Shown: piece after piece, positions 1 to 64,000 of the stretch | How positions within the stretch are numbered: position 1 is the first letter of the stretch | Layout: each line of letters starts with the position of its first letter | Origin: Heterodontus francisci | Taxonomy: Eukaryota | Assembly (NCBI RefSeq): GCF_036365525.1 | Contig: NW_027141363.1 | Location: forward strand, 1,240,001 to 1,304,000 | Reading direction: 5' to 3' | DNA length: 64,000 bases | Position numbers and translations under genes: made by a program | The notes under the pieces: model-generated | Database searches by the model: none | What the model saw: only the letters and a program-made list of their open reading frames with translations | Told to the model about the DNA's origin: nothing

Positions 1-3000
1 TGTGGGATCTTTCCCTGCAAATTTCCTACATGACAACAATGAGCACACTTTAAAATTCAGCTTCCTGAGGGTCTGAGTGTGGATTCCTTGGTGTTTTTAA
101 CAACAATTCTGTAAATCTGAGGGTGAAATGAAACATACGGCAGCCATTTTAGCTTGAGAGTCAGTTCGCAGAGTGGATTTCTCTATGAGTGAGAGGAACA
201 GGAGGGAGAGAGATGCAGGAGAGTGAGGGAATCAGAGGGGGAGAGGAGGGATTGCTGGCTGTTATCACACTGCTGCTTTTGGGATCTTGCTGTGTACAAA
301 TGCCCTGAACATTTCCTACATGACAACAATGAGAACACTTTAAAATTCAGCTTCCTGAGGGTCTGAGTGTGGATTCCTTGGTGTTTTTACAGGATTTCTC
401 TGAATCTGAGGGTGAAATGAAACATACGGCAGCCATTTTAGCTTGAGAGTCAGTTCGCAGAGTGGATTTCTCTCTCTGAGTGAGAGGAACAGGAGGGAGA
501 GAGACGCAGGAGACTGAGGGAATCAGAGGGGGAGAGGAGGGATTGCTTGCTGTTATCACACTGCTGCTTTTGGGATCTTGCTGTGTACAAATGCCCTGCA
601 CAATTTCCTACATGACAACAATGAGAACACTTTAAAATTCAGCTTCCTGAGGGTCTGAGTGTGGATTCCTCAGTGTTTTTACAAGAATTTTGTGAATCTG
701 AGCGTGAAATGAAACATACGGCAGCCATTTTAGCTTGAGTCAGTTCGCAGAGTGGATTTCTCTCTCTGAGTGAGAGGAACAGGAGGGAGAGAGACGCAGG
801 AGACTGAGGGAATCAGAAGGGGAGAGGAGGGATTGCTGGCTGTCATCATTTTGCTTCTTTTGGGATCTTGCTGTGTACAAATAGCCTGCAGAATTTTCCT
901 AAATGACAACAATGAGAACACTTTAAAATTCAGCTTCCTGAGGGTCTGAGTGTGGATTCCTGGGTGTTTTTAACAAGAATTCTCTGAATCTGAGGGTGAA
1001 ATGAAACATACGGCAGCCATTTTAGCTTGAGAGTCAGTTCGCAGAGTCGATTTCTCTCTCTGAGTGAGAGGAACAGGAGGGAGAGAGATGCAGGACAGTG
1101 AGGGAATCAGAAGGGGAGAGGAGGGATTGCTGGCTGTTATCATTTTGCTTCTTTTGGGATCTTGCTGTGTACAAATAGCCTGCACAGTTTCCCTACATGA
1201 CAACAATGAGAACACTTTAAAATTCAGCTTCCTGAGGGTCTGAGTGTGGATTCCTGGGTGTTTTTAACAAGAATTTTGTGAATCTGAGGGTGAAATGAAA
1301 CATACGGCAGCCATTTTAGCTTGAGAGTCAGTTCGCAGAGTGGATTTCTCTCTCTGAGTGAGAGGAACAGGAGGGAGAGAGATGCAGGAGAGTGAGGGTG
1401 TCAGAGGGGGAGAGGAGGGATTGCTGGCTGTTATCACACTGCTGCTTGTGGGATCTTGCTGTGTACAAATAGTTTGCAGAATTTTCCTACATGACAACAA
1501 TGAGAACACTTTAAAATTCAGCTTCCTGAGGGACTGAGTGTGGATTCCTCAGTGTTTTTACAAGAATTTTGAGAATCTGAGGGTGAAATTAAACATACGG
1601 CAGCCATTTTAGCTTGAGAGTGAGTTCGCAGCGTGGATTTCTCTCTCTCTGAGTGAGAGGAACAGGAGGGAGAGAGACGCAGGAGAGTGAGGGAATCAGA
1701 AGGGGAGAGGAGGGATTGCTGGCTGTTATCATTTTGCTTCTTTTGGGATCTTGCTGTGAACAAATGCCCTGCACAATTTTCCTACATGACAACAATGAGG
1801 ACACTTTAAAATTCAGCTTCCTGAGGGTCTGAGTGTGGATTCCTTGGTGTTTTTAACAACAATATTGTAAATCTGAAGGTGAAATGAAACATACGGCAGC
1901 CATTTTCGCTTCAGAGTCAGTTCGCAGAGTGGATTTCTCTCCCTCTCTGAGTGAGACAAACAGGAGAGTGAGGGAATCAGAGAGGGAGAGGAGGGATAGC
2001 TGGCTGTTATCACACTGCTGCTTGTGGGATCTTGCCCTGCAAATTTCCTACATGACAACAATGAGAACACTTTAAAATTCAGCTTCCTGAGGGTCTGAGT
2101 GTGGATTCCTTGGTGTTTTTAACAACAAATTTGTAAATCTGAGGGTGAAATGAAACATACGGCAGCCATTTTAGCTTGAGAGTGAGTTTGCAGAGTGGAT
2201 TTCTCCCTCTCAGTGTGAGGAACAGGAGGGAGAGTGATGCAGGAGAGTGAGGGAATCAGAAGGGGAGAGGAGGGATTGCTGGCTGTTATCATTTTGCTTC
2301 TTTTGGGATCTTGCTGTGTACAAATAGCCTGCACAGTTTCCCTACATGACAACAATGAGGACACTTTAAAATTCAGCTTCCTGAGGGTCTGAGTGTGGAT
2401 TCCTGGGTGTTTTTAACAACAAATTTGTAAATCTGAGGGTGAAATGAAACATACGGCAGCCATTTTAGCTTCAGAGTCAGTTCGCAGAGTGGATTTCTCT
2501 CTCTGAGTGAGAGGAAAAGGAGGGAGAGAGATGCAGGAGAGTGAGGGTGTCAGAGGGGGAGAGGAGGGATTGCTGGCTGTCATCATTTTGCTTCTTTTGG
2601 GATCTTGCTGTGTACAAATAGCCTGCAGAATTTTCCTAAATGACAACAATGAGAACACTTTAAAATTCAGCTTCCTGAGGGTCTGAGTGTGGATTCCTGG
2701 GTGTTTTTAACAAGAATTCTCTGAATCTGAGGGTGAAATGAAACATACGGCAGCCATTTTAGCTTGAGTCAGTTCGCAGAGTGGATTTCTCTCTCTGAGT
2801 GAGAGGAACAGGAGGGAGAGAGACGCAGGAGACTGAGGGAATCAGAAGGGGAGAGGAGGGATTGCTGGCTGTTATCATTTTGCTTCTTTTGGGATCTTGC
2901 TGTGTACAAATAGCCTGCAGAATTTTCCTAAATGACAACAATGAGAACACTTTAAAATTCTGCTTCCTGAGGGTCTGAGTGTGGATTCCTGGGTGTTTTT

Positions 3001-6000
3001 AACAAGAATTCTCTGAATCTGAGGGTGAAATGAAACATACGGCAGCCATTTTAGCTTGAGAGTCAGTTCGCAGAGTGGATTTCTCGCCCTCTCTGAGTGA
3101 GACGGACAGGCAGGAGAGTGAGGGAATCAGAGGGGGAGAGGAGGGATAGCTGCCTGTTATCACACTGCTGCTTTTGGGATCTTGCTGTGTACAAATGCCC
3201 TGAACATTTCCTACATGACAACAATGAGAACACTTTAACATTCAGCTTCCTGAGGGTTTGAGTGTGGATTCCTCAGTGTTTTTATCAAGAATTTGGTAAA
3301 TCTGAGGGTGACATGAAACATCCGGCAGCCATTTTAGCTTGAGAGTCAGTTCGCAGAGTGGATTTCTCTCCCTCTCTGAGTGAGATGAACAGGAGGGAGA
3401 GAGATGCAGGAGAGTGAGGGAATCAGAAGGGGAGAGGAGGGATAGCTGGCTGTTATCACACTGCTGCTTGTGGGATCTTGCTGTGTACAAAGAGCTTGCA
3501 GAATTTTCCTACATGACAACAATGAGAACACTTTAAAATTCATCTTCCTGAGGGTCTGAGTGTGGATTCCTGGGTGTTTTTAACAACAATTTTGTGAATC
3601 TGAGGGTGAAATGAAACATACGGCAGCCATTTTAGCTTGAGAGTCAGTTCGCAGAGTGGATTTCTCTCTCTGAGTGAGAGGAACAGGAGGGAGAGAGATG
3701 CAGGACAGTGAGGGAATCAGAAGGGGAGAGGAGGGATTGCTGGCTGTTATCATTTTGCTTCTTTTGGGATCTTGCTGTGTACAAATAGCCTGCACAGTTT
3801 CCCTGCATGACAACAATGAGAACACTTTAAAATTCAGCTTCCTGAGGGTCTGAGTGTGGATTCCTGGGTGTTTTTAACAAGAATTTTGTGAATCTGAGGG
3901 TGAAATGAAACATACGGCAGCCATTTTAGCTTGAGAGTCAGTTCGCAGAGTGGATTTCTCTCTCTGAGTGAGAGGAACAGGAGGGAGAGAGATGCAGGAG
4001 AGTGAGGGTGTCAGAGGGGGAGAGGAGGGATTGCTGGCTGTTATCACACTGCTGCTTGTGGGATCTTGCTGTGTACAAATAGTTTGCAGAATTTTCCTAC
4101 ATGACAACAATGAGAACACTTTAAAATTCAGCTTCCTGAGGGACTGAGTGTGGATTCCTCAGTGTTTTTACAAGAATTTTGAGAATCTGAGGGTGAAATG
4201 AAACATACGGCAGCCATTTTAGCTTGAGAGTCAGTTCGCAGAGTGGATTTCTCTCTCTGAGTGAGAGGAACAGGAGGGAGAGAGACGCAGGAGAGTGAGG
4301 GAATCAGAGCGGGAGAGGGGGGATAGCTGGCTGCTATCAGACTGCTGCTTGTGGGATCTTGCTGTGTACAAAAGCCCTGAACATTTCCTACATGACAACA
4401 ATGACAACACTTTAAAATTTAGCTTCCTGAGGGTCTGAGTGTGGATTCCTCAGTGTTTTTACAAGAATTTTGTGAATCTGAGGGTGAAATGAAACATACG
4501 GCAGCCATTTTAGCTTGAGAGTCAGTTCGCAGAGTGGATTTCTCACTCTGAGTGAGAGGAACAGGAGGGAGAGAGACGCAGGAGAGTGAGGGAATCAGAG
4601 GGGGAGAGGAGGGATAGCTGGCTGCTATCACACTGCTGCTTTTGGGATCTTGCTGTGTACAAATCTCCTGTTGCATTTCCTACATGACAACAATGAGAAC
4701 ACTTTAAAATTCAGCTTCCTGAGGGTCTGAGTGTGGATTCCTCAGTGTTTTTAAAATAATTCTCCGAATCTGAGGGTGAAATGAAACATACGGCAGCCAT
4801 TTTAGCTTGAGAGTCAGTTCGCAGAGTGGATTTCTCTCTCTGAGTGAGAGGAACAGGAGGGAGAGTGATGCAGGAGAGTGAGGGAATCAGAAGGGGAGAG
4901 GAGGGATAGCTGGCTGTTATCATTTTACTTCTTTTGGGATCTTGCTGTGTACAAATAGCCTGAACAATTTTCCTACATGACAACAATGAGAACACTTTAA
5001 AATTCAGCTTCCTGAGGGTCTGAGTGTGGATTCCTCAGTGTTTTTAACAAGAATTTTGTGAATCTGAGGGTGAAATGAAACGTACGGCAGCCATTTACGC
5101 TTCAGAGTCAGTTCGCAGAGTGGATTTCTCTCTCTCTCGCTCTGAGACTAACAGGAGGGAGAGAGACGCAGGAGAGTGAGGGAATCAGAGTGGAAGAGGA
5201 GGGATAGCTGGCTGTTATCACACTGCTGCTTTTGGGATCTTGCTGTGTACAAAGAGCTTGCAGAATTTTCCTACATGACAACAATGAGAACACTTTAAAA
5301 TTCATCTTCCTGAGGGTCTGAGTGTGGATTCCTTGGTGTTTTTAACAACAATTTTGTAAATCTGAGGGTGAAATGAAACATACGGCAGCCATTTTAGCTT
5401 GAGAGTCAGTTCGCAGAGTGGATTTCTCTCTCTGAGTGAGAGGAAAAGGAGGGAGAGAGACGCAGGAGAGTGAGGGAATCAGAGCGGGAGAGGGGGGATA
5501 GCTGGCTGCTGTCAGACTGCTGCTTGTGGGATCTTGCTGTGTACAAAAGCCCTGAACATTTCCTACATGACAACAATGAGAACACTTTAAAATTCAGCTT
5601 CCTGAGGGTCTGAGTGTGGATTCCTGGGTGTTTTTAACAACAATTTTGTGAATCTGAGGGTGAAATGAAACATACGGCAGCCATTTTAGCTTGAGAGTCA
5701 GTTCGCAGAGTGGATTTCTCTCTCTGAGTGAGAGGAACAGGAGGGAGAGAGATGCAGGAGAGTGAGGGTGTCAGAGGGGGAGAGGAGGGATTGCTGGCTG
5801 TTATCACACTGCTGCTTGTGGGATCTTGCTGTGTACAAAGAGTTTGCAGAATTTTCCTACATGACAACAATGAGAACACTTTAAAATTCAGCTTCCTGAG
5901 GGACTGAGTGTGGATTCCTCAGTGTTTTTACAAGAATTTTGAGAATCTGAGGGTGAAATTAAACATACGGCAGCCATTTTAGCTTGAGAGTCAGTTCGCA

Positions 6001-8726
6001 GAGTGGATTTCTCTCTCTGAGTGAGAGGAACAGGAGGGAGAGAGACGCAGGAGAGTGAGGGAATCAGAAGGGGAGAGGAGGGATTGCTGGCTGTTATCAT
6101 TTTGCTTCTTTTGGGATCTTGCTGTGAACAAATAGCCTGCACAATTTTCCTACATGACAACAATGAGGACACTTTAAAATTCAGCTTCCTGAGGGTCTGA
6201 GTGTGGATTCCTTGGTGTTTTTAACAACAATATTGTAAATCTGAAGGTGAAATGAAACATACGGCAGCCATTTTAGCTTGAGAGTCAGTTCGCAGAGTGG
6301 ATTTCTCTCCCTCTCTGAGTGAGAGGAACAGGAGAGTGAGGGAATCAGAGAGGGAGAGGAGGGATAGCTGGCTGTTATCACACTGCTGCTTGTGGGATCT
6401 TGCCCTGCAAATTTCCTACATGACAACAATGAGCACACTTTAAAATTCAGCTTCCTGAGGGTCTGAGTGTGGATTCCTTGGTGTTTTTAAAAAGAATTCT
6501 CCCAATCTGAGGGTGAAATGAAATATACGGCAGCCATTTTAGCTTGAGAGTCAGTTCGCAGAGTGGATTTCTCTCACTGAGTGAGACAAAGAAAAGGGAG
6601 AGAGATGCAGGAGAGTGAGGGAATCAGAAGGGGAGAGGAGGGATTGCTGGCTGTTATCATTTTGCTTCTTTTGGGATCTTGCTGTGTACAAATTGCCTGC
6701 ACAATTTTCCTACATGACAACAATGAGAACACTTTAAAATTCAGCTTCCTGAGGGTCTGAGTGTGGATTCCTTGGTGTTTTTAAAAAGAATTCTCCCAAT
6801 CTGAGGGTGAAATGAAATATACGGCAGCCATTTTAGCTTGAGAGTGAGTTCGCAGAGTGGATTTCTCTCTCTGAGTGAGAGGAACAGGAGGGAGAGAGAT
6901 GCAGGAGAGTGAGGGTGTCAGAGGGGGAGAGGAGGGATTACTGGCTGTTATCACACTGCTGCTTGTGGGATCTTGCTGTGTACAAATAGTTTGCAGAATT
7001 TTCCTACATGACAACAATGAGAACACTTTAAAATTCAGCTTCCTGAGGGTCTGAGTGTGGATTCCTGGGTGTTTTAACAACAATTTTGTGAATCTGAGGG
7101 TGAAATGAAACATACGGCAGCCATTTTAGCTTGAGAGTCAGTTCGCAGAGTGGATTTCTCTCTCTGAGTGAGAGGAACAGGAGGGAGAGAGATGCAGGAC
7201 AGTGAGGGAATCAGAAGGGGAGAGGAGGGATTGCTGGCTGTTATCATTTTGCTTCTTTTGGGATCTTGCTGTGTACAAATAGCCTGCACAGTTTCCCTAC
7301 ATGACAACAATGAGAACACTTTAAAATTCAGCTTCCTGAGGGTCTGAGTGTGGATTCCTCGGTGTTTTTAACAACAATTTTGTGAATCTGAGGGTGAAAT
7401 GAAACATACTGCAGCCATTTTAGCTTCAGACCGAGTTCACAGAGTGGATTTCTCTCTCTGAGTGAGAGGAACAGGAGGGAGAGAGATGCAGGAGAGTGAG
7501 GGAATCAGAGGGGGAGAAGAGGGATAGCTGGCTGTTATCACACTGCTGCTTGTGGGATCTTGCTGTGTACAAATGCCCTGCACATTTCCTACATGACAAC
7601 AATGAGAACACTTTAAAATTCTGCCTCCTGAGGGACTGAGTGTGGGTTCCTTGTTGTTTTTAACAACAATTTTGGAAATCTGAGGGTGAAATGAAACATC
7701 CGGCAGCCATTTTAGCTTGAGAGTCAGTTCGCAGAGTGGATTTCTCTCCCTCTCTGAGTGAGACAAACAGGAGGGAGAGAGATGCAGGAGAGTGAGGGAA
7801 TCAGAGAGGGAGAGGAGGGATAGCTGGCTGTTATCACACTGCTGCTTGTGGGATCTTGCCCTGCACATTTCCTACATGACAACAATGAGAACACTTTAAA
7901 ATTCAGCTTTCTGAGGGTCTGAGTGTGGATTCCTCAGTGTTTTTATCAAGAATTTGGTAAATCTGAGGGTGACATGAAACATCCGGCAGCCATTTTAGCT
8001 TGAGAGTCAGTTCGCAGAGTGGATTTCTCTCCCTCTCTGAGTGAGATGAACAGGAGGGAGAGAGACGCAGGAGAGTGAGGGAATCAGAAGGGGAGAGGAG
8101 GGATAGCTGGCTGTTATCATTTTACTTCTTTTGGGATCTTGCTGTGTACAAATAGCCTGAACAATTTTCCTACATGACAACAATGAGAACACTTTAAAAT
8201 TCAGCTTCCTGAGGGTCTGAGTGTGGATTCCTTGGTGTTTTTAACAACAATATTGTAAATCTGAGGGTGAAATGAAACATACGGCAGCCATTTTAGCTTG
8301 AGAGTCAGTTCGCAGAGTGGATTTCTCTCTGAGTGAGAGGAACAGGAGGGAGAGAGATGCAGGAGAGTGAGGGCGTCAGAGGGGGAGAGTAGGAATAGCT
8401 GGCTGTTATCACACTGCTGCTTGTGGGATCTTGCTGTGTACAAAGAGCTTGCAGAATTTTCCAACATGACAACAATGAGAACACTTTAAAATTCAGCTTC
8501 CTGAGGGTCTGAGTGTGGATTCCTCAGTGTTTTTATCAAGAATTTTGTAAATCTGAGGGTGACATGAAACATCCGGCAGCCATTTTAACTTGAGAGTCAG
8601 TTCGCAGAGTGGATTTCTCTCTCTGAGCGAGAGGAACAGGAGGGAGAGAGATGCAGGAGAGTGAGGGAATCAGAGGGGGAGAAGAGGGATAGCTGGCTGT
8701 TATCACACTGCTGCTTGTGGGATCTT
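1..8726. repeat. ~292-bp satellite array (about 30 monomers, cut off by the window start)
   Basis: The monomer TTTAAAATTCAGCTTCCTGAGGGTCTGAGTGTGGATTCC...CATACGGCAGCCATTTTAGCTTGAG...GGGATCTTGCTGTGTACAAAT...CATGACAACAATGAGAACAC recurs every ~270-298 bp. The array ends abruptly at GGGATCTT|TAATAG (8726). Confidence 0.97.
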
Positions 8727-10234
8727 TAATAGTCAAAATACACACACACAGCAGTGCAATTTGTTGTACTTTTAAATGGTGAGACAGAAATATTTCATAG
8801 CTATTTTCAGTTAACATCACATATGAGATAGAAGGACAAAAACAGATATGGACAGAGAGAGAGAGAGAGACAGGAGAGAGAGAGAGATACAGAGCCAGAC
8901 ACACACTGGTGGAGGGAACTGTCTGAACCCTTTTAGTCTCTGGTTTATTAGCTGTGATTTGTTTGTATTTGCGTGCTGCTGAGAGAGTGTCTGTGTAACC
9001 AAAGTCAATTCCTGGGTTCTTGCTGTGATATTTTCTTTAACAATGCCTTTTAATCAATTTTCTCTCTCTCTTGCCTTAGGAATTTTCACTCACACACACA
9101 CACACACACACAGATTTTACATTCCATACTGATGTTAGTAAAACTGGCCAACAGAAGCTCAGTAACAATCCCCAGTGTCTGCCCAGTCCTGAGAGAGAGA
9201 TATAGGGAGTGACAGAGAGAGAGAGAGAGAGAGAGACAGTGGAAGAGGGAATACAAAACAGCTTGTAGGAGAAACTTGACATTTATTTGTGTTCCACAGA
9301 TTTTATTAAAAAGTTGCAAGGGACTAGACACTGCAAAAGCTGTCAGTGCACAACAACAAGAAGAAGCCTGAGAGACTTTAGAAGTGGGAGAAGGGGGGGG
9401 AGAAACTTTAAAATCCACACTGATGTCAGTTAAAAATCCCCAAACACAACCTCAGTATTAATCCCCATTATCTGCTCAGTCCTGTCTTGTGGGGTTTAGT
9501 GTCAAGGTTTTTAGTGGGTGAGAGTGTTGGATCAGTCTTTCCAATTTTCAAACAGCAAGGAAAGAGTTAAAGGTTTTAAAGTGAACTAAGAGATAGCTGA
9601 AAGCAATTGCTGTGCTGGGATTAACATATGAAAGGACTGGAAGAGTCAGGAAGGTTCTGTCCTGGGATTAACATATCAATGGACAGGCTCTAGCAGGCAG
9701 AGAGATTGAGAGACAGCCCAGCAGTCTGTTTCAGTGTGAGGTGAGGGTGAGGGGGAGATCTCTCTCTCTCTCTCTCAATCTGCTTTATAAACTGTGATTT
9801 GATTCAGTTTGAATATTGCTGATGTCTCTGGAACTGAGAGAGGAAACCCTGGGCTCTTGCTGTGCGAATTCGTTTTAAAATGTCCTCGCTTTGGATTTAA
9901 AATGCAATGTGTTTTTTTTATTTTTGTTTCTCTCTCTTTCCTTCTTTGCCTGGAGGAATTTTCATGGTGAAAACTGCATGGTGAAGGTGGAAAGAGGGAA
10001 AGTTTGGCGATGAGCAATCCCTTGGACAGGACCTTCCTGCAGAGGGGACAGAGTGAGGCCTTGTCCACAGGCTGCAGCCCAGTGGCTCCACGTGAGTTGT
10101 GTCGCTTTGTATCAGCGGCCCAGCTTTCATTTTCCTCTCTGGGGCAGCGAGGAAATGAAACCTGGGCAAAGGTGAAGGTGTCTAAAGGCTTGTTTCAATT
10201 GCCCCAATAAAGCTGCTGTTTGTGGGCAGTGCCT

Positions 10235-10520
10235 TGAACCGGAGGCTGAAATGAAACGTTCAGCAGTCATTTTAACCTGACAGTGAGTTGGGAGAGTGGA
10301 TTTCTCTCTCTCTCTCTGAGTGGAGTGAGTGAGTGAGTGAGTGAGAGAGAGGCAGGAGAGTGAGAGAAACATGGATGGAATCAGAGGAGTGGAGGGAGTG
10401 AGTGAGGGAGGAAGGGAGGGGGGTAGCTGCCTGTTATCACACTGCTGCTTGTGGCATGTTACTGTTCACAAACAGCCTGCAGCTTTTCTAACATTGTAAT
10501 AGTGACAAGCACTTGAAAAA
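10235..10520 (+). repeat. Single diverged monomer of the 292-bp satellite
   Basis: Collinear with the satellite monomer but with many substitutions: TGAAATGAAACGTTCAGCAGTCATTTTAAC...GAGAGTGGATTTCTCTCTC...TAGCTGCCTGTTATCACACTGCTGCTTGTGG...ACAAACAGCCTGCAG. Confidence 0.85.
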
Positions 10521-10529
10521 ATTAAAAGA

Positions 10530-10660
10530 TTCAACAACAACCTCAGCAGGATAAACAGCAACAAATGCAAGAACAACTTCAACAGGGAAAACAGCAACAA
10601 AGTCAACAACAACTTCAGCAGGAGAAAAAAACAACAAATTCAACAACAACTTCAGCAGGA
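10530..10660 (+). repeat. CAA-rich minisatellite (CAACAACAACTTCAGCAGG...)
   Basis: Several imperfect ~35-bp units. The copy in the second cassette is about one unit (36 bp) shorter. Confidence 0.75.
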
Positions 10661-10799
10661 TCTGCACGTTGTCTGTTCGTGGGATCTTGCCTTGTAGAAA
10701 CTGGCTGCCACACTTGCTGCATTACAGCAGTGGCTGTACTTCGAAACAGTAGCAAAGAATATGGGAATAGCAAAACATATGAGATTAGCAAAACTGTGA

Positions 10800-11100
10800 G
10801 ATCTTGGGCTTCATAAATAGAGGCACTGCCTACAAAATATGGGAAGTTATGCTGAATCTTTATAAAGCTCTAGTTGGGCCACAACTGGACAATTGCATCC
10901 AGTTCTGCACACCACACTTTAGGAAGGAGGTGAGTTTCCTTGAGAGGGTGTGGAGGAGATTTACCAATATGGTTCCGGGGATAGGGGATTTTAATTACAA
11001 GGTTAGGTTGGAAAACCTGGAGAAAATGAGATTGAGTGGAGACCTGATAGAGGTGTACAAGATTGTGACAGGTTTAGATGAGGATCACAAAGGAAAGCTG
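10800..11100 (+). mobile_element. CR1-clade LINE, ORF2 C-terminal fragment
   Basis: The translation GFINRGTAYK..EVMLNLYKALVGPQLDNCIQFCTPHFRKEVSFLERVWRRFTNMVPG..RLSGDLIEVYKI matches the typical CR1 ORF2 C-terminus (LYKALVRPHLEYC...LERVQRRFT...RGDLIEVYKI). Confidence 0.85.
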
Positions 11101-11184
11101 CTCCTCACCCAGGAGTCAGTTCCCCAGTTCCACTGACTAGTCCCACAGTGTTGGTGTTCCTGCTCCTCGCTCCAGCTGCAGGGA

Positions 11185-11690
11185 AGTTACAGCACAGAAA
11201 CAGACCATTCGGCCAGACACGTCCATGCAGGCCTTTTTGGTCCACACGAACGTCGTTCCACGCCCACTTCATCTCGCCACAAGCCACATCTCCTTCTGTT
11301 CCTCTCTCCCTCATGTCCTATGCAGCTTCCCCACCCCCACCCCCCAGCTTAAATACATCTTGCCTATTCCCCTCAGCCTGTGGTAATGAGTTCCACATTC
11401 TCCCCACTCTCTGGGTGAAGATGTTTCTCCCGAATTCCCAATTGGATTTATTGGTGACTGTCTTATATTGATGACCCCTCCCCCTTTTTCTGGACTCACC
11501 CGCAAATGGAAAAAATCTTCTCTACATTTAACTGATCAAAACCACTTTCATAATCTTAAAGAGCTCTATCAGGTCACTCCTCAGCCTTCTCTTTTCTGGA
11601 GAAAAGAGCCCCAGTCTGTTCAGTCTTTTCCTGATCATTATAACCTCTCAGTTCTGATATCATCCTTGAACATCTTTCTGTGTCTTCTTC
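11185..11690 (-). mobile_element. CR1-clade LINE 3' fragment (antisense)
   Basis: Reverse complement of the CR1 3' region: ACAGCACAGAAACAGACCATTCGGCC, GAGTTCCACATTCTCCCCACTCTCTGGGTGAAG, CTCTATCAGGTCACTCCTCAGCCTTCT. Confidence 0.75.
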
Positions 11691-11777
11691 ATGTCGAAGA
11701 CATGTTCACACTGCAATAGATAAACCAAACAGGATACAGAGCTGCAGGCTTTTATCTGAAACAGGTGTTTCTGTTGG

Positions 11778-11816
11778 TGTTTTTGTTGAACTGCTCCATC
11801 TCTCTGAGTCACTGTG
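11778..11816 (-). other. 23-RSS of TRBV segment V1 (CACAGTG-23 bp-ACAAAAACA)
   Basis: Heptamer 11810-11816, 23-bp spacer 11787-11809, nonamer 11778-11786, immediately after the codons for CAWSQ. Confidence 0.95.
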
Positions 11817-12112
11817 CTGACTCCAGGCACAGAAATACAGCGCCGAGCGATTCTCCTGCAGGCTGGAGGACTCCAGGTTGAACTGGGAACCAGTCGGTCG
11901 TTTGGCAGTGAAACCCTCCACCGTCCCCTCTGAGTTCACACTTGGTGTAACTGCGGAGTAAAACATCAGCCGCAGCTCCTTCCCCAGGTCCTGTCTGTAC
12001 CAGAACATGTAACCGCTACTCTGGCCCTCCACACGGCACTCCAGTCCCACTCCCTCCCCAGGAAATCTGGAGACGGCGGTGGGAGTCTGGTGGACCCTCG
12101 CTGAGATCGCGC
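11817..12112 (-). CDS. TRBV: T-cell receptor beta variable segment V1, V exon (CAWS-type, TRBV30-like)
   Basis: After the acceptor TTCCTTCAG: AISARVHQTPTAVSRFPGEGVGLECRVEGQSSGYMFWYRQDLGKELRLMFYS...FNLESSSLQENRSALYFCAWSQ. It has the Ig V-set Cys, WYRQ and YxC motifs, an open frame and a 23-RSS. Confidence 0.92.
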
Positions 12113-12272
12113 CTGAAGGAAGAGACCGGGAGAGAAGAAGGTCAGTGAACAGGGACAATCTGGGATGTGAAGAATTAAGGAACGAGAGAACGATAGAGAG
12201 AAAGAAAATAAGAAAGACAGCTGTTGACACAAATAATGGGGGTGTGGGGTGGTGGTGAGAAAGATCCCTTAC

Positions 12273-12309
12273 TTTGAAATAAGACCATGAGACTCAGTAA
12301 CAGATACAT
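12273..12309 (-). CDS. TRBV: Leader exon of V1 (MYLLLSLMVLFQ)
   Basis: ATG at 12309, hydrophobic peptide and phase-1 donor A|GTAAG. It splices in frame to the V exon across a 160-bp intron. Confidence 0.85.
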
Positions 12310-12469
12310 CTTTCACTGGAAGCTGAACCTGCAATTGGGAAATCAGTGGAAAGAAGAGAGTTGAGTCTTGTGAGAAGCCACATGAAGACTCAAGCAAGTG
12401 ATTGAGGTTTGCCCAACACCTCCCTCCCTGATGGGGAACCCACGCCCCTCTCTCTACCATTGGCTGCCA

Positions 12470-13085
12470 GTAGTTGCTGTTGCATTTGTTGGTATCATTC
12501 TGCTGCTGAAGTTGTTGTTGTATTTGTTGTTGTATTTGCTGGTGTTTTTCTCCGACTGAGGTTGTTGGATTTGTTGTTGCTTGAATCTCCTTCTGAGGTA
12601 GTTGTTGTAATAAAAGCAAAATACTGCGGATGCTGGAAATCTGAAATAAAAACAAGAAATGCTGGAACCACTCAGCAGGTCTGGCAGCATCTGTGAAAAG
12701 AGAAGCAGGATTAAAGTTTCGGGTCAGTGACCCTTCATCGGAACTGACAAATATTAGAAAAGTCACAGGTTATAAGCAAGTGACGTGGGGGTGGGGCTAG
12801 AGGTAACAAAGGAGGTCTAGATTGGACCAGGCCACATAGCTGACCAAAAGGGCACGGAGCAAAGGCAAACAATATGTTAATGGTGTGTTGAAAGACAAAG
12901 CATGAGTACAGATTAGGTGTTAATACACTGGTGGAGGTAGTTGTTGTTTTTGTTGGTGTTTTCCCCGCTGAGGTTTTAGTTGTACTTGGTTCCTTCCCTG
13001 CTTAAGTTGTTGTTCAATTTGGTTTTTGCATGTTGAGGTTGTTGTTGTATTTTTTGGAGTTTTTTTTCCCCTGCTGAGTTTATTT
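12470..13085 (-). repeat. Antisense copy of the CAA-rich minisatellite, interrupted by a Penelope-like fragment
   Basis: TGCTGAAGTTGTTGTTG and CTGAGGTTGTTG units at 12470-12608 and 12930-13085 are reverse complements of the units at 10530-10660. Confidence 0.7.
12610..12930 (-). mobile_element. Penelope-like retroelement terminal fragment
   Basis: AAAAGCAAAATACTGCGGATGCTGGAAATCTGAAATAAAAACA...CAGGTCTGGCAGCATCTGTG resembles an abundant shark repeat end. The minus strand carries a hammerhead-like core, CCGATGAAGGGTCACTGACCCGAAAC. Confidence 0.6.
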
Positions 13086-13094
13086 TCTCTTTTT

Positions 13095-13270
13095 CAATTC
13101 ATTCATGAGATTTTGGTTGAGGCCAGCATTTATTGTCCATCCCTAATCATCTAATTGAGAAGGTGGTGCTGAGCTGCCTTCTTGAACCGCTGCAGTCACG
13201 TGGGGTAGGTAAACCCACAGTGCTGTTAGGAAGGGAGTTTCAGGATTTTGACCCAGTGACAGTGAAGAAA
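13095..13270 (-). mobile_element. LINE 3' end fragment (same family as 17695-18215)
   Basis: Reverse complement of 18040-18210 (TTCTTCACTGTCACTGGGTCAAAATCCTG...CTCCCTTCCTAACAGCACTGTGGG). Confidence 0.75.
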
Positions 13271-13324
13271 CTGTCTTGGCCCCAAAACAAGGCAGCAGGT
13301 TGACGGGTCTTATTGGGTCATAGT

Positions 13325-13620
13325 GTCATGCAGGTCAAATCCAGGCCATTCAGCCCATCGATCCTAGCCTGGCAGCTCGAAAGAGCGACCTCCTCCCATC
13401 TTTCTTCATCTTACCCTATCAACAGATTCTTCTATTCCTTTCTCACTCATGTATTTATTCAGCTCCCCCTTAACTGCATCGTCTCTATTCGACCTCAACC
13501 CATTCCATTTGGTCTGTAATTCCACATTCTCACCGCTCCCTGGGTTAAAGAACCTCCTCCTGAATTCCCAATTGGATTTATTAAGTACTACCTTACATTT
13601 ATGATCCCTGGTTTCCATCC
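13325..13620 (-). mobile_element. CR1-clade LINE 3' fragment (antisense)
   Basis: AGGCCATTCAGCCCATCGA, TTCCACATTCTCACC and CTCCTGAATTCCCAATTGGATTTATT are related to the fragment at 11185-11690. Confidence 0.65.
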
Positions 13621-14316
13621 TCCCTGTCCAATTGTTCCCACTCCCTGTTCTTTCTGAATAACCCTGCACTTGATCTTGCAGCTTGTCTGCCTCCTTCCCA
13701 ACATTACAACAGTGACTGCACTTCAAAATGTATTTGACTGTTTGAGGCTGGAGTGAAGCAGAGAGCTGTGGGGCCGAATGGCGCGGATCTGTGCATTGAC
13801 TTTCATCTGGTTCTGTGCCACAAGCGCCAACACGAGTCGAGTTGGAGAATATAACTAATGACTGAAACAGGTTCAGGGTCTGACACTGAAACGCCTGCAG
13901 AATCGGTACTTGCAGTTGCAGCTGGAGCCACTAGGTGCCAGTGTTACTCCACTGTCGCCGCTGCCCAGAACATGCTCAGACAGAGTGAGCTTTCCCCACA
14001 GCAGCTCCACAGGTCAACTTGGCTGCTTCTGAAATGTTTCACTTCTCAACTATTTGACAGACACACACAAAAAAAAGCAGTTAGACTTCATCATGTTTGG
14101 TCTTTAATATTGACCAGAGGCCCCCCGGATTCCCCTGAGGCCTCCTTCGCTCAGCCCCGGAAATGACCTGTCAACATGTCAACATGTGGGAACCAATGAA
14201 CCATCAGGAAGTTGCCCCTCCCCCCGCCTCCCCCCCAATGGGAACATGAAACACTGGGGAGGAGGGGACAGTAAATGTCACTCAGAACATTGAGATATTC
14301 TGCAATAAAGCAGCTC

Positions 14317-14326
14317 AGTGATTTCA
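14317..14326 (+). promoter_or_regulatory. Candidate TRBV promoter decamer (CRE-like) AGTGATTTCA upstream of V2
   Basis: One mismatch to the mammalian TRBV decamer AGTGAYRTCA, about 35 bp upstream of the V2 ATG. Confidence 0.4.
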
Positions 14327-14360
14327 CACAATGAACACATGGATCTGTCTCCCTCCAGAG

Positions 14361-14403
14361 ATGACTGTGTCTCACCTCTGGGTTGTGTTACTGGTGTTAA
14401 GGG
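14361..14403 (+). CDS. TRBV: Leader exon of V2 (MTVSHLWVVLLVLR)
   Basis: ATG at 14361, hydrophobic core and phase-1 donor G|GTAAGG. In frame with the V exon at 14962 (..LR-D-VGA-VLIQQTP). Confidence 0.85.
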
Positions 14404-14961
14404 GTAAGGTGGAACTGGACTGGGAGCTGTCAGTCATCCTCACTGCTCTTTGCCTGTGTGACCCCATTGGGGGTTTACCCCCTTACTAGGCACCGTCACT
14501 GTGATTGTTAATTCAGCTGCTCTCTTTCTCGTTTTGAATTCCTTTCTCTCTCCCCCTCTCTCTTTCTCTCTGTCTAACGATATATGTACCTCTATGTCTG
14601 TCCTTCCCACTCTCCTTTTCTTTCTGTCTCTCTTGCTCTCTCTCCCTGTCCTCTTAGTTCCTTCATGTATGTTGCCCATGCATAGATTGTTGCTGTGTTT
14701 CTCCCTCTGTGTGTTTGCTTCCCCCTCTCTCTCTCTGTCTCTGCTTCTCTCCTTTTCTCTCACTCTTTTTCATTCTCTCTCTCTCTCTCTCTCTGTGCAT
14801 CTCCCCGTCTCCCACCTCTCCCTTCTTACATAGGAACACGGGACATTGAGAACACACAGGAGGTCATTCAGCCCATCATGCCTCTCCCCTCTTTGTGGCC
14901 GATGTCAATTTAAACATTGTCTCTGGGTTTATCTTTCTCTCTCTCTCTCTCTGTTTTACAG

Positions 14962-15260
14962 ATGTGGGGGCCGTGCTGATACAACAGACTCCCGCTTCCC
15001 TATCCCATTCCCCAGGTTCTCCAGTCAGTATCCAGTGTATTTACCCTGAAGCAACAGCTGGCTCCTATTTCTACTGGTACCGGTGGCATCTGGACCGTGA
15101 GCCCGAGAACCTTTTCTATTCCAACGTCCCCGGAACGGTCATTCCCTCCGGTGAGGTGGACGGTTTCACCGCCAGGAGACCCGACAACACCCATTTTTAC
15201 CTGGAGTCCTCCAGCCTGTGGGCGAATCAATCAGCCGTGTATTACTGTGCCTGGAGTCAG
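14962..15260 (+). CDS. TRBV: T-cell receptor beta variable segment V2, V exon (CAWS-type)
   Basis: After the acceptor CTGTTTTACAG: VGAVLIQQTPASLSHSPGSPVSIQCIYPEATAGSYFYWYRWHLDREPENLFYS...FYLESSSLWANQSAVYYCAWSQ. Open frame, followed by an RSS. Confidence 0.92.
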
Positions 15261-15299
15261 CACAGTGACTCAGAAAGGCGCCGGAGTTCAGCAAATACT
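15261..15299 (+). other. 23-RSS of V2 (CACAGTG-23 bp-GCAAATACT, non-consensus nonamer)
   Basis: Perfect heptamer at 15261-15267 and a 23-bp spacer. The nonamer has three mismatches to ACAAAAACC. Confidence 0.88.
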
Positions 15300-15334
15300 C
15301 TAAAGGGGGAGGAAAGCACTTGTGGGAGATAAAC

Positions 15335-15700
15335 CTGTCTGTCTATCTCAGTGTCTTTCTGTCTCTCGGACTATCTGCGAGTTTCTGTGTCTCTTTGTGC
15401 GTCTCTGCATCTATCTATCTGTCTATCTGTCTATCGATCTGTATCTATCTATGTCTATCTATCTTTCCATCTATCTACGTGTCTATCAATCTATCTATAA
15501 ATCTATCTGTATCTATCTATCTTTGTGTTTACCTGTCTGTCTGTCTGTCTCTCTGTCTCTATCTATCTATCTGTATCTATCAATCCATCTGTATCTATCT
15601 ATCGATCCATCTGTATCTATCTATTTATCGATCTCGCTGTCCATTTTTGGTTATTTGCACCATTTATCTATCTATTTATCTCGATCATATATATATATTT
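15335..15700. repeat. Degenerate (TCTA)n/(TCTG)n microsatellite
   Basis: Seen directly in the sequence. Confidence 0.9.
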
Positions 15701-16394
15701 GTCATCTCTGTCTCTCACAGTTTCATCTTCTTGCTCTCCTTCGACTCAGAGTACATCAATACATTATGAATTATTAAAAATGCTGCAGCAATGTGCTCAG
15801 ATCCTTCTCGTTAAGGCAGCCTCTACCTGTAAAGAACAGATTCCGAGGTGGGGTAAATGGGTTCATGGTCCTGTTGAATGAGCTGTCGGTGGTTTTTGAC
15901 AAGAGTTACACATAGCTCCCTGTTGTACATGTCCCCAATGATTCATACAATGCAAAAGTGAGACACCTCCCCAGATAGGTCTCTCACTGGAACACCTGCC
16001 TCCTGACGGCGGTTTGAGCATCTGTTCAAAACAGTTAACCCACTTCTTCATGACACTGTCGCTTTTCAAAGTATCTAAGATTTCACCCCAATGTAAAACA
16101 TAACCCTTGAATTGTCGTTTAGCACAGGGGAAATAACTTTTGATCTGCCGAATACAAACAAGCAACTTAATGTGCCTTATATATTTATAGAATCCTACAG
16201 CAGAGCCGAGGCCATTCAGCCCATCGAGCCTGGCCCGGCTGTTCGAAAGAGCTACCCTTCAACACCAATCAGACACAAGCAACGGGAGCCAGATACAGAC
16301 GGGAAGCAGTTCCTTATTCAAGCTCCTTTCGGCCAGGGGGTGTTATTATTCTGTCATACCCAGAAGTGAGGTGTCAGAAGGAAACCCTGTTTCC

Positions 16395-16404
16395 AGTGCT
16401 GTCA
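16395..16404 (+). promoter_or_regulatory. Candidate TRBV promoter decamer AGTGCTGTCA upstream of V3
   Basis: One mismatch to AGTGATGTCA, about 70 bp upstream of the V3 ATG. Confidence 0.4.
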
Positions 16405-16475
16405 TTTCCGCTCTCTGCTTTATCTTCAGCCGCCTGATATTGGTTCATGAACAGATTCAGCCTTCAGTCTGCAGG

Positions 16476-16521
16476 ATGCAGTTAGTCAAACTCTTCCTAA
16501 TCGTCTGCTCTCTTCTTCCAT
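16476..16521 (+). CDS. TRBV: Leader exon of V3 (MQLVKLFLIVCSLLP)
   Basis: 46-bp exon with phase-1 donor T|GTAGGT. In frame with the exon at 16991 (C-KTLA-EVIHQWP). Confidence 0.87.
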
Positions 16522-16990
16522 GTAGGTATTCATTGTTCATAAAGATACCTGTGCTAAAATACATGCTGTGTTTTCATTCACTGCTAACTTCTATCAAACT
16601 AGATTGATAAAACATCATTGCAGTCGATTTTCTGTCATTTCTTAAACTACATACTTTACTTTCACTGTAAATAATATTTACTTAATGAAATTGTTGACTG
16701 AATGAAAGTTACTTATATATTCGTGACGCTACTACAGCTATCTTTAACCGATAAGTTTGCCCTAATTCTGGGTTAATTTGTCTCTCTCATGTCACTTGCT
16801 ACATTATTTTTCAGTCACTATATCTATCTGTTTATTATCTATATATCTACCAATATATCATTTAACTATATATTGTCTGCCTATATAGTTATCTAGTATT
16901 ATCTAATTATCTATTTTGATAGTTATAGTTGGTTATCATATGTCACAATATGTTCTAAACTTTTTTAAACTATTCTCCTTATTTCTCAAG

Positions 16991-17292
16991 GCAAAACTCT
17001 AGCAGAGGTGATACACCAGTGGCCAACTCTGGTGGCAGTGAAGAGAGGCGAAGCAGCAGAATTAAACTGTTACCAGAATGACAGTAGTAAGAGCGTTATG
17101 CTGTGGTATCGGCAGTATGCCGGGCAGGGGCTCACCCTAATGGGCTATTCTTACACTGGAAGCTCACCCACGTACGAAGGAAAATTTGAAGAGGAGGTGA
17201 AGATTATAAGGCCCGAGGACAAACGATGCAGCCTGAGGGTCCTCAAGGTTAAGGCTGTGGATGCGGCGGTGTATTACTGTGCAGCCAGGGAG
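16991..17292 (+). CDS. TRBV: T-cell receptor beta variable segment V3, V exon
   Basis: After the acceptor TTTCTCAAG: KTLAEVIHQWPTLVAVKRGEAAELNCYQNDSSKSVMLWYRQYAGQGLTLMGYSYTGSSPTYEGKFEE...DAAVYYCAARE. Open frame. Confidence 0.92.
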
Positions 17293-17331
17293 CACAGCGC
17301 TGCAGACTGCCTTAGTGCCAGTACAAAAACC
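17293..17331 (+). other. 23-RSS of V3 (CACAGCG-23 bp-ACAAAAACC)
   Basis: Heptamer 17293-17299 and a perfect nonamer at 17323-17331. Confidence 0.95.
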
Positions 17332-17694
17332 AACAGGGTGAACAACACAACTGACTGACATACAGGAGCAGTGACAATGGTTTATGTCTCTCCCTGCCTC
17401 ACCGGCCGTTTTCCAAGCTGGTGATTCCCGGATTCCTGAACCTTCATCATGGGCTGAATGACAGGGAATAGCACAAGGTCCGAGGAACAGAGAGAGAAGG
17501 AAAGAGAGAGATGTGTCTCAGATCCCCTGCAAAATTTCAAAGTCCTCGTCTACACCGTTTAATTTCTGGCACTGAGTATGTTAAAACTGAGTCACAGTCT
17601 CTGTCCTATACTTGATTAATTAAAAGGTTAATTAATGATGTAAATAAGACAGATAGTTTACATCACCATTGTGAAGCGATGGATAGAGTATCAA

Positions 17695-18215
17695 TCATCT
17701 ACAAGGTACAAGTCAGGAGTGTGATGGAATACTCTCCATTTGCCTGGATGATGCAGCTCCAACAACACTCAGGAAGCTCAACACGATCCAGGACATAGCA
17801 GCCCGGTTGTTCAGTACCCCACCTACCACCTTCAACACTCACTCCCTTCACCACAGTGGCAGCAGTGTATACCATCTACAAGATGCACTGCAGCAAAGCA
17901 TCGAGTGTCCTTAGACAGCACCTTCCAAGCCCACCAACTCTACCACCAGAAGGACAAGGGCAGTAGACTCATGGGAACACCACCACCTGCAAGTTCCCCT
18001 CCAAGCAACACACCATCCTGACTTGGAACTATATTGCCGTTTCTTCACTGTCACTGGGTCAAAATCCTGGGACTCCCTTCCTAACAGCACTGTGGGTGTA
18101 CCTCCCCCACATGGACTGCAGTGTTGCAAAAAGGCAGCTCATCACCACCTTCTCAAGGGCAAATAATTGCTGGTCTTGCAAAAGAAATTCACGTCCCATG
18201 AACGAATAAGAAAAA
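17695..18215 (+). mobile_element. Degenerate non-LTR retrotransposon (LINE) 3' fragment
   Basis: The decayed coding sequence IYKVQVRSVMEYSPFAWM..APTTLRKLNTIQDIAARL is typical of the region C-terminal to LINE reverse transcriptase. It ends in an A-rich tail. Confidence 0.75.
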
Positions 18216-18554
18216 GAAATTATTTCAGCTCTTCCACGACTTCAAGACGCCCCAAGACAGTTAACAGCCAATTAAGAACTGGACAATGATGGTCAGATCC
18301 TCTGCTATCTCTTCTCTTGCTTTGATTTTTTTTTATTCATTCTGGGGACCAGGGTCCCTCTGAGAAGGCCAGCAGTTATTCAACATCGCTAATTGCCCTG
18401 GAGAAGGTGTCTGCTGCCTTGTAGATAACTGAAGGGCTTGCTGGGTCATTTCGGAGAGCAGTGTACTTAAAATACGGAATTCAATTGGTGTACAGCACCA
18501 TTCCATAGGCAGCATAGACAGACAGATAGCTGGCGAGGAAGGTAGACAGACAGA

Positions 18555-18555
18555 C

Positions 18556-18625
<70 letters not shown>
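18555..18625. repeat. (GATA)n microsatellite
   Basis: About 17 perfect GATA units. Confidence 0.95.
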
Positions 18626-18881
18626 GCGAGCGATCTCATGGCTTCGGTGTGAACACGAGCTCAGAAAGTGGCGAGGGGGAGACAAGGGGAGAGAAGAAAG
18701 AAGGAAAAGGTAGCAGAAGGAAGCAAGCAAAAGAATGGGGGAACAACTTAAAGGTAGGGGCGGGGATCATTGCCTTGAGATAACTTCCTCTTATGATGAT
18801 CCGATCTGCCTACACCTCATCTCTCTCCCTCCCTTAAAACCCAGAGTAACCAGCAGAAAGTCTCTCAGATCCACCGCAAAC

Positions 18882-18927
18882 ATGCCTTTCAGTTTCATCG
18901 TCTTTGTTATTTCCCTTCTGGCGCTGA
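18882..18927 (+). CDS. TRBV: Leader exon of V4 (MPFSFIVFVISLLAL)
   Basis: 46-bp exon with phase-1 donor A|GTAGGT. In frame with the exon at 19306 (S-VCRG-DVIHQWP). Confidence 0.87.
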
Positions 18928-19305
18928 GTAGGTTAAAATTCTGTCCCAATCACTCTTCTACATTTGATCAACTGAAAGGGATGATTAATGATCTTAATAA
19001 AACTGAGCGGCGGTGACTTGTGAAATCAGTAATCGATTATTTAATATAAGACAGTGAACTCATTCATCTGTCCCCTAGTTTGGGAAGACAAGTGTTATTA
19101 ATATGATGTTAACTCTTTAATGTTTGCACCACTTGCAAGCTTTTGGATTGCACAATTCTATTTTACAGTTGTAAAAATCCAGGTTCTTGTAGGAAATTAG
19201 GACACAGACCGAATTTCCGTCGTTAATTCGGTGCAACACCGACGCCCATCGTCTCAATTGTAACTCCATCGATACTAGTTCATTCCCTCTAATTTCTCTT
19301 TCTAG

Positions 19306-19614
19306 GTGTTTGCCGGGGTGATGTGATACATCAATGGCCTCAGTCACTGGCTGTTAAACAACCAGGACCCGTGGAAATGAACTGTCTGCAGAAAGGAAAG
19401 ATTCGCGATAACATGTACTGGTATCGTCAGTCCCCCGGCGGAGGATTCCTGTTAATCGGGTTTAACTTTCTAAGCAATGAACCTCAGTATGAAGAGGGTT
19501 TTAAGAGCGGGTTTGTTATTACCAGGACTCTGGACAATAAGAAATCCACTCTGACGATCGAGAGTGTGAACGCCACGGACGAGGCGGTGTATTTCTGTGC
19601 AGCTGGTGATGGGA
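19306..19614 (+). CDS. TRBV: T-cell receptor beta variable segment V4, V exon
   Basis: After the acceptor TTTCTCTTTCTAG: VCRGDVIHQWPQSLAVKQPGPVEMNCLQKGKIRDNMYWYRQSPGGGFLLIGFNFLSNEPQYEEGFKSGFVITR...DEAVYFCAAGDG. The YEEGF motif and open frame are TRBV-like. Confidence 0.92.
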
Positions 19615-19653
19615 CACAGCGGTTCAGAGTCATTGGCCACCTTGACAAAAACC
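19615..19653 (+). other. 23-RSS of V4 (CACAGCG-23 bp-ACAAAAACC)
   Basis: Heptamer 19615-19621 and a perfect nonamer at 19645-19653. Confidence 0.95.
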
Positions 19654-19869
19654 CTCACACGTCTCCCTTCAAACGGGTGCATTTAACCCAGCATTCGGTG
19701 AAGAGCAGCCCTGGCTGATCGGATGCGGATCTGCACCTGTTCAGTGCCCGTTCGAGTGGCAGAACGCCCATGTTCTAACTCCCCACAACCTCCAGACAGA
19801 CAACACACACTGTCTGTGCCCACACCTGTATAATGGTTCATCGAACAGCTCTTCAACCCGTACCTCGGT

Positions 19870-21005
19870 TACACCACACCTGGAGCTCTGTGCACAATTC
19901 TCAGCTCTATGTACTTTGTTTAGACGACACCTGAAGTGCTGAGGACAATGCTGAGGGTGACCTGATAGAGGTGTTCAAGATTATGAAGGAATATGATAGG
20001 GTAGAGGAAGAGAAAATGCCTGCACTTGTAGGGAAGGTCATGAATACATCATACTCACTAATAACTCCAAGAAATGAATTTACACAGAGTGGTGAGAATG
20101 TGGAATTCACTAGCACACAGAAATAAATGATGTGTATCACCAGATATATGTAAATGGATGCTGGATAAAAACATTAGGCAGCAGGAAATAGCACCTCATA
20201 CTGATAGGGCTGGATGAAGACATTGTTTATGTTCTTTCATCAGATGTGGGAATAAAATGTGAGAATAAACTAACCAGCAATATAAACACAGATGGTAGGA
20301 GCTTTTACATAACAAGCAAGAGAGTAGCTAAAGTTGACGTTGGTTCCTTCGAGGTAAAGACAGGAGAAATCACCATGGGGAATGGGGAAATGGCAGGGGA
20401 ATTGAACTAATATTTTGTGCCTGTCTTCACAGTTGAAGACACAAGTTCCATCCCAGAAATAGGCAGTAATCTGGGGCCTAAAAAGAGTGAGGAAATTAAG
20501 GATATTCATATCAATTGAGAAAAAGTTTTGGAGAAACTTGGGGGATTAAAATCTGACAAGTCCCCTGGAACAGATGGATTATATACCAGAGTTCTAAAAG
20601 AGATAGCTGCAGAGAGAGTGGGGGCGCTGGTTATGATTTTACAGAATTCCTTAGATTCAGGAATGGTCCCATCGGATTGAAAGCTGACAAATGTTACACG
20701 GCTTTTCAAGAAAAGAGGCAGTGAGAAATCTCAGGATAAGGGATCAATCATTCCGGACTGAGATGAGGAGAAATGACTTCACTCAAAGGGTTGTGAAACT
20801 TTGGATTTCTCTATCCCAGAGTGTTGTGGATGCTCCTTCACTGAATACATTTAAGGCTGGAATTTTTGATCCCTCAGGAAATCAAGGGATATGGGGAGTA
20901 GGCAAGAAAGTGGAATTGAAGCCCAAGATCAGCCGTGATGGTATTGAATGACGGAGCAGGCTCGATGGGATATATGGTCTACATCTGCTCCAATTTCTTG
21001 TGTTC
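19870..21005 (+). mobile_element. Cluster of decayed CR1-clade LINE fragments
   Basis: GDLIEVFKIM (~19955), LKSDKSPGTDGLYTRVLKE (~20545), and a 3' end FRTEMRRNDFTQRVVKLW followed by CR1-type 3' UTR to ~21005. Confidence 0.75.
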
Positions 21006-21233
21006 TGTGGGTCTCAAGTCATATGTCGGCCAGACCAGGTAAGGATGGCGGATTTCCTTCCCTAAAAGACATGAGTGCGCCAGCTGGGTGTCAGGGCACC
21101 TTAACAGAGACGAGCTTTCAATTGCAGATTTTCTGATGAAATAATTGTATTGATTCATTAATTAAATTTAAATTCCACCATCTGACCTGGTAAGATACTA
21201 ACGCATGTCCCCTGGAGATTCACCCCGGCCTAT

Positions 21234-21602
21234 GGGCGGCACAGTGGCGCAGTGGTTAGCACTGCAGCCTCACAGCTCCAGGGACGCGGGTTCGATTCTG
21301 GGCACTGCCTGTGTGGAGTTTGCAAGTTCTCCCTGTGTCTGCGTGGGTTTTCTCCGGGTGCTCCGGTTTCCTCCCACAAGCCAAAAGACTTGCAGGTTGG
21401 TAGGTAATTTGGCCATTATAAATTGTCACTAGTATAGGTAGGTGGTAGGGAAATATAGGGACAGATGGGGATGTTTGGTTGGAATATGGGATTAGTGTAG
21501 GATTAGTATAAATGGGTGGTTGATGGTCGGCACAGACTCGGTGGGCCGAAGGGCCTGTTTCAGTGCTGTATCTCTAATCTAATCTAATCTAATCTAATCT
21601 AA
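21234..21602 (+). mobile_element. HE1-like tRNA-derived V-SINE, full length
   Basis: Pol III A box TGGCGCAGTGG and B box GGTTCGATTC. V-SINE core TGTGTGGAGTTTGCA..TTCTCCCTGTGTCTGCGTGGGTTT..CTCCGGTTTCCTCCCAC. CR1-type tail GGGCCGAAGGGCCTGTTTC ending in (AATCT)n. Confidence 0.9.
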
Positions 21603-21866
21603 TTCGATGTCACCAGCGTCAGCAGCCGAAACAATGGATAAAAAATGGGAAGATGGAGCAATTTCAAAGCATGTCTTCAAAATGCCTATTTTATCAATTG
21701 CACGTTGCAAATATCAGGTGCCTGTAGTTACACATTACAGCCACGAGATGGGGATGGAGCTCCACCACAGCCTGAGTCCCACTCGCTTCTGTGAAGACTG
21801 AGCGAGCAAAGCAGCAGTGACTTGACCAATCCACCTAATCGTCAATTCCACTAACTCTGAAACAGA

Positions 21867-22012
21867 TTCAAATCATAACCATTCCACACAAAATAGACAA
21901 TTGGATTTCCCCAAGTCTGCTCGTTCATAGTGACTGGTTTGAGCAACACTTGTGATATACTGAAACAGATGATCTGAAGGAAGTAAAGAGGGGAAGCAAA
22001 GTGAGAAAACAG
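21867..22012. repeat. Left arm of a 146-bp inverted repeat
   Basis: Reverse complement of 23432-23577 with about five mismatches. Confidence 0.92.
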
Positions 22013-22169
22013 TGAAAGAAAAATGGATAAGGTGGCATTTTATATAAAAAATCATATTCAGGGATGCGCACATCACTGACAAGGTCAGCATTCATTACCT
22101 TTGCCGAATTGCTCTTAACTGAATGACTTGCTCGCCCATTTCAGAGGCAGTTAACAGTGAACTACATTG

Positions 22170-22690
22170 CTATCAGGTGATACATTTTGGCAGAATGGAG
22201 ACAGAGAGGAAATACAGACTTAATGACACAGGCCTAAAGAGTGTTCAAGGACAGAGGGACCTGGGGGTTAATGTGCATAGATCTTTGAAGGTGGCAGGAC
22301 ATATGGAGAGAGAGGTTCACAAAGCTTATGGGATCTCGAGATTTATAATTAGAGGTAAAAGTACAAAAGCAGGGAGATTGAGCTCAACATTTATAAGGCT
22401 CTTGTTAGGCCCCAACTTGTGTATTGAGTCCAGTTCTGGTCACCACACTTGAGGAAGGATGTAGGGTCCTTGAGAGGGTGCAGAGGAGATTTACTGGAAT
22501 GGTTCCAGGGATGAGAGATTTTAGCGACATGGTTAGGTTGTTGAAGCTGTGGTTTGTTCTCCTTGGAGCAAAGGAAATTGAGGGCAGATTTGGTAGAAGT
22601 GTACAAAATGAAGAGAGGTTTAGGTAAAGTAGACAAAAGAAAAGCTGTTCCCATGAGCTGATGGTACAAGGACGAGGGGACACTGGTTCT
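22170..22690 (+). mobile_element. CR1-clade LINE ORF2 fragment (frameshifted)
   Basis: VIHFGR...QRDLGVNVHRSLKVAGH...LERVQRRFTGMVPGMRDFS motifs. Confidence 0.85.
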
Positions 22691-23431
22691 TGTGCCCATG
22701 ATCTCAAATCTGTGCCCCTCTGGTTACCGACCCACCTGTCACTGCAAACAGTGTCTCATTACTTACTCTATCAAAACCCCTCATGGTTCTGAACACCTCT
22801 ATTGAATCTCCTCTTCACCTTCTCTGGAAAGAGGAAGACAGTCCTAACTCTTCCAAACTCTCCGAATAATCTACACCTCCACACATTGCACCCTTCAGGA
22901 GATTCCCGAACCTCTGGAATTGTTTGCACATTGCAAGTCATTGCTGTACATTCAATATTCTTCACAACTAAGGAGGAACAATGTGCTTTGCATTGAGAAA
23001 CAAGAGGTTCTATTGGACGGTCATGCAGTGAAAGTATCTCCACACTGCAACACCAGAGAAGGCGCAGAGGGGAGGAGAGAGAGGGCTACAGAGTGTGACA
23101 AGGGGGCTGAGATAGGAGGCTTCAAATTCCCACATCATGCTGTGTACTGTTTACCTCCATCTACTGTTTCTGCTGCTCCCAGGTTACTGCTCCTACTTGG
23201 AGGGAAATTCAGGCCCCAGTTAATCAGCTTTGAGACACAATTCCTGCTGATATCGAAGGGCTCCAATCAGTTAGAGATTTACTGGTTTGGTTTTGCTGTT
23301 GAGGACAAGTGTCGCTATTTAGCGCCACTGCAGTTATGCCCAGCGATTCTGGGAATCAGCACATGACCCCTGTGCTGGGGTATCATGCGGCTGATCGGCT
23401 GTGGTGTGCATCGTGAGCTTTACCATTAAAT

Positions 23432-23577
23432 CTGTTTTCTGACTTTTCTTCCCCTCTTTACTTCCTTCAGATCATCTGTTTTAGTATATCACAAGTGTTG
23501 CTCAAACCAGTCACTATGAACGAACAGACTTGGGGAAATCCAGTTGTCTATTTTGTGTGGAATGGTTATGATTTGAA
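23432..23577. repeat. Right arm of the 146-bp inverted repeat
   Basis: Reverse complement of 21867-22012. It abuts the 94-bp tandem array. Confidence 0.92.
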
Positions 23578-24410
23578 AGTGGGAAATAATGTCCAGAGAC
23601 GAAGTTTGAAAGGGGAAATCATTAACCAGTAAACAGAGGAATCATTAAGCAAAAAACACAAAAAAAAAGTTGGAAGTGGGAAATCATTAACCAGAAAGTG
23701 GAAAATAATGTCCAGAGACTAAGTGTGAAAGGAGAAATCATTAACCAAAAAACACAAAAGAAAGTTCTGAGTGGGAAATCATTAACCAGAAAGTGGGAAA
23801 TAATGTCCAGAGACTCAGTGTGAAAGGGGAAATCATTAACCAAAAAACACAAAAGAAAGTTCCGAGTGGGAAATCATTAACCAGAAAGTGGGAAATAATG
23901 TCCAGAGACTAAGTGTGAAAGGGGAAATCATTAACCAAAAAACACAAAAGAAGATCCGAGTGGGAAATCATTAACCAGAAAGTGGAAAATAATGTCCAGA
24001 GACTAAGTGTGAAAGGGCAAATCATTAACCAAAAAACACAAAAAAAGTTCCGAGTGGGAAATCATTAACCAAAAAACACAAAAGAAGATCCGAGTGGGAA
24101 ATCATTAACCAGAAAGTGGGAAATAATGTCCAGAGACTAAGTGTGAAAGGGGAAATCATTAACCAAAAAACACAAAAGAAGATCCGAGTGGGAAATCATT
24201 AACCAGAAAGTGGGAAATAATGTCCAGAGACTAAGTGTGAAAGGGGAAATCATTAACCAAAAAACACAAAAGAAGATCCGAGTGGGAAATCATTAACCAG
24301 AAAGTGGAAAAGTATGTCCAGAGACTAAGTCCGAAAGGGCAAATGGTTAACCAGAAAATCCGTCCAATAATGTCCAGAGACCTCAGTGTGAAAGGGGAAA
24401 TAATGAAGCA
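23578..24410. repeat. ~94-bp tandem repeat built from two GGAAATCATTAACCA-containing sub-units
   Basis: TCCAGAGACT recurs at 23711, 23806, 23901, 23995, 24129 and 24223. Confidence 0.92.
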
Positions 24411-24905
24411 AATCAACCTTCCCCGGGCTGCCTATTAAAAGCGGCAAAACTCATTGGAAAGAACCGCAGTCAGAAGTTGAAGTGACAACTCATTAACCAA
24501 AAAAAAAAAGAAGAGTTGGAAGTGGGAAATCATTAACCAAAATGCAAATGCAGAAACTGGTTAATGATTTGTCCACATTTTACAATTGGTTTATGAGTTG
24601 TCACTACAACTTTTCACTGCGGTTGGTTACAATGAGTCTTGCCGGGCTTAATAGTCGGCGTTCGGGGCGTTTTTGCCGAGGAGGCCGTGTTTCCATGCAC
24701 CTTTCCCGGCATGTTTTTGCAAGGTTGGGTCGGTGGTTCATTGATGGGTGTCCGGGTGTCCGGCCAGGGTCTGAGAGCCCATCCTGGGGAGGGTTGAGGC
24801 GGGGGAGAGGGAGAAGGAGAAGGAGAGCCTCCCCTCTTCCTCGGTACCTGTGTCTATGTGAGGACAGGGGCATCCGCCGCTGCTCGATCCAGGCCGGTCG
24901 GACGA

Positions 24906-25376
24906 TCGGGATCCGCCCGGGGAGGGACTTTCAAATCTATCGGGTCGGACCACCAAATCCTGCGGGGATTCGGGATCCAATTCGCGGGTACGATCGGCAC
25001 CTCGTCCCGCTGTCCGGTTCCCCCATTGACTACAATGGGTTTCATGGAGCCTGAGCTCAGACTCGGTTTTCTCCGCTATCTCGGACCTTCGGGATCCGCC
25101 CGGGAGGGACTTTCAAATCTATCGGGTCGGACCACCAAATCCTGCGGGGATTCGGGATCCAATTCGCGGGTACGATCGGTACCTCGTCCCGCTGTCCGGT
25201 TCCCCCATTGACTACAATGGGTTTCATGGAGCCTGAGCTCAGACTCGGTTTTCTCCGCTATCTCGGACCTTCGGGATCCGCCCGGGAGGGACTTTCAAAT
25301 CTATCGGGTCGGACCACCAAATCCTGCGGGGATTCGGGATCCAATTCGCGGGTACGAACGGCACCTCGTCCCGCTG
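24906..25376. repeat. CpG-rich 182-bp tandem repeat (~2.6 copies)
   Basis: GGGACTTTCAAATC occurs at 24924, 25106 and 25288. Units contain two GGATCC sites, and the two complete units contain the near-palindrome CCCATTGACTACAATGGG. Confidence 0.92.
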
Positions 25377-25529
25377 ACTACAACGGGAGTTAATATTTGT
25401 GTTTGAAATGATGGGTGAATCTGATAACAATTCTCTCTCCCCAGAAATGAAGTAAGATTGAGGGACTGGAGTAAAGGTCAGTAATAGTGCAATGTATTTT
25501 CCATGACTTAGTGACAAACTCTGTGTGAT

Positions 25530-27931
25530 TTTAAAGTTTACTCATTCACACCTGTGTGGTTTTAAAGTTTACTCATTCACACCGCTGTGTTTAAAGTTTA
25601 CTCATTCACACCGCTGTGTTCAAAGTTTACTCATTCACACCGCTGTGTTTAAAGTTTACTCATTCGCACCGCTGTGTTCAAAGTTTACTCATTCACACCG
25701 CTGTGTTTAAAGTTTACTCATTCGCACCGCTGTGTTCAAAGTTTACTCATTCACACCGCTGTGTTTAAAGTTTACTCATTCACACCGCTGTGTTCAAAGT
25801 TTACTCATTCACACCGGTGTGTTCAAAGTTTACTCATTCACACCGCTGTGTTCAAAGTTTACTCATTCACACCGCTGTGTTCAAAGTTTACTCATTCACA
25901 CCGCTGTGTTCAAAGTTTACTCATTCACACCGCTGTGTTCAAAGTTTACTCATTCACACCGCTGTGTTCAAAGTTTACTCATTCACACCGCTGTGTTCAA
26001 AGTTTACTCATTCACACCGCTGTGTTCAAAGTTTACTCATTCACACCGCTGTGTTCAAAGTTTACTCATTCACACCGCTGTGTTCAAAGTTTACTCATTC
26101 GCACCGCTGTGTTTAAAGTTTACTCATTCGCACCGCTGTGTTTAAAGTTTACTCATTCGCACCGCTGTGTTCAAAGTTTACTCATTCACACCGCTGTGTT
26201 CAAAGTTTACTCATTCGCACCATTGTGTTTAAAGTTTACTCATTCACACCGCTGTGTTCAAAGTTTACTCATTCACACCGGTGTGTTTAAAGTTTACTCA
26301 TTCACACCGCTGTGTTCAAAGTTTACTCATTCACACCGCTGTGTTCAAAGTTTACTCATTCGCACCATTGTGTTCAAAGTTTACTCATTCGCACCGCTGT
26401 GTTCAAAGTTTACTCATTCGCACCGCTGTGTTCAAAGTTTACTCATTCGCACCATTGTGTTTAAAGTTTACTCATTCACACCGCTGTGTTCAAAGTTTAC
26501 TCATTCGCACCGGTGTGTTCAAAGTTTACTCATTCGCACCGGTGTGTTCAAAGTTTACTCATTCACACCGGTGTGTTCAAAGTTTACTCATTCACACCGC
26601 TGTGTTCAAAGTTTACTCATTCACACCGCTGTGTTCAAAGTTTACTCATTCACACCGCTGTGTTCAAAGTTTACTCATTCACACCGGTGTGTTCAAAGTT
26701 TACTCATTCACACCGCTGTGTTCAAAGTTTACTCATTCACACCGCTGTGTTCAAAGTTTACTCATTCACACCGCTGTGTTCAAAGTTTACTCATTCACAC
26801 CGCTGTGTTTAAAGTTTACTCATTCACACCGCTGTGTTCAAAGTTTACTCATTCACACCGCTGTGTTCAAAGTTTACTCATTCACACCGCTGTGTTTAAA
26901 GTTTACTCATTCACACCGCTGTGTTTAAAGTTTACTCATTCACACCGCTGTGTTCAAAGTTTACTCATTCACACCGGTGTGTTCAAAGTTTACTCATTCG
27001 CACCATTGTGTTTAAAGTTTACTCATTCACACCGCTGTGTTCAAAGTTTACTCATTCACACCGGTGTGTTTAAAGTTTACTCATTCACACCGCTGTGTTC
27101 AAAGTTTACTCATTCACACCGCTGTGTTCAAAGTTTACTCATTCGCACCATTGTGTTCAAAGTTTACTCATTCGCACCGCTGTGTTCAAAGTTTACTCAT
27201 TCGCACCGCTGTGTTCAAAGTTTACTCATTCGCACCATTGTGTTTAAAGTTTACTCATTCACACCGCTGTGTTCAAAGTTTACTCATTCGCACCGGTGTG
27301 TTCAAAGTTTACTCATTCGCACCGGTGTGTTCAAAGTTTACTCATTCACACCGGTGTGTTCAAAGTTTACTCATTCACACCGCTGTGTTCAAAGTTTACT
27401 CATTCACACCGCTGTGTTCAAAGTTTACTCATTCACACCGCTGTGTTCAAAGTTTACTCATTCACACCGGTGTGTTCAAAGTTTACTCATTCACACCGCT
27501 GTGTTCAAAGTTTACTCATTCACACCGCTGTGTTCAAAGTTTACTCATTCACACCGCTGTGTTCAAAGTTTACTCATTCACACCGCTGTGTTCAAAGTTT
27601 ACTCATTCGCACCGCTGTGTTCAAAGTTTACTCATTCGCACCGGTGTGTTCAAAGTTTACTCATTCGCACCGGTGTGTTGAAAGTTTACTCATTCACACC
27701 GCTGTGTTCAAAGTTTACTCATTCACACCGCTGTGTTCAAAGTTTACTCATTCACACCGCTGTGTTCAAAGTTTACTCATTCGCACCGCTGTGTTTAAAG
27801 TTTACTCATTCGCACCGCTGTGTTTAAAGTTTACTCATTCACACCGCTGTGTTCAAAGTTTACTCATTCACACCGCTGTGTTTAAAGTTTACTTATTCAC
27901 ACCGCTGTGTTCAAAGTTTACTCATTCACAC
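25530..27931. repeat. 29-bp minisatellite (AAAGTTTACTCATTCACACCGCTGTGTTC)n, ~83 copies
   Basis: Seen directly. There is an internal 783-bp (27-unit) duplication. Confidence 0.97.
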
Positions 27932-27989
27932 TCCTCTTGCCCTGTGACGACCGCTGATAGTTTTTCCTGCCGATTGTCGACTGAACTTT

Positions 27990-28300
27990 CCTTTATTGGC
28001 CGATGTACAGAATATAAGAGCAGGGAGGTTATGCTCGAACTGTAGAAAGCTCTAGTTTGACCACGACATATAGGAGGAAAGATTGGAACAGGCTGGAATT
28101 GTTTTCTTTGGAACTGAGGCGAGATTTAATTGAAGTGTATAAAATGACGATGGGCTGAGATAGAGTGGATAGATAGGAAGGACCCATTTCCCTTCGCAGA
28201 CAATTCAAGTAATTGGAAGAGAGATGAGGGCTAATTTTTTCACCCAGGTAGGGAACTGGAATTCACAGCCTGAAAGGGTGGTAGAAACCCTCATCGCGTA
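27990..28300 (+). mobile_element. Decayed CR1-clade LINE fragment
   Basis: EYKSREVMLEL and DLIEVYKM-like remnants. Confidence 0.65.
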
Positions 28301-28404
28301 TAAAAAAACACTCGGAAGGAATCATTTCTCCACGTCTACCCTGTCCCGTTGAACGCTCTCGAAGAACGTACCGCACGGTTTAGAAACCGAGTAAAGCTCC
28401 GTTT

Positions 28405-30415
28405 AAATCCCGCCCTGCACATAAAATGGAGGGAGAATTCCCGCCCTGCACGTAAAATGGAGGTAGAATCCCCCCTGCACATAAAATGGAGGGAGAATTC
28501 CCGCCCTGCACGTAAAATGGAGGGAGAATTCCCGCCCTTCACGTAAAATGGAGGTAGAATTCTCCCCTGCACGTAAAATGGAGGGAGAATTCTCCCCTGC
28601 ACGTAAAATGGAGGGAGAACCCACCCCTGCACGTAAAATGGAGGGAGAACCCACCCCTGCACGTAAAATGGAGGGAGAACCCACCCCTGCACGTAAAATG
28701 GAGGGAGAACCCACCCCTGCACGTAAAATGGAGGGAGAACCCACCCCTGCACGTAAAATGGAGGGAGAACCCACCCCTGCACGTAAAATGGAGGGAGAAC
28801 CCACCCCTGCACGTAAAATGGAGGGAGAACCCACCCCTGCACGTAAAATGGAGGGAGAACCCACCCCTGCACGTAAAATGGAGGGAGAACCCACCCCTGC
28901 ACGTAAAATGGAGGGAGAACCCACCCCTGCACGTAAAATGGAGGGAGAACCCCCCCTGCACGTAAAATGGAGGGAGAACCCCCCCCTTCACGTAAAATGG
29001 AGGGAGAACCCCCCCCTTCACGTAAAATGGAGGGAGAATCCCCCCCTTCACGTAAAATGGAGGGAGAATCCCCCCCTTCACGTAAAATGGAGGGAGAATC
29101 CCCCCCTTCACGTAAAATGGAGGGAGAATCCTCCCCTTCACGTAAAATGGAGGGAGAATCCTCCCCTTCACGTAAAATGGAGGGAGAATCCTCCCCTTCA
29201 CGTAAAATGGAGGGAGAATCCTCCCCTTCACGTAAAATGGAGGGAGAATCCTCCCCTTCACGTTAAATGGAGGGAGAATCCTCCACTTCACGTTAAATGG
29301 AGGGAGAATTCTCCCCTTCACGTTAAATGGAGGGAGAATTTTCCCCTTCACGCAAAATGGAGGGAGAATTCCCCCCTGCACGTAAAATGGAGGGAGAATC
29401 CCCCCCTGCACGTAAAATGGAGGGAGAATCCCCCCCCTTCATGTAAAATGGAGGGAGAATCCCCCCTTCATGTAAAATGGAGGGAGAATCCCCCCTTCAT
29501 GTAAAATGGAGGGAGAATCCCCCCTTCATGTAAAATGGATGGAGAATTCCCCTCTGCATGTAAAATGGAGGGAGAATTCCCCCCCCTTCATGTAAAATGG
29601 AGGGAGAACCCCCCCCTTCACGTAAAATGGAGGGAGAATCCTCCCCTTCACGTAAAATGGAGGGAGAATCCTCCCCTTCACGTAAAATGGAGGGAGAATC
29701 CTCCCCTTCACGTAAAATGGAGGGAGAATCCTCCCCTTCACGTTAAATGGAGGGAGAATCCTCCCCTTCACGTTAAATGGAGGGAGAATTCTCCCCTTCA
29801 CGTTAAATGGAGGGAGAATTCTCCCCTTCACGCAAAATGGAGGGAGAATTCTCCCCTTCACGCAAAATGGAGGGAGAATTCCCCCCTGCACGCAAAATGG
29901 AGGGAGAATCCCCCCCTGCACGTAAAATGGAGGGAGAATCCCCCCCTTCATGTAAAATGGAGGGAGAATCCCCCCTTCATGTAAAATGGAGGGAGAATCC
30001 CCCCTTCATGTAAAATGGAGGGAGAATCCCCCCTTCATGTAAAATGGAGGGAGAATTCCCCTCTGCATGTAAAATGGAGGGAGAATTCCCCCCCCTTCAT
30101 GTAAAATGGAGGGAGAATTCCCCCCCTTCATGTAAAATGGAGGGAGAATTCCCCCCTTCATGTAAAATGGAGGGAGAATTCCCCCCCTGCACGTAAAATG
30201 GAGGGAGAATTCCCCCCTGCACGTAAAATGGAGGGAAAATCCCCCCTTCATGTAAAATGGAGGTAGAATACCCCCCTGCACGTTAAATGGAGGGAGAATT
30301 CTCCCCTTCACGTAAAATGGAGGGAGAATCCCCCTCTACACATAAAATGGAGGGAGATACCTCTCTACGTATAAAATAGAGGGTGTTCCACCTGTACATA
30401 TAAAATGGAGGGGAT
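28405..30415. repeat. 30-bp minisatellite (CCCTGCACGTAAAATGGAGGGAGAACCCAC)n, ~67 copies
   Basis: Seen directly. Variants change gradually along the array. Confidence 0.97.
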
Positions 30416-30534
30416 CCCACAGACACTTCACCCATTTTAAAACACTTTTTAAACATTTTTATACCAAAAACAGGGCCGAGTATCATATAAACAGAGGCAT
30501 GGTCAAATACATTCTTAACTGGTGCATTGGGGTG

Positions 30535-31550
30535 AGGGGGAGAGAGAGACAGAGAGAGACAGTAAACTTTGAGGAGGACACAAATAGACTACAAAGGGAG
30601 ATGGAGAGAGACCGACAAAGGGAGAGAGAGAAAAAGAGGGAGAAGGAGAGATGGAGGGAGAGAGAAATAGAGAGAAGCAGAAAAGGTGTGAGAGAGAGAG
30701 AGAGAGACAGACAGAATCATGGACAGAGGGGGAGAGAATCAGATAGGGAGAGAGACAGGGGGAGAATGAGATAGGAACAGAGAGAGATACAGAGACTGAC
30801 ACGCACACACACACAGAGGTGGAGGTTGCTGTCTCAATCCTTTGATCCTTCGGTTTATAACTCTTATTTGTCTGGAATTGGGTGTTGCTGAGAGAGTGTT
30901 TGTGTAACCTTGGGCAATTCCTGGACTCCTGCTGTGCTGGAGTTGGCAGATTACACAGAGAGACAGACAGGCTGAGAGAGGGAGAGAGAGACACACACAC
31001 AGACAGGCTGAGAGTGAGAGACACACACACAGGCAGGCTGAGAGTGAGAGAGAGACACACACACACAGGCAGGCTGAGAGTGAGAGAGAGACACACAGGC
31101 AGGCTGAGAGAGAGAGAGAGACAGACACACACACAGACAGGCTGAGAGAGAGAGAGAGAGAGACACACACAGGCAGGCTGAGAGTGAGAGAGAGACACAC
31201 AGGCAGGCTGAGAGTGAGAGAGAGACACACACACACAGGCAGGCTGAGAGTGAGAGAGAGACACACAGGCAGGCTGAGAGAGAGAGAGAGACACACACGC
31301 AGGCAGGCTGAGAGTGAGAGAGAGACACACAGGCAGGCTGAGAGTGAGAGAGAGACACACAGGCAGGCTGAGAGTGAGAGAGAGACACACAGGCAGGCTG
31401 AGAGAGAGAGAGAGACACACACGCAGGCAGGCTGAGAGTGAGAGAGAGACACACAGGCAGGCTGAGAGAGAGAGAGAGACACACAGGCAGGCTGAGAGAG
31501 AGAGAGACACACACACACACACACACACAAACAGAGAGAGAGAGAGCAGG
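30535..31550. repeat. GA/CA low-complexity tract and compound minisatellite (ACACACAGGCAGGCTGAGAGTGAGAGAGAG)n
   Basis: Seen directly. The minisatellite proper spans 30960-31510. Confidence 0.9.
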
Positions 31551-32299
31551 AAAGGACAGGGTAAACACATCCACGCTTCCCAGTCTCTGGCTCTGTGTCG
31601 AGGGATGTATTTGGAAGACGGGGAGTCACTGAGAGATTGTTTTATGTCAGTGTGTGAGAGAAAGAGCTCTGGGCTCTCGCTGTGTTTTATTTCTCTTCAA
31701 AAATGCTTTGCTGTGTTTGAATCAATTTTATTTCTCTTATTCCCAAGGAGAATCTTTTCGGACGATGCAGAGGGAGAATCTTTTGGCCGCGTGGAATTCT
31801 CAGACAAGGGAGGGAAAATAATAATAAATAGATATGTGTCATTGTCAAATTCATTTCTAGATACAGAGCAGAAAACGGGGCTGATAGAAAAACAAAGTGC
31901 TGCAAATGCTCAGTATTTCGAACACACTTTTTATTTCACATTTCCAGTATCCGCACTATTTTGATTTGATGTTTTCCGGGGGGGGGGGGGTCTGTGGATT
32001 TATTTTATCCACGAGGGAGGGGGTTGGAGTGTTTGCTCCCAAAGGGAATAGTTTGGGAAGAGCTGCTCCAGGACAGTCAATGTAATTCCCTACATTTCCC
32101 CCTCTCTCTCTCTCTCTCTCTCCATCTCTTGCTGCAACTTGTTCCCTGAACCTTCTTCCTAACTTGTGTTTCTTCACATCTTTAAATCCCTATCTCTGTA
32201 TCTCTCAACATCCTTTCTATCTCTGCCTGTCTCCTTGTGACCCAGGGGGAGTGGGAATATTTCTATTTCCCTCTCTATTACTCGCTCTGTCTCTCCATG

Positions 32300-32495
32300 T
32301 TGGGTCCCTTTAAGAATCTGGTGCCGACCCCACCCGAAACCGGGGAATCTCGGCTGGCGCCTTTTTTCTGACCCTTGATCTCCAGACACGTGGGGAGAGG
32401 CAGCCAATCAGAGCTCACACTGACGCCCTGGCGGGAAGGAGACGTCATCGGCCGCCATGTTTGCGTGTCGTCATCAGCCGCCGTCGAACAGAGTC
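32300..32495. promoter_or_regulatory. CpG-rich promoter-like fragment (E-box, CCAAT, E2F, CRE and YY1 motifs)
   Basis: CACGTG at 32387, AGCCAATCAG at 32402, TGGCGGGAA at 32429, GACGTCA at 32441 and GCCGCCATGTT at 32451, all within 75 bp. Confidence 0.55.
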
Positions 32496-35400
32496 CGGGG
32501 GAACTATTTAAATGTGACTCTGCAAACGGGGGAACTATTTAAATGTGGGACTCTGTAAACGGGGGAACTATTTAAATGTGGGACTCTAAACGGGGGAACT
32601 ATTTAAATGTGGGACTCTAAACGGGGGAACTATTTAAATGTGGGACTCTAAACGGGGGAACTATTTAAATGTGGGACTCTGTAAACGGGGGAACTATTTA
32701 AATGTGGGACTCTAAACGGGGGAACTATTTAAATGTGGGACTCTAAACGGGGGAACTATTTAAATGTGGGACTCTAAACGGGGGAACTATTTAAATGTGG
32801 GACTCTGTAAACGGGGGAACTATTTAAATGTGGGACTCTAAACGGGGGAACTATTTAAATGTGGGACTCTGTAAACGGGGGAACTATTTAAATGTGGGAC
32901 TCTGTAAACGGGGGAACTATTTAAATGTGACTCTTCCGGGGGAACTATTTAAATGTGACTCTGTTCCTGGGGAAGTATTTAAGTGTGACTCTGTTCCTGG
33001 GGAAGTATTTAAATGTGACTCTGTTCCTGGGGAAGTATTTAAGTGTGACTCTGTTCCTGGGGAAGTATTTGAATGTGACTCTGTTCCTGGGGAAGTATTT
33101 AAGTGTGACTCTGTAAACGGGGGAAGTATTTGAATGTGACTCTGTTCCTGGGGAAGTATTTAAGTGTGACTCTGTAAACGGGGGAAGTATTTGAATGTGA
33201 CTCTGTTCCTGGGGAAGTATTTAAGTGTGACTCTGTTCCTGGGGAAGTATTTAAATGTGACTCTTCCGGGGGAACTATTTAAATGTGACTCTGTTCCTGG
33301 GGAAGTATTTAAATGTGAATCTGTCCCTGGGGAAGTATTTAAATGTGACTCTGTTCCTGGGGAAGTATTTAAGTGTGACTCTGTAAACGGGGGAAGTATT
33401 TGAATGTGACTCTGTTCCTGGGGAAGTATTTAAGTGTGACTCTGTAAACGGGGGAAGTATTTGAATGTGACTCTGTTCCTGGGGAAGTATTTAAGTGTGA
33501 CTCTGTAAACGGGGGAAGTATTTGAATGTGACTCTGTTCCTGGGGAAATATTTAAATGTGACTCTGTTCCTGGGGAAGTATTTAAATGTGACTCATCCGG
33601 GGGAAGTATTTAAATGTGACTCTGTTCCTGGGGAAGTATTTAAATGTGACTCTGTTCCTGGGGAAGTATTTAAATGTGACTCTTCCGGGGGAACTATTTA
33701 AATGTGACTCTGTTCCTGGGGAACTATTTAAATGTGACTCTGTTCCTGGGGAAGTATTTAAATGTGACTCTGTTCCTGGGGAAGTATTTAAATGTAACTG
33801 TGTTCCTGGGGAAGTATTTAAATGTGACTCTGTTCCTGGGGAAGTATTTAAATGTGACTCTGTTCCTGGGGAAGTATTTAAATGTGACTCTGTTCCTGGG
33901 GAAGTATTTAAATGTGACTCTTCCGGGGGAACTATTTAAATGTGACTCTGTTCCTGGGGAAGTATTTAAATGTGACTCTTCCGGGGGAACTATTTAAATG
34001 TGACTCTGTTCCTGGGGAAGTATTTAAATGTGACTCTGTTCCTGGGGAAGTATTTAAGTGTGACTCTGTAAACGGGGGAAGTATTCGAATGTGACTCTGT
34101 TCCTGGGGAAGTATTTAAGTGTGACTCTGTTCCTGGGGAAGTATTTAAATGTGACTCTTCCGGGGGAACTATTTAAATGTGACTCTGTTCCTGGGGAAGT
34201 ATTTAAATGTGAATCTGTCCCTGGGGAAGTATTTAAATGTGACTCTGTTCCTGGGGAAGTATTTAAGTGTGACTCTGTAAACGGGGGAAGTATTTGAATG
34301 TGACTCTGTTCCTGGGGAAGTATTTAAGTGTGACTCTGTTCCTGGGGAAGTATTTAAATGTGACTCTTCCGGGGGAACTATTTAAATGTGACTCTGTTCC
34401 TGGGGAAGTATTTAAATGTGAATCTGTCCCTGGGGAAGTATTTAAATGTGACTCTGTTCCTGGGGAAGTATTTAAGTGTGACTCTGTAAACGGGGGAAGT
34501 ATTTGAATGTGACTCTGTTCCTGGGGAAGTATTTAAGTGTGACTCTGTAAACGGGGGAAGTATTTGAATGTGACTCTGTTCCTGGGGAAGTATTTAAGTG
34601 TGACTCTGTAAACGGGGGAAGTATTTGAATGTGACTCTGTTCCTGGGGAAATATTTAAATGTGACTCTGTTCCTGGGGAAGTATTTAAATGTGACTCTTC
34701 CGGGGGAAGTATTTAAATGTGACTCTGTTCCTGGGGAAGTATTTAAATGTGACTCTGTTCCTGGGGAAGTATTTAAATGTGACTCTTCCGGGGGAACTAT
34801 TTAAATGTGACTCTGTTCCTGGGGAACTATTTAAATGTGACTCTGTTCCTGGGGAAGTATTTAAATGTGACTCTGTTCCTGGGGAAGTATTTAAATGTAA
34901 CTGTGTTCCTGGGGAAGTATTTAAATGTGACTCTGTTCCTGGGGAAGTATTTAAATGTGACTCTGTTCCTGGGGAAGTATTTAAATGTGACTCTGTTCCT
35001 GGGGAAGTATTTAAATGTGACTCTTCCGGGGGAACTATTTAAATGTGACTCTGTTCCTGGGGAAGTATTTAAATGTGACTCTTCCGGGGGAACTATTTAA
35101 ATGTGACTCTGTTCCTGGGGAAGTATTTAAATGTGACTCTGTTCCTGGGGAAGTATTTAAGTGTGACTCTGTAAACGGGGGAAGTATTCGAATGTGACTC
35201 TGTTCCTGGGGAAGTATTTAAGTGTGACTCTGTTCCTGGGGAAGTATTTAAATGTGACTCTTCCGGGGGAACTATTTAAATGTGACTCTGTTCCTGGGGA
35301 AGTATTTAAATGTGAATCTGTCCCTGGGGAAGTATTTAAATGTGACTCTGTTCCTGGGGAAGTATTTAAGTGTGACTCTGTAAACGGGGGAAGTATTTGA

Positions 35401-35955
35401 ATGTGACTCTGTTCCTGGGGAAGTATTTAAGTGTGACTCTGTAAACGGGGGAAGTATTTAAGTGTGACTCTGTAAACGGGGGAAGTATTTGAATGTGACT
35501 CTGTTCCTGGGGAAATATTTAAATGTGACTCTGTTCCTGGGGAAGTATTTAAATGTGACTCTTCCGGGGGAAGTATTTAAATGTGACTCTGTTCCTGGGG
35601 AAGTATTTAAATGTGACTCTGTTCCTGGGGAAGTATTTAAATGTGACTCTTCCGGGGGAACTATTTAAATGTGACTCTGTTCCTGGGGAAGTATTTAAAT
35701 GTGACTCTGTTCCTGGGGAAGTATTTAAATGTGACTCTGTTCCTGGGGAAGTATTTAAATGTGACTCTTCCGGGGGAACTATTTAAATGTGACTCTGTTC
35801 CTGGGGAAGTATTTAAATGTGACTCTGTTCCTGGGGAAGTATTTAAATGTGACTCTTCCGGGGGAACTATTTAAATGTGACTCTTCCGGGGGAAGTATTT
35901 AAATGTGACTCTGTTCCTGGGGAAGTATTTAAATGTGACTCTGTTCCTGGGGGGG
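32496..35955. repeat. 28-31-bp minisatellite (GGGGAAGTATTTAAATGTGACTCTGTTCCT)n, ~115 copies
   Basis: Seen directly. There is a 1103-bp higher-order duplication (33191/34294, 33616/34719, 34091/35194). Confidence 0.97.
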
Positions 35956-36419
35956 TCTTCAAATTAAAACATAAACACAGATTCATTTCCCTCCTCCTCC
36001 TCCTCTTGTCTGACTGTCTCAGGGTTTTTTTTGCATATTGTTCCATTCTCCACTTCTTCCATGTGTCTGAAGTCTTTGAAGTTTGTCAGACATTGGTAAA
36101 CTACTTCATGTGGTGTTCTGTAAATAACTTCCATTCTGTGTATCTGCAAGGGACACAATTCAAATTCTCACCTTATTGCATCAACCAAAAGCTACAGGTC
36201 CATTCAAACACCCCCTATTTCCTGTCTCTGCAAAGATAGCTCACACTTCCCCAATGCAGGAATGTCTGAATGGAAACAGCTTTGGACACATTTCCCAACA
36301 CGTTTGCTAAAACTTTTCACGATGAAGCTCGATTCAACTGACAAGACTCCAAGCCCCAAATTGAATCTTCCCGATATAAAAAAAGTGACGCAAATGAAAT
36401 CCCAGATCTCTCTGTCCCT

Positions 36420-39400
36420 GCAGAGTGGATTTCTTTCCCTCTCTGAGTGAGAGGAACAGGAGGGAGAGAGACGCAGGAGAGTGAGGGAATCAGAGGGGAG
36501 AGGAGGGATAGCTGGCTGTTATCACACTGCTGCTTTTGGGATCTTGCTGTGTACAAACAGCCTGCACAATTTTGCTACATGACAACAATGAGCACACTTT
36601 ACAATTCAGCTTCCTGAGGGTCTGAGTGTGGATTCCTTAGTGTTTTTACAAGAATTTTGTGAATCTGAGGGTGAAATGAAACATACGGCAGCCATTTTAA
36701 CTTGAGAGTCAGTTCGCAGAGTGGATTTCTCTGTGAGTGAGAGGAAAAGGAGGGAGAGAGATGCAGGAGAGTGAGGGAATCAGAAGGGATTGCTGGCTGT
36801 TATCACACTGCTGCTTTTGGGATCTTGCTGTGTACAAATCTCCTGTTGCATTTCCTACATGACAACAATGAGAACACTTTAAAATTCAGCTTCCTGAGGG
36901 TCTGAGTGTGGATTCCTGGGTGTTTTTACAAGAATTTTCTGAATCTGTGCGTGAAATGAAACATACGGCAGCCATTTTAGCTTGAGAGTCAGTTCGCAGA
37001 GTGGATTTCTCTCTCGGAGTGAGAGGAACAGGAGGGAGAGATACGCAGGAGAGTGAGGGAATCAGAAGGGGAGAGGAGGGATAGCTGGCTGTTATCATTT
37101 TACTTCTTTTGGGATCTTGCTGTGTACAAATAGCCTGAACAATTTTCCTACATGACAACAATGACAACACTTTAAAATTCAGCTTCCTGAGGGTCTGAGT
37201 GTGGATTCCTGGGTGTTTTTAACAACAAATTTGTAAATCTGAGGGTGAAATGAAACATACGGCAGCCATTTTAGCTTGAGAGTCAGTTCGCAGAGTGGAT
37301 TTCTCTCTGAGTGAGAGGAACAGGAGGGAGAGTGATGCAGGAGAGTGAGGGAATCAGAAGGGGAGAGGAGGGATTGCTGGCTGTTATCATTTTGCTTCTT
37401 TTGGGATCTTGCTGTGTACAAATAGCCTGCACAGTTTCCCTACATGACAACAATGAGAACACTTTAAAATTCAGCTTCCTGAGGGTCTGAGTGTGGATTC
37501 CTGGGTGTTTTTAACAACAAATTTGTAAATCTGAGGGTGAAATGAAACATACGGCAGCCATTTTAGCTTGAGAGTCAGTTCGCAGAGTGGATTTCTCTCT
37601 CTGAGTGAGAGGAACAGGAGGGAGAGAGACGCAGGAGACTGAGGGAATCAGAGGGGGAGAGGAGGGATAGCTGGCTGTTAACACACTGCTGCTTTTGGGA
37701 TCTTGCTGTGTACAAATAGCCTGCACAATTTTCCTACATGACAACAATGAGAACACTTTAAAATTCTGCTTCCTGAGGGTCTGAGTGTGGATTCCTTGGT
37801 GTTTTAACAAGAATTTTGTGAATCTGAGGGTGAAATGAAACATACGGCAGCCATTTTAGCTTCAGAGTCAATTCGCAGAGTGGATTTCTCTCCCTCTCTG
37901 AGTGAGATGAACAGGAGGGAGAGAGACGCAGGAGAGTGAGGGAATCAGAAGGGGAGAGGAGGGATTGCTGGCTGTTATCATTTTGCTTCTTTTGGGATCT
38001 TGCTGTGTACAAATTGCCTGCACAATTTTCCTGCATGACAACAATGAGAACACTTTAAAATTCATCTTCCTGAGGGTCTGAGTGTGGATTCCTTAGTGTT
38101 TTTACAAGAATTTTGTGAATCTGAGGGTGAAATGAAACATCCGGCAGCCATTTTAGCTTGAGAGTCAGTTCGCAGAGTGGATTTCTCTCACTGAGTGAGA
38201 GGAACAGGAGGGAGAGAGATGCAGGAGAGTGAGGGAATCAGAATGGGAGAGGAGGGATAGCTGGCTGTTATCACGCTGCTGCTTGTGGGATCTTGCCCTG
38301 CACATTTCCTACATGACAAACAATGAGGACACTTTAAAATTCATCTTCCTGAGGGTCTGAGTGTGGATTCCTTGGTGTTTTTATAAGAATTCTCTGAATC
38401 TGAGGGTGAAATGAAACATACGGCAGCCATTTTAACTTGAGAGTCAGTTCGCAGAGTGGATTTCTCTCTCTGAGTGAGAGGAAAAGGAGGGAGAGAGATG
38501 CAGGAGAGTGAGTGAATCAGAGGGGGAGAGGAGGGATAGCTGGCTGTTATCACACTGCTGCTTGTGGGATCTTGCTGTGTACAAATGCCCTGCACATTTC
38601 CTACATGACAACAATGAGAACACTTTAAAATTCAGCTTCCTGAGGGTCTGAGTGTGGATTCCTCAGTGTTTGTACAAGAATTTTCTGAATCTGAGGGTGA
38701 AATGAAACATACGGCAGCCATTTTAGCTTGAGAGTGAGTTCGCAGAGTGGATTTCTCTCTGAGTGAGAGGAACAGGAGGGAGAGAGACGCAGGAGACTGA
38801 GGGAATCAGAGGGGGAGAGGAGGGATAGCTGGCTGTTAACACACTGCTGCTTTTGGGATCTTGCTGTGTACAAATGCCCTGCACAATTTCCTACATGACA
38901 ACAATGAGAACACTTTAAAATTCAGCTTCCTGAGGGTCTGAGTGTGGATTCCTTGGTGTTTTTACAAGAATTCTCCGAATCTGAGGGTGAAATGAAATAT
39001 ACGGCAGCCATTTTAGCTTGAGAGTCAGTTCGCAGAGTGGATTTCTCTCTCTGAGTGAGAGGAACAGGAGGGAGAGAGACGCAGGAGAGTGAGGGAATCA
39101 GAGGGATAGCTGGCTGTTAACACACTGCTGCTTGTGGGATCTTGCTGTGTACAAATGCCCTGAACATTTCCTACATGACAACAATGACAACACTTTAAAA
39201 TTTTGCTTCCTGAGGGTCTGAGTGTGGATTCCTTGGTGTTTTTACCAGAATTTTCTGAATCTGAGGGTCAAATGAAACATCCGGCAGCCATTTTAGCTTG
39301 AGAGTCAGTTCGCAGAGTGGATTTCTCTCTCTGAGTGAGAGGAACAGGAGGGAGAGAGACACAGGAGAGTGAGGGAATCAGAAGGGGAGAGGAGGGATAG

Positions 39401-42400
39401 CTGGCTGTTATCATTTTGCTTCTTTTGGGATCTTGCTGTGTACAAATTGCCTGCACAATTTTCCTACATGACAACAATGAGAACACTTTAAAATTCAGCT
39501 TCCTGAGGGTCTGAGTGTGGATTCCTTGGTGTTTTTAAAAAGAATTCTCCCAATCTGAGGGTGAAATGAAATATACGGCAGCCATTTTAGCTTGAGAGTG
39601 AGTTCGCAGAGTGGATTTCTCTCTCTGAGTGAGAGGAACAGGAGAGAGAGAGATGCAGGAGAGTGAGAGAATCAGAGGGGAAGAGGAGGGATAGCAGGCT
39701 GTTATCACACTGCTTCTTTTGGGATCTTGCTGTGTACAAATGCCCTGCACATTTCCTACATGACAACAATGAGAACACTTTAAAATTCAGCTTCCTGAGG
39801 GTCTGAGTGTGGATTCCTTGGTGTTTTTAACAAGAATTTTGTGAATCTGAGGGAGAAATTAAACATATGGCAGCCATTTTAGCTTGAGAGTCAGTTCACA
39901 GAGTGGATTTCTCTCCCTCTCTGAGTGAGACAAACAGGAGAGTGAGGGAATCAGAGGGGAAGAGGAGGGATAGCAGGCTGTTATCACACTGCTTCTTTTG
40001 GGATCTTGCTGTGTACAAATAGCCTGCACAATTTTCCTACATGACAACAATGAGGACACTTTAAAATTCAGCTTCCTGAGGGTCTGAGTGTGGATTCCTC
40101 AGTGTTTTTACAAGAATTTTGTGAATCTGAGGGTGAAATGAAACATACGGCAGCCATTTTAGCTTGAGAGTCAGTTCGCAGAGTGGATTTCTCTCTCTGA
40201 GTGAGAGGAACAGGAGGGAGAGAGACGCAGGAGAGTGAGGGAATCAGAGTGGAAGAGGAGGGATAGCTGGCTGTTATCACACTTCTGCTTTTGGGATCTT
40301 GCTGTGCACAAATCTCCTGTTGCATTTCCTACATGACAACAATGAGAACACTTTAAAATTCAGCTTCCTGAGGGTCTGAGTGTGGATTCCTGGGTGTTTT
40401 TAACAAGAATTCTCTGAATCTGAGGGTGAAATGAAACATACGGCAGCCATTTTAGCTTGAGAGTCAGTTCGCAGAGTGGATTTCTCGCCCTCTCTGAGTG
40501 AGACGGACAGGCAGGAGAGTGAGGGAATCAGAGGGGGAGAGGAGGGATAGCTGCCTGTTATCACACTGCTGCTTTTGGGATCTTGCTGTGTACAAATGCC
40601 CTGAACATTTCCTACATGACAACAATGAGAACACTTTAACATTCAGCTTCCTGAGGGTTTGAGTGTGGATTCCTCAGTGTTTTTATCAAGAATTTGGTAA
40701 ATCTGAGGGTGACATGAAACATCCGGCAGCCATTTTAGCTTGAGAGTCAGTTCGCAGAGTGGATTTCTCTCCCTCTCTGAGTGAGATGAACAGGAGGGAG
40801 AGAGACGCAGGAGAGTGAGGGAATCAGAAGGGGAGAGGAGGGATAGCTGGCTGTTATCATTTTGCTTCTTTTGGGATCTTGCTGTGTACAAATAGCCTGC
40901 ACAATTTTCCTACATGACAACATTGAGAACACTTTAAAATTCATCTTCCTGAGGGTCTGAGTGTGGATTCCTTGGTGTTTTTACAAGAATTCTCTGAATC
41001 TGAGGGTGAAATGAAACATACGGCAGCCATTTTAACTTGAGAGTCAGTTCGCAGAGTGGATTTCTCGCCCTCTCCGATTGAGACGGACAGGCAGGAGAGT
41101 GAGGGAATCAGAGGGGGAGAGGAGGGATAGCTGGCTGTTCTCACACTGCTGCTTTTGGGATCTTGCTGTGTACAAATGCCCTGCACATTTCCTGCATGAC
41201 AACAATGAGCACACTTTAAAATTCAGCTTCCTGAGGGTCTGAGTGTGGATTCCTTGGAGTTTTTGCAAGAATTTTCTGAATCTGAGGGTGAAATGAAACA
41301 TACGGCAGCCATTTTAGCTTGAGAGTGTGTTCGCAGAGTGGATTTCTCTCTCTGAGTGAGAGGAACAGGAGGGAGAGAGATGCAGGAGAGTGAGGGTGTC
41401 AGAGGGGGAGAGGAGGGATTGCTGGCTGTTATCATTTTGCTTCTTTTGGGATCTTGCTGTGTACAAATAGCCTGCACAATTTTCCTACATGACAACAATG
41501 AGAACACTTTAAAATTCAGCTTCCTGAGGGTCTGAGTGTGGATTCCTTGGTGTTTTTAACAACAAATTTGTAAATCTGAGGGTGAAATGAAACATACGGC
41601 AGCCATTTTAGCTTGAGAGTCAGTTCGCAGAGTGGATTTCTCTCCCTCTCTGAGTGAGAGGAGAAGGAGGGAGAGAGACGCAGGAGAGTGAGGGAATCAG
41701 AAGGGGAGAGGAGGGATTGCTGGCTGTTATCATTTTACTTCTTTTGGGATCTTGCTGTGTACAAATAGCCTGCAAAATTTTCCTACATGACAACAATGAG
41801 AACACTTTAAAATTCAGCTTCCTGAGGGTCTGAGTGTGGATTCCTTGGAGTTTTCACAAGAATTTTGTGAATCTGAGGGTGAAATGAAACATACGGCAGC
41901 CATTTTAGCTTGAGAGTCAGTTCGCAGAGTGGATTTCTCACTCTGAGTGAGGGGAACAGGAGGGAGAGTGACGCAGGAGAGTGAGGGAATCAGAGCGGGA
42001 GAGGGGGGATAGCTGGCTGCTATCAGACTGCTGCTTGTGGGATCTTGCTGTGTACAAAAGCCCTGAACATTTCCTACATGACAACAATGACAACACTTTA
42101 AAATTTAGCTTCCTGAGGGTCTGAGTGTGGATTCCTTGGTGTTTTTACCAGAATTTTCTGAAGCTGAGGGTGAAATGAAACATACGGCAGCCATTTTAGC
42201 TTGAGAGTGAGTTTGCAGAGTGGATTTCTCCCTCTCAGTGTGAGGAACAGGAGGGAGAGTGATGCAGGAGAGTGAGGGAATCAGAAGGGGAGAGGAGGGA
42301 TAGCTGGCTGTTATCATTTTGCTTCTTTTGGGATCTTGCTGTGCATAAATAGCCTGCAGAATTTTCCTACATAACAACAATGAGACCATTTTAAAATTCA

Positions 42401-45400
42401 GCTTCCTGAGGGTCTGAGTGTGGATTCCTTGGTGTTTTTACAAGATTTCTCTGAATCTGAGGGTGAAATGAAACATACGGCAGCCATTTTAGCTTGAGAG
42501 TCAGTTCGCAGAGTGGATTTCTCTCTCTGAGTGAGAGGAACAGGAGGGAGAGAGACGCAGGAGAGTGAGGGAATCAGAGCGGGAGAGGGGGGATAGCTGG
42601 CTGCTATCAGACTGCTGCTTGTGGGATCTTGCTGTGTACAAAAGCCCTGAACATTTCCTACATGACAACAATGACAACACTTTAAAATTTAGCTTCCTGA
42701 GGGTCTGAGTGTGGATTCCTCAGTGTTTTTACAAGAATTTTGTGAATCTGAGGGTGAAATGAAACATACGGCAGCCATTTTAGCTTGAGAGTCAGTTCGC
42801 AGAGTGGATTTCTCACTCTGAGTGAGAGGAACAGGAGGGAGAGAGACGCAGGAGAGTGAGGGAATCAGAGGGGGAGAGGAGGGATAGCTGGCTGCTATCA
42901 CACTGCTGCTTTTGGGATCTTGCTGTGTACAAATCTCCTGTTGCATTTCCTACATGACAACAATGAGAACACTTTAAAATTCAGCTTCCTGAGGGTCTGA
43001 GTGTGGATTCCTCAGTGTTTTTAAAATAATTCTCCGAATCTGAGGGTGAAATAAAACATACGGCAGCCATTTTAGCTTGAGAGTCAGTTCGCAGAGTGGA
43101 TTTCTCTCTCTGAGTGAGAGGAACAGGAGGGAGAGTGATGCAGGAGAGTGAGGGAATCAGAAGGGGAGAGGAGGGATAGCTGGCTGTTATCATTTTACTT
43201 CTTTTGGGATCTTGCTGTGTACAAATAGCCTGAACAATTTTCCTACATGACAACAATGAGAACACTTTAAAATTCAGCTTCCTGAGGGTCTGAGTGTGGA
43301 TTCCTTGGTGTTTTTACAAGATTTCTCTGAATCTGAGGGTGAAATGAAACATACGGCAGCCATTTACGCTTCAGAGTCAGTTCGCAGAGTGGATTTCTCT
43401 CTCTCTCGCTCTGAGACTAACAGGAGGGAGAGAGACGCAGGAGAGTGAGGGAATCAGAGTGGAAGAGGAGGGATAGCTGGCTGTTATCACACTGCTGCTT
43501 TTGGGATCTTGCTGTGTACAAAGAGCTTGCAGAATTTTCCTACATGACAACAATGACAACACTTTAAAATTCAGCTTCCTGAGGGTCTGAGTGTGGATTC
43601 CTTGGTGTTTTTAACAACAATTTTGTAAATCTGAGGGTGAAATGAAACATACGGCAGCCATTTTAGCTTGAGAGTCAGTTCGCAGAGTGGATTTCTCTCT
43701 CTGAGTGAGAGGAACAGGAGGGAGAGAGACGCAGGAGAGTGAGGGAATCAGAGCGGGAGAGGGGGGATAGCTGGCTGCTGTCAGACTGCTGCTTGTGGGA
43801 TCTTGCTGTGTACAAAAGCCCTGAACATTTCCTACATGACAACAATGAGAACACTTTAAAATTCAGCTTCCTGAGGGTCTGAGTGTGGATTCCTGGGTGT
43901 TTTTAACAACAATTTTGTGAATCTGAGGGTGAAATGAAACATACGGCAGCCATTTTAGCTTGAGAGTCAGTTCGCAGAGTGGATTTCTCTCTCTGAGTGA
44001 GAGGAACAGGAGGGAGAGAGATGCAGGAGAGTGAGGGTGTCAGAGGGGGAGAGGAGGGATTGCTGGCTGTTATCACACTGCTGCTTGTGGGATCTTGCTG
44101 TGTACAAATAGTTTGCAGAATTTTCCTACATGACAACAATGAGAACACTTTAAAATTCAGCTTCCTGAGGGACTGAGTGTGGATTCCTCAGTGTTTTTAC
44201 AAGAATTTTGAGAATCTGAGGGTGAAATTAAACATACGGCAGCCATTTTAGCTTGAGAGTGAGTTCGCAGAGTGGATTTCTCTCTCTGAGTGAGAGGAAC
44301 AGGAGGGAGAGAGACGCAGGAGAGTGAGGGAATCAGAAGGGGAGAGGAGGGATTGCTGGCTGTTATCATTTTGCTTCTTTTGGGATCTTGCTGTGAACAA
44401 ATAGCCTGCACAATTTTCCTACATGACAACAATGAGGACACTTTAAAATTCAGCTTCCTGAGGGTCTGAGTGTGGGTTCCTTGGTGTTTTTAACAACAAT
44501 ATTGTAAATCTGAAGGTGAAATGAAACATACGGCAGCCATTTTAGCTTCAGAGTCAGTTCGCAGAGTGGATTTCTCTCCCTCTCTGAGTGAGACAAACAG
44601 GAGAGTGAGGGAATCAGAGAGGGAGAGGAGGGATAGCTGGCTGTTATCACACTGCTGCTTGTGGGATCTTGCCCTGCAAATTTCCTACATGACAACAATG
44701 AGCACACTTTAAAATTCAGCTTCCTGAGGGTCTGAGTGTGGATTCCTTGGTGTTTTTAAAAAGAATTCTCCCAATCTGAGGGTGAAATGAAATATACGGC
44801 AGCCATTTTAGCTTGAGAGTCAGTTCGCAGAGTGGATTTCTCTCACTGAGTGAGACAAAGAAAAGGGAGAGAGATGCAGGAGAGTGAGGGAATCAGAAGG
44901 GGAGAGGAGGGATTGCTGGCTGTTATCATTTTGCTTCTTTTGGGATCTTGCTGTGTACAAATTGCCTGCACAATTTTCCTACATGACAACAATGAGAACA
45001 CTTTAAAATTCAGCTTCCTGAGGGTCTGAGTGTGGATTCCTTGGTGTTTTTAAAAAGAATTCTCCCAGTCTGAGGGTGAAATGAAATATACGGCAGCCAT
45101 TTTAGCTTGAGAGTGAGTTCGCAGAGTGGATTTCTCTCTCTGAGTGAGAGGAACAGGAGGGAGAGAGATGCAGGAGAGTGAGGGTGTCAGAGGGGGAGAG
45201 GAGGGATTACTGGCTGTTATCACACTGCTGCTTGTGGGATCTTGCTGTGTACAAATAGTTTGCAGAATTTTCCTACATGACAACAATGAGAACACTTTAA
45301 AATTCAGCTTCCTGAGGGTCTGAGTGTGGATTCCTCAGTGTTTTTACAAGAATTTTGAGAATCTGAGGGTGAAATTAAACATACGGCAGCCATTTTAGCT

Positions 45401-48400
45401 TGAGAGTGAGTTCGCAGAGTGGATTTCTCTCTCTGAGTGAGAGGAACAGGAGGGAGAGAGACGCAGGAGAGTGAGGGAATCAGAAGGGGAGAGGAGGGAT
45501 TGCTGGCTGTTATCATTTTGCTTCTTTTGGGATCTTGCTGTGTACAAATAGCCTGCACAATTTTCCTACATGACAACAATGAGGACACTTTAAAATTCAG
45601 CCTCCTGAGGGTCTGAGTGTGGATTCCTGGGTGTTTTTAACAACAATTTTGTGAATCTGAGGGTGAAATGAAACATACGGCAGCCATTTTAGCTTGAGAG
45701 TCAGTTCGCAGAGTGGATTTCTCTCTCTGAGTGAGAGGAACAGGAGGGAGAGAGATGCAGGAGAGTGAGGGTGTCAGAGGGGGAGAGGAGGGATTGCTGG
45801 CTGTTATCACACTGCTGCTTGTGGGATCTTGCTGTGTACAAATAGTTTGCAGAATTTTCCTACATGACAACAATGAGAACACTTTAAAATTCAGCTTCCT
45901 GAGGGACTGAGTGTGGATTCCTCAGTGTTTTTACAAGAATTTTGAGAATCTGAGGGTGAAATTAAACATACGGCAGCCATTTTAGCTTGAGAGTGAGTTC
46001 GCAGAGTGGATTTCTCTCTCTGAGTGAGAGGAAAAGGAGGGAGAGAGACGCAGGAGAGTGAGGGAATCAGAAGGGGAGAGGAGGGATTGCTGGCTGTTAT
46101 CATTTTGCTTCTTTTGGGATCTTGCTGTGAACAAATAGCCTGCACAATTTTCCTACATGACAACAATGAGGACACTTTAAAATTCAGCTTCCTGAGGGTC
46201 TGAGTGTGGATTCCTTGGTGTTTTTAACAACAATATTGTAAATCTGAAGGTGAAATGAAACATACGGCAGCCATTTTAGCTTCAGAGTCAGTTCGCAGAG
46301 TGGATTTCTCTCCCTCTCTGAGTGAGACAAACAGGAGAGTGAGGGAATCAGAGAGGGAGAGGAGGGATAGCTGGCTGTTATCACACTGCTGCTTGTGGGA
46401 TCTTGCCCTGCAAATTTCCTACATGACAACAATGAGCACACTTTAAAATTCAGCTTCCTGAGGGTCTGAGTGTGGATTCCTTGGTGTTTTTAAAAAGAAT
46501 TCTCCCAATCTGAGGGTGAAATGAAATATACGGCAGCCATTTTAGCTTGAGAGTCAGTTCGCAGAGTGGATTTCTCTCACTGAGTGAGACAAAGAAAAGG
46601 GAGAGAGATGCAGGAGAGTGAGGGAATCAGAAGGGGAGAGGAGGGATTGCTGGCTGTTATCATTTTGCTTCTTTTGGGATCTTGCTGTGTACAAATTGCC
46701 TGCACAATTTTCCTACATGACAACAATGAGAACACTTTAAAATTCAGCTTCCTGAGGGTCTGAGTGTGGATTCCTCAGTGTTTGTACAAGAATTTTCTGA
46801 ATCTGAGGGTGAAATGAAATATACGGCAGCCATTTTAGCTTGAGAGTCAGGTCGCAGAGTGGATTTCTCTCACTGAGTGAGAGGAACAGGAGGGAGAGAG
46901 ACGCAGGAGAGTGAGGGAATCAGAGGGATAGCTGGCTGTTAACACACTGCTGCTTGTGGGATCTTGCTGTGTACAAATGCCCTGAACATTTCCTACATGA
47001 CAACAATGACAACACTTTAAAATTTTGCTTCCTGAGGGTCTGAGTGTGGATTCCTTGGTGTTTTTACCAGAATTTTCTGAATCTGAGGGTCAAATGAAAC
47101 ATCCGGCAGCCATTTTAGCTTGAGAGTCAGTTCGCAGAGTGGATTTCTCTCTCTGAGTGAGAGGAACAGGAGGGAGAGAGACACAGGAGAGTGAGGGAAT
47201 CAGAAGGGGAGAGGAGGGATAGCTGGCTGTTATCATTTTGCTTCTTTTGGGATCTTGCTGTGTACAAATAGCCTGCACAATTTTCCTACATGACAACAAT
47301 GAGAGCACTTTAAAATTCAGCCTCCTGAGGGTCTGAGTGTGGATTCCTTGGTGTTTTTACAAGAATTTTCTGAATCTGAGGGTGAAATGAAACATACGGC
47401 AGCCATTTTAGCTTGAGAGTCAGTTCGCAGAGTGGATTTCTCTCTCTGAGAGAGAGGAAAGGAGGGAGAGTGATGCAGGAGAGTGAGGGTGTCAGAGGGG
47501 GAGAAGAGGGATAGCTGGCTGTTATCACACTGCTGCTTGTGGGATCTTGCTGTGTACAAAGAGCTTGCAGAATATTCCTACATGACAACAATGAGAACAC
47601 TTTAAAATTCAGCTTCCTGAGGGTCTGAGTGTGGATTCCTCAGTGTTTTTACAAGAATTTTGAGAATCTGAGGGTGAAATTAAACATACGGCAGCCATTT
47701 TAGCTTGAGAGTGAGTTCGCAGAGTGGATTTCTCTCTGAGTGAGAGGAACAGGAGGGAGAGAGACGCAGGAGACTGAGGGAATCAGAGGGGGAGAGGAGG
47801 GATTGCTGGCTGTTAACACACTGCTGCTTTTGGGATCTTGCTGTGTACAAATGCCCTGCACAATTTCCTACATGACAACAATGAGAACACTTTAAAATTC
47901 AGCTTCCTGAAGGTCTGAGTGTGGATTCCTTGGTGTTTTTACAAGAATTCTCCGAATCTGAGGGTGAAATGAAATATACGGCAGCCATTTTAGCTTGAGA
48001 GTCAGTTCGCAGAGTGGATTTCTCTCACTGAGTGAGAGGAAAAGGAGGGAGAGAGACGCAGGAGAGTGAGGGAATCAGAGGGATAGCTGGCTGTTATCAC
48101 ACTGCTGCTTTTGGGATCTTGCTGTGTACAAATCTCCTGTTGCATTTACTACATGACAACAATGAGAACACTTTAAAATTCAGCTTCCTGAGGGTCTGAG
48201 TGTGGATTCCTTGGAGTTTTCACAAGAATTTTGTGAATCTGAGGGTGAAATGAAACGTACGGCAGCCATTTACGCTTCAGAGTCAGTTCGCAGAGTGGAT
48301 TTCTCTCTCTCTCGCTCTGAGACTAACAGGAGGGAGAGAGACGCAGGAGAGTGAGGGAATCAGAGGGGGAGAGGAGGGGTTGCTGGCTGTTATCACACTG

Positions 48401-51400
48401 CTGCTTGTGGGATCTTGCCCTGCACATTTCCTACATGACAACAATGAGAAAACTTTAAAATTCAGCTTCCTGAGGGTCTGAGTGTGGATTCCTGGGTGTT
48501 TTTACCAGAATTTTCTGAATCTGAGCGTGAATTGAAACATACGGCAGCCATTTTAGCTTGAGAGTCATTTCGCAGAGTGGATTTCTCTCTCTGAGTGAGA
48601 GGAACAGGAGGGAGAGAGATGCAGGAGAGTGAGGGAATCAGAGTGGGAGAGGAGGGATAGCTGGCTGTTATCACACTGCTGCTTGTGGGATCTTGCTGTG
48701 TACAAAGAGCTTGCAGAATATTCCTACATGACAACAATGAGAACACTTTAAAATTCAGCTTCCTGAGGGTCTGAGTGTGGATTCCTCAGTGTTTTCACAA
48801 GAATTTTGAGAATCTGAGGGTGAAATTAAACATACGGCAGCCATTTTAGCTTGAGAGTGAGTTCGCAGAGTGGATTTCTCGCTCTGAGTGAGAGGAACAG
48901 GAGGGAGAGAGACGCAGGAGAGTGAGGGAATCAGAAGGGGAGAGGAGGGATTGCTGGCTGTTATCATTTTGCTTCTTTTGGGATCTTGCTGTGAACAAAT
49001 AGCCTGCACAATTTTCCTACATGACAACAATGAGAACACTTTAAAATTCAGCCTCCTGAGGGTCTGAGTGTGGATTCCTTGGTGTTTTAACAAGAATTCT
49101 GTGAATCTGAGGGTGAAATGAAACGTACGGCAGCCATTTTCGCTTCAGAGTCAGTTCGCAGAGTGGATTTCTCTCCCTCTCTGAGTGAGACAAACAGGAG
49201 AGTGAGGGAATCAGAGAGGGAGAGGAGGGATAGCTGGCTGTTATCACACTGCTGCTTGTGGGATCTTGCCCTGCAAATTTCCTACATGACAACAATGAGC
49301 ACACTTTAAAATTCAGCTTCCTGAGGGTCTGAGTGTGGATTCCTTGGTGTTTTTAACAACAATTCTGTAAATCTGAGGGTGAAATGAAACATACGGCAGC
49401 CATTTTAGCTTGAGAGTCAGTTCGCAGAGTGGATTTCTCTATGAGTGAGAGGAACAGGAGGGAGAGAGATGCAGGAGAGTGAGGGAATCAGAGGGGGAGA
49501 GGAGGGATTGCTGGCTGTTATCACACTGCTGCTTTTGGGATCTTGCTGTGTACAAATGCCCTGAACATTTCCTACATGACAACAATGAGAACACTTTAAA
49601 ATTCAGCTTCCTGAGGGTCTGAGTGTGGATTCCTTGGTGTTTTTACAAGATTTCTCTGAATCTGAGGGTGAAATGAAACATACGGCAGCCATTTTAGCTT
49701 GAGAGTCAGTTCGCAGAGTGGATTTCTCTCTCTGAGTGAGAGGAACAGGAGGGAGAGAGACGCAGGAGACTGAGGGAATCAGAGGGGGAGAGGAGGGATA
49801 GCTGGCTGCTATCACACTGCTGCTTTTGGGATCTTGCTGTGTACAAATCTCCTGTTGCATTTCCTACATGACAACAATGAGAACACTTTAAAATTCAGCT
49901 TCCTGAGGGTCTGAGTGTGGATTCCTCAGTGTTTTTAAAATAATTCTCCGAATCTGAGGGTGAAATAAAACATACGGCAGCCATTTTAGCTTGAGAGTCA
50001 GTTCACAGAGTGGATTTCTCTCTCTGAGTGAGAGGAACAGGAGGGAGAGTGATGCAGGAGAGTGAGGGAATCAGAAGGGGAGAGGAGGGATAGCTGGCTG
50101 TTATCATTTTACTTCTTTTGGGATCTTGCTGTGTACAAATAGCCTGAACAATTTTCCTACATGACAACAATAAGAACACTTTAAAATTCATCTTCCTGAG
50201 GGTCTGAGTGTGGATTCCTCGGTGTTTTTAACAAGAATTTTGTGAATCTGAGGGTGAAATGAAACGTACGGCAGCCATTTACGCTTCAGAGTCAGTTCGC
50301 AGAGTGGATTTCTCTCTCTCTCGCTCTGAGACTAACAGGAGGGAGAGAGACGCAGGAGAGTGAGGGAATCAGAGTGGAAGAGGAGGGGTTGCTGGCTGTT
50401 ATCACACTGCTGCTTGTGGGATCTTGCCCTGCACATTTCCTACATGACAACAATGAGAAAACTTTAAAATTCAGCTTCCTGAGGGTCTGAGTGTGGATTC
50501 CTGGGTGTTTTTACCAGAATTTTCTGAATCTGAGCGTGAATTGAAACATACGGCAGCCATTTTAGCTTGAGAGTCATTTCGCAGAGTGGATTTCTCTCTC
50601 TGAGTGAGAGGAACAGGAGGGAGAGAGATGCAGGAGAGTGAGGGAATCAGAGTGGGAGAGGAGGGATTGCTGGCTGTTATCACACTGCTGCTTTTGGGAT
50701 CTTGCTGTGTACAAATCTCCTGTAGCATTTCCTACATGACAACAATGAGAACACTTTAAAATTCAGCTTCCTGAGGGACTGAGTGTGGATTCCTCAGTGT
50801 TTTTACAAGAATTTTGAGAATCTGAGGGTGAAATTAAACATACGGCAGCCATTTTAGCTTGAGAGTCAGTTCGCAGAGTGGATTTCTCTCACTGAGTGAG
50901 ACAAAGAAAAGGGAGAGAGATGCAGGAGAGTGAGGGAATCAGAAGGGGAGAGGAGGGATTGCTGGCTGTTATCATTTTGCTTCTTTTGGGATCTTGCTGT
51001 GTCCAAATTGCCTGCACAATTTTCCTACATGACAACAATGACAACACTATAAAATTCAGCTTCCTGAGGGTCTGAGTGTGGATTCCTTGGTGTTTTTAAC
51101 AACAATATTGCAAATCTGAGGGTGAAATGAAACATACGGCAGCCATTTTAGCTTGAGAGTCAGTTCGCAGAGTGGATTTCTTGCCCTCTCTGAGTGAGCC
51201 GGACAGGCAGGAGAGTGAGGGAATCAGAGGGGGAGAGGAAGGATAGCTGCCTGTTATCACACTGCTGCTTTTGGGATCTTGCTGTGTACAAATGCCCTGA
51301 ACATTTCCTACATGACAACAATGAGAACACTTTAAAATTCAGCTTCCTGAGGGTCTGAGTGTGGATTCCTGGGTGTTTTTAAAAGAATTCTCTGAATCTG

Positions 51401-54400
51401 AGGGTGAAATGAAACATACGGCAGCCATTTTAGCTTGAGAGTCAGTTTGCAGAGTGGATTTCTCTCTCTCTCTGAGTGAGAGGAACAGGCAGGAGAGTGA
51501 GGGAATCAGAGGGAGAGAGGAGGGATAGCTGGCAGTTATCACACTGCTGCTTGTGGGATCTTGCTGTGTACAAATGCCCTGCACATTTCCTACATGACAA
51601 CAATGAGAACACTTTAAAATTCAGCTTCCTGAGGGTCTGAGTGTGGATTCCTGGGTGTTTTTAAAAGAATTCTCTGAATCTGAGGGTGAAATGAAACATC
51701 CGGCAGCCATTTTAGCTTGAGAGTCAGTTCGCAGAGTGGATTTCTCTCTGAGTGAGAGGAACAGGAGGGAGAGTGATGCAGGAGAGTGAGGGTGTCAGAG
51801 GGGGAGAGGAGGGATAGCTGGCTGCTATCACACTGCTGCTTTTGGGATCTTGCTGTGTACAAATAGCCAGCACAAATTTCCTACATGACAACAATGAGAA
51901 CATTTTAAAATTCATCTTCCTGAGGGTCTGAGTGTGGATTCCTTGGTGTTTTTAACAACAATTTTGTAAATCTGAGGGTGAAATGAAACATACGGCAGCC
52001 ATTTTAGCTTGAGAGTCAGTTCGCAGAGTGGATTTCTCTCTCTGAGTGAGAGGAACAGGAGGGAGAGTGATGCAGGAGAGTGAGGGAATCAGAAGGGGAG
52101 AGGAGGGATTGCTGGCTGTTATCATTTTGCTTCTTTTGGGATCTTGCTGTGTACAAATAGCCTGCACAGTTTCCCTACATGACAACAATGAGAACATTTT
52201 AAAATTCAGCTTCCTGAGGGTCTGAGTGTGGATTCCTTGGTGTTTTTAACAACAATTTTGTCAATCTGAGGGTGAAATGAAACATACGGCAGCCATTTTA
52301 GCTTGAGAGTGTGTTCGCAGAGTGGATTTCTCCCTCTCAGTGTGAGGAACAGGAGGGAGAGAGACGCAGGAGAGTGAGGGAATCAGAGTGGAAGAGGAGG
52401 GATAGCTGGCTGTTAACACACTGCTGCTTGTGGGATCTTGACCTGCACATTTCCTACATGACAAACAATGAGAACACTTTAAAATTCTGCTTCCTGAGGG
52501 TCTGAGTGTGGATTCCTTGGTGTTTTTAACAAGAATTCTCTGAATCTGAGGGTGAAATGAAACATACGGCAGCCATTTTAGCTTGAGTCAGTTCGCAGAG
52601 TGGATTTCTCTCTCTGAGTGAGAGGAACAGGAGGGAGAGAGACGCAGGAGACTGAGGGAATCAGAAGGGGAGAGGAGGGATTGCTGGCTGTCATCATTTT
52701 GCTTCTTTTGGGATCTTGCTGTGTACAAATAGCCTGCAGAATTTTCCTAAATGACAACAATGAGAACACTTTAAAATTCAGCTTCCTGAGGGTCTGAGTG
52801 TGGATTCCTGGGTGTTTTTAACAAGAATTCTCTGAATCTGAGGGTGAAATGAAACATACGGCAGCCATTTTAGCTTGAGAGTCAGTTCGCAGAGTGGATT
52901 TCTCTCTGGGTGAGAGGAACAGGAGGGAGAGAGACGCAGGAGAGTGAGGGAATCTGAAGGGGAGAGGAGGGATTGCTGGCTGTCATCATTTTGCTTCTTT
53001 TGGGATCTTGCTGTGTACAAATAGCCTGCACAGTTTCCCTACACGACAACAATGACAACACTTTAAAATTCAGCTTCCTGAGGGTCTGAGTGTGGATTCC
53101 TGGGTGTTTTTAACAACACTTTTGTGAATCTGAGGGTGAAATGAAACATACGGCAGCCATTTTAGCTTGAGAGTCAGTTCGCAGAGTGGATTTCTCTCTC
53201 TGAGTGAGAGGAACAGGAGGGAGAGAGATGCAGGACAGTGAGGGAATCAGAAGGGGAGAGGAGGGATTGCTGGCTGTTATCATTTTGCTTCTTTTGGGAT
53301 CTTGCTGTGTACAAATAGCCTGCACAGTTTCCCTACATGACAACAATGAGGACACTTTAAAATTCAGCTTCCTGAGGGTCTGAGTGTGGATTCCTGGGTG
53401 TTTTTAACAACAATTTTGTGAATCTGAGGGTGAAATGAAACATACGGCAGCCATTTTAGCTTGAGAGTCAGTTCGCAGAGTGGATTTCTCTCTCTGAGTG
53501 AGAGGAACAGGAGGGAGAGAGATGCAGGAGAGTGAGGGTGTCAGAGGGGGAGAGGAGGGATTGCTGGCTGTTATCACACTGCTGCTTGTGGGATCTTGCT
53601 GTGTACAAATAGTTTGCAGAATTTTCCTACATGACAACAATGAGAACACTTTAAAATTCAGCTTCCTGAGGGACTGAGTGTGGATTCCTCAGTGTTTTTA
53701 CAAGAATTTTGAGAATCTGAGGGTGAAATTAAACATACGGCAGCCATTTTAGCTTGAGAGTGAGTTCGCAGCGTGGATTTCTCTCTCTCTGAGTGAGAGG
53801 AACAGGAGGGAGAGAGACGCAGGAGAGTGAGGGAATCAGAAGGGGAGAGGAGGGATTGCTGGCTGTTATCATTTTGCTTCTTTTGGAATCTTGCTGTGAA
53901 CAAATAGCCTGCACAATTTTCCTACATGACAACAATGAGGACACTTTAAAATTCAGCTTCCTGAGGGTCTGAGTGTGGATTCCTCAGTGTTTTTATCAAG
54001 AATTTGGTAAATCTGAGGGTGACATGAAACATCCGGCAGCCATTTTAGCTTGAGAGTCAGTTCGCAGAGTGGATTTCTCTCCCTCTCTGAGTGAGATGAA
54101 CAGGAGGGAGAGAAACGCAGGAGAGTGAGGGAATCAGAAGGGGAGAGGAGGGATAGCTGGCTGTTATCATTTTACTTCTTTTGGGATCTTGCTGTGTACA
54201 AATAGCCTGAACAATTTTCCTACATGACAACAATGAGAACACTTTAAAATTCAGCTTCCTGAGGGTCTGAGTGTGGATTCCTTGGTGTTTTTAACAACAA
54301 TATTGTAAATCTGAGGGTGAAATGAAACATACGGCAGCCATTTTAGCTTGAGAGTCAGTTCGCAGAGTGGATTTCTCTCTGAGTGAGAGGAACAGGAGGG

Positions 54401-54776
54401 AGAGAGATGCAGGAGAGTGAGGGCGTCAGAGGGGGAGAGTAGGAATAGCTGGCTGTTATCACACTGCTGCTTGTGGGATCTTGCTGTGTACAAAGAGCTT
54501 GCAGAATTTTCCAACATGACAACAATGAGAACACTTTAAAATTCAGCTTCCTGAGGGTCTGAGTGTGGATTCCTCAGTGTTTTTATCAAGAATTTTGTAA
54601 ATCTGAGGGTGACATGAAACATCCGGCAGCCATTTTAACTTGAGAGTCAGTTCGCAGAGTGGATTTCTCTCTCTGAGCGAGAGGAACAGGAGGGAGAGAG
54701 ATGCAGGAGAGTGAGGGAATCAGAGGGGGAGAAGAGGGATAGCTGGCTGTTATCACACTGCTGCTTGTGGGATCTT
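36420..54776. repeat. ~292-bp satellite array, complete (~18.4 kb, ~63 monomers)
   Basis: Same monomer as 1-8726. It ends at the identical junction GGGATCTT|TAATAG. Confidence 0.97.
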
Positions 54777-56817
54777 TAATAGTCAAAATACACACACACA
54801 GCAGTGCAATTTGTTGTACTTTTAAATGGTGAGACAGAAATATTTCATAGCTATTTTCAGTTAACATCACATATGAGATAGAAGGACAAAAACAGATATG
54901 GACAGAGAGAGAGAGAGAGAGAGAGAGACAGGAGAGAGAGAGAGATACAGAGCCAGACACACACTGGTGGAGGGAACTGTCTGAACCCTTTTAGTCTCTG
55001 GTTTATTAGCTGTGATTTGTTTGTATTTGCGTGCTGCTGAGAGAGTGTCTGTGTAACCGAAGTCAATTCCTGGGTTCTTGCTGTGATATTTTCTTTAACA
55101 ATGCCTTTTAATCAATTTTCTCTCTCTCTTGCCTTAGGAATTTTCACTCACACACACACACACACACACAGATTTTACATTCCATACTGATGTTAGTAAA
55201 ACTGGCCAACAGAAGCTCAGTAACAATCCCCAGTGTCTGCCCAGTCCTGAGAGAGAGATATAGGGAGTGACAGAGAGAGAGAGACAGTGGAAGAGGGAAT
55301 ACAAAACAGCTTGTAGGAGAAACTTGACATTTATTTGTGTTCCACAGATTTTATTAAAAAGTTGCAAGGGACTAGACACTGCAAAAGCTGTCAGTGCACA
55401 ACAACAAGAAGAAGCCTGAGAGACTTTAGAAGTGGGAGAAGGTGGGGGGGGGGGGGAGAGAAACTTTAAAATCCACACTGATGTCAGTTAAAAATCCCCA
55501 AACACAACCTCAGTATTAATCCCCATTATCTGCTCAGTCCTGTCTTGTGGGGTTTAGTGTCAAGGTTTTTAGTGGGTGAGAGTGTTGGATCAGTCTTTCC
55601 AATTTTCAAACAGCAAGGAAAGAGTTAAAGGTTTTAAAGTGAACTAAGAGATAGCTGAAAGCAATTGCTGTGCTGGGATTAACATATGAAAGGACTGGAA
55701 GAGTCAGGAAGGTTCTGTCCTGGGATTAACATATCAATGGACAGGCTCTAGCAGGCAGAGAGATTGAGAGACAGCCCAGCAGTCTGTTTCAGTGTGAGGT
55801 GAGGGTGAGGGGGAGATCTCTCTCTCTCTCTCTCAATCTGCTTTATAAACTGTGATTTGATTCAGTTTGAATATTGCTGATGTTTCTGGAACTGAGAGAG
55901 GAAACCCTGGGCTCTTGCTGTGCGAATTCGTTTTAAAATGTCCTCGCTTTGGATTTAAAATGCAATGTGTTTTTTTAATTTTTGTTTCTCTCTCTTTCCT
56001 TCTTTGCCTGGAGGAATTTTCATGGTGAAAACTGCATGGTGAAGGTGGAAAGAGGGAAAGTTTGGCGATGAGCAATCCCTTGGACAGGACCTTCCTGCAG
56101 AGGGGACAGAGTGAGGCCTTGTCCACAGGCTGCAGCCCAGTGGCTCCACGTGAGTTGTGTCGCTTTGTATCAGCGGCCCAGTTTTCATTTTCCTCTCTGG
56201 GGCAGCGAGGAAATGAAACCTGGGCAAAGGTGAAGGTGTCTAAAGGCTTGTTTCAATTGCCCCAATAAAGCTGCTGTTTGTGGGCAGTGCCTTGAACCGG
56301 AGGCTGAAATGAAACGTTCAGCAGTCATTTTAACCTGACAGTGAGTTGGGAGAGTGGATTTCTCTCTCTCTCTCTGAGTGGAGTGAGTGAGTGAGTGAGA
56401 GAGAGGCAGGAGAGTGAGAGAAACATGGATGGAATCAGAGGAGTGGAGGGAGTGAGTGAGGGAGGAAGGGAGGGGGGTAGCTGCCTGTTATCACACTGCT
56501 GCTTGTGGCATGTTACTGTTCACAAACAGCCTGCAGCTTTTCTAACATTGTAATAGTGACAAGCACTTTAAAAAATTAAAAAATTCAACAACAACCTCAG
56601 CAGGATAAACAGCAACAAAGTCAACAACAACTTCAGCAGGAGAAAAAAACAACAAATTCAACAACAACTTCAGCAGGATCTGCACGTTGTCTGTTCGTGG
56701 GATCTTGCCTTGTAGAAACTGGCTGCCACACTTGCTGCATTACAGCAGTGGCTGTACTTCGAAACAGTAGCAAAGAATATGGGAATAGCAAAACATATGA
56801 GATTAGCAAAACTGTGA

Positions 56818-57118
56818 GATCTTGGGCTTCATAAATAGAGGCACTGCCTACAAAATATGGGAAGTTATGCTGAATCTTTATAAAGCTCTAGTTGGGCCAC
56901 AACTGGACAATTGCATCCAGTTCTGCACACCACACTTTAGGAAGGAGGTGAGTTTCCTTGAGAGGGTGTGGAGGAGATTTACCAATATGGTTCCGGGGAT
57001 AGGGGATTTTAATTACAAGGTTAGGTTGGAAAACCTGGAGAAAATGAGATTGAGTGGAGACCTGATAGAGGTGTACAAGATTGTGACAGGTTTAGATGAG
57101 GATCACAAAGGAAAGCTG
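56818..57118 (+). mobile_element. CR1-clade LINE fragment (duplicate of 10800-11100)
   Basis: Same translation as the first copy. Confidence 0.85.
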
Positions 57119-57795
57119 CTCCTCACCCAGGAGTCAGTTCCCCAGCTCCACTGACTAGTCCCACAGTGTTGGTGTTCCTGCTCCTCGCTCCAGCTGCAGG
57201 GAATTTACAGCACAGAAACAGACCATTCGGCCAGACACGTCCATGCAGGCCTTTTTGGTCCACACGAACGTCGTTCCACGCCCTCTTCATCTCGCCACAA
57301 GCCACATCTCCTTCTGTTCCTCTCTCCCTCATGTCCTATGCAGCTTCCCCACCCCCACCCCCCAGCTTAAATACATCTTGCCTATTCCCCTCAGCCTGTG
57401 GTAATGAGTTCCACATTCTCCCCACTCTCTGGGTGAAGATGTTTCTCCCGAATTCCCAATTGGATTTATTGGTGACTGTCTTATATTGATGACCCCTCCC
57501 CCTTTTTCTGGACTCACCCGCAAATGGAAAAAATCTTCTCTACATTTATCTGATCAAAACCACTTTCATAATCTTAAAGAGCTCTATCAGGTCACTCCTC
57601 AGCCTTCTCTTTTCTGGAGAAAAGAGCCCCAGTCTGTTCAGTCTTTTCCTGATCATTATAACCTCTCAGTTCTGATATCATCCTTGAACATCTTTCTGTG
57701 TCTTCTTCATGTCGAAGACATGTTCACACTGCAATAGATAAACCAAACAGGATACAGAGCTGCAGGCTTTTATCTGAAACAGGTGTTTCTGTTGG

Positions 57796-57834
57796 TGTTT
57801 TTGTTGAACTGCTCCATCTCTCTGAGTCACTGTG
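57796..57834 (-). other. 23-RSS of the V1 copy
   Basis: CACAGTG at 57828-57834, 23-bp spacer, ACAAAAACA. Confidence 0.95.
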
Positions 57835-58130
57835 CTGACTCCAGGCACAGAAATACAGCGCCGAGCGATTCTCCTGCAGGCTGGAGGACTCCAGGTTGAA
57901 CTGGGAACCAGTCGGTCGTTTGGCAGTGAAACCCTCCACCGTCCCCTCTGAGTTCACACTTGGTGTAACTGCGGAGTAAAACATCAGCCGCAGCTCCTTC
58001 CCCAGGTCCTGTCTGTACCAGAACATGTAACCGCTACTCTGGCCCTCCACACGGCACTCCAGTCCCACTCCCTCCCCAGGAAATCTGGAGACGGCGGTGG
58101 GAGTCTGGTGGACCCTCGCTGAGATCGCGC
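57835..58130 (-). CDS. TRBV: TRBV segment V1 copy, V exon
   Basis: Protein identical to that of 11817-12112. The acceptor here is TTCCCCCAG. Confidence 0.92.
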
Positions 58131-58290
58131 CTGGGGGAAGAGACCGGGAGAGAAGAAGGTCAGTGAACAGGGACAATCTGGGATGTGAAGAATGAAACAA
58201 GGAGAGAAAGATAGAGAGAAAGAAAATAAGAAAGACAGCTGTTGACACAAATAATGGGGGTGTGGGGTGGTGGTGAGAAAGATCCCTTAC

Positions 58291-58327
58291 TTTGAAATAA
58301 GACCATGAGACTCAGTAACAGATACAT
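58291..58327 (-). CDS. TRBV: Leader exon of the V1 copy
   Basis: MYLLLSLMVLFQ followed by A|GTAAG. Confidence 0.85.
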
Positions 58328-58627
58328 CTTTCACTGGAAGCTGAACCTGCAATTGGGAAATCAGTGGAAAGAAGAGAGTTGAGTCTTGTGAGAAGCCACA
58401 TGAAGACTCAAGCAAGTGATTGAGGTTTGCCCAACACCTCCCTCCCTGATGGGGAACCCACGCCCCTCTCTCTACCATTGGCTGCCAGTAGTTGCTGTTG
58501 CATTTGTTGGTATCATTCTGCTGCTGAAGTTGTTGTTGTATTTGTTGTTGTATTTGCTGGTGTTTTTCTCCGACTGAGGTTGTTGGATTTGTTGTTGCTT
58601 GAATCTCCTTCTGAGGTAGTTGTTGTA

Positions 58628-58948
58628 ATAAAAGCAAAATACTGCGGATGCTGGAAATCTGAAATAAAAACAAGAAATGCTGGAACCACTCAGCAGGTCT
58701 GGCAGCATCTGTGAAAAGAGAAGCAGGATTAAAGTTTCGGGTCAGTGACCCTTCATCGGAACTGACAAATATTAGAAAAGTCACAGGTTATAAGCAAGTG
58801 ACGTGGGGGTGGGGCTAGAGGTAACAAAGGAGGTCTAGATTGGACCAGGCCACATAGCTGACCAAAAGGGCACGGAGCAAAGGCAAACAATATGTTAATG
58901 GTGTGTTGAAAGACAAAGCATGAGTACAGATTAGGTGTTAATACACTG
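58628..58948 (-). mobile_element. Penelope-like fragment (duplicate of 12610-12930)
   Basis: Same sequence as the first copy. Confidence 0.6.
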
Positions 58949-60378
58949 GTGGAGGTAGTTGTTGTTTTTGTTGGTGTTTTCCCCGCTGAGGTTTTAGTTG
59001 TACTTGGTTCCTTCCCTGCTTAAGTTGTTGTTCAATTTGGTTTTTGCATGTTGAGGTTGTTGTTGTATTTTTTGGAGTTTTTTTTCCCCTGCTGAGTTTA
59101 TTTTCTCTTTTTCAATTCATTCATGAGATTTTGGTTGAGGCCAGCATTTATTGTCCATCCCTAATCATCTAATTGAGAAGGTGGTGCTGAGCTGCCTTCT
59201 TGAACCGCTGCAGTCACGTGGGGTAGGTAAACCCACAGTGCTGTTAGGAAGGGAGTTTCAGGATTTTGACCCAGTGACAGTGAAGAAACTGTCTTGGCCC
59301 CAAAACAAGGCAGCAGGTTGACGGGTCTTATTGGGTCATAGTGTCATGCAGGTCAAATCCAGGCCATTCAGCCCATCGATCCTAGCCTGGCAGCTCGAAA
59401 GAGCGACCTCCTCCCATCTTTCTTCATCTTACCCTATCAACAGATTCTTCTATTCCTTTCTCACTCATGTATTTATTCAGCTCCCCCTTAACTGCATCGT
59501 CTCTATTCGACCTCAACCCATTCCATTTGGTCTGTAATTCCACATTCTCACCGCTCCCTGGGTTAAAGAACCTCCTCCTGAATTCCCAATTGGATTTATT
59601 AAGTACTACCTTACATTTATGATCCCTGGTTTCCATCCTCCCTGTCCAATTGTTCCCACTCCCTGTTCTTTCTGAATAACCCTGCACTTGATCTTGCAGC
59701 TTGTCTGCCTCCTTCCCAACATTACAACAGTGACTGCACTTCAAAATGTATTTGACTGTTTGAGGCTGGAGTGAAGCAGAGAGCTGTGGGGCCGAATGGC
59801 GCGGATCTGTGCATTGACTTTCATCTGGTTCTGTGCCACAAGCGCCAACACGAGTCGAGTTGGAGAATATAACTAATGACTGAAACAGGTTCAGGGTCTG
59901 ACACTGAAACGCCTGCAGAATCGGTACTTGCAGTTGCAGCTGGAGCCACTAGGTGCCAGTGTTACTCCACTGTCGCCGCTGCCCAGAACATGCTCAGACA
60001 GAGTGAGCTTTCCCCACAGCAGCTCCACAGGTCAACTTGGCAGCTTCTGAAATGTTTCACTTCTCAACTATTTGACAGACACACACAAAAAAAAGCAGTT
60101 AGACTTCATCATGTTTGGTCTTTAATATTGACCAGAGGCCCCCTGGATTCCCATGAGGCCTCCTTAGCTCAGCCCCGGAAATGACCTGTCAACATGTCAA
60201 CATGTGGGAACCAATGAACCATCAGGAAGTTGCCCCTCCCCCCGCCTCCCCCCCAATGGGAACATGAAACACTGGGGAGGAGGGGACAGTAAATGTCACT
60301 CAGAACATTGAGATATTCTGCAATAAAGCAGCTCAGTGATTTCACACAATGAACACATGGATCTGTCTCCCTCCAGAG

Positions 60379-60421
60379 ATGACTGTGTCTCACCTCTGGG
60401 TTGTGTTACTGGTGTTAAGGG
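60379..60421 (+). CDS. TRBV: Leader exon of the V2 copy
   Basis: MTVSHLWVVLLVLR followed by G|GTAAG. Confidence 0.85.
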
Positions 60422-60979
60422 GTAAGGTGGAACTGGACTGGGAGCTGTCAGTCATCCTCACTGCTCTTTGCCTGTGTGACCCCATTGGGGGTTTACCCCC
60501 TTACTAGGCACCGTCACTGTGATTGTTAATTCAGCTGCTCTCTTTCTCGTTTTGAATTCCTTTCTCTCTCCCCCTCTCTCTTTCTCTCTGTCTAACGATA
60601 TATGTACCTCTATGTCTGTCCTTCCCACTCTCCTTTTCTTTCTGTCTCTCTTGCTCTCTCTCCCTGTCCTCTTAGTTCCTTCATGTATGTTGCCCATGCA
60701 TAGATTGTTGCTGTGTTTCTCCCTCTGTGTGTTTGCTTCCCCCTCTCTCTCTCTGTCTCTGCTTCTCTCCTTTTCTCTCACTCTTTTTCATTCTCTCTCT
60801 CTCTCTCTCTCTGTGCATCTCCCCGTCTCCCACCTCTCCCTTCTTACATAGGAACACGGGACATTGAGAACACACAGGAGGTCATTCAGCCCATCATGCC
60901 TCTCCCCTCTTTGTGGCCGATGTCAATTTAAACATTGTCTCTGGGTTTATCTTTCTCTCTCTCTCTCTCTGTTTTACAG

Positions 60980-61278
60980 ATGTGGGGGCCGTGCTGATAC
61001 AACAGACTCCCGCTTCCCTATCCCATTCCCCAGGTTCTCCAGTCAGTATCCAGTGTATTTACCCTGAAGCAACAGCTGGCTCCTATTTCTACTGGTACCG
61101 GTGGCATCTGGACCGTGAGCCCGAGAACCTTTTCTATTCCAACGTCCCCGGAACGGTCATTCCCTCCGGTGAGGTGGACGGTTTCACCGCCAGGAGACCC
61201 GACAACACCCATTTTTACCTGGAGTCCTCCAGCCTGTGGGCGAATCAATCAGCCGTGTATTACTGTGCCTGGAGTCAG
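60980..61278 (+). CDS. TRBV: TRBV segment V2 copy, V exon
   Basis: Protein identical to that of 14962-15260. Confidence 0.92.
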
Positions 61279-61317
61279 CACAGTGACTCAGAAAGGCGCC
61301 GGAGTTCAGCAAATACT
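61279..61317 (+). other. 23-RSS of the V2 copy
   Basis: CACAGTG, 23-bp spacer, GCAAATACT. Confidence 0.88.
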
Positions 61318-62493
61318 CTAAAGGGGGAGGAAAGCACTTGTGGGAGATAAACCTGTCTGTCTATCTCAGTGTCTTTCTGTCTCTCGGACTATCTGCGAGT
61401 TTCTGTGTCTCTTTGTGCGTCTCTGCATCTATCTATCTGTCTATCTGTCTATCGATCTGTATCTATCTATGTCTATCTATCTTTCCATCTATCTACGTGT
61501 CTATCAATCTATCTATAAATCTATCTGTATCTATCTATCTTTGTGTTTACCTGTCTGTCTGTCTGTCTCTCTGTCTCTATCTATCTATCTGTATCTATCA
61601 ATCCATCTGTATCTATCTATCGATCCATCTGTATCTATCTATTTATCGATCTCGCTGTCCATTTTTGGTTATTTGCACCATTTATCTATCTATTTATCTC
61701 GATCATATATATATATTTGTCATCTCTGTCTCTCACAGTTTCATCTTCTTGCTCTCCTTCGACTCAGAGTACATCAATACATTATGAATTATTAAAAATG
61801 CTGCAGCAATGTGCTCAGATCCTTCTCGTTAAGGCAGCCTCTACCTGTAAAGAACAGATTCCGAGGTGGGGTAAATGGGTTCATGGTCCTGTTGAATGAG
61901 CTGTCGGTGGTTTTTGACAAGAGTTACACATAGCTCCCTGTTGTACATGTCCCCAATGATTCATACAATGCAAAAGTGAGACACCTCCCCAGATAGGTCT
62001 CTCACTGGAACACCTGCCTCCTGACGGCGGTTTGAGCATCTGTTCAAAACAGTTAACCCACTTCTTCATGACACTGTCGCTTTTCAAAGTATCTAAGATT
62101 TCACCCCAATGTAAAACATAACCCTTGAATTGTCGTTTAGCACAGGGGAAATAACTTTTGATCTGCCGAATACAAACAAGCAACTTAATGTGCCTTATAT
62201 ATTTATAGAATCCTACAGCAGAGCCGAGGCCATTCAGCCCATCGAGCCTGGCCCGGCTGTTCGAAAGAGCTACCCTTCAACACCAATCAGACACAAGCAA
62301 CGGGAGCCAGATACAGACGGGAAGCAGTTCCTTATTCAAGCTCCTTTCGGCCAGGGGGTGTTATTATTCTGTCATACCCAGAAGTGAGGTGTCAGAAGGA
62401 AACCCTGTTTCCAGTGCTGTCATTTCCGCTCTCTGCTTTATCTTCAGCCGCCTGATATTGGTTCATGAACAGATTCAGCCTTCAGTCTGCAGG

Positions 62494-62539
62494 ATGCAGT
62501 TAGTCAAACTCTTCCTAATCGTCTGCTCTCTTCTTCCAT
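62494..62539 (+). CDS. TRBV: Leader exon of the V3 copy
   Basis: MQLVKLFLIVCSLLP followed by T|GTAGGT. Confidence 0.87.
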
Positions 62540-63008
62540 GTAGGTATTCATTGTTCATAAAGATACCTGTGCTAAAATACTTGCTGTGTTTTCATTCACT
62601 GCTAACTTCTATCAAACTAGATTGATAAAACATCATTGCAGTCGATTTTCTGTCATTTCTTAAACTACATACTTTACTTTCACTGTAAATAATATTTACT
62701 TAATGAAATTGTTGACTGAATGAAAGTTACTTATATATTCGTGACGCTACTACAGCTATCTTTAACCGATAAGTTTGCCCTAATTCTGGGTTAATTTGTC
62801 TCTCTCATGTCACTTGCTACATTATTTTTCAGTCACTATATCTATCTGTTTATTATCTATATATCTACCAATATATCATTTAACTATATATTGTCTGCCT
62901 ATATAGTTATCTAGTATTATCTAATTATCTATTTTGATAGTTATAGTTGGTTATCATATGTCACAATATGTTCTAAACTTTTTTAAACTATTCTCCTTAT
63001 TTCTCAAG

Positions 63009-63310
63009 GCAAAACTCTAGCAGAGGTGATACACCAGTGGCCAACTCTGGTGGCAGTGAAGAGAGGCGAAGCAGCAGAATTAAACTGTTACCAGAATGAC
63101 AGTAGTAAGAGCGTTATGCTGTGGTATCGGCAGTATGCCGGGCAGGGGCTCACCCTAATGGGCTATTCTTACACTGGAAGCTCACCCACGTACGAAGGAA
63201 AATTTGAAGAGGAGGTGAAGATTATAAGGCCCGAGGACAAACGATGCAGCCTGAGGGTCCTCAAGGTTAAGGCTGTGGATGCGGCGGTGTATTACTGTGC
63301 AGCCAGGGAG
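63009..63310 (+). CDS. TRBV: TRBV segment V3 copy, V exon
   Basis: Protein identical to that of 16991-17292. Confidence 0.92.
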
Positions 63311-63349
63311 CACAGCGCTGCAGACTGCCTTAGTGCCAGTACAAAAACC
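63311..63349 (+). other. 23-RSS of the V3 copy
   Basis: CACAGCG, 23-bp spacer, ACAAAAACC. Confidence 0.95.
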
Positions 63350-63712
63350 AACAGGGTGAACAACACAACTGACTGACATACAGGAGCAGTGACAATGGTT
63401 TATGTCTCTCCCTGCCTCACCGGCCGTTTTCCAAGCTGGTGATTCCCGGATTCCTGAACCTTCATCATGGGCTGAATGACAGGGAATAGCACAAGGTCCG
63501 AGGAACAGAGAGAGAAGGAAAGAGAGAGATGTGTCTCAGATCCCCTGCAAAATTTCAAAGTCCTCGTCTACACCGTTTAATTTCTGGCACTGAGTATGTT
63601 AAAACTGAGTCACAGTCTCTGTCCTATACTTGATTAATTAAAAGGTTAATTAATGATGTAAATAAGACAGATAGTTTACATCACCATTGTGAAGCGATGG
63701 ATAGAGTATCAA

Positions 63713-64000
63713 TCATCTACAAGGTACAAGTCAGGAGTGTGATGGAATACTCTCCATTTGCCTGGATGATGCAGCTCCAACAACACTCAGGAAGCTCAAC
63801 ACGATCCAGGACATAGCAGCCCGGTTGTTCAGTACCCCACCTACCACCTTCAACACTCACTCCCTTCACCACAGTGGCAGCAGTGTATACCATCTACAAG
63901 ATGCACTGCAGCAAAGCATCGAGTGTCCTTAGACAGCACCTTCCAAGCCCACCAACTCTACCACCAGAAGGACAAGGGCAGTAGACTCATGGGAACACCA
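63713..64000 (+). mobile_element. LINE 3' fragment (duplicate of the element starting at 17695, cut off by the window end)
   Basis: Same sequence as the first copy. Confidence 0.75.

Follow-up and report, generated by a model that had tools for sequence, protein, structure and literature searches.

The locus described here raises the question of how a group of antigen-receptor V segments came to stand twice, 46 kb apart, in the genome of the shark Heterodontus francisci, and whether these segments are relics or still serve recombination. The stretch analysed, called the window below, comprises 64,000 nt of contig NW_027141363.1 (positions 1,240,001–1,304,000, forward strand; assembly GCF_036365525.1), and coordinates are counted from its first nucleotide. 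A 15-kb island with four intact V segments is flanked on both sides by long tandem repeats and is copied once, 46 kb downstream. The explanation we consider probable is that a single recent unequal crossover duplicated a V unit of about 46 kb, the V segments being working substrates of V(D)J recombination.

Three blocks of tandem repeats were recognized around the island:

14–8726, no strand: array A of the 294-bp satellite, with about 30 monomers and truncated at the start of the window (TRF period 294, 29.9 copies, 90% matches)
23640–35952, no strand: belt made up of six tandem arrays (periods about 95, 182, 29, 30, 30/64, and 30 bp)
36434–54776, no strand: array B of the 294-bp satellite, with about 63 monomers; copy 2 of the duplicated block begins with its final ~816 bp

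Tandem repeats represent 28,867 of the 46,018 bp of the unit (62.7%), close to the two thirds estimated in the first-pass annotation of this DNA. Monomers of the 294-bp satellite are about 10% divergent from one another and no higher-order repeat was found in it; the satellite is best explained as an old, non-homogenised one derived from a dispersed repeat. RSS-like matches inside the satellite (36 when 3 mismatches were allowed) are one motif of the repeated monomer and were rejected as V segments. Pfam searches with eight other open frames of the island gave no matches.

The four V segments span 11.8–19.7 kb, and in each of them a split leader is followed by an open V exon that ends at a 23-spacer RSS:

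11778–11816, minus strand: V1 23-spacer RSS, CACAGTG-23-ACAAAAACA, 1 mismatch; TGACTCA spans the heptamer–spacer border
11817–12112, minus strand: V1 V exon, ends CAWSQ; Pfam V-set; best single-domain PDB matches Mel5 TCR beta
12273–12309, minus strand: V1 leader exon, predicted, MYLLLSLMVLFQ, phase 1, donor GTAAGG
14361–14403, plus strand: V2 leader exon, predicted, MTVSHLWVVLLVLR, phase 1, donor GTAAGG, 558-bp intron
14962–15260, plus strand: V2 V exon, ends CAWSQ; Pfam V-set; Mel5 TCR beta best
15261–15299, plus strand: V2 23-spacer RSS, CACAGTG-23-GCAAATACT, weak nonamer, 3 mismatches
16476–16521, plus strand: V3 leader exon, MQLVKLFLIVCSLLP, phase 1, donor GTAGGT; RNA contig joint 16521>16991
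16991–17292, plus strand: V3 V exon, ..VIHQWP..YYCAARE; Pfam V-set
17293–17331, plus strand: V3 23-spacer RSS, CACAGCG-23-ACAAAAACC, 1 mismatch
18882–18927, plus strand: V4 leader exon, predicted, MPFSFIVFVISLLAL, phase 1, donor GTAGGT, 378-bp intron
19306–19614, plus strand: V4 V exon, ..VIHQWP..YFCAAGDG; Pfam V-set; PDB sequence and fold matches mainly antibody VH
19615–19653, plus strand: V4 23-spacer RSS, CACAGCG-23-ACAAAAACC, 1 mismatch

A V-set domain was identified in all four segments (Pfam PF07686, E values 1e-9 to 2e-12), and the frames are open, with no stops. The RSS abuts the coding end in each case, with one mismatch in V1, V3, and V4 and three in V2, where about 1.1 matches would be expected by chance across the whole window. 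Each V segment is preceded by a candidate hydrophobic leader exon with a phase-1 GT donor; the splice is seen in an RNA contig for V3 and predicted for the other three. Pfam, the RSS scan, and the leader exons thus bear out the four intact segments reported earlier for the island, with V1 placed on the minus strand, head-to-head with V2. As V1 is inverted relative to its neighbours, either V1 or V2–V4 must join by inversion. The C, W-Y-R, and Y-x-C-A positions are invariant in the alignment of V1–V4. Mutual identity of the segments is 24–45% (V4, a relative of V3, is 39% identical to it), so they belong to different families. The mammalian V-beta promoter decamer has a one-mismatch match upstream of V2 and V3 only, which is too weak to use.

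A six-frame search with an HMM built from the four V segments found no further V segments in the window beyond these four and the three of the second copy. No 12-spacer RSS above chance and no J-type FGxG motif were detected in the window, which agrees with the earlier observation that no D, J, or C is in view.

The following parts of the window are duplicated:

7911–17982, plus strand: copy 1 of the near-identical block, as far as comparable within the window; identity about 91% up to 7911 and about 99.7% beyond it
53961–64000, plus strand: copy 2 of the near-identical block, cut by the window end
57796–58327, minus strand: second V1 (RSS, V exon, leader), same coding sequence as in copy 1
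60379–61317, plus strand: second V2 (leader, V exon, RSS), same coding sequence as in copy 1
62494–63349, plus strand: second V3 (leader, V exon, RSS), same coding sequence as in copy 1

The two copies are 99.7% identical at an offset of 46,018–46,058 bp. When 10560–17982 was aligned with 56578–64000, identity was 99.69% over 7.4 kb, with 23 mismatches, no gaps, and a constant offset of 46,018. None of the 23 differences falls in any leader, V exon, or RSS of V1–V3, in accordance with the protein-identical recurrence noted before. The differences between the copies are clustered (10562–10588, 12176–12191, and 14126–14148). The V4 gene of the second copy is expected at about 65.3 kb and, like the right-hand end of the duplicated block, lies beyond the window. 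Repeated head-to-tail, the block holds V genes that belong to more than one family and have near-identical counterparts in the other copy, and it is therefore a tandem multi-V unit.

Both copies are preceded by the same satellite junction, as had been noticed, and the near-identity has a sharp start, with a step from about 91% to about 99.7% near position 7911, which lies 816 bp within the satellite. An edge of this kind is what one unequal crossover would leave, and a conversion tract could also end in this way. Outside the block, comparison of the arrays beside the two islands in syntenic register gives about 91% likeness, no better than in other registers, and the longest match at ≥97% identity between array A and array B elsewhere is at most 465 bp. 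The first-pass annotation had regarded the unit as a macrosatellite amplified and homogenised by unequal crossover. A head-to-tail duplication of several V genes with its left edge inside the satellite is retained from that proposal; amplification is not borne out here, as the window shows just two copies, of which the second runs off its end, and neither is homogenisation, as the satellite arrays are about 91% alike in any register and the unit is not homogeneous along its whole length.

The same annotation named the island a TCR-beta V cassette. The best matches of V1 and V2 are Mel5 TCR beta chains; the Mel5 TCR uses TRBV30, and both segments resemble mammalian TRBV30-type genes. In a Foldseek search with the V3 model, ranks 1–11 were chains of alpha-beta TCR entries with 29–34% identity, and several of the titles name a V-beta gene, TRBV20 (Vbeta2) or Vbeta6. 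PDB sequence searches with V3 and V4 returned mixed alpha, beta, and VH matches, and in the fold search with V4 VH/VHH domains ranked first, with the first TCR at rank 33. Judged against references without shark TCR sequences, V1–V3 appear most like TCR beta V domains (V1 and V2 by sequence, V3 by its predicted model), and for V4 antibody VH domains are at least as good a match as TCR beta ones. On likeness, the beta designation is supported for V1–V3 and not for V4. Protein homologue searches with V1 and with the V4 open frame gave no vertebrate relatives. The 23-spacer RSS is common to V segments of alpha, delta, gamma, and IgH and does not identify the chain.

Expression was followed in assembled contigs. 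One RNA contig is spliced from 16521 to 16991 (GT..AG), which is the leader–V splice of V3, and it comes from the same sample as the best DNA match. RNA depth is present on the V exons; the V3 intron and the intergenic bins have none. Another RNA contig is identical to V2 over 108 nt (15153–15260) and leaves the germline sequence at 15260, the border of the heptamer, and a further one leaves V3 3 nt before the V3 coding end. The V2 and V3 contigs depart from germline at the coding ends as rearranged transcripts would, and these may be joined to C beta. RNA contigs covering V1 and V3 differ by 1–2% from the window. What is expressed may therefore be an allele or a near-identical paralogue, and use of these very copies is an inference. 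DNA contigs of the best-matching sample differ by about 0.5–2% from both copies and carry variants present in neither. The k-mer depth of the V exons is several-fold above that of the island's unique DNA, which points to dispersed members of the family rather than to amplification of the unit as a whole.

According to the explanation we favour, a four-V island would have lain between two arrays of the old 294-bp satellite, and one recent unequal crossover between the upstream and the downstream array would have duplicated a unit of about 46 kb that begins with the final 816 bp of the upstream satellite and continues through the island and the minisatellite belt to take in the downstream satellite. 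Two tandem copies with V genes still identical would be the outcome. The V segments would be working substrates of V(D)J recombination rather than relics, linked to D, J, and C beta, and the duplication would be the usual birth step in the birth-and-death evolution of V families.

Other origins were weighed against this one. The duplication could be older, or part of an array of more than two units, in which gene conversion or repeated unequal exchange keeps only the island identical; as in the macrosatellite idea of the first-pass annotation, the V cluster would then be a reservoir of variable copy number that evolves in concert. The edge at about 7911 would suit a conversion tract equally well, patchy conversion can leave clustered differences like those between the copies, and the DNA-contig variants absent from both copies point to at least a third version if the sample is the assembled one. 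However, only two copies are visible, frequent exchange of whole units would homogenise the satellites, which are not homogenised, the extra variants may belong to the other haplotype or to family members elsewhere, and to such dispersed members the k-mer excess of the V exons points as well; we regard this origin as unlikely. A related proposal, that the unit is one of several satellite-bounded V cassettes whose number varies between sharks, is likewise unlikely. If it were true, satellite-mediated unequal exchange would set the germline dosage of particular V genes and hence their share of the T-cell repertoire.

The two islands might also be two haplotypes of one locus, strung by the assembler through a tangle of satellite, since a divergence of 0.2–0.3% between the copies is within the range of allelic differences and satellite-rich regions are prone to misassembly. 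Such an artefact is quite unlikely: both copies lie in one contig and one gap-free stretch, with no N in the window, the join falls between satellite monomers about 10% different, where a false read overlap is unlikely, and the contigs of the best-matching sample, which differ from both copies, suggest that the other haplotype is a third version, if the sample is the assembled one. Very unlikely, in our judgement, is a V-only orphon array outside TRB, or another receptor locus (alpha/delta with VH-like V segments), that is not used for beta. The absence of D, J, and C from the window and the VH-like V4 would accord with it, but the RNA contigs leave germline at the coding ends of V2 and V3, all four V segments are intact with usable RSSs, and V1–V3 are most like TCR beta V domains. 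A single recent crossover between the two arrays remains the preferred origin.

This is a young duplication of V genes in a cartilaginous fish, in which one edge of the copied block is still readable inside a satellite, and for that reason it offers a clean example of V family growth in the oldest lineage with V(D)J receptors. No description of a shark TRB locus at such a level was found in a literature search. Assembly and copy number at this place need checking before a shark TRBV catalogue is taken at face value. Duplication is the ordinary way in which V-gene families grow, and the known picture of V repertoire evolution is unchanged.

Among known systems, gene-bearing macrosatellites such as D4Z4/DUX4 comprise many units, uniform from end to end and variable in number. 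The shark locus shares with them a kilobase-scale, gene-containing unit in tandem, but shows two units, and its satellite parts are only about 91% alike. The human TRBV orphon cluster on chromosome 9 has V segments without D, J, or C nearby, and its orphons are unused. The absence of D, J, and C nearby is common to both loci, whereas the RNA contigs of the shark point to splicing and to V(D)J joining. Mammalian TRBV30 (TRBV31 in mouse) is an inverted single gene downstream of the last C (PMC11264764). V1 and V2 are similar to it in ending with CAWS and in their best match, the Mel5 beta chain, and V1 also in being inverted relative to its neighbours; the inverted shark gene, however, stands head-to-head with a paralogue inside a V cluster, with no C in view. 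In human and cattle TRB, tandem homology units of 7–31 kb carry several TRBV subgroups and pairs of genes with identical coding sequence (PMC2685407), so the premise that TRB V genes are always diverged is too strong. Unequal crossover is the proposed mechanism there too, and repeats are rare at the unit boundaries (PMC2685407). The shark unit is larger (about 46 kb), consists of tandem repeats to 63%, has its edge in satellite, and is seen twice; in common with the human and bovine units, it forms head-to-tail blocks with more than one V subgroup, and the corresponding genes are often identical in coding sequence.

A multi-V block has been duplicated in tandem, recently and probably through a satellite. 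The window contains no N and is arranged as follows, with both satellites delimited by TRF:

14-8726, satellite A, array of a 294-bp monomer
8727 to ~23600, island of mostly unique DNA, 15 kb, between satellites A and B
23640-35952, belt of six shorter tandem arrays with periods of ~95, 182, 29, 30, 30/64, and 30 bp
36434-54776, satellite B, array of a 294-bp monomer

A solitary element with 66-68% identity to the satellite monomer is present within the island (10235-10519) and fits a satellite grown from a dispersed SINE-like repeat. Inverted-repeat arms at 21867-22012 and 23432-23577 (146 nt, 97% complementary, 1419 bp apart) resemble DNA transposon termini or a foldback element. The G+C-rich 182-bp repeat at 24898-25376 (2.6 copies, 97% identity) lies in open frames of 117-170 codons, and a Pfam search of these frames gave no match. 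Between V1 and V2, at 12570-13350, k-mer depth in DNA and RNA contigs is 10^5-10^6, versus about 10^2 in adjacent bins, marking a very abundant, transcribed dispersed repeat.

Recombination signal sequences (RSSs) were searched with the pattern CACAGTG-N23-ACAAAAACC. Four good sites were found in the island, each adjoining an open V-set domain (Pfam PF07686, E 1e-9 to 2e-12) with both cysteines and the WYR motif conserved. Each V is also preceded by a hydrophobic leader exon with a phase-1 end and a GT donor:

11778-11816, minus strand, V1 RSS, 1 mismatch
12309-12273, minus strand, V1 leader, donor GTAAGG
14361-14403, plus strand, V2 leader, donor GTAAGG
15261-15299, plus strand, V2 RSS, 3 mismatches
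16476-16521, plus strand, V3 leader, donor GTAGGT
17293-17331, plus strand, V3 RSS, 1 mismatch
18882-18927, plus strand, V4 leader, donor GTAGGT
19615-19653, plus strand, V4 RSS, 1 mismatch

V1 is on the strand opposite to V2-V4 and head-to-head with V2, an orientation absent from the first-pass annotation; in mammals, an inverted V that rearranges by inversion is a standard feature (PMC11264764; PMC10464911). Pairwise identity among the four is 24-45%, so they represent different families. A scan of all six frames of the window with an HMM of the four Vs recovered only these four and three copies, and no pseudo-V. Matches to a 12-spacer RSS were not above chance in the window, and no J-type FGxG motif was found there. 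The remaining RSS-like matches, 36 at 3 mismatches with about one expected in the whole window, are a single motif of the satellite monomer (CACACTG, 23-nt spacer, ACAAA...), present in many monomers of both arrays. Repetition of the motif makes rows of cryptic 23-RSS-like sites, all in one orientation, beside genuine V segments. The V1 and V2 RSSs both read CACAGTGACTCAG, which creates a perfect AP-1 site (TGACTCA) across the heptamer-spacer border; this site is absent from the V3 and V4 RSSs.

The best single-domain PDB matches of V1 and V2 are Mel5 TCR beta chains. This receptor uses TRBV30, which would fit the CAWS ending of V1 and V2. Sequence search of PDB with V3 gave mixed results. With its AlphaFold model (pLDDT 79.6), Foldseek ranks 1-11 are chains of alpha-beta TCR entries with 29-34% identity, several with titles naming the V-beta gene as TRBV20 (Vbeta2) or Vbeta6, and this ranking holds despite the large excess of antibodies in PDB. 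V4 has 39% identity to V3, and both start with VIHQWP; by sequence and by fold, antibody VH/VHH domains come first, with the first TCR at rank 33.

Sequencing runs X5 and X9 share their sample with the DNA run that best covers the window. RNA depth is confined to the V exons, falling to zero across the V3 intron and in bins between genes. In X5, one contig carries the splice 16521>16991 (GT..AG, 469 nt), which identifies this run as RNA and verifies the V3 leader. With 7 differences from the window in 338 positions, the contig may derive from an allele or from a paralogue that is nearly identical. A 186-nt contig of X9 agrees with V2 at every position of 15153-15260; the match breaks off precisely at the final coding base ahead of the heptamer, and the other 78 letters of the contig lie elsewhere. 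Another contig departs from V3 at 17289, 3 nt short of the V3 end. Such departures are what V(D)J-joined transcripts would be expected to show.

All V1-type RNA contigs, and most contigs, read C at 11857 in place of the window's T. DNA k-mer depth over the V1 exon (11794-11987) is about five times that of surrounding unique island DNA, and up to about ten times at single sites. V1 thus has several near-identical family members elsewhere. Contigs of run X6 (organism B, a different sample, its RNA label being a guess) cover intergenic island DNA at 13295-16219 with ~94-97% identity, so a related animal or species has the same island.

Segment 10560-17982 is 99.69% identical to 56578-64000, with 23 mismatches and no gaps at an offset of 46,018, and tandem repeats make up 62.7% of this 46,018-bp unit. 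The V segments, duplicated block and repeat-rich unit described in the first-pass annotation are confirmed. The comparison stops at the window end, 64000, and the right-hand end of the block is beyond it. The differences are clustered (10562-10588, 12176-12191, and 14126-14148), and all 23 fall outside the leaders, V exons and RSSs. By arithmetic estimate, the chance of V sequence (15% of the block) escaping is P ~0.02 if every difference is counted and P ~0.13 if about a dozen independent difference events are counted; with so few independent events the absence is not significant.

Near-identity reaches left to ~7911, with microsatellite length changes moving the offset to 46,048-46,058. Left of 7911, syntenic identity falls abruptly to ~91%, the identity of the arrays in any register. 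No match of at least 97% identity longer than 465 bp was found between satellites A and B, nor any higher-order repeat in these arrays. The left edge of the copied block is therefore sharp and lies 816 bp, or 2.8 monomers, within an old, non-homogenised satellite. The earlier macro-repeat reading is supported in part, as a recent tandem duplication of a block with several Vs, probably by way of the satellite; the data do not establish amplification, homogenisation or macrosatellite status.

The ancestral order would have been satellite A, island, minisatellites, and satellite B. The most likely event, unequal crossover between ~7911 of satellite A and a site in satellite B, would give satellite B, then the last 816 bp of A, then a second island, exactly the observed order. 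A gene-conversion tract ending at this point could leave the same sharp left edge. That the two copies are an assembly artefact is improbable, as both lie in a single gap-free stretch and the junction joins monomers differing by ~10%, making a false read overlap unlikely. DNA contigs of the sample behind the best-covering DNA run differ from both window copies at some sites, e.g., 15894, 15896, 16372, and 17053. Provided that this sample is the assembled animal, there is at least a third version, either the other haplotype or further copies.

A literature search found no comparably detailed account of any shark TRB locus. In humans and cattle, the TRB locus expanded as homology units of 7-31 kb were duplicated in tandem; the units carry 1-11 TRBV genes from several subgroups, coding-identical pairs are numerous, and unequal crossover is the proposed cause (PMC2685407). 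The shark unit differs from these in species, in its very high repeat content, and in having one edge still readable in satellite.
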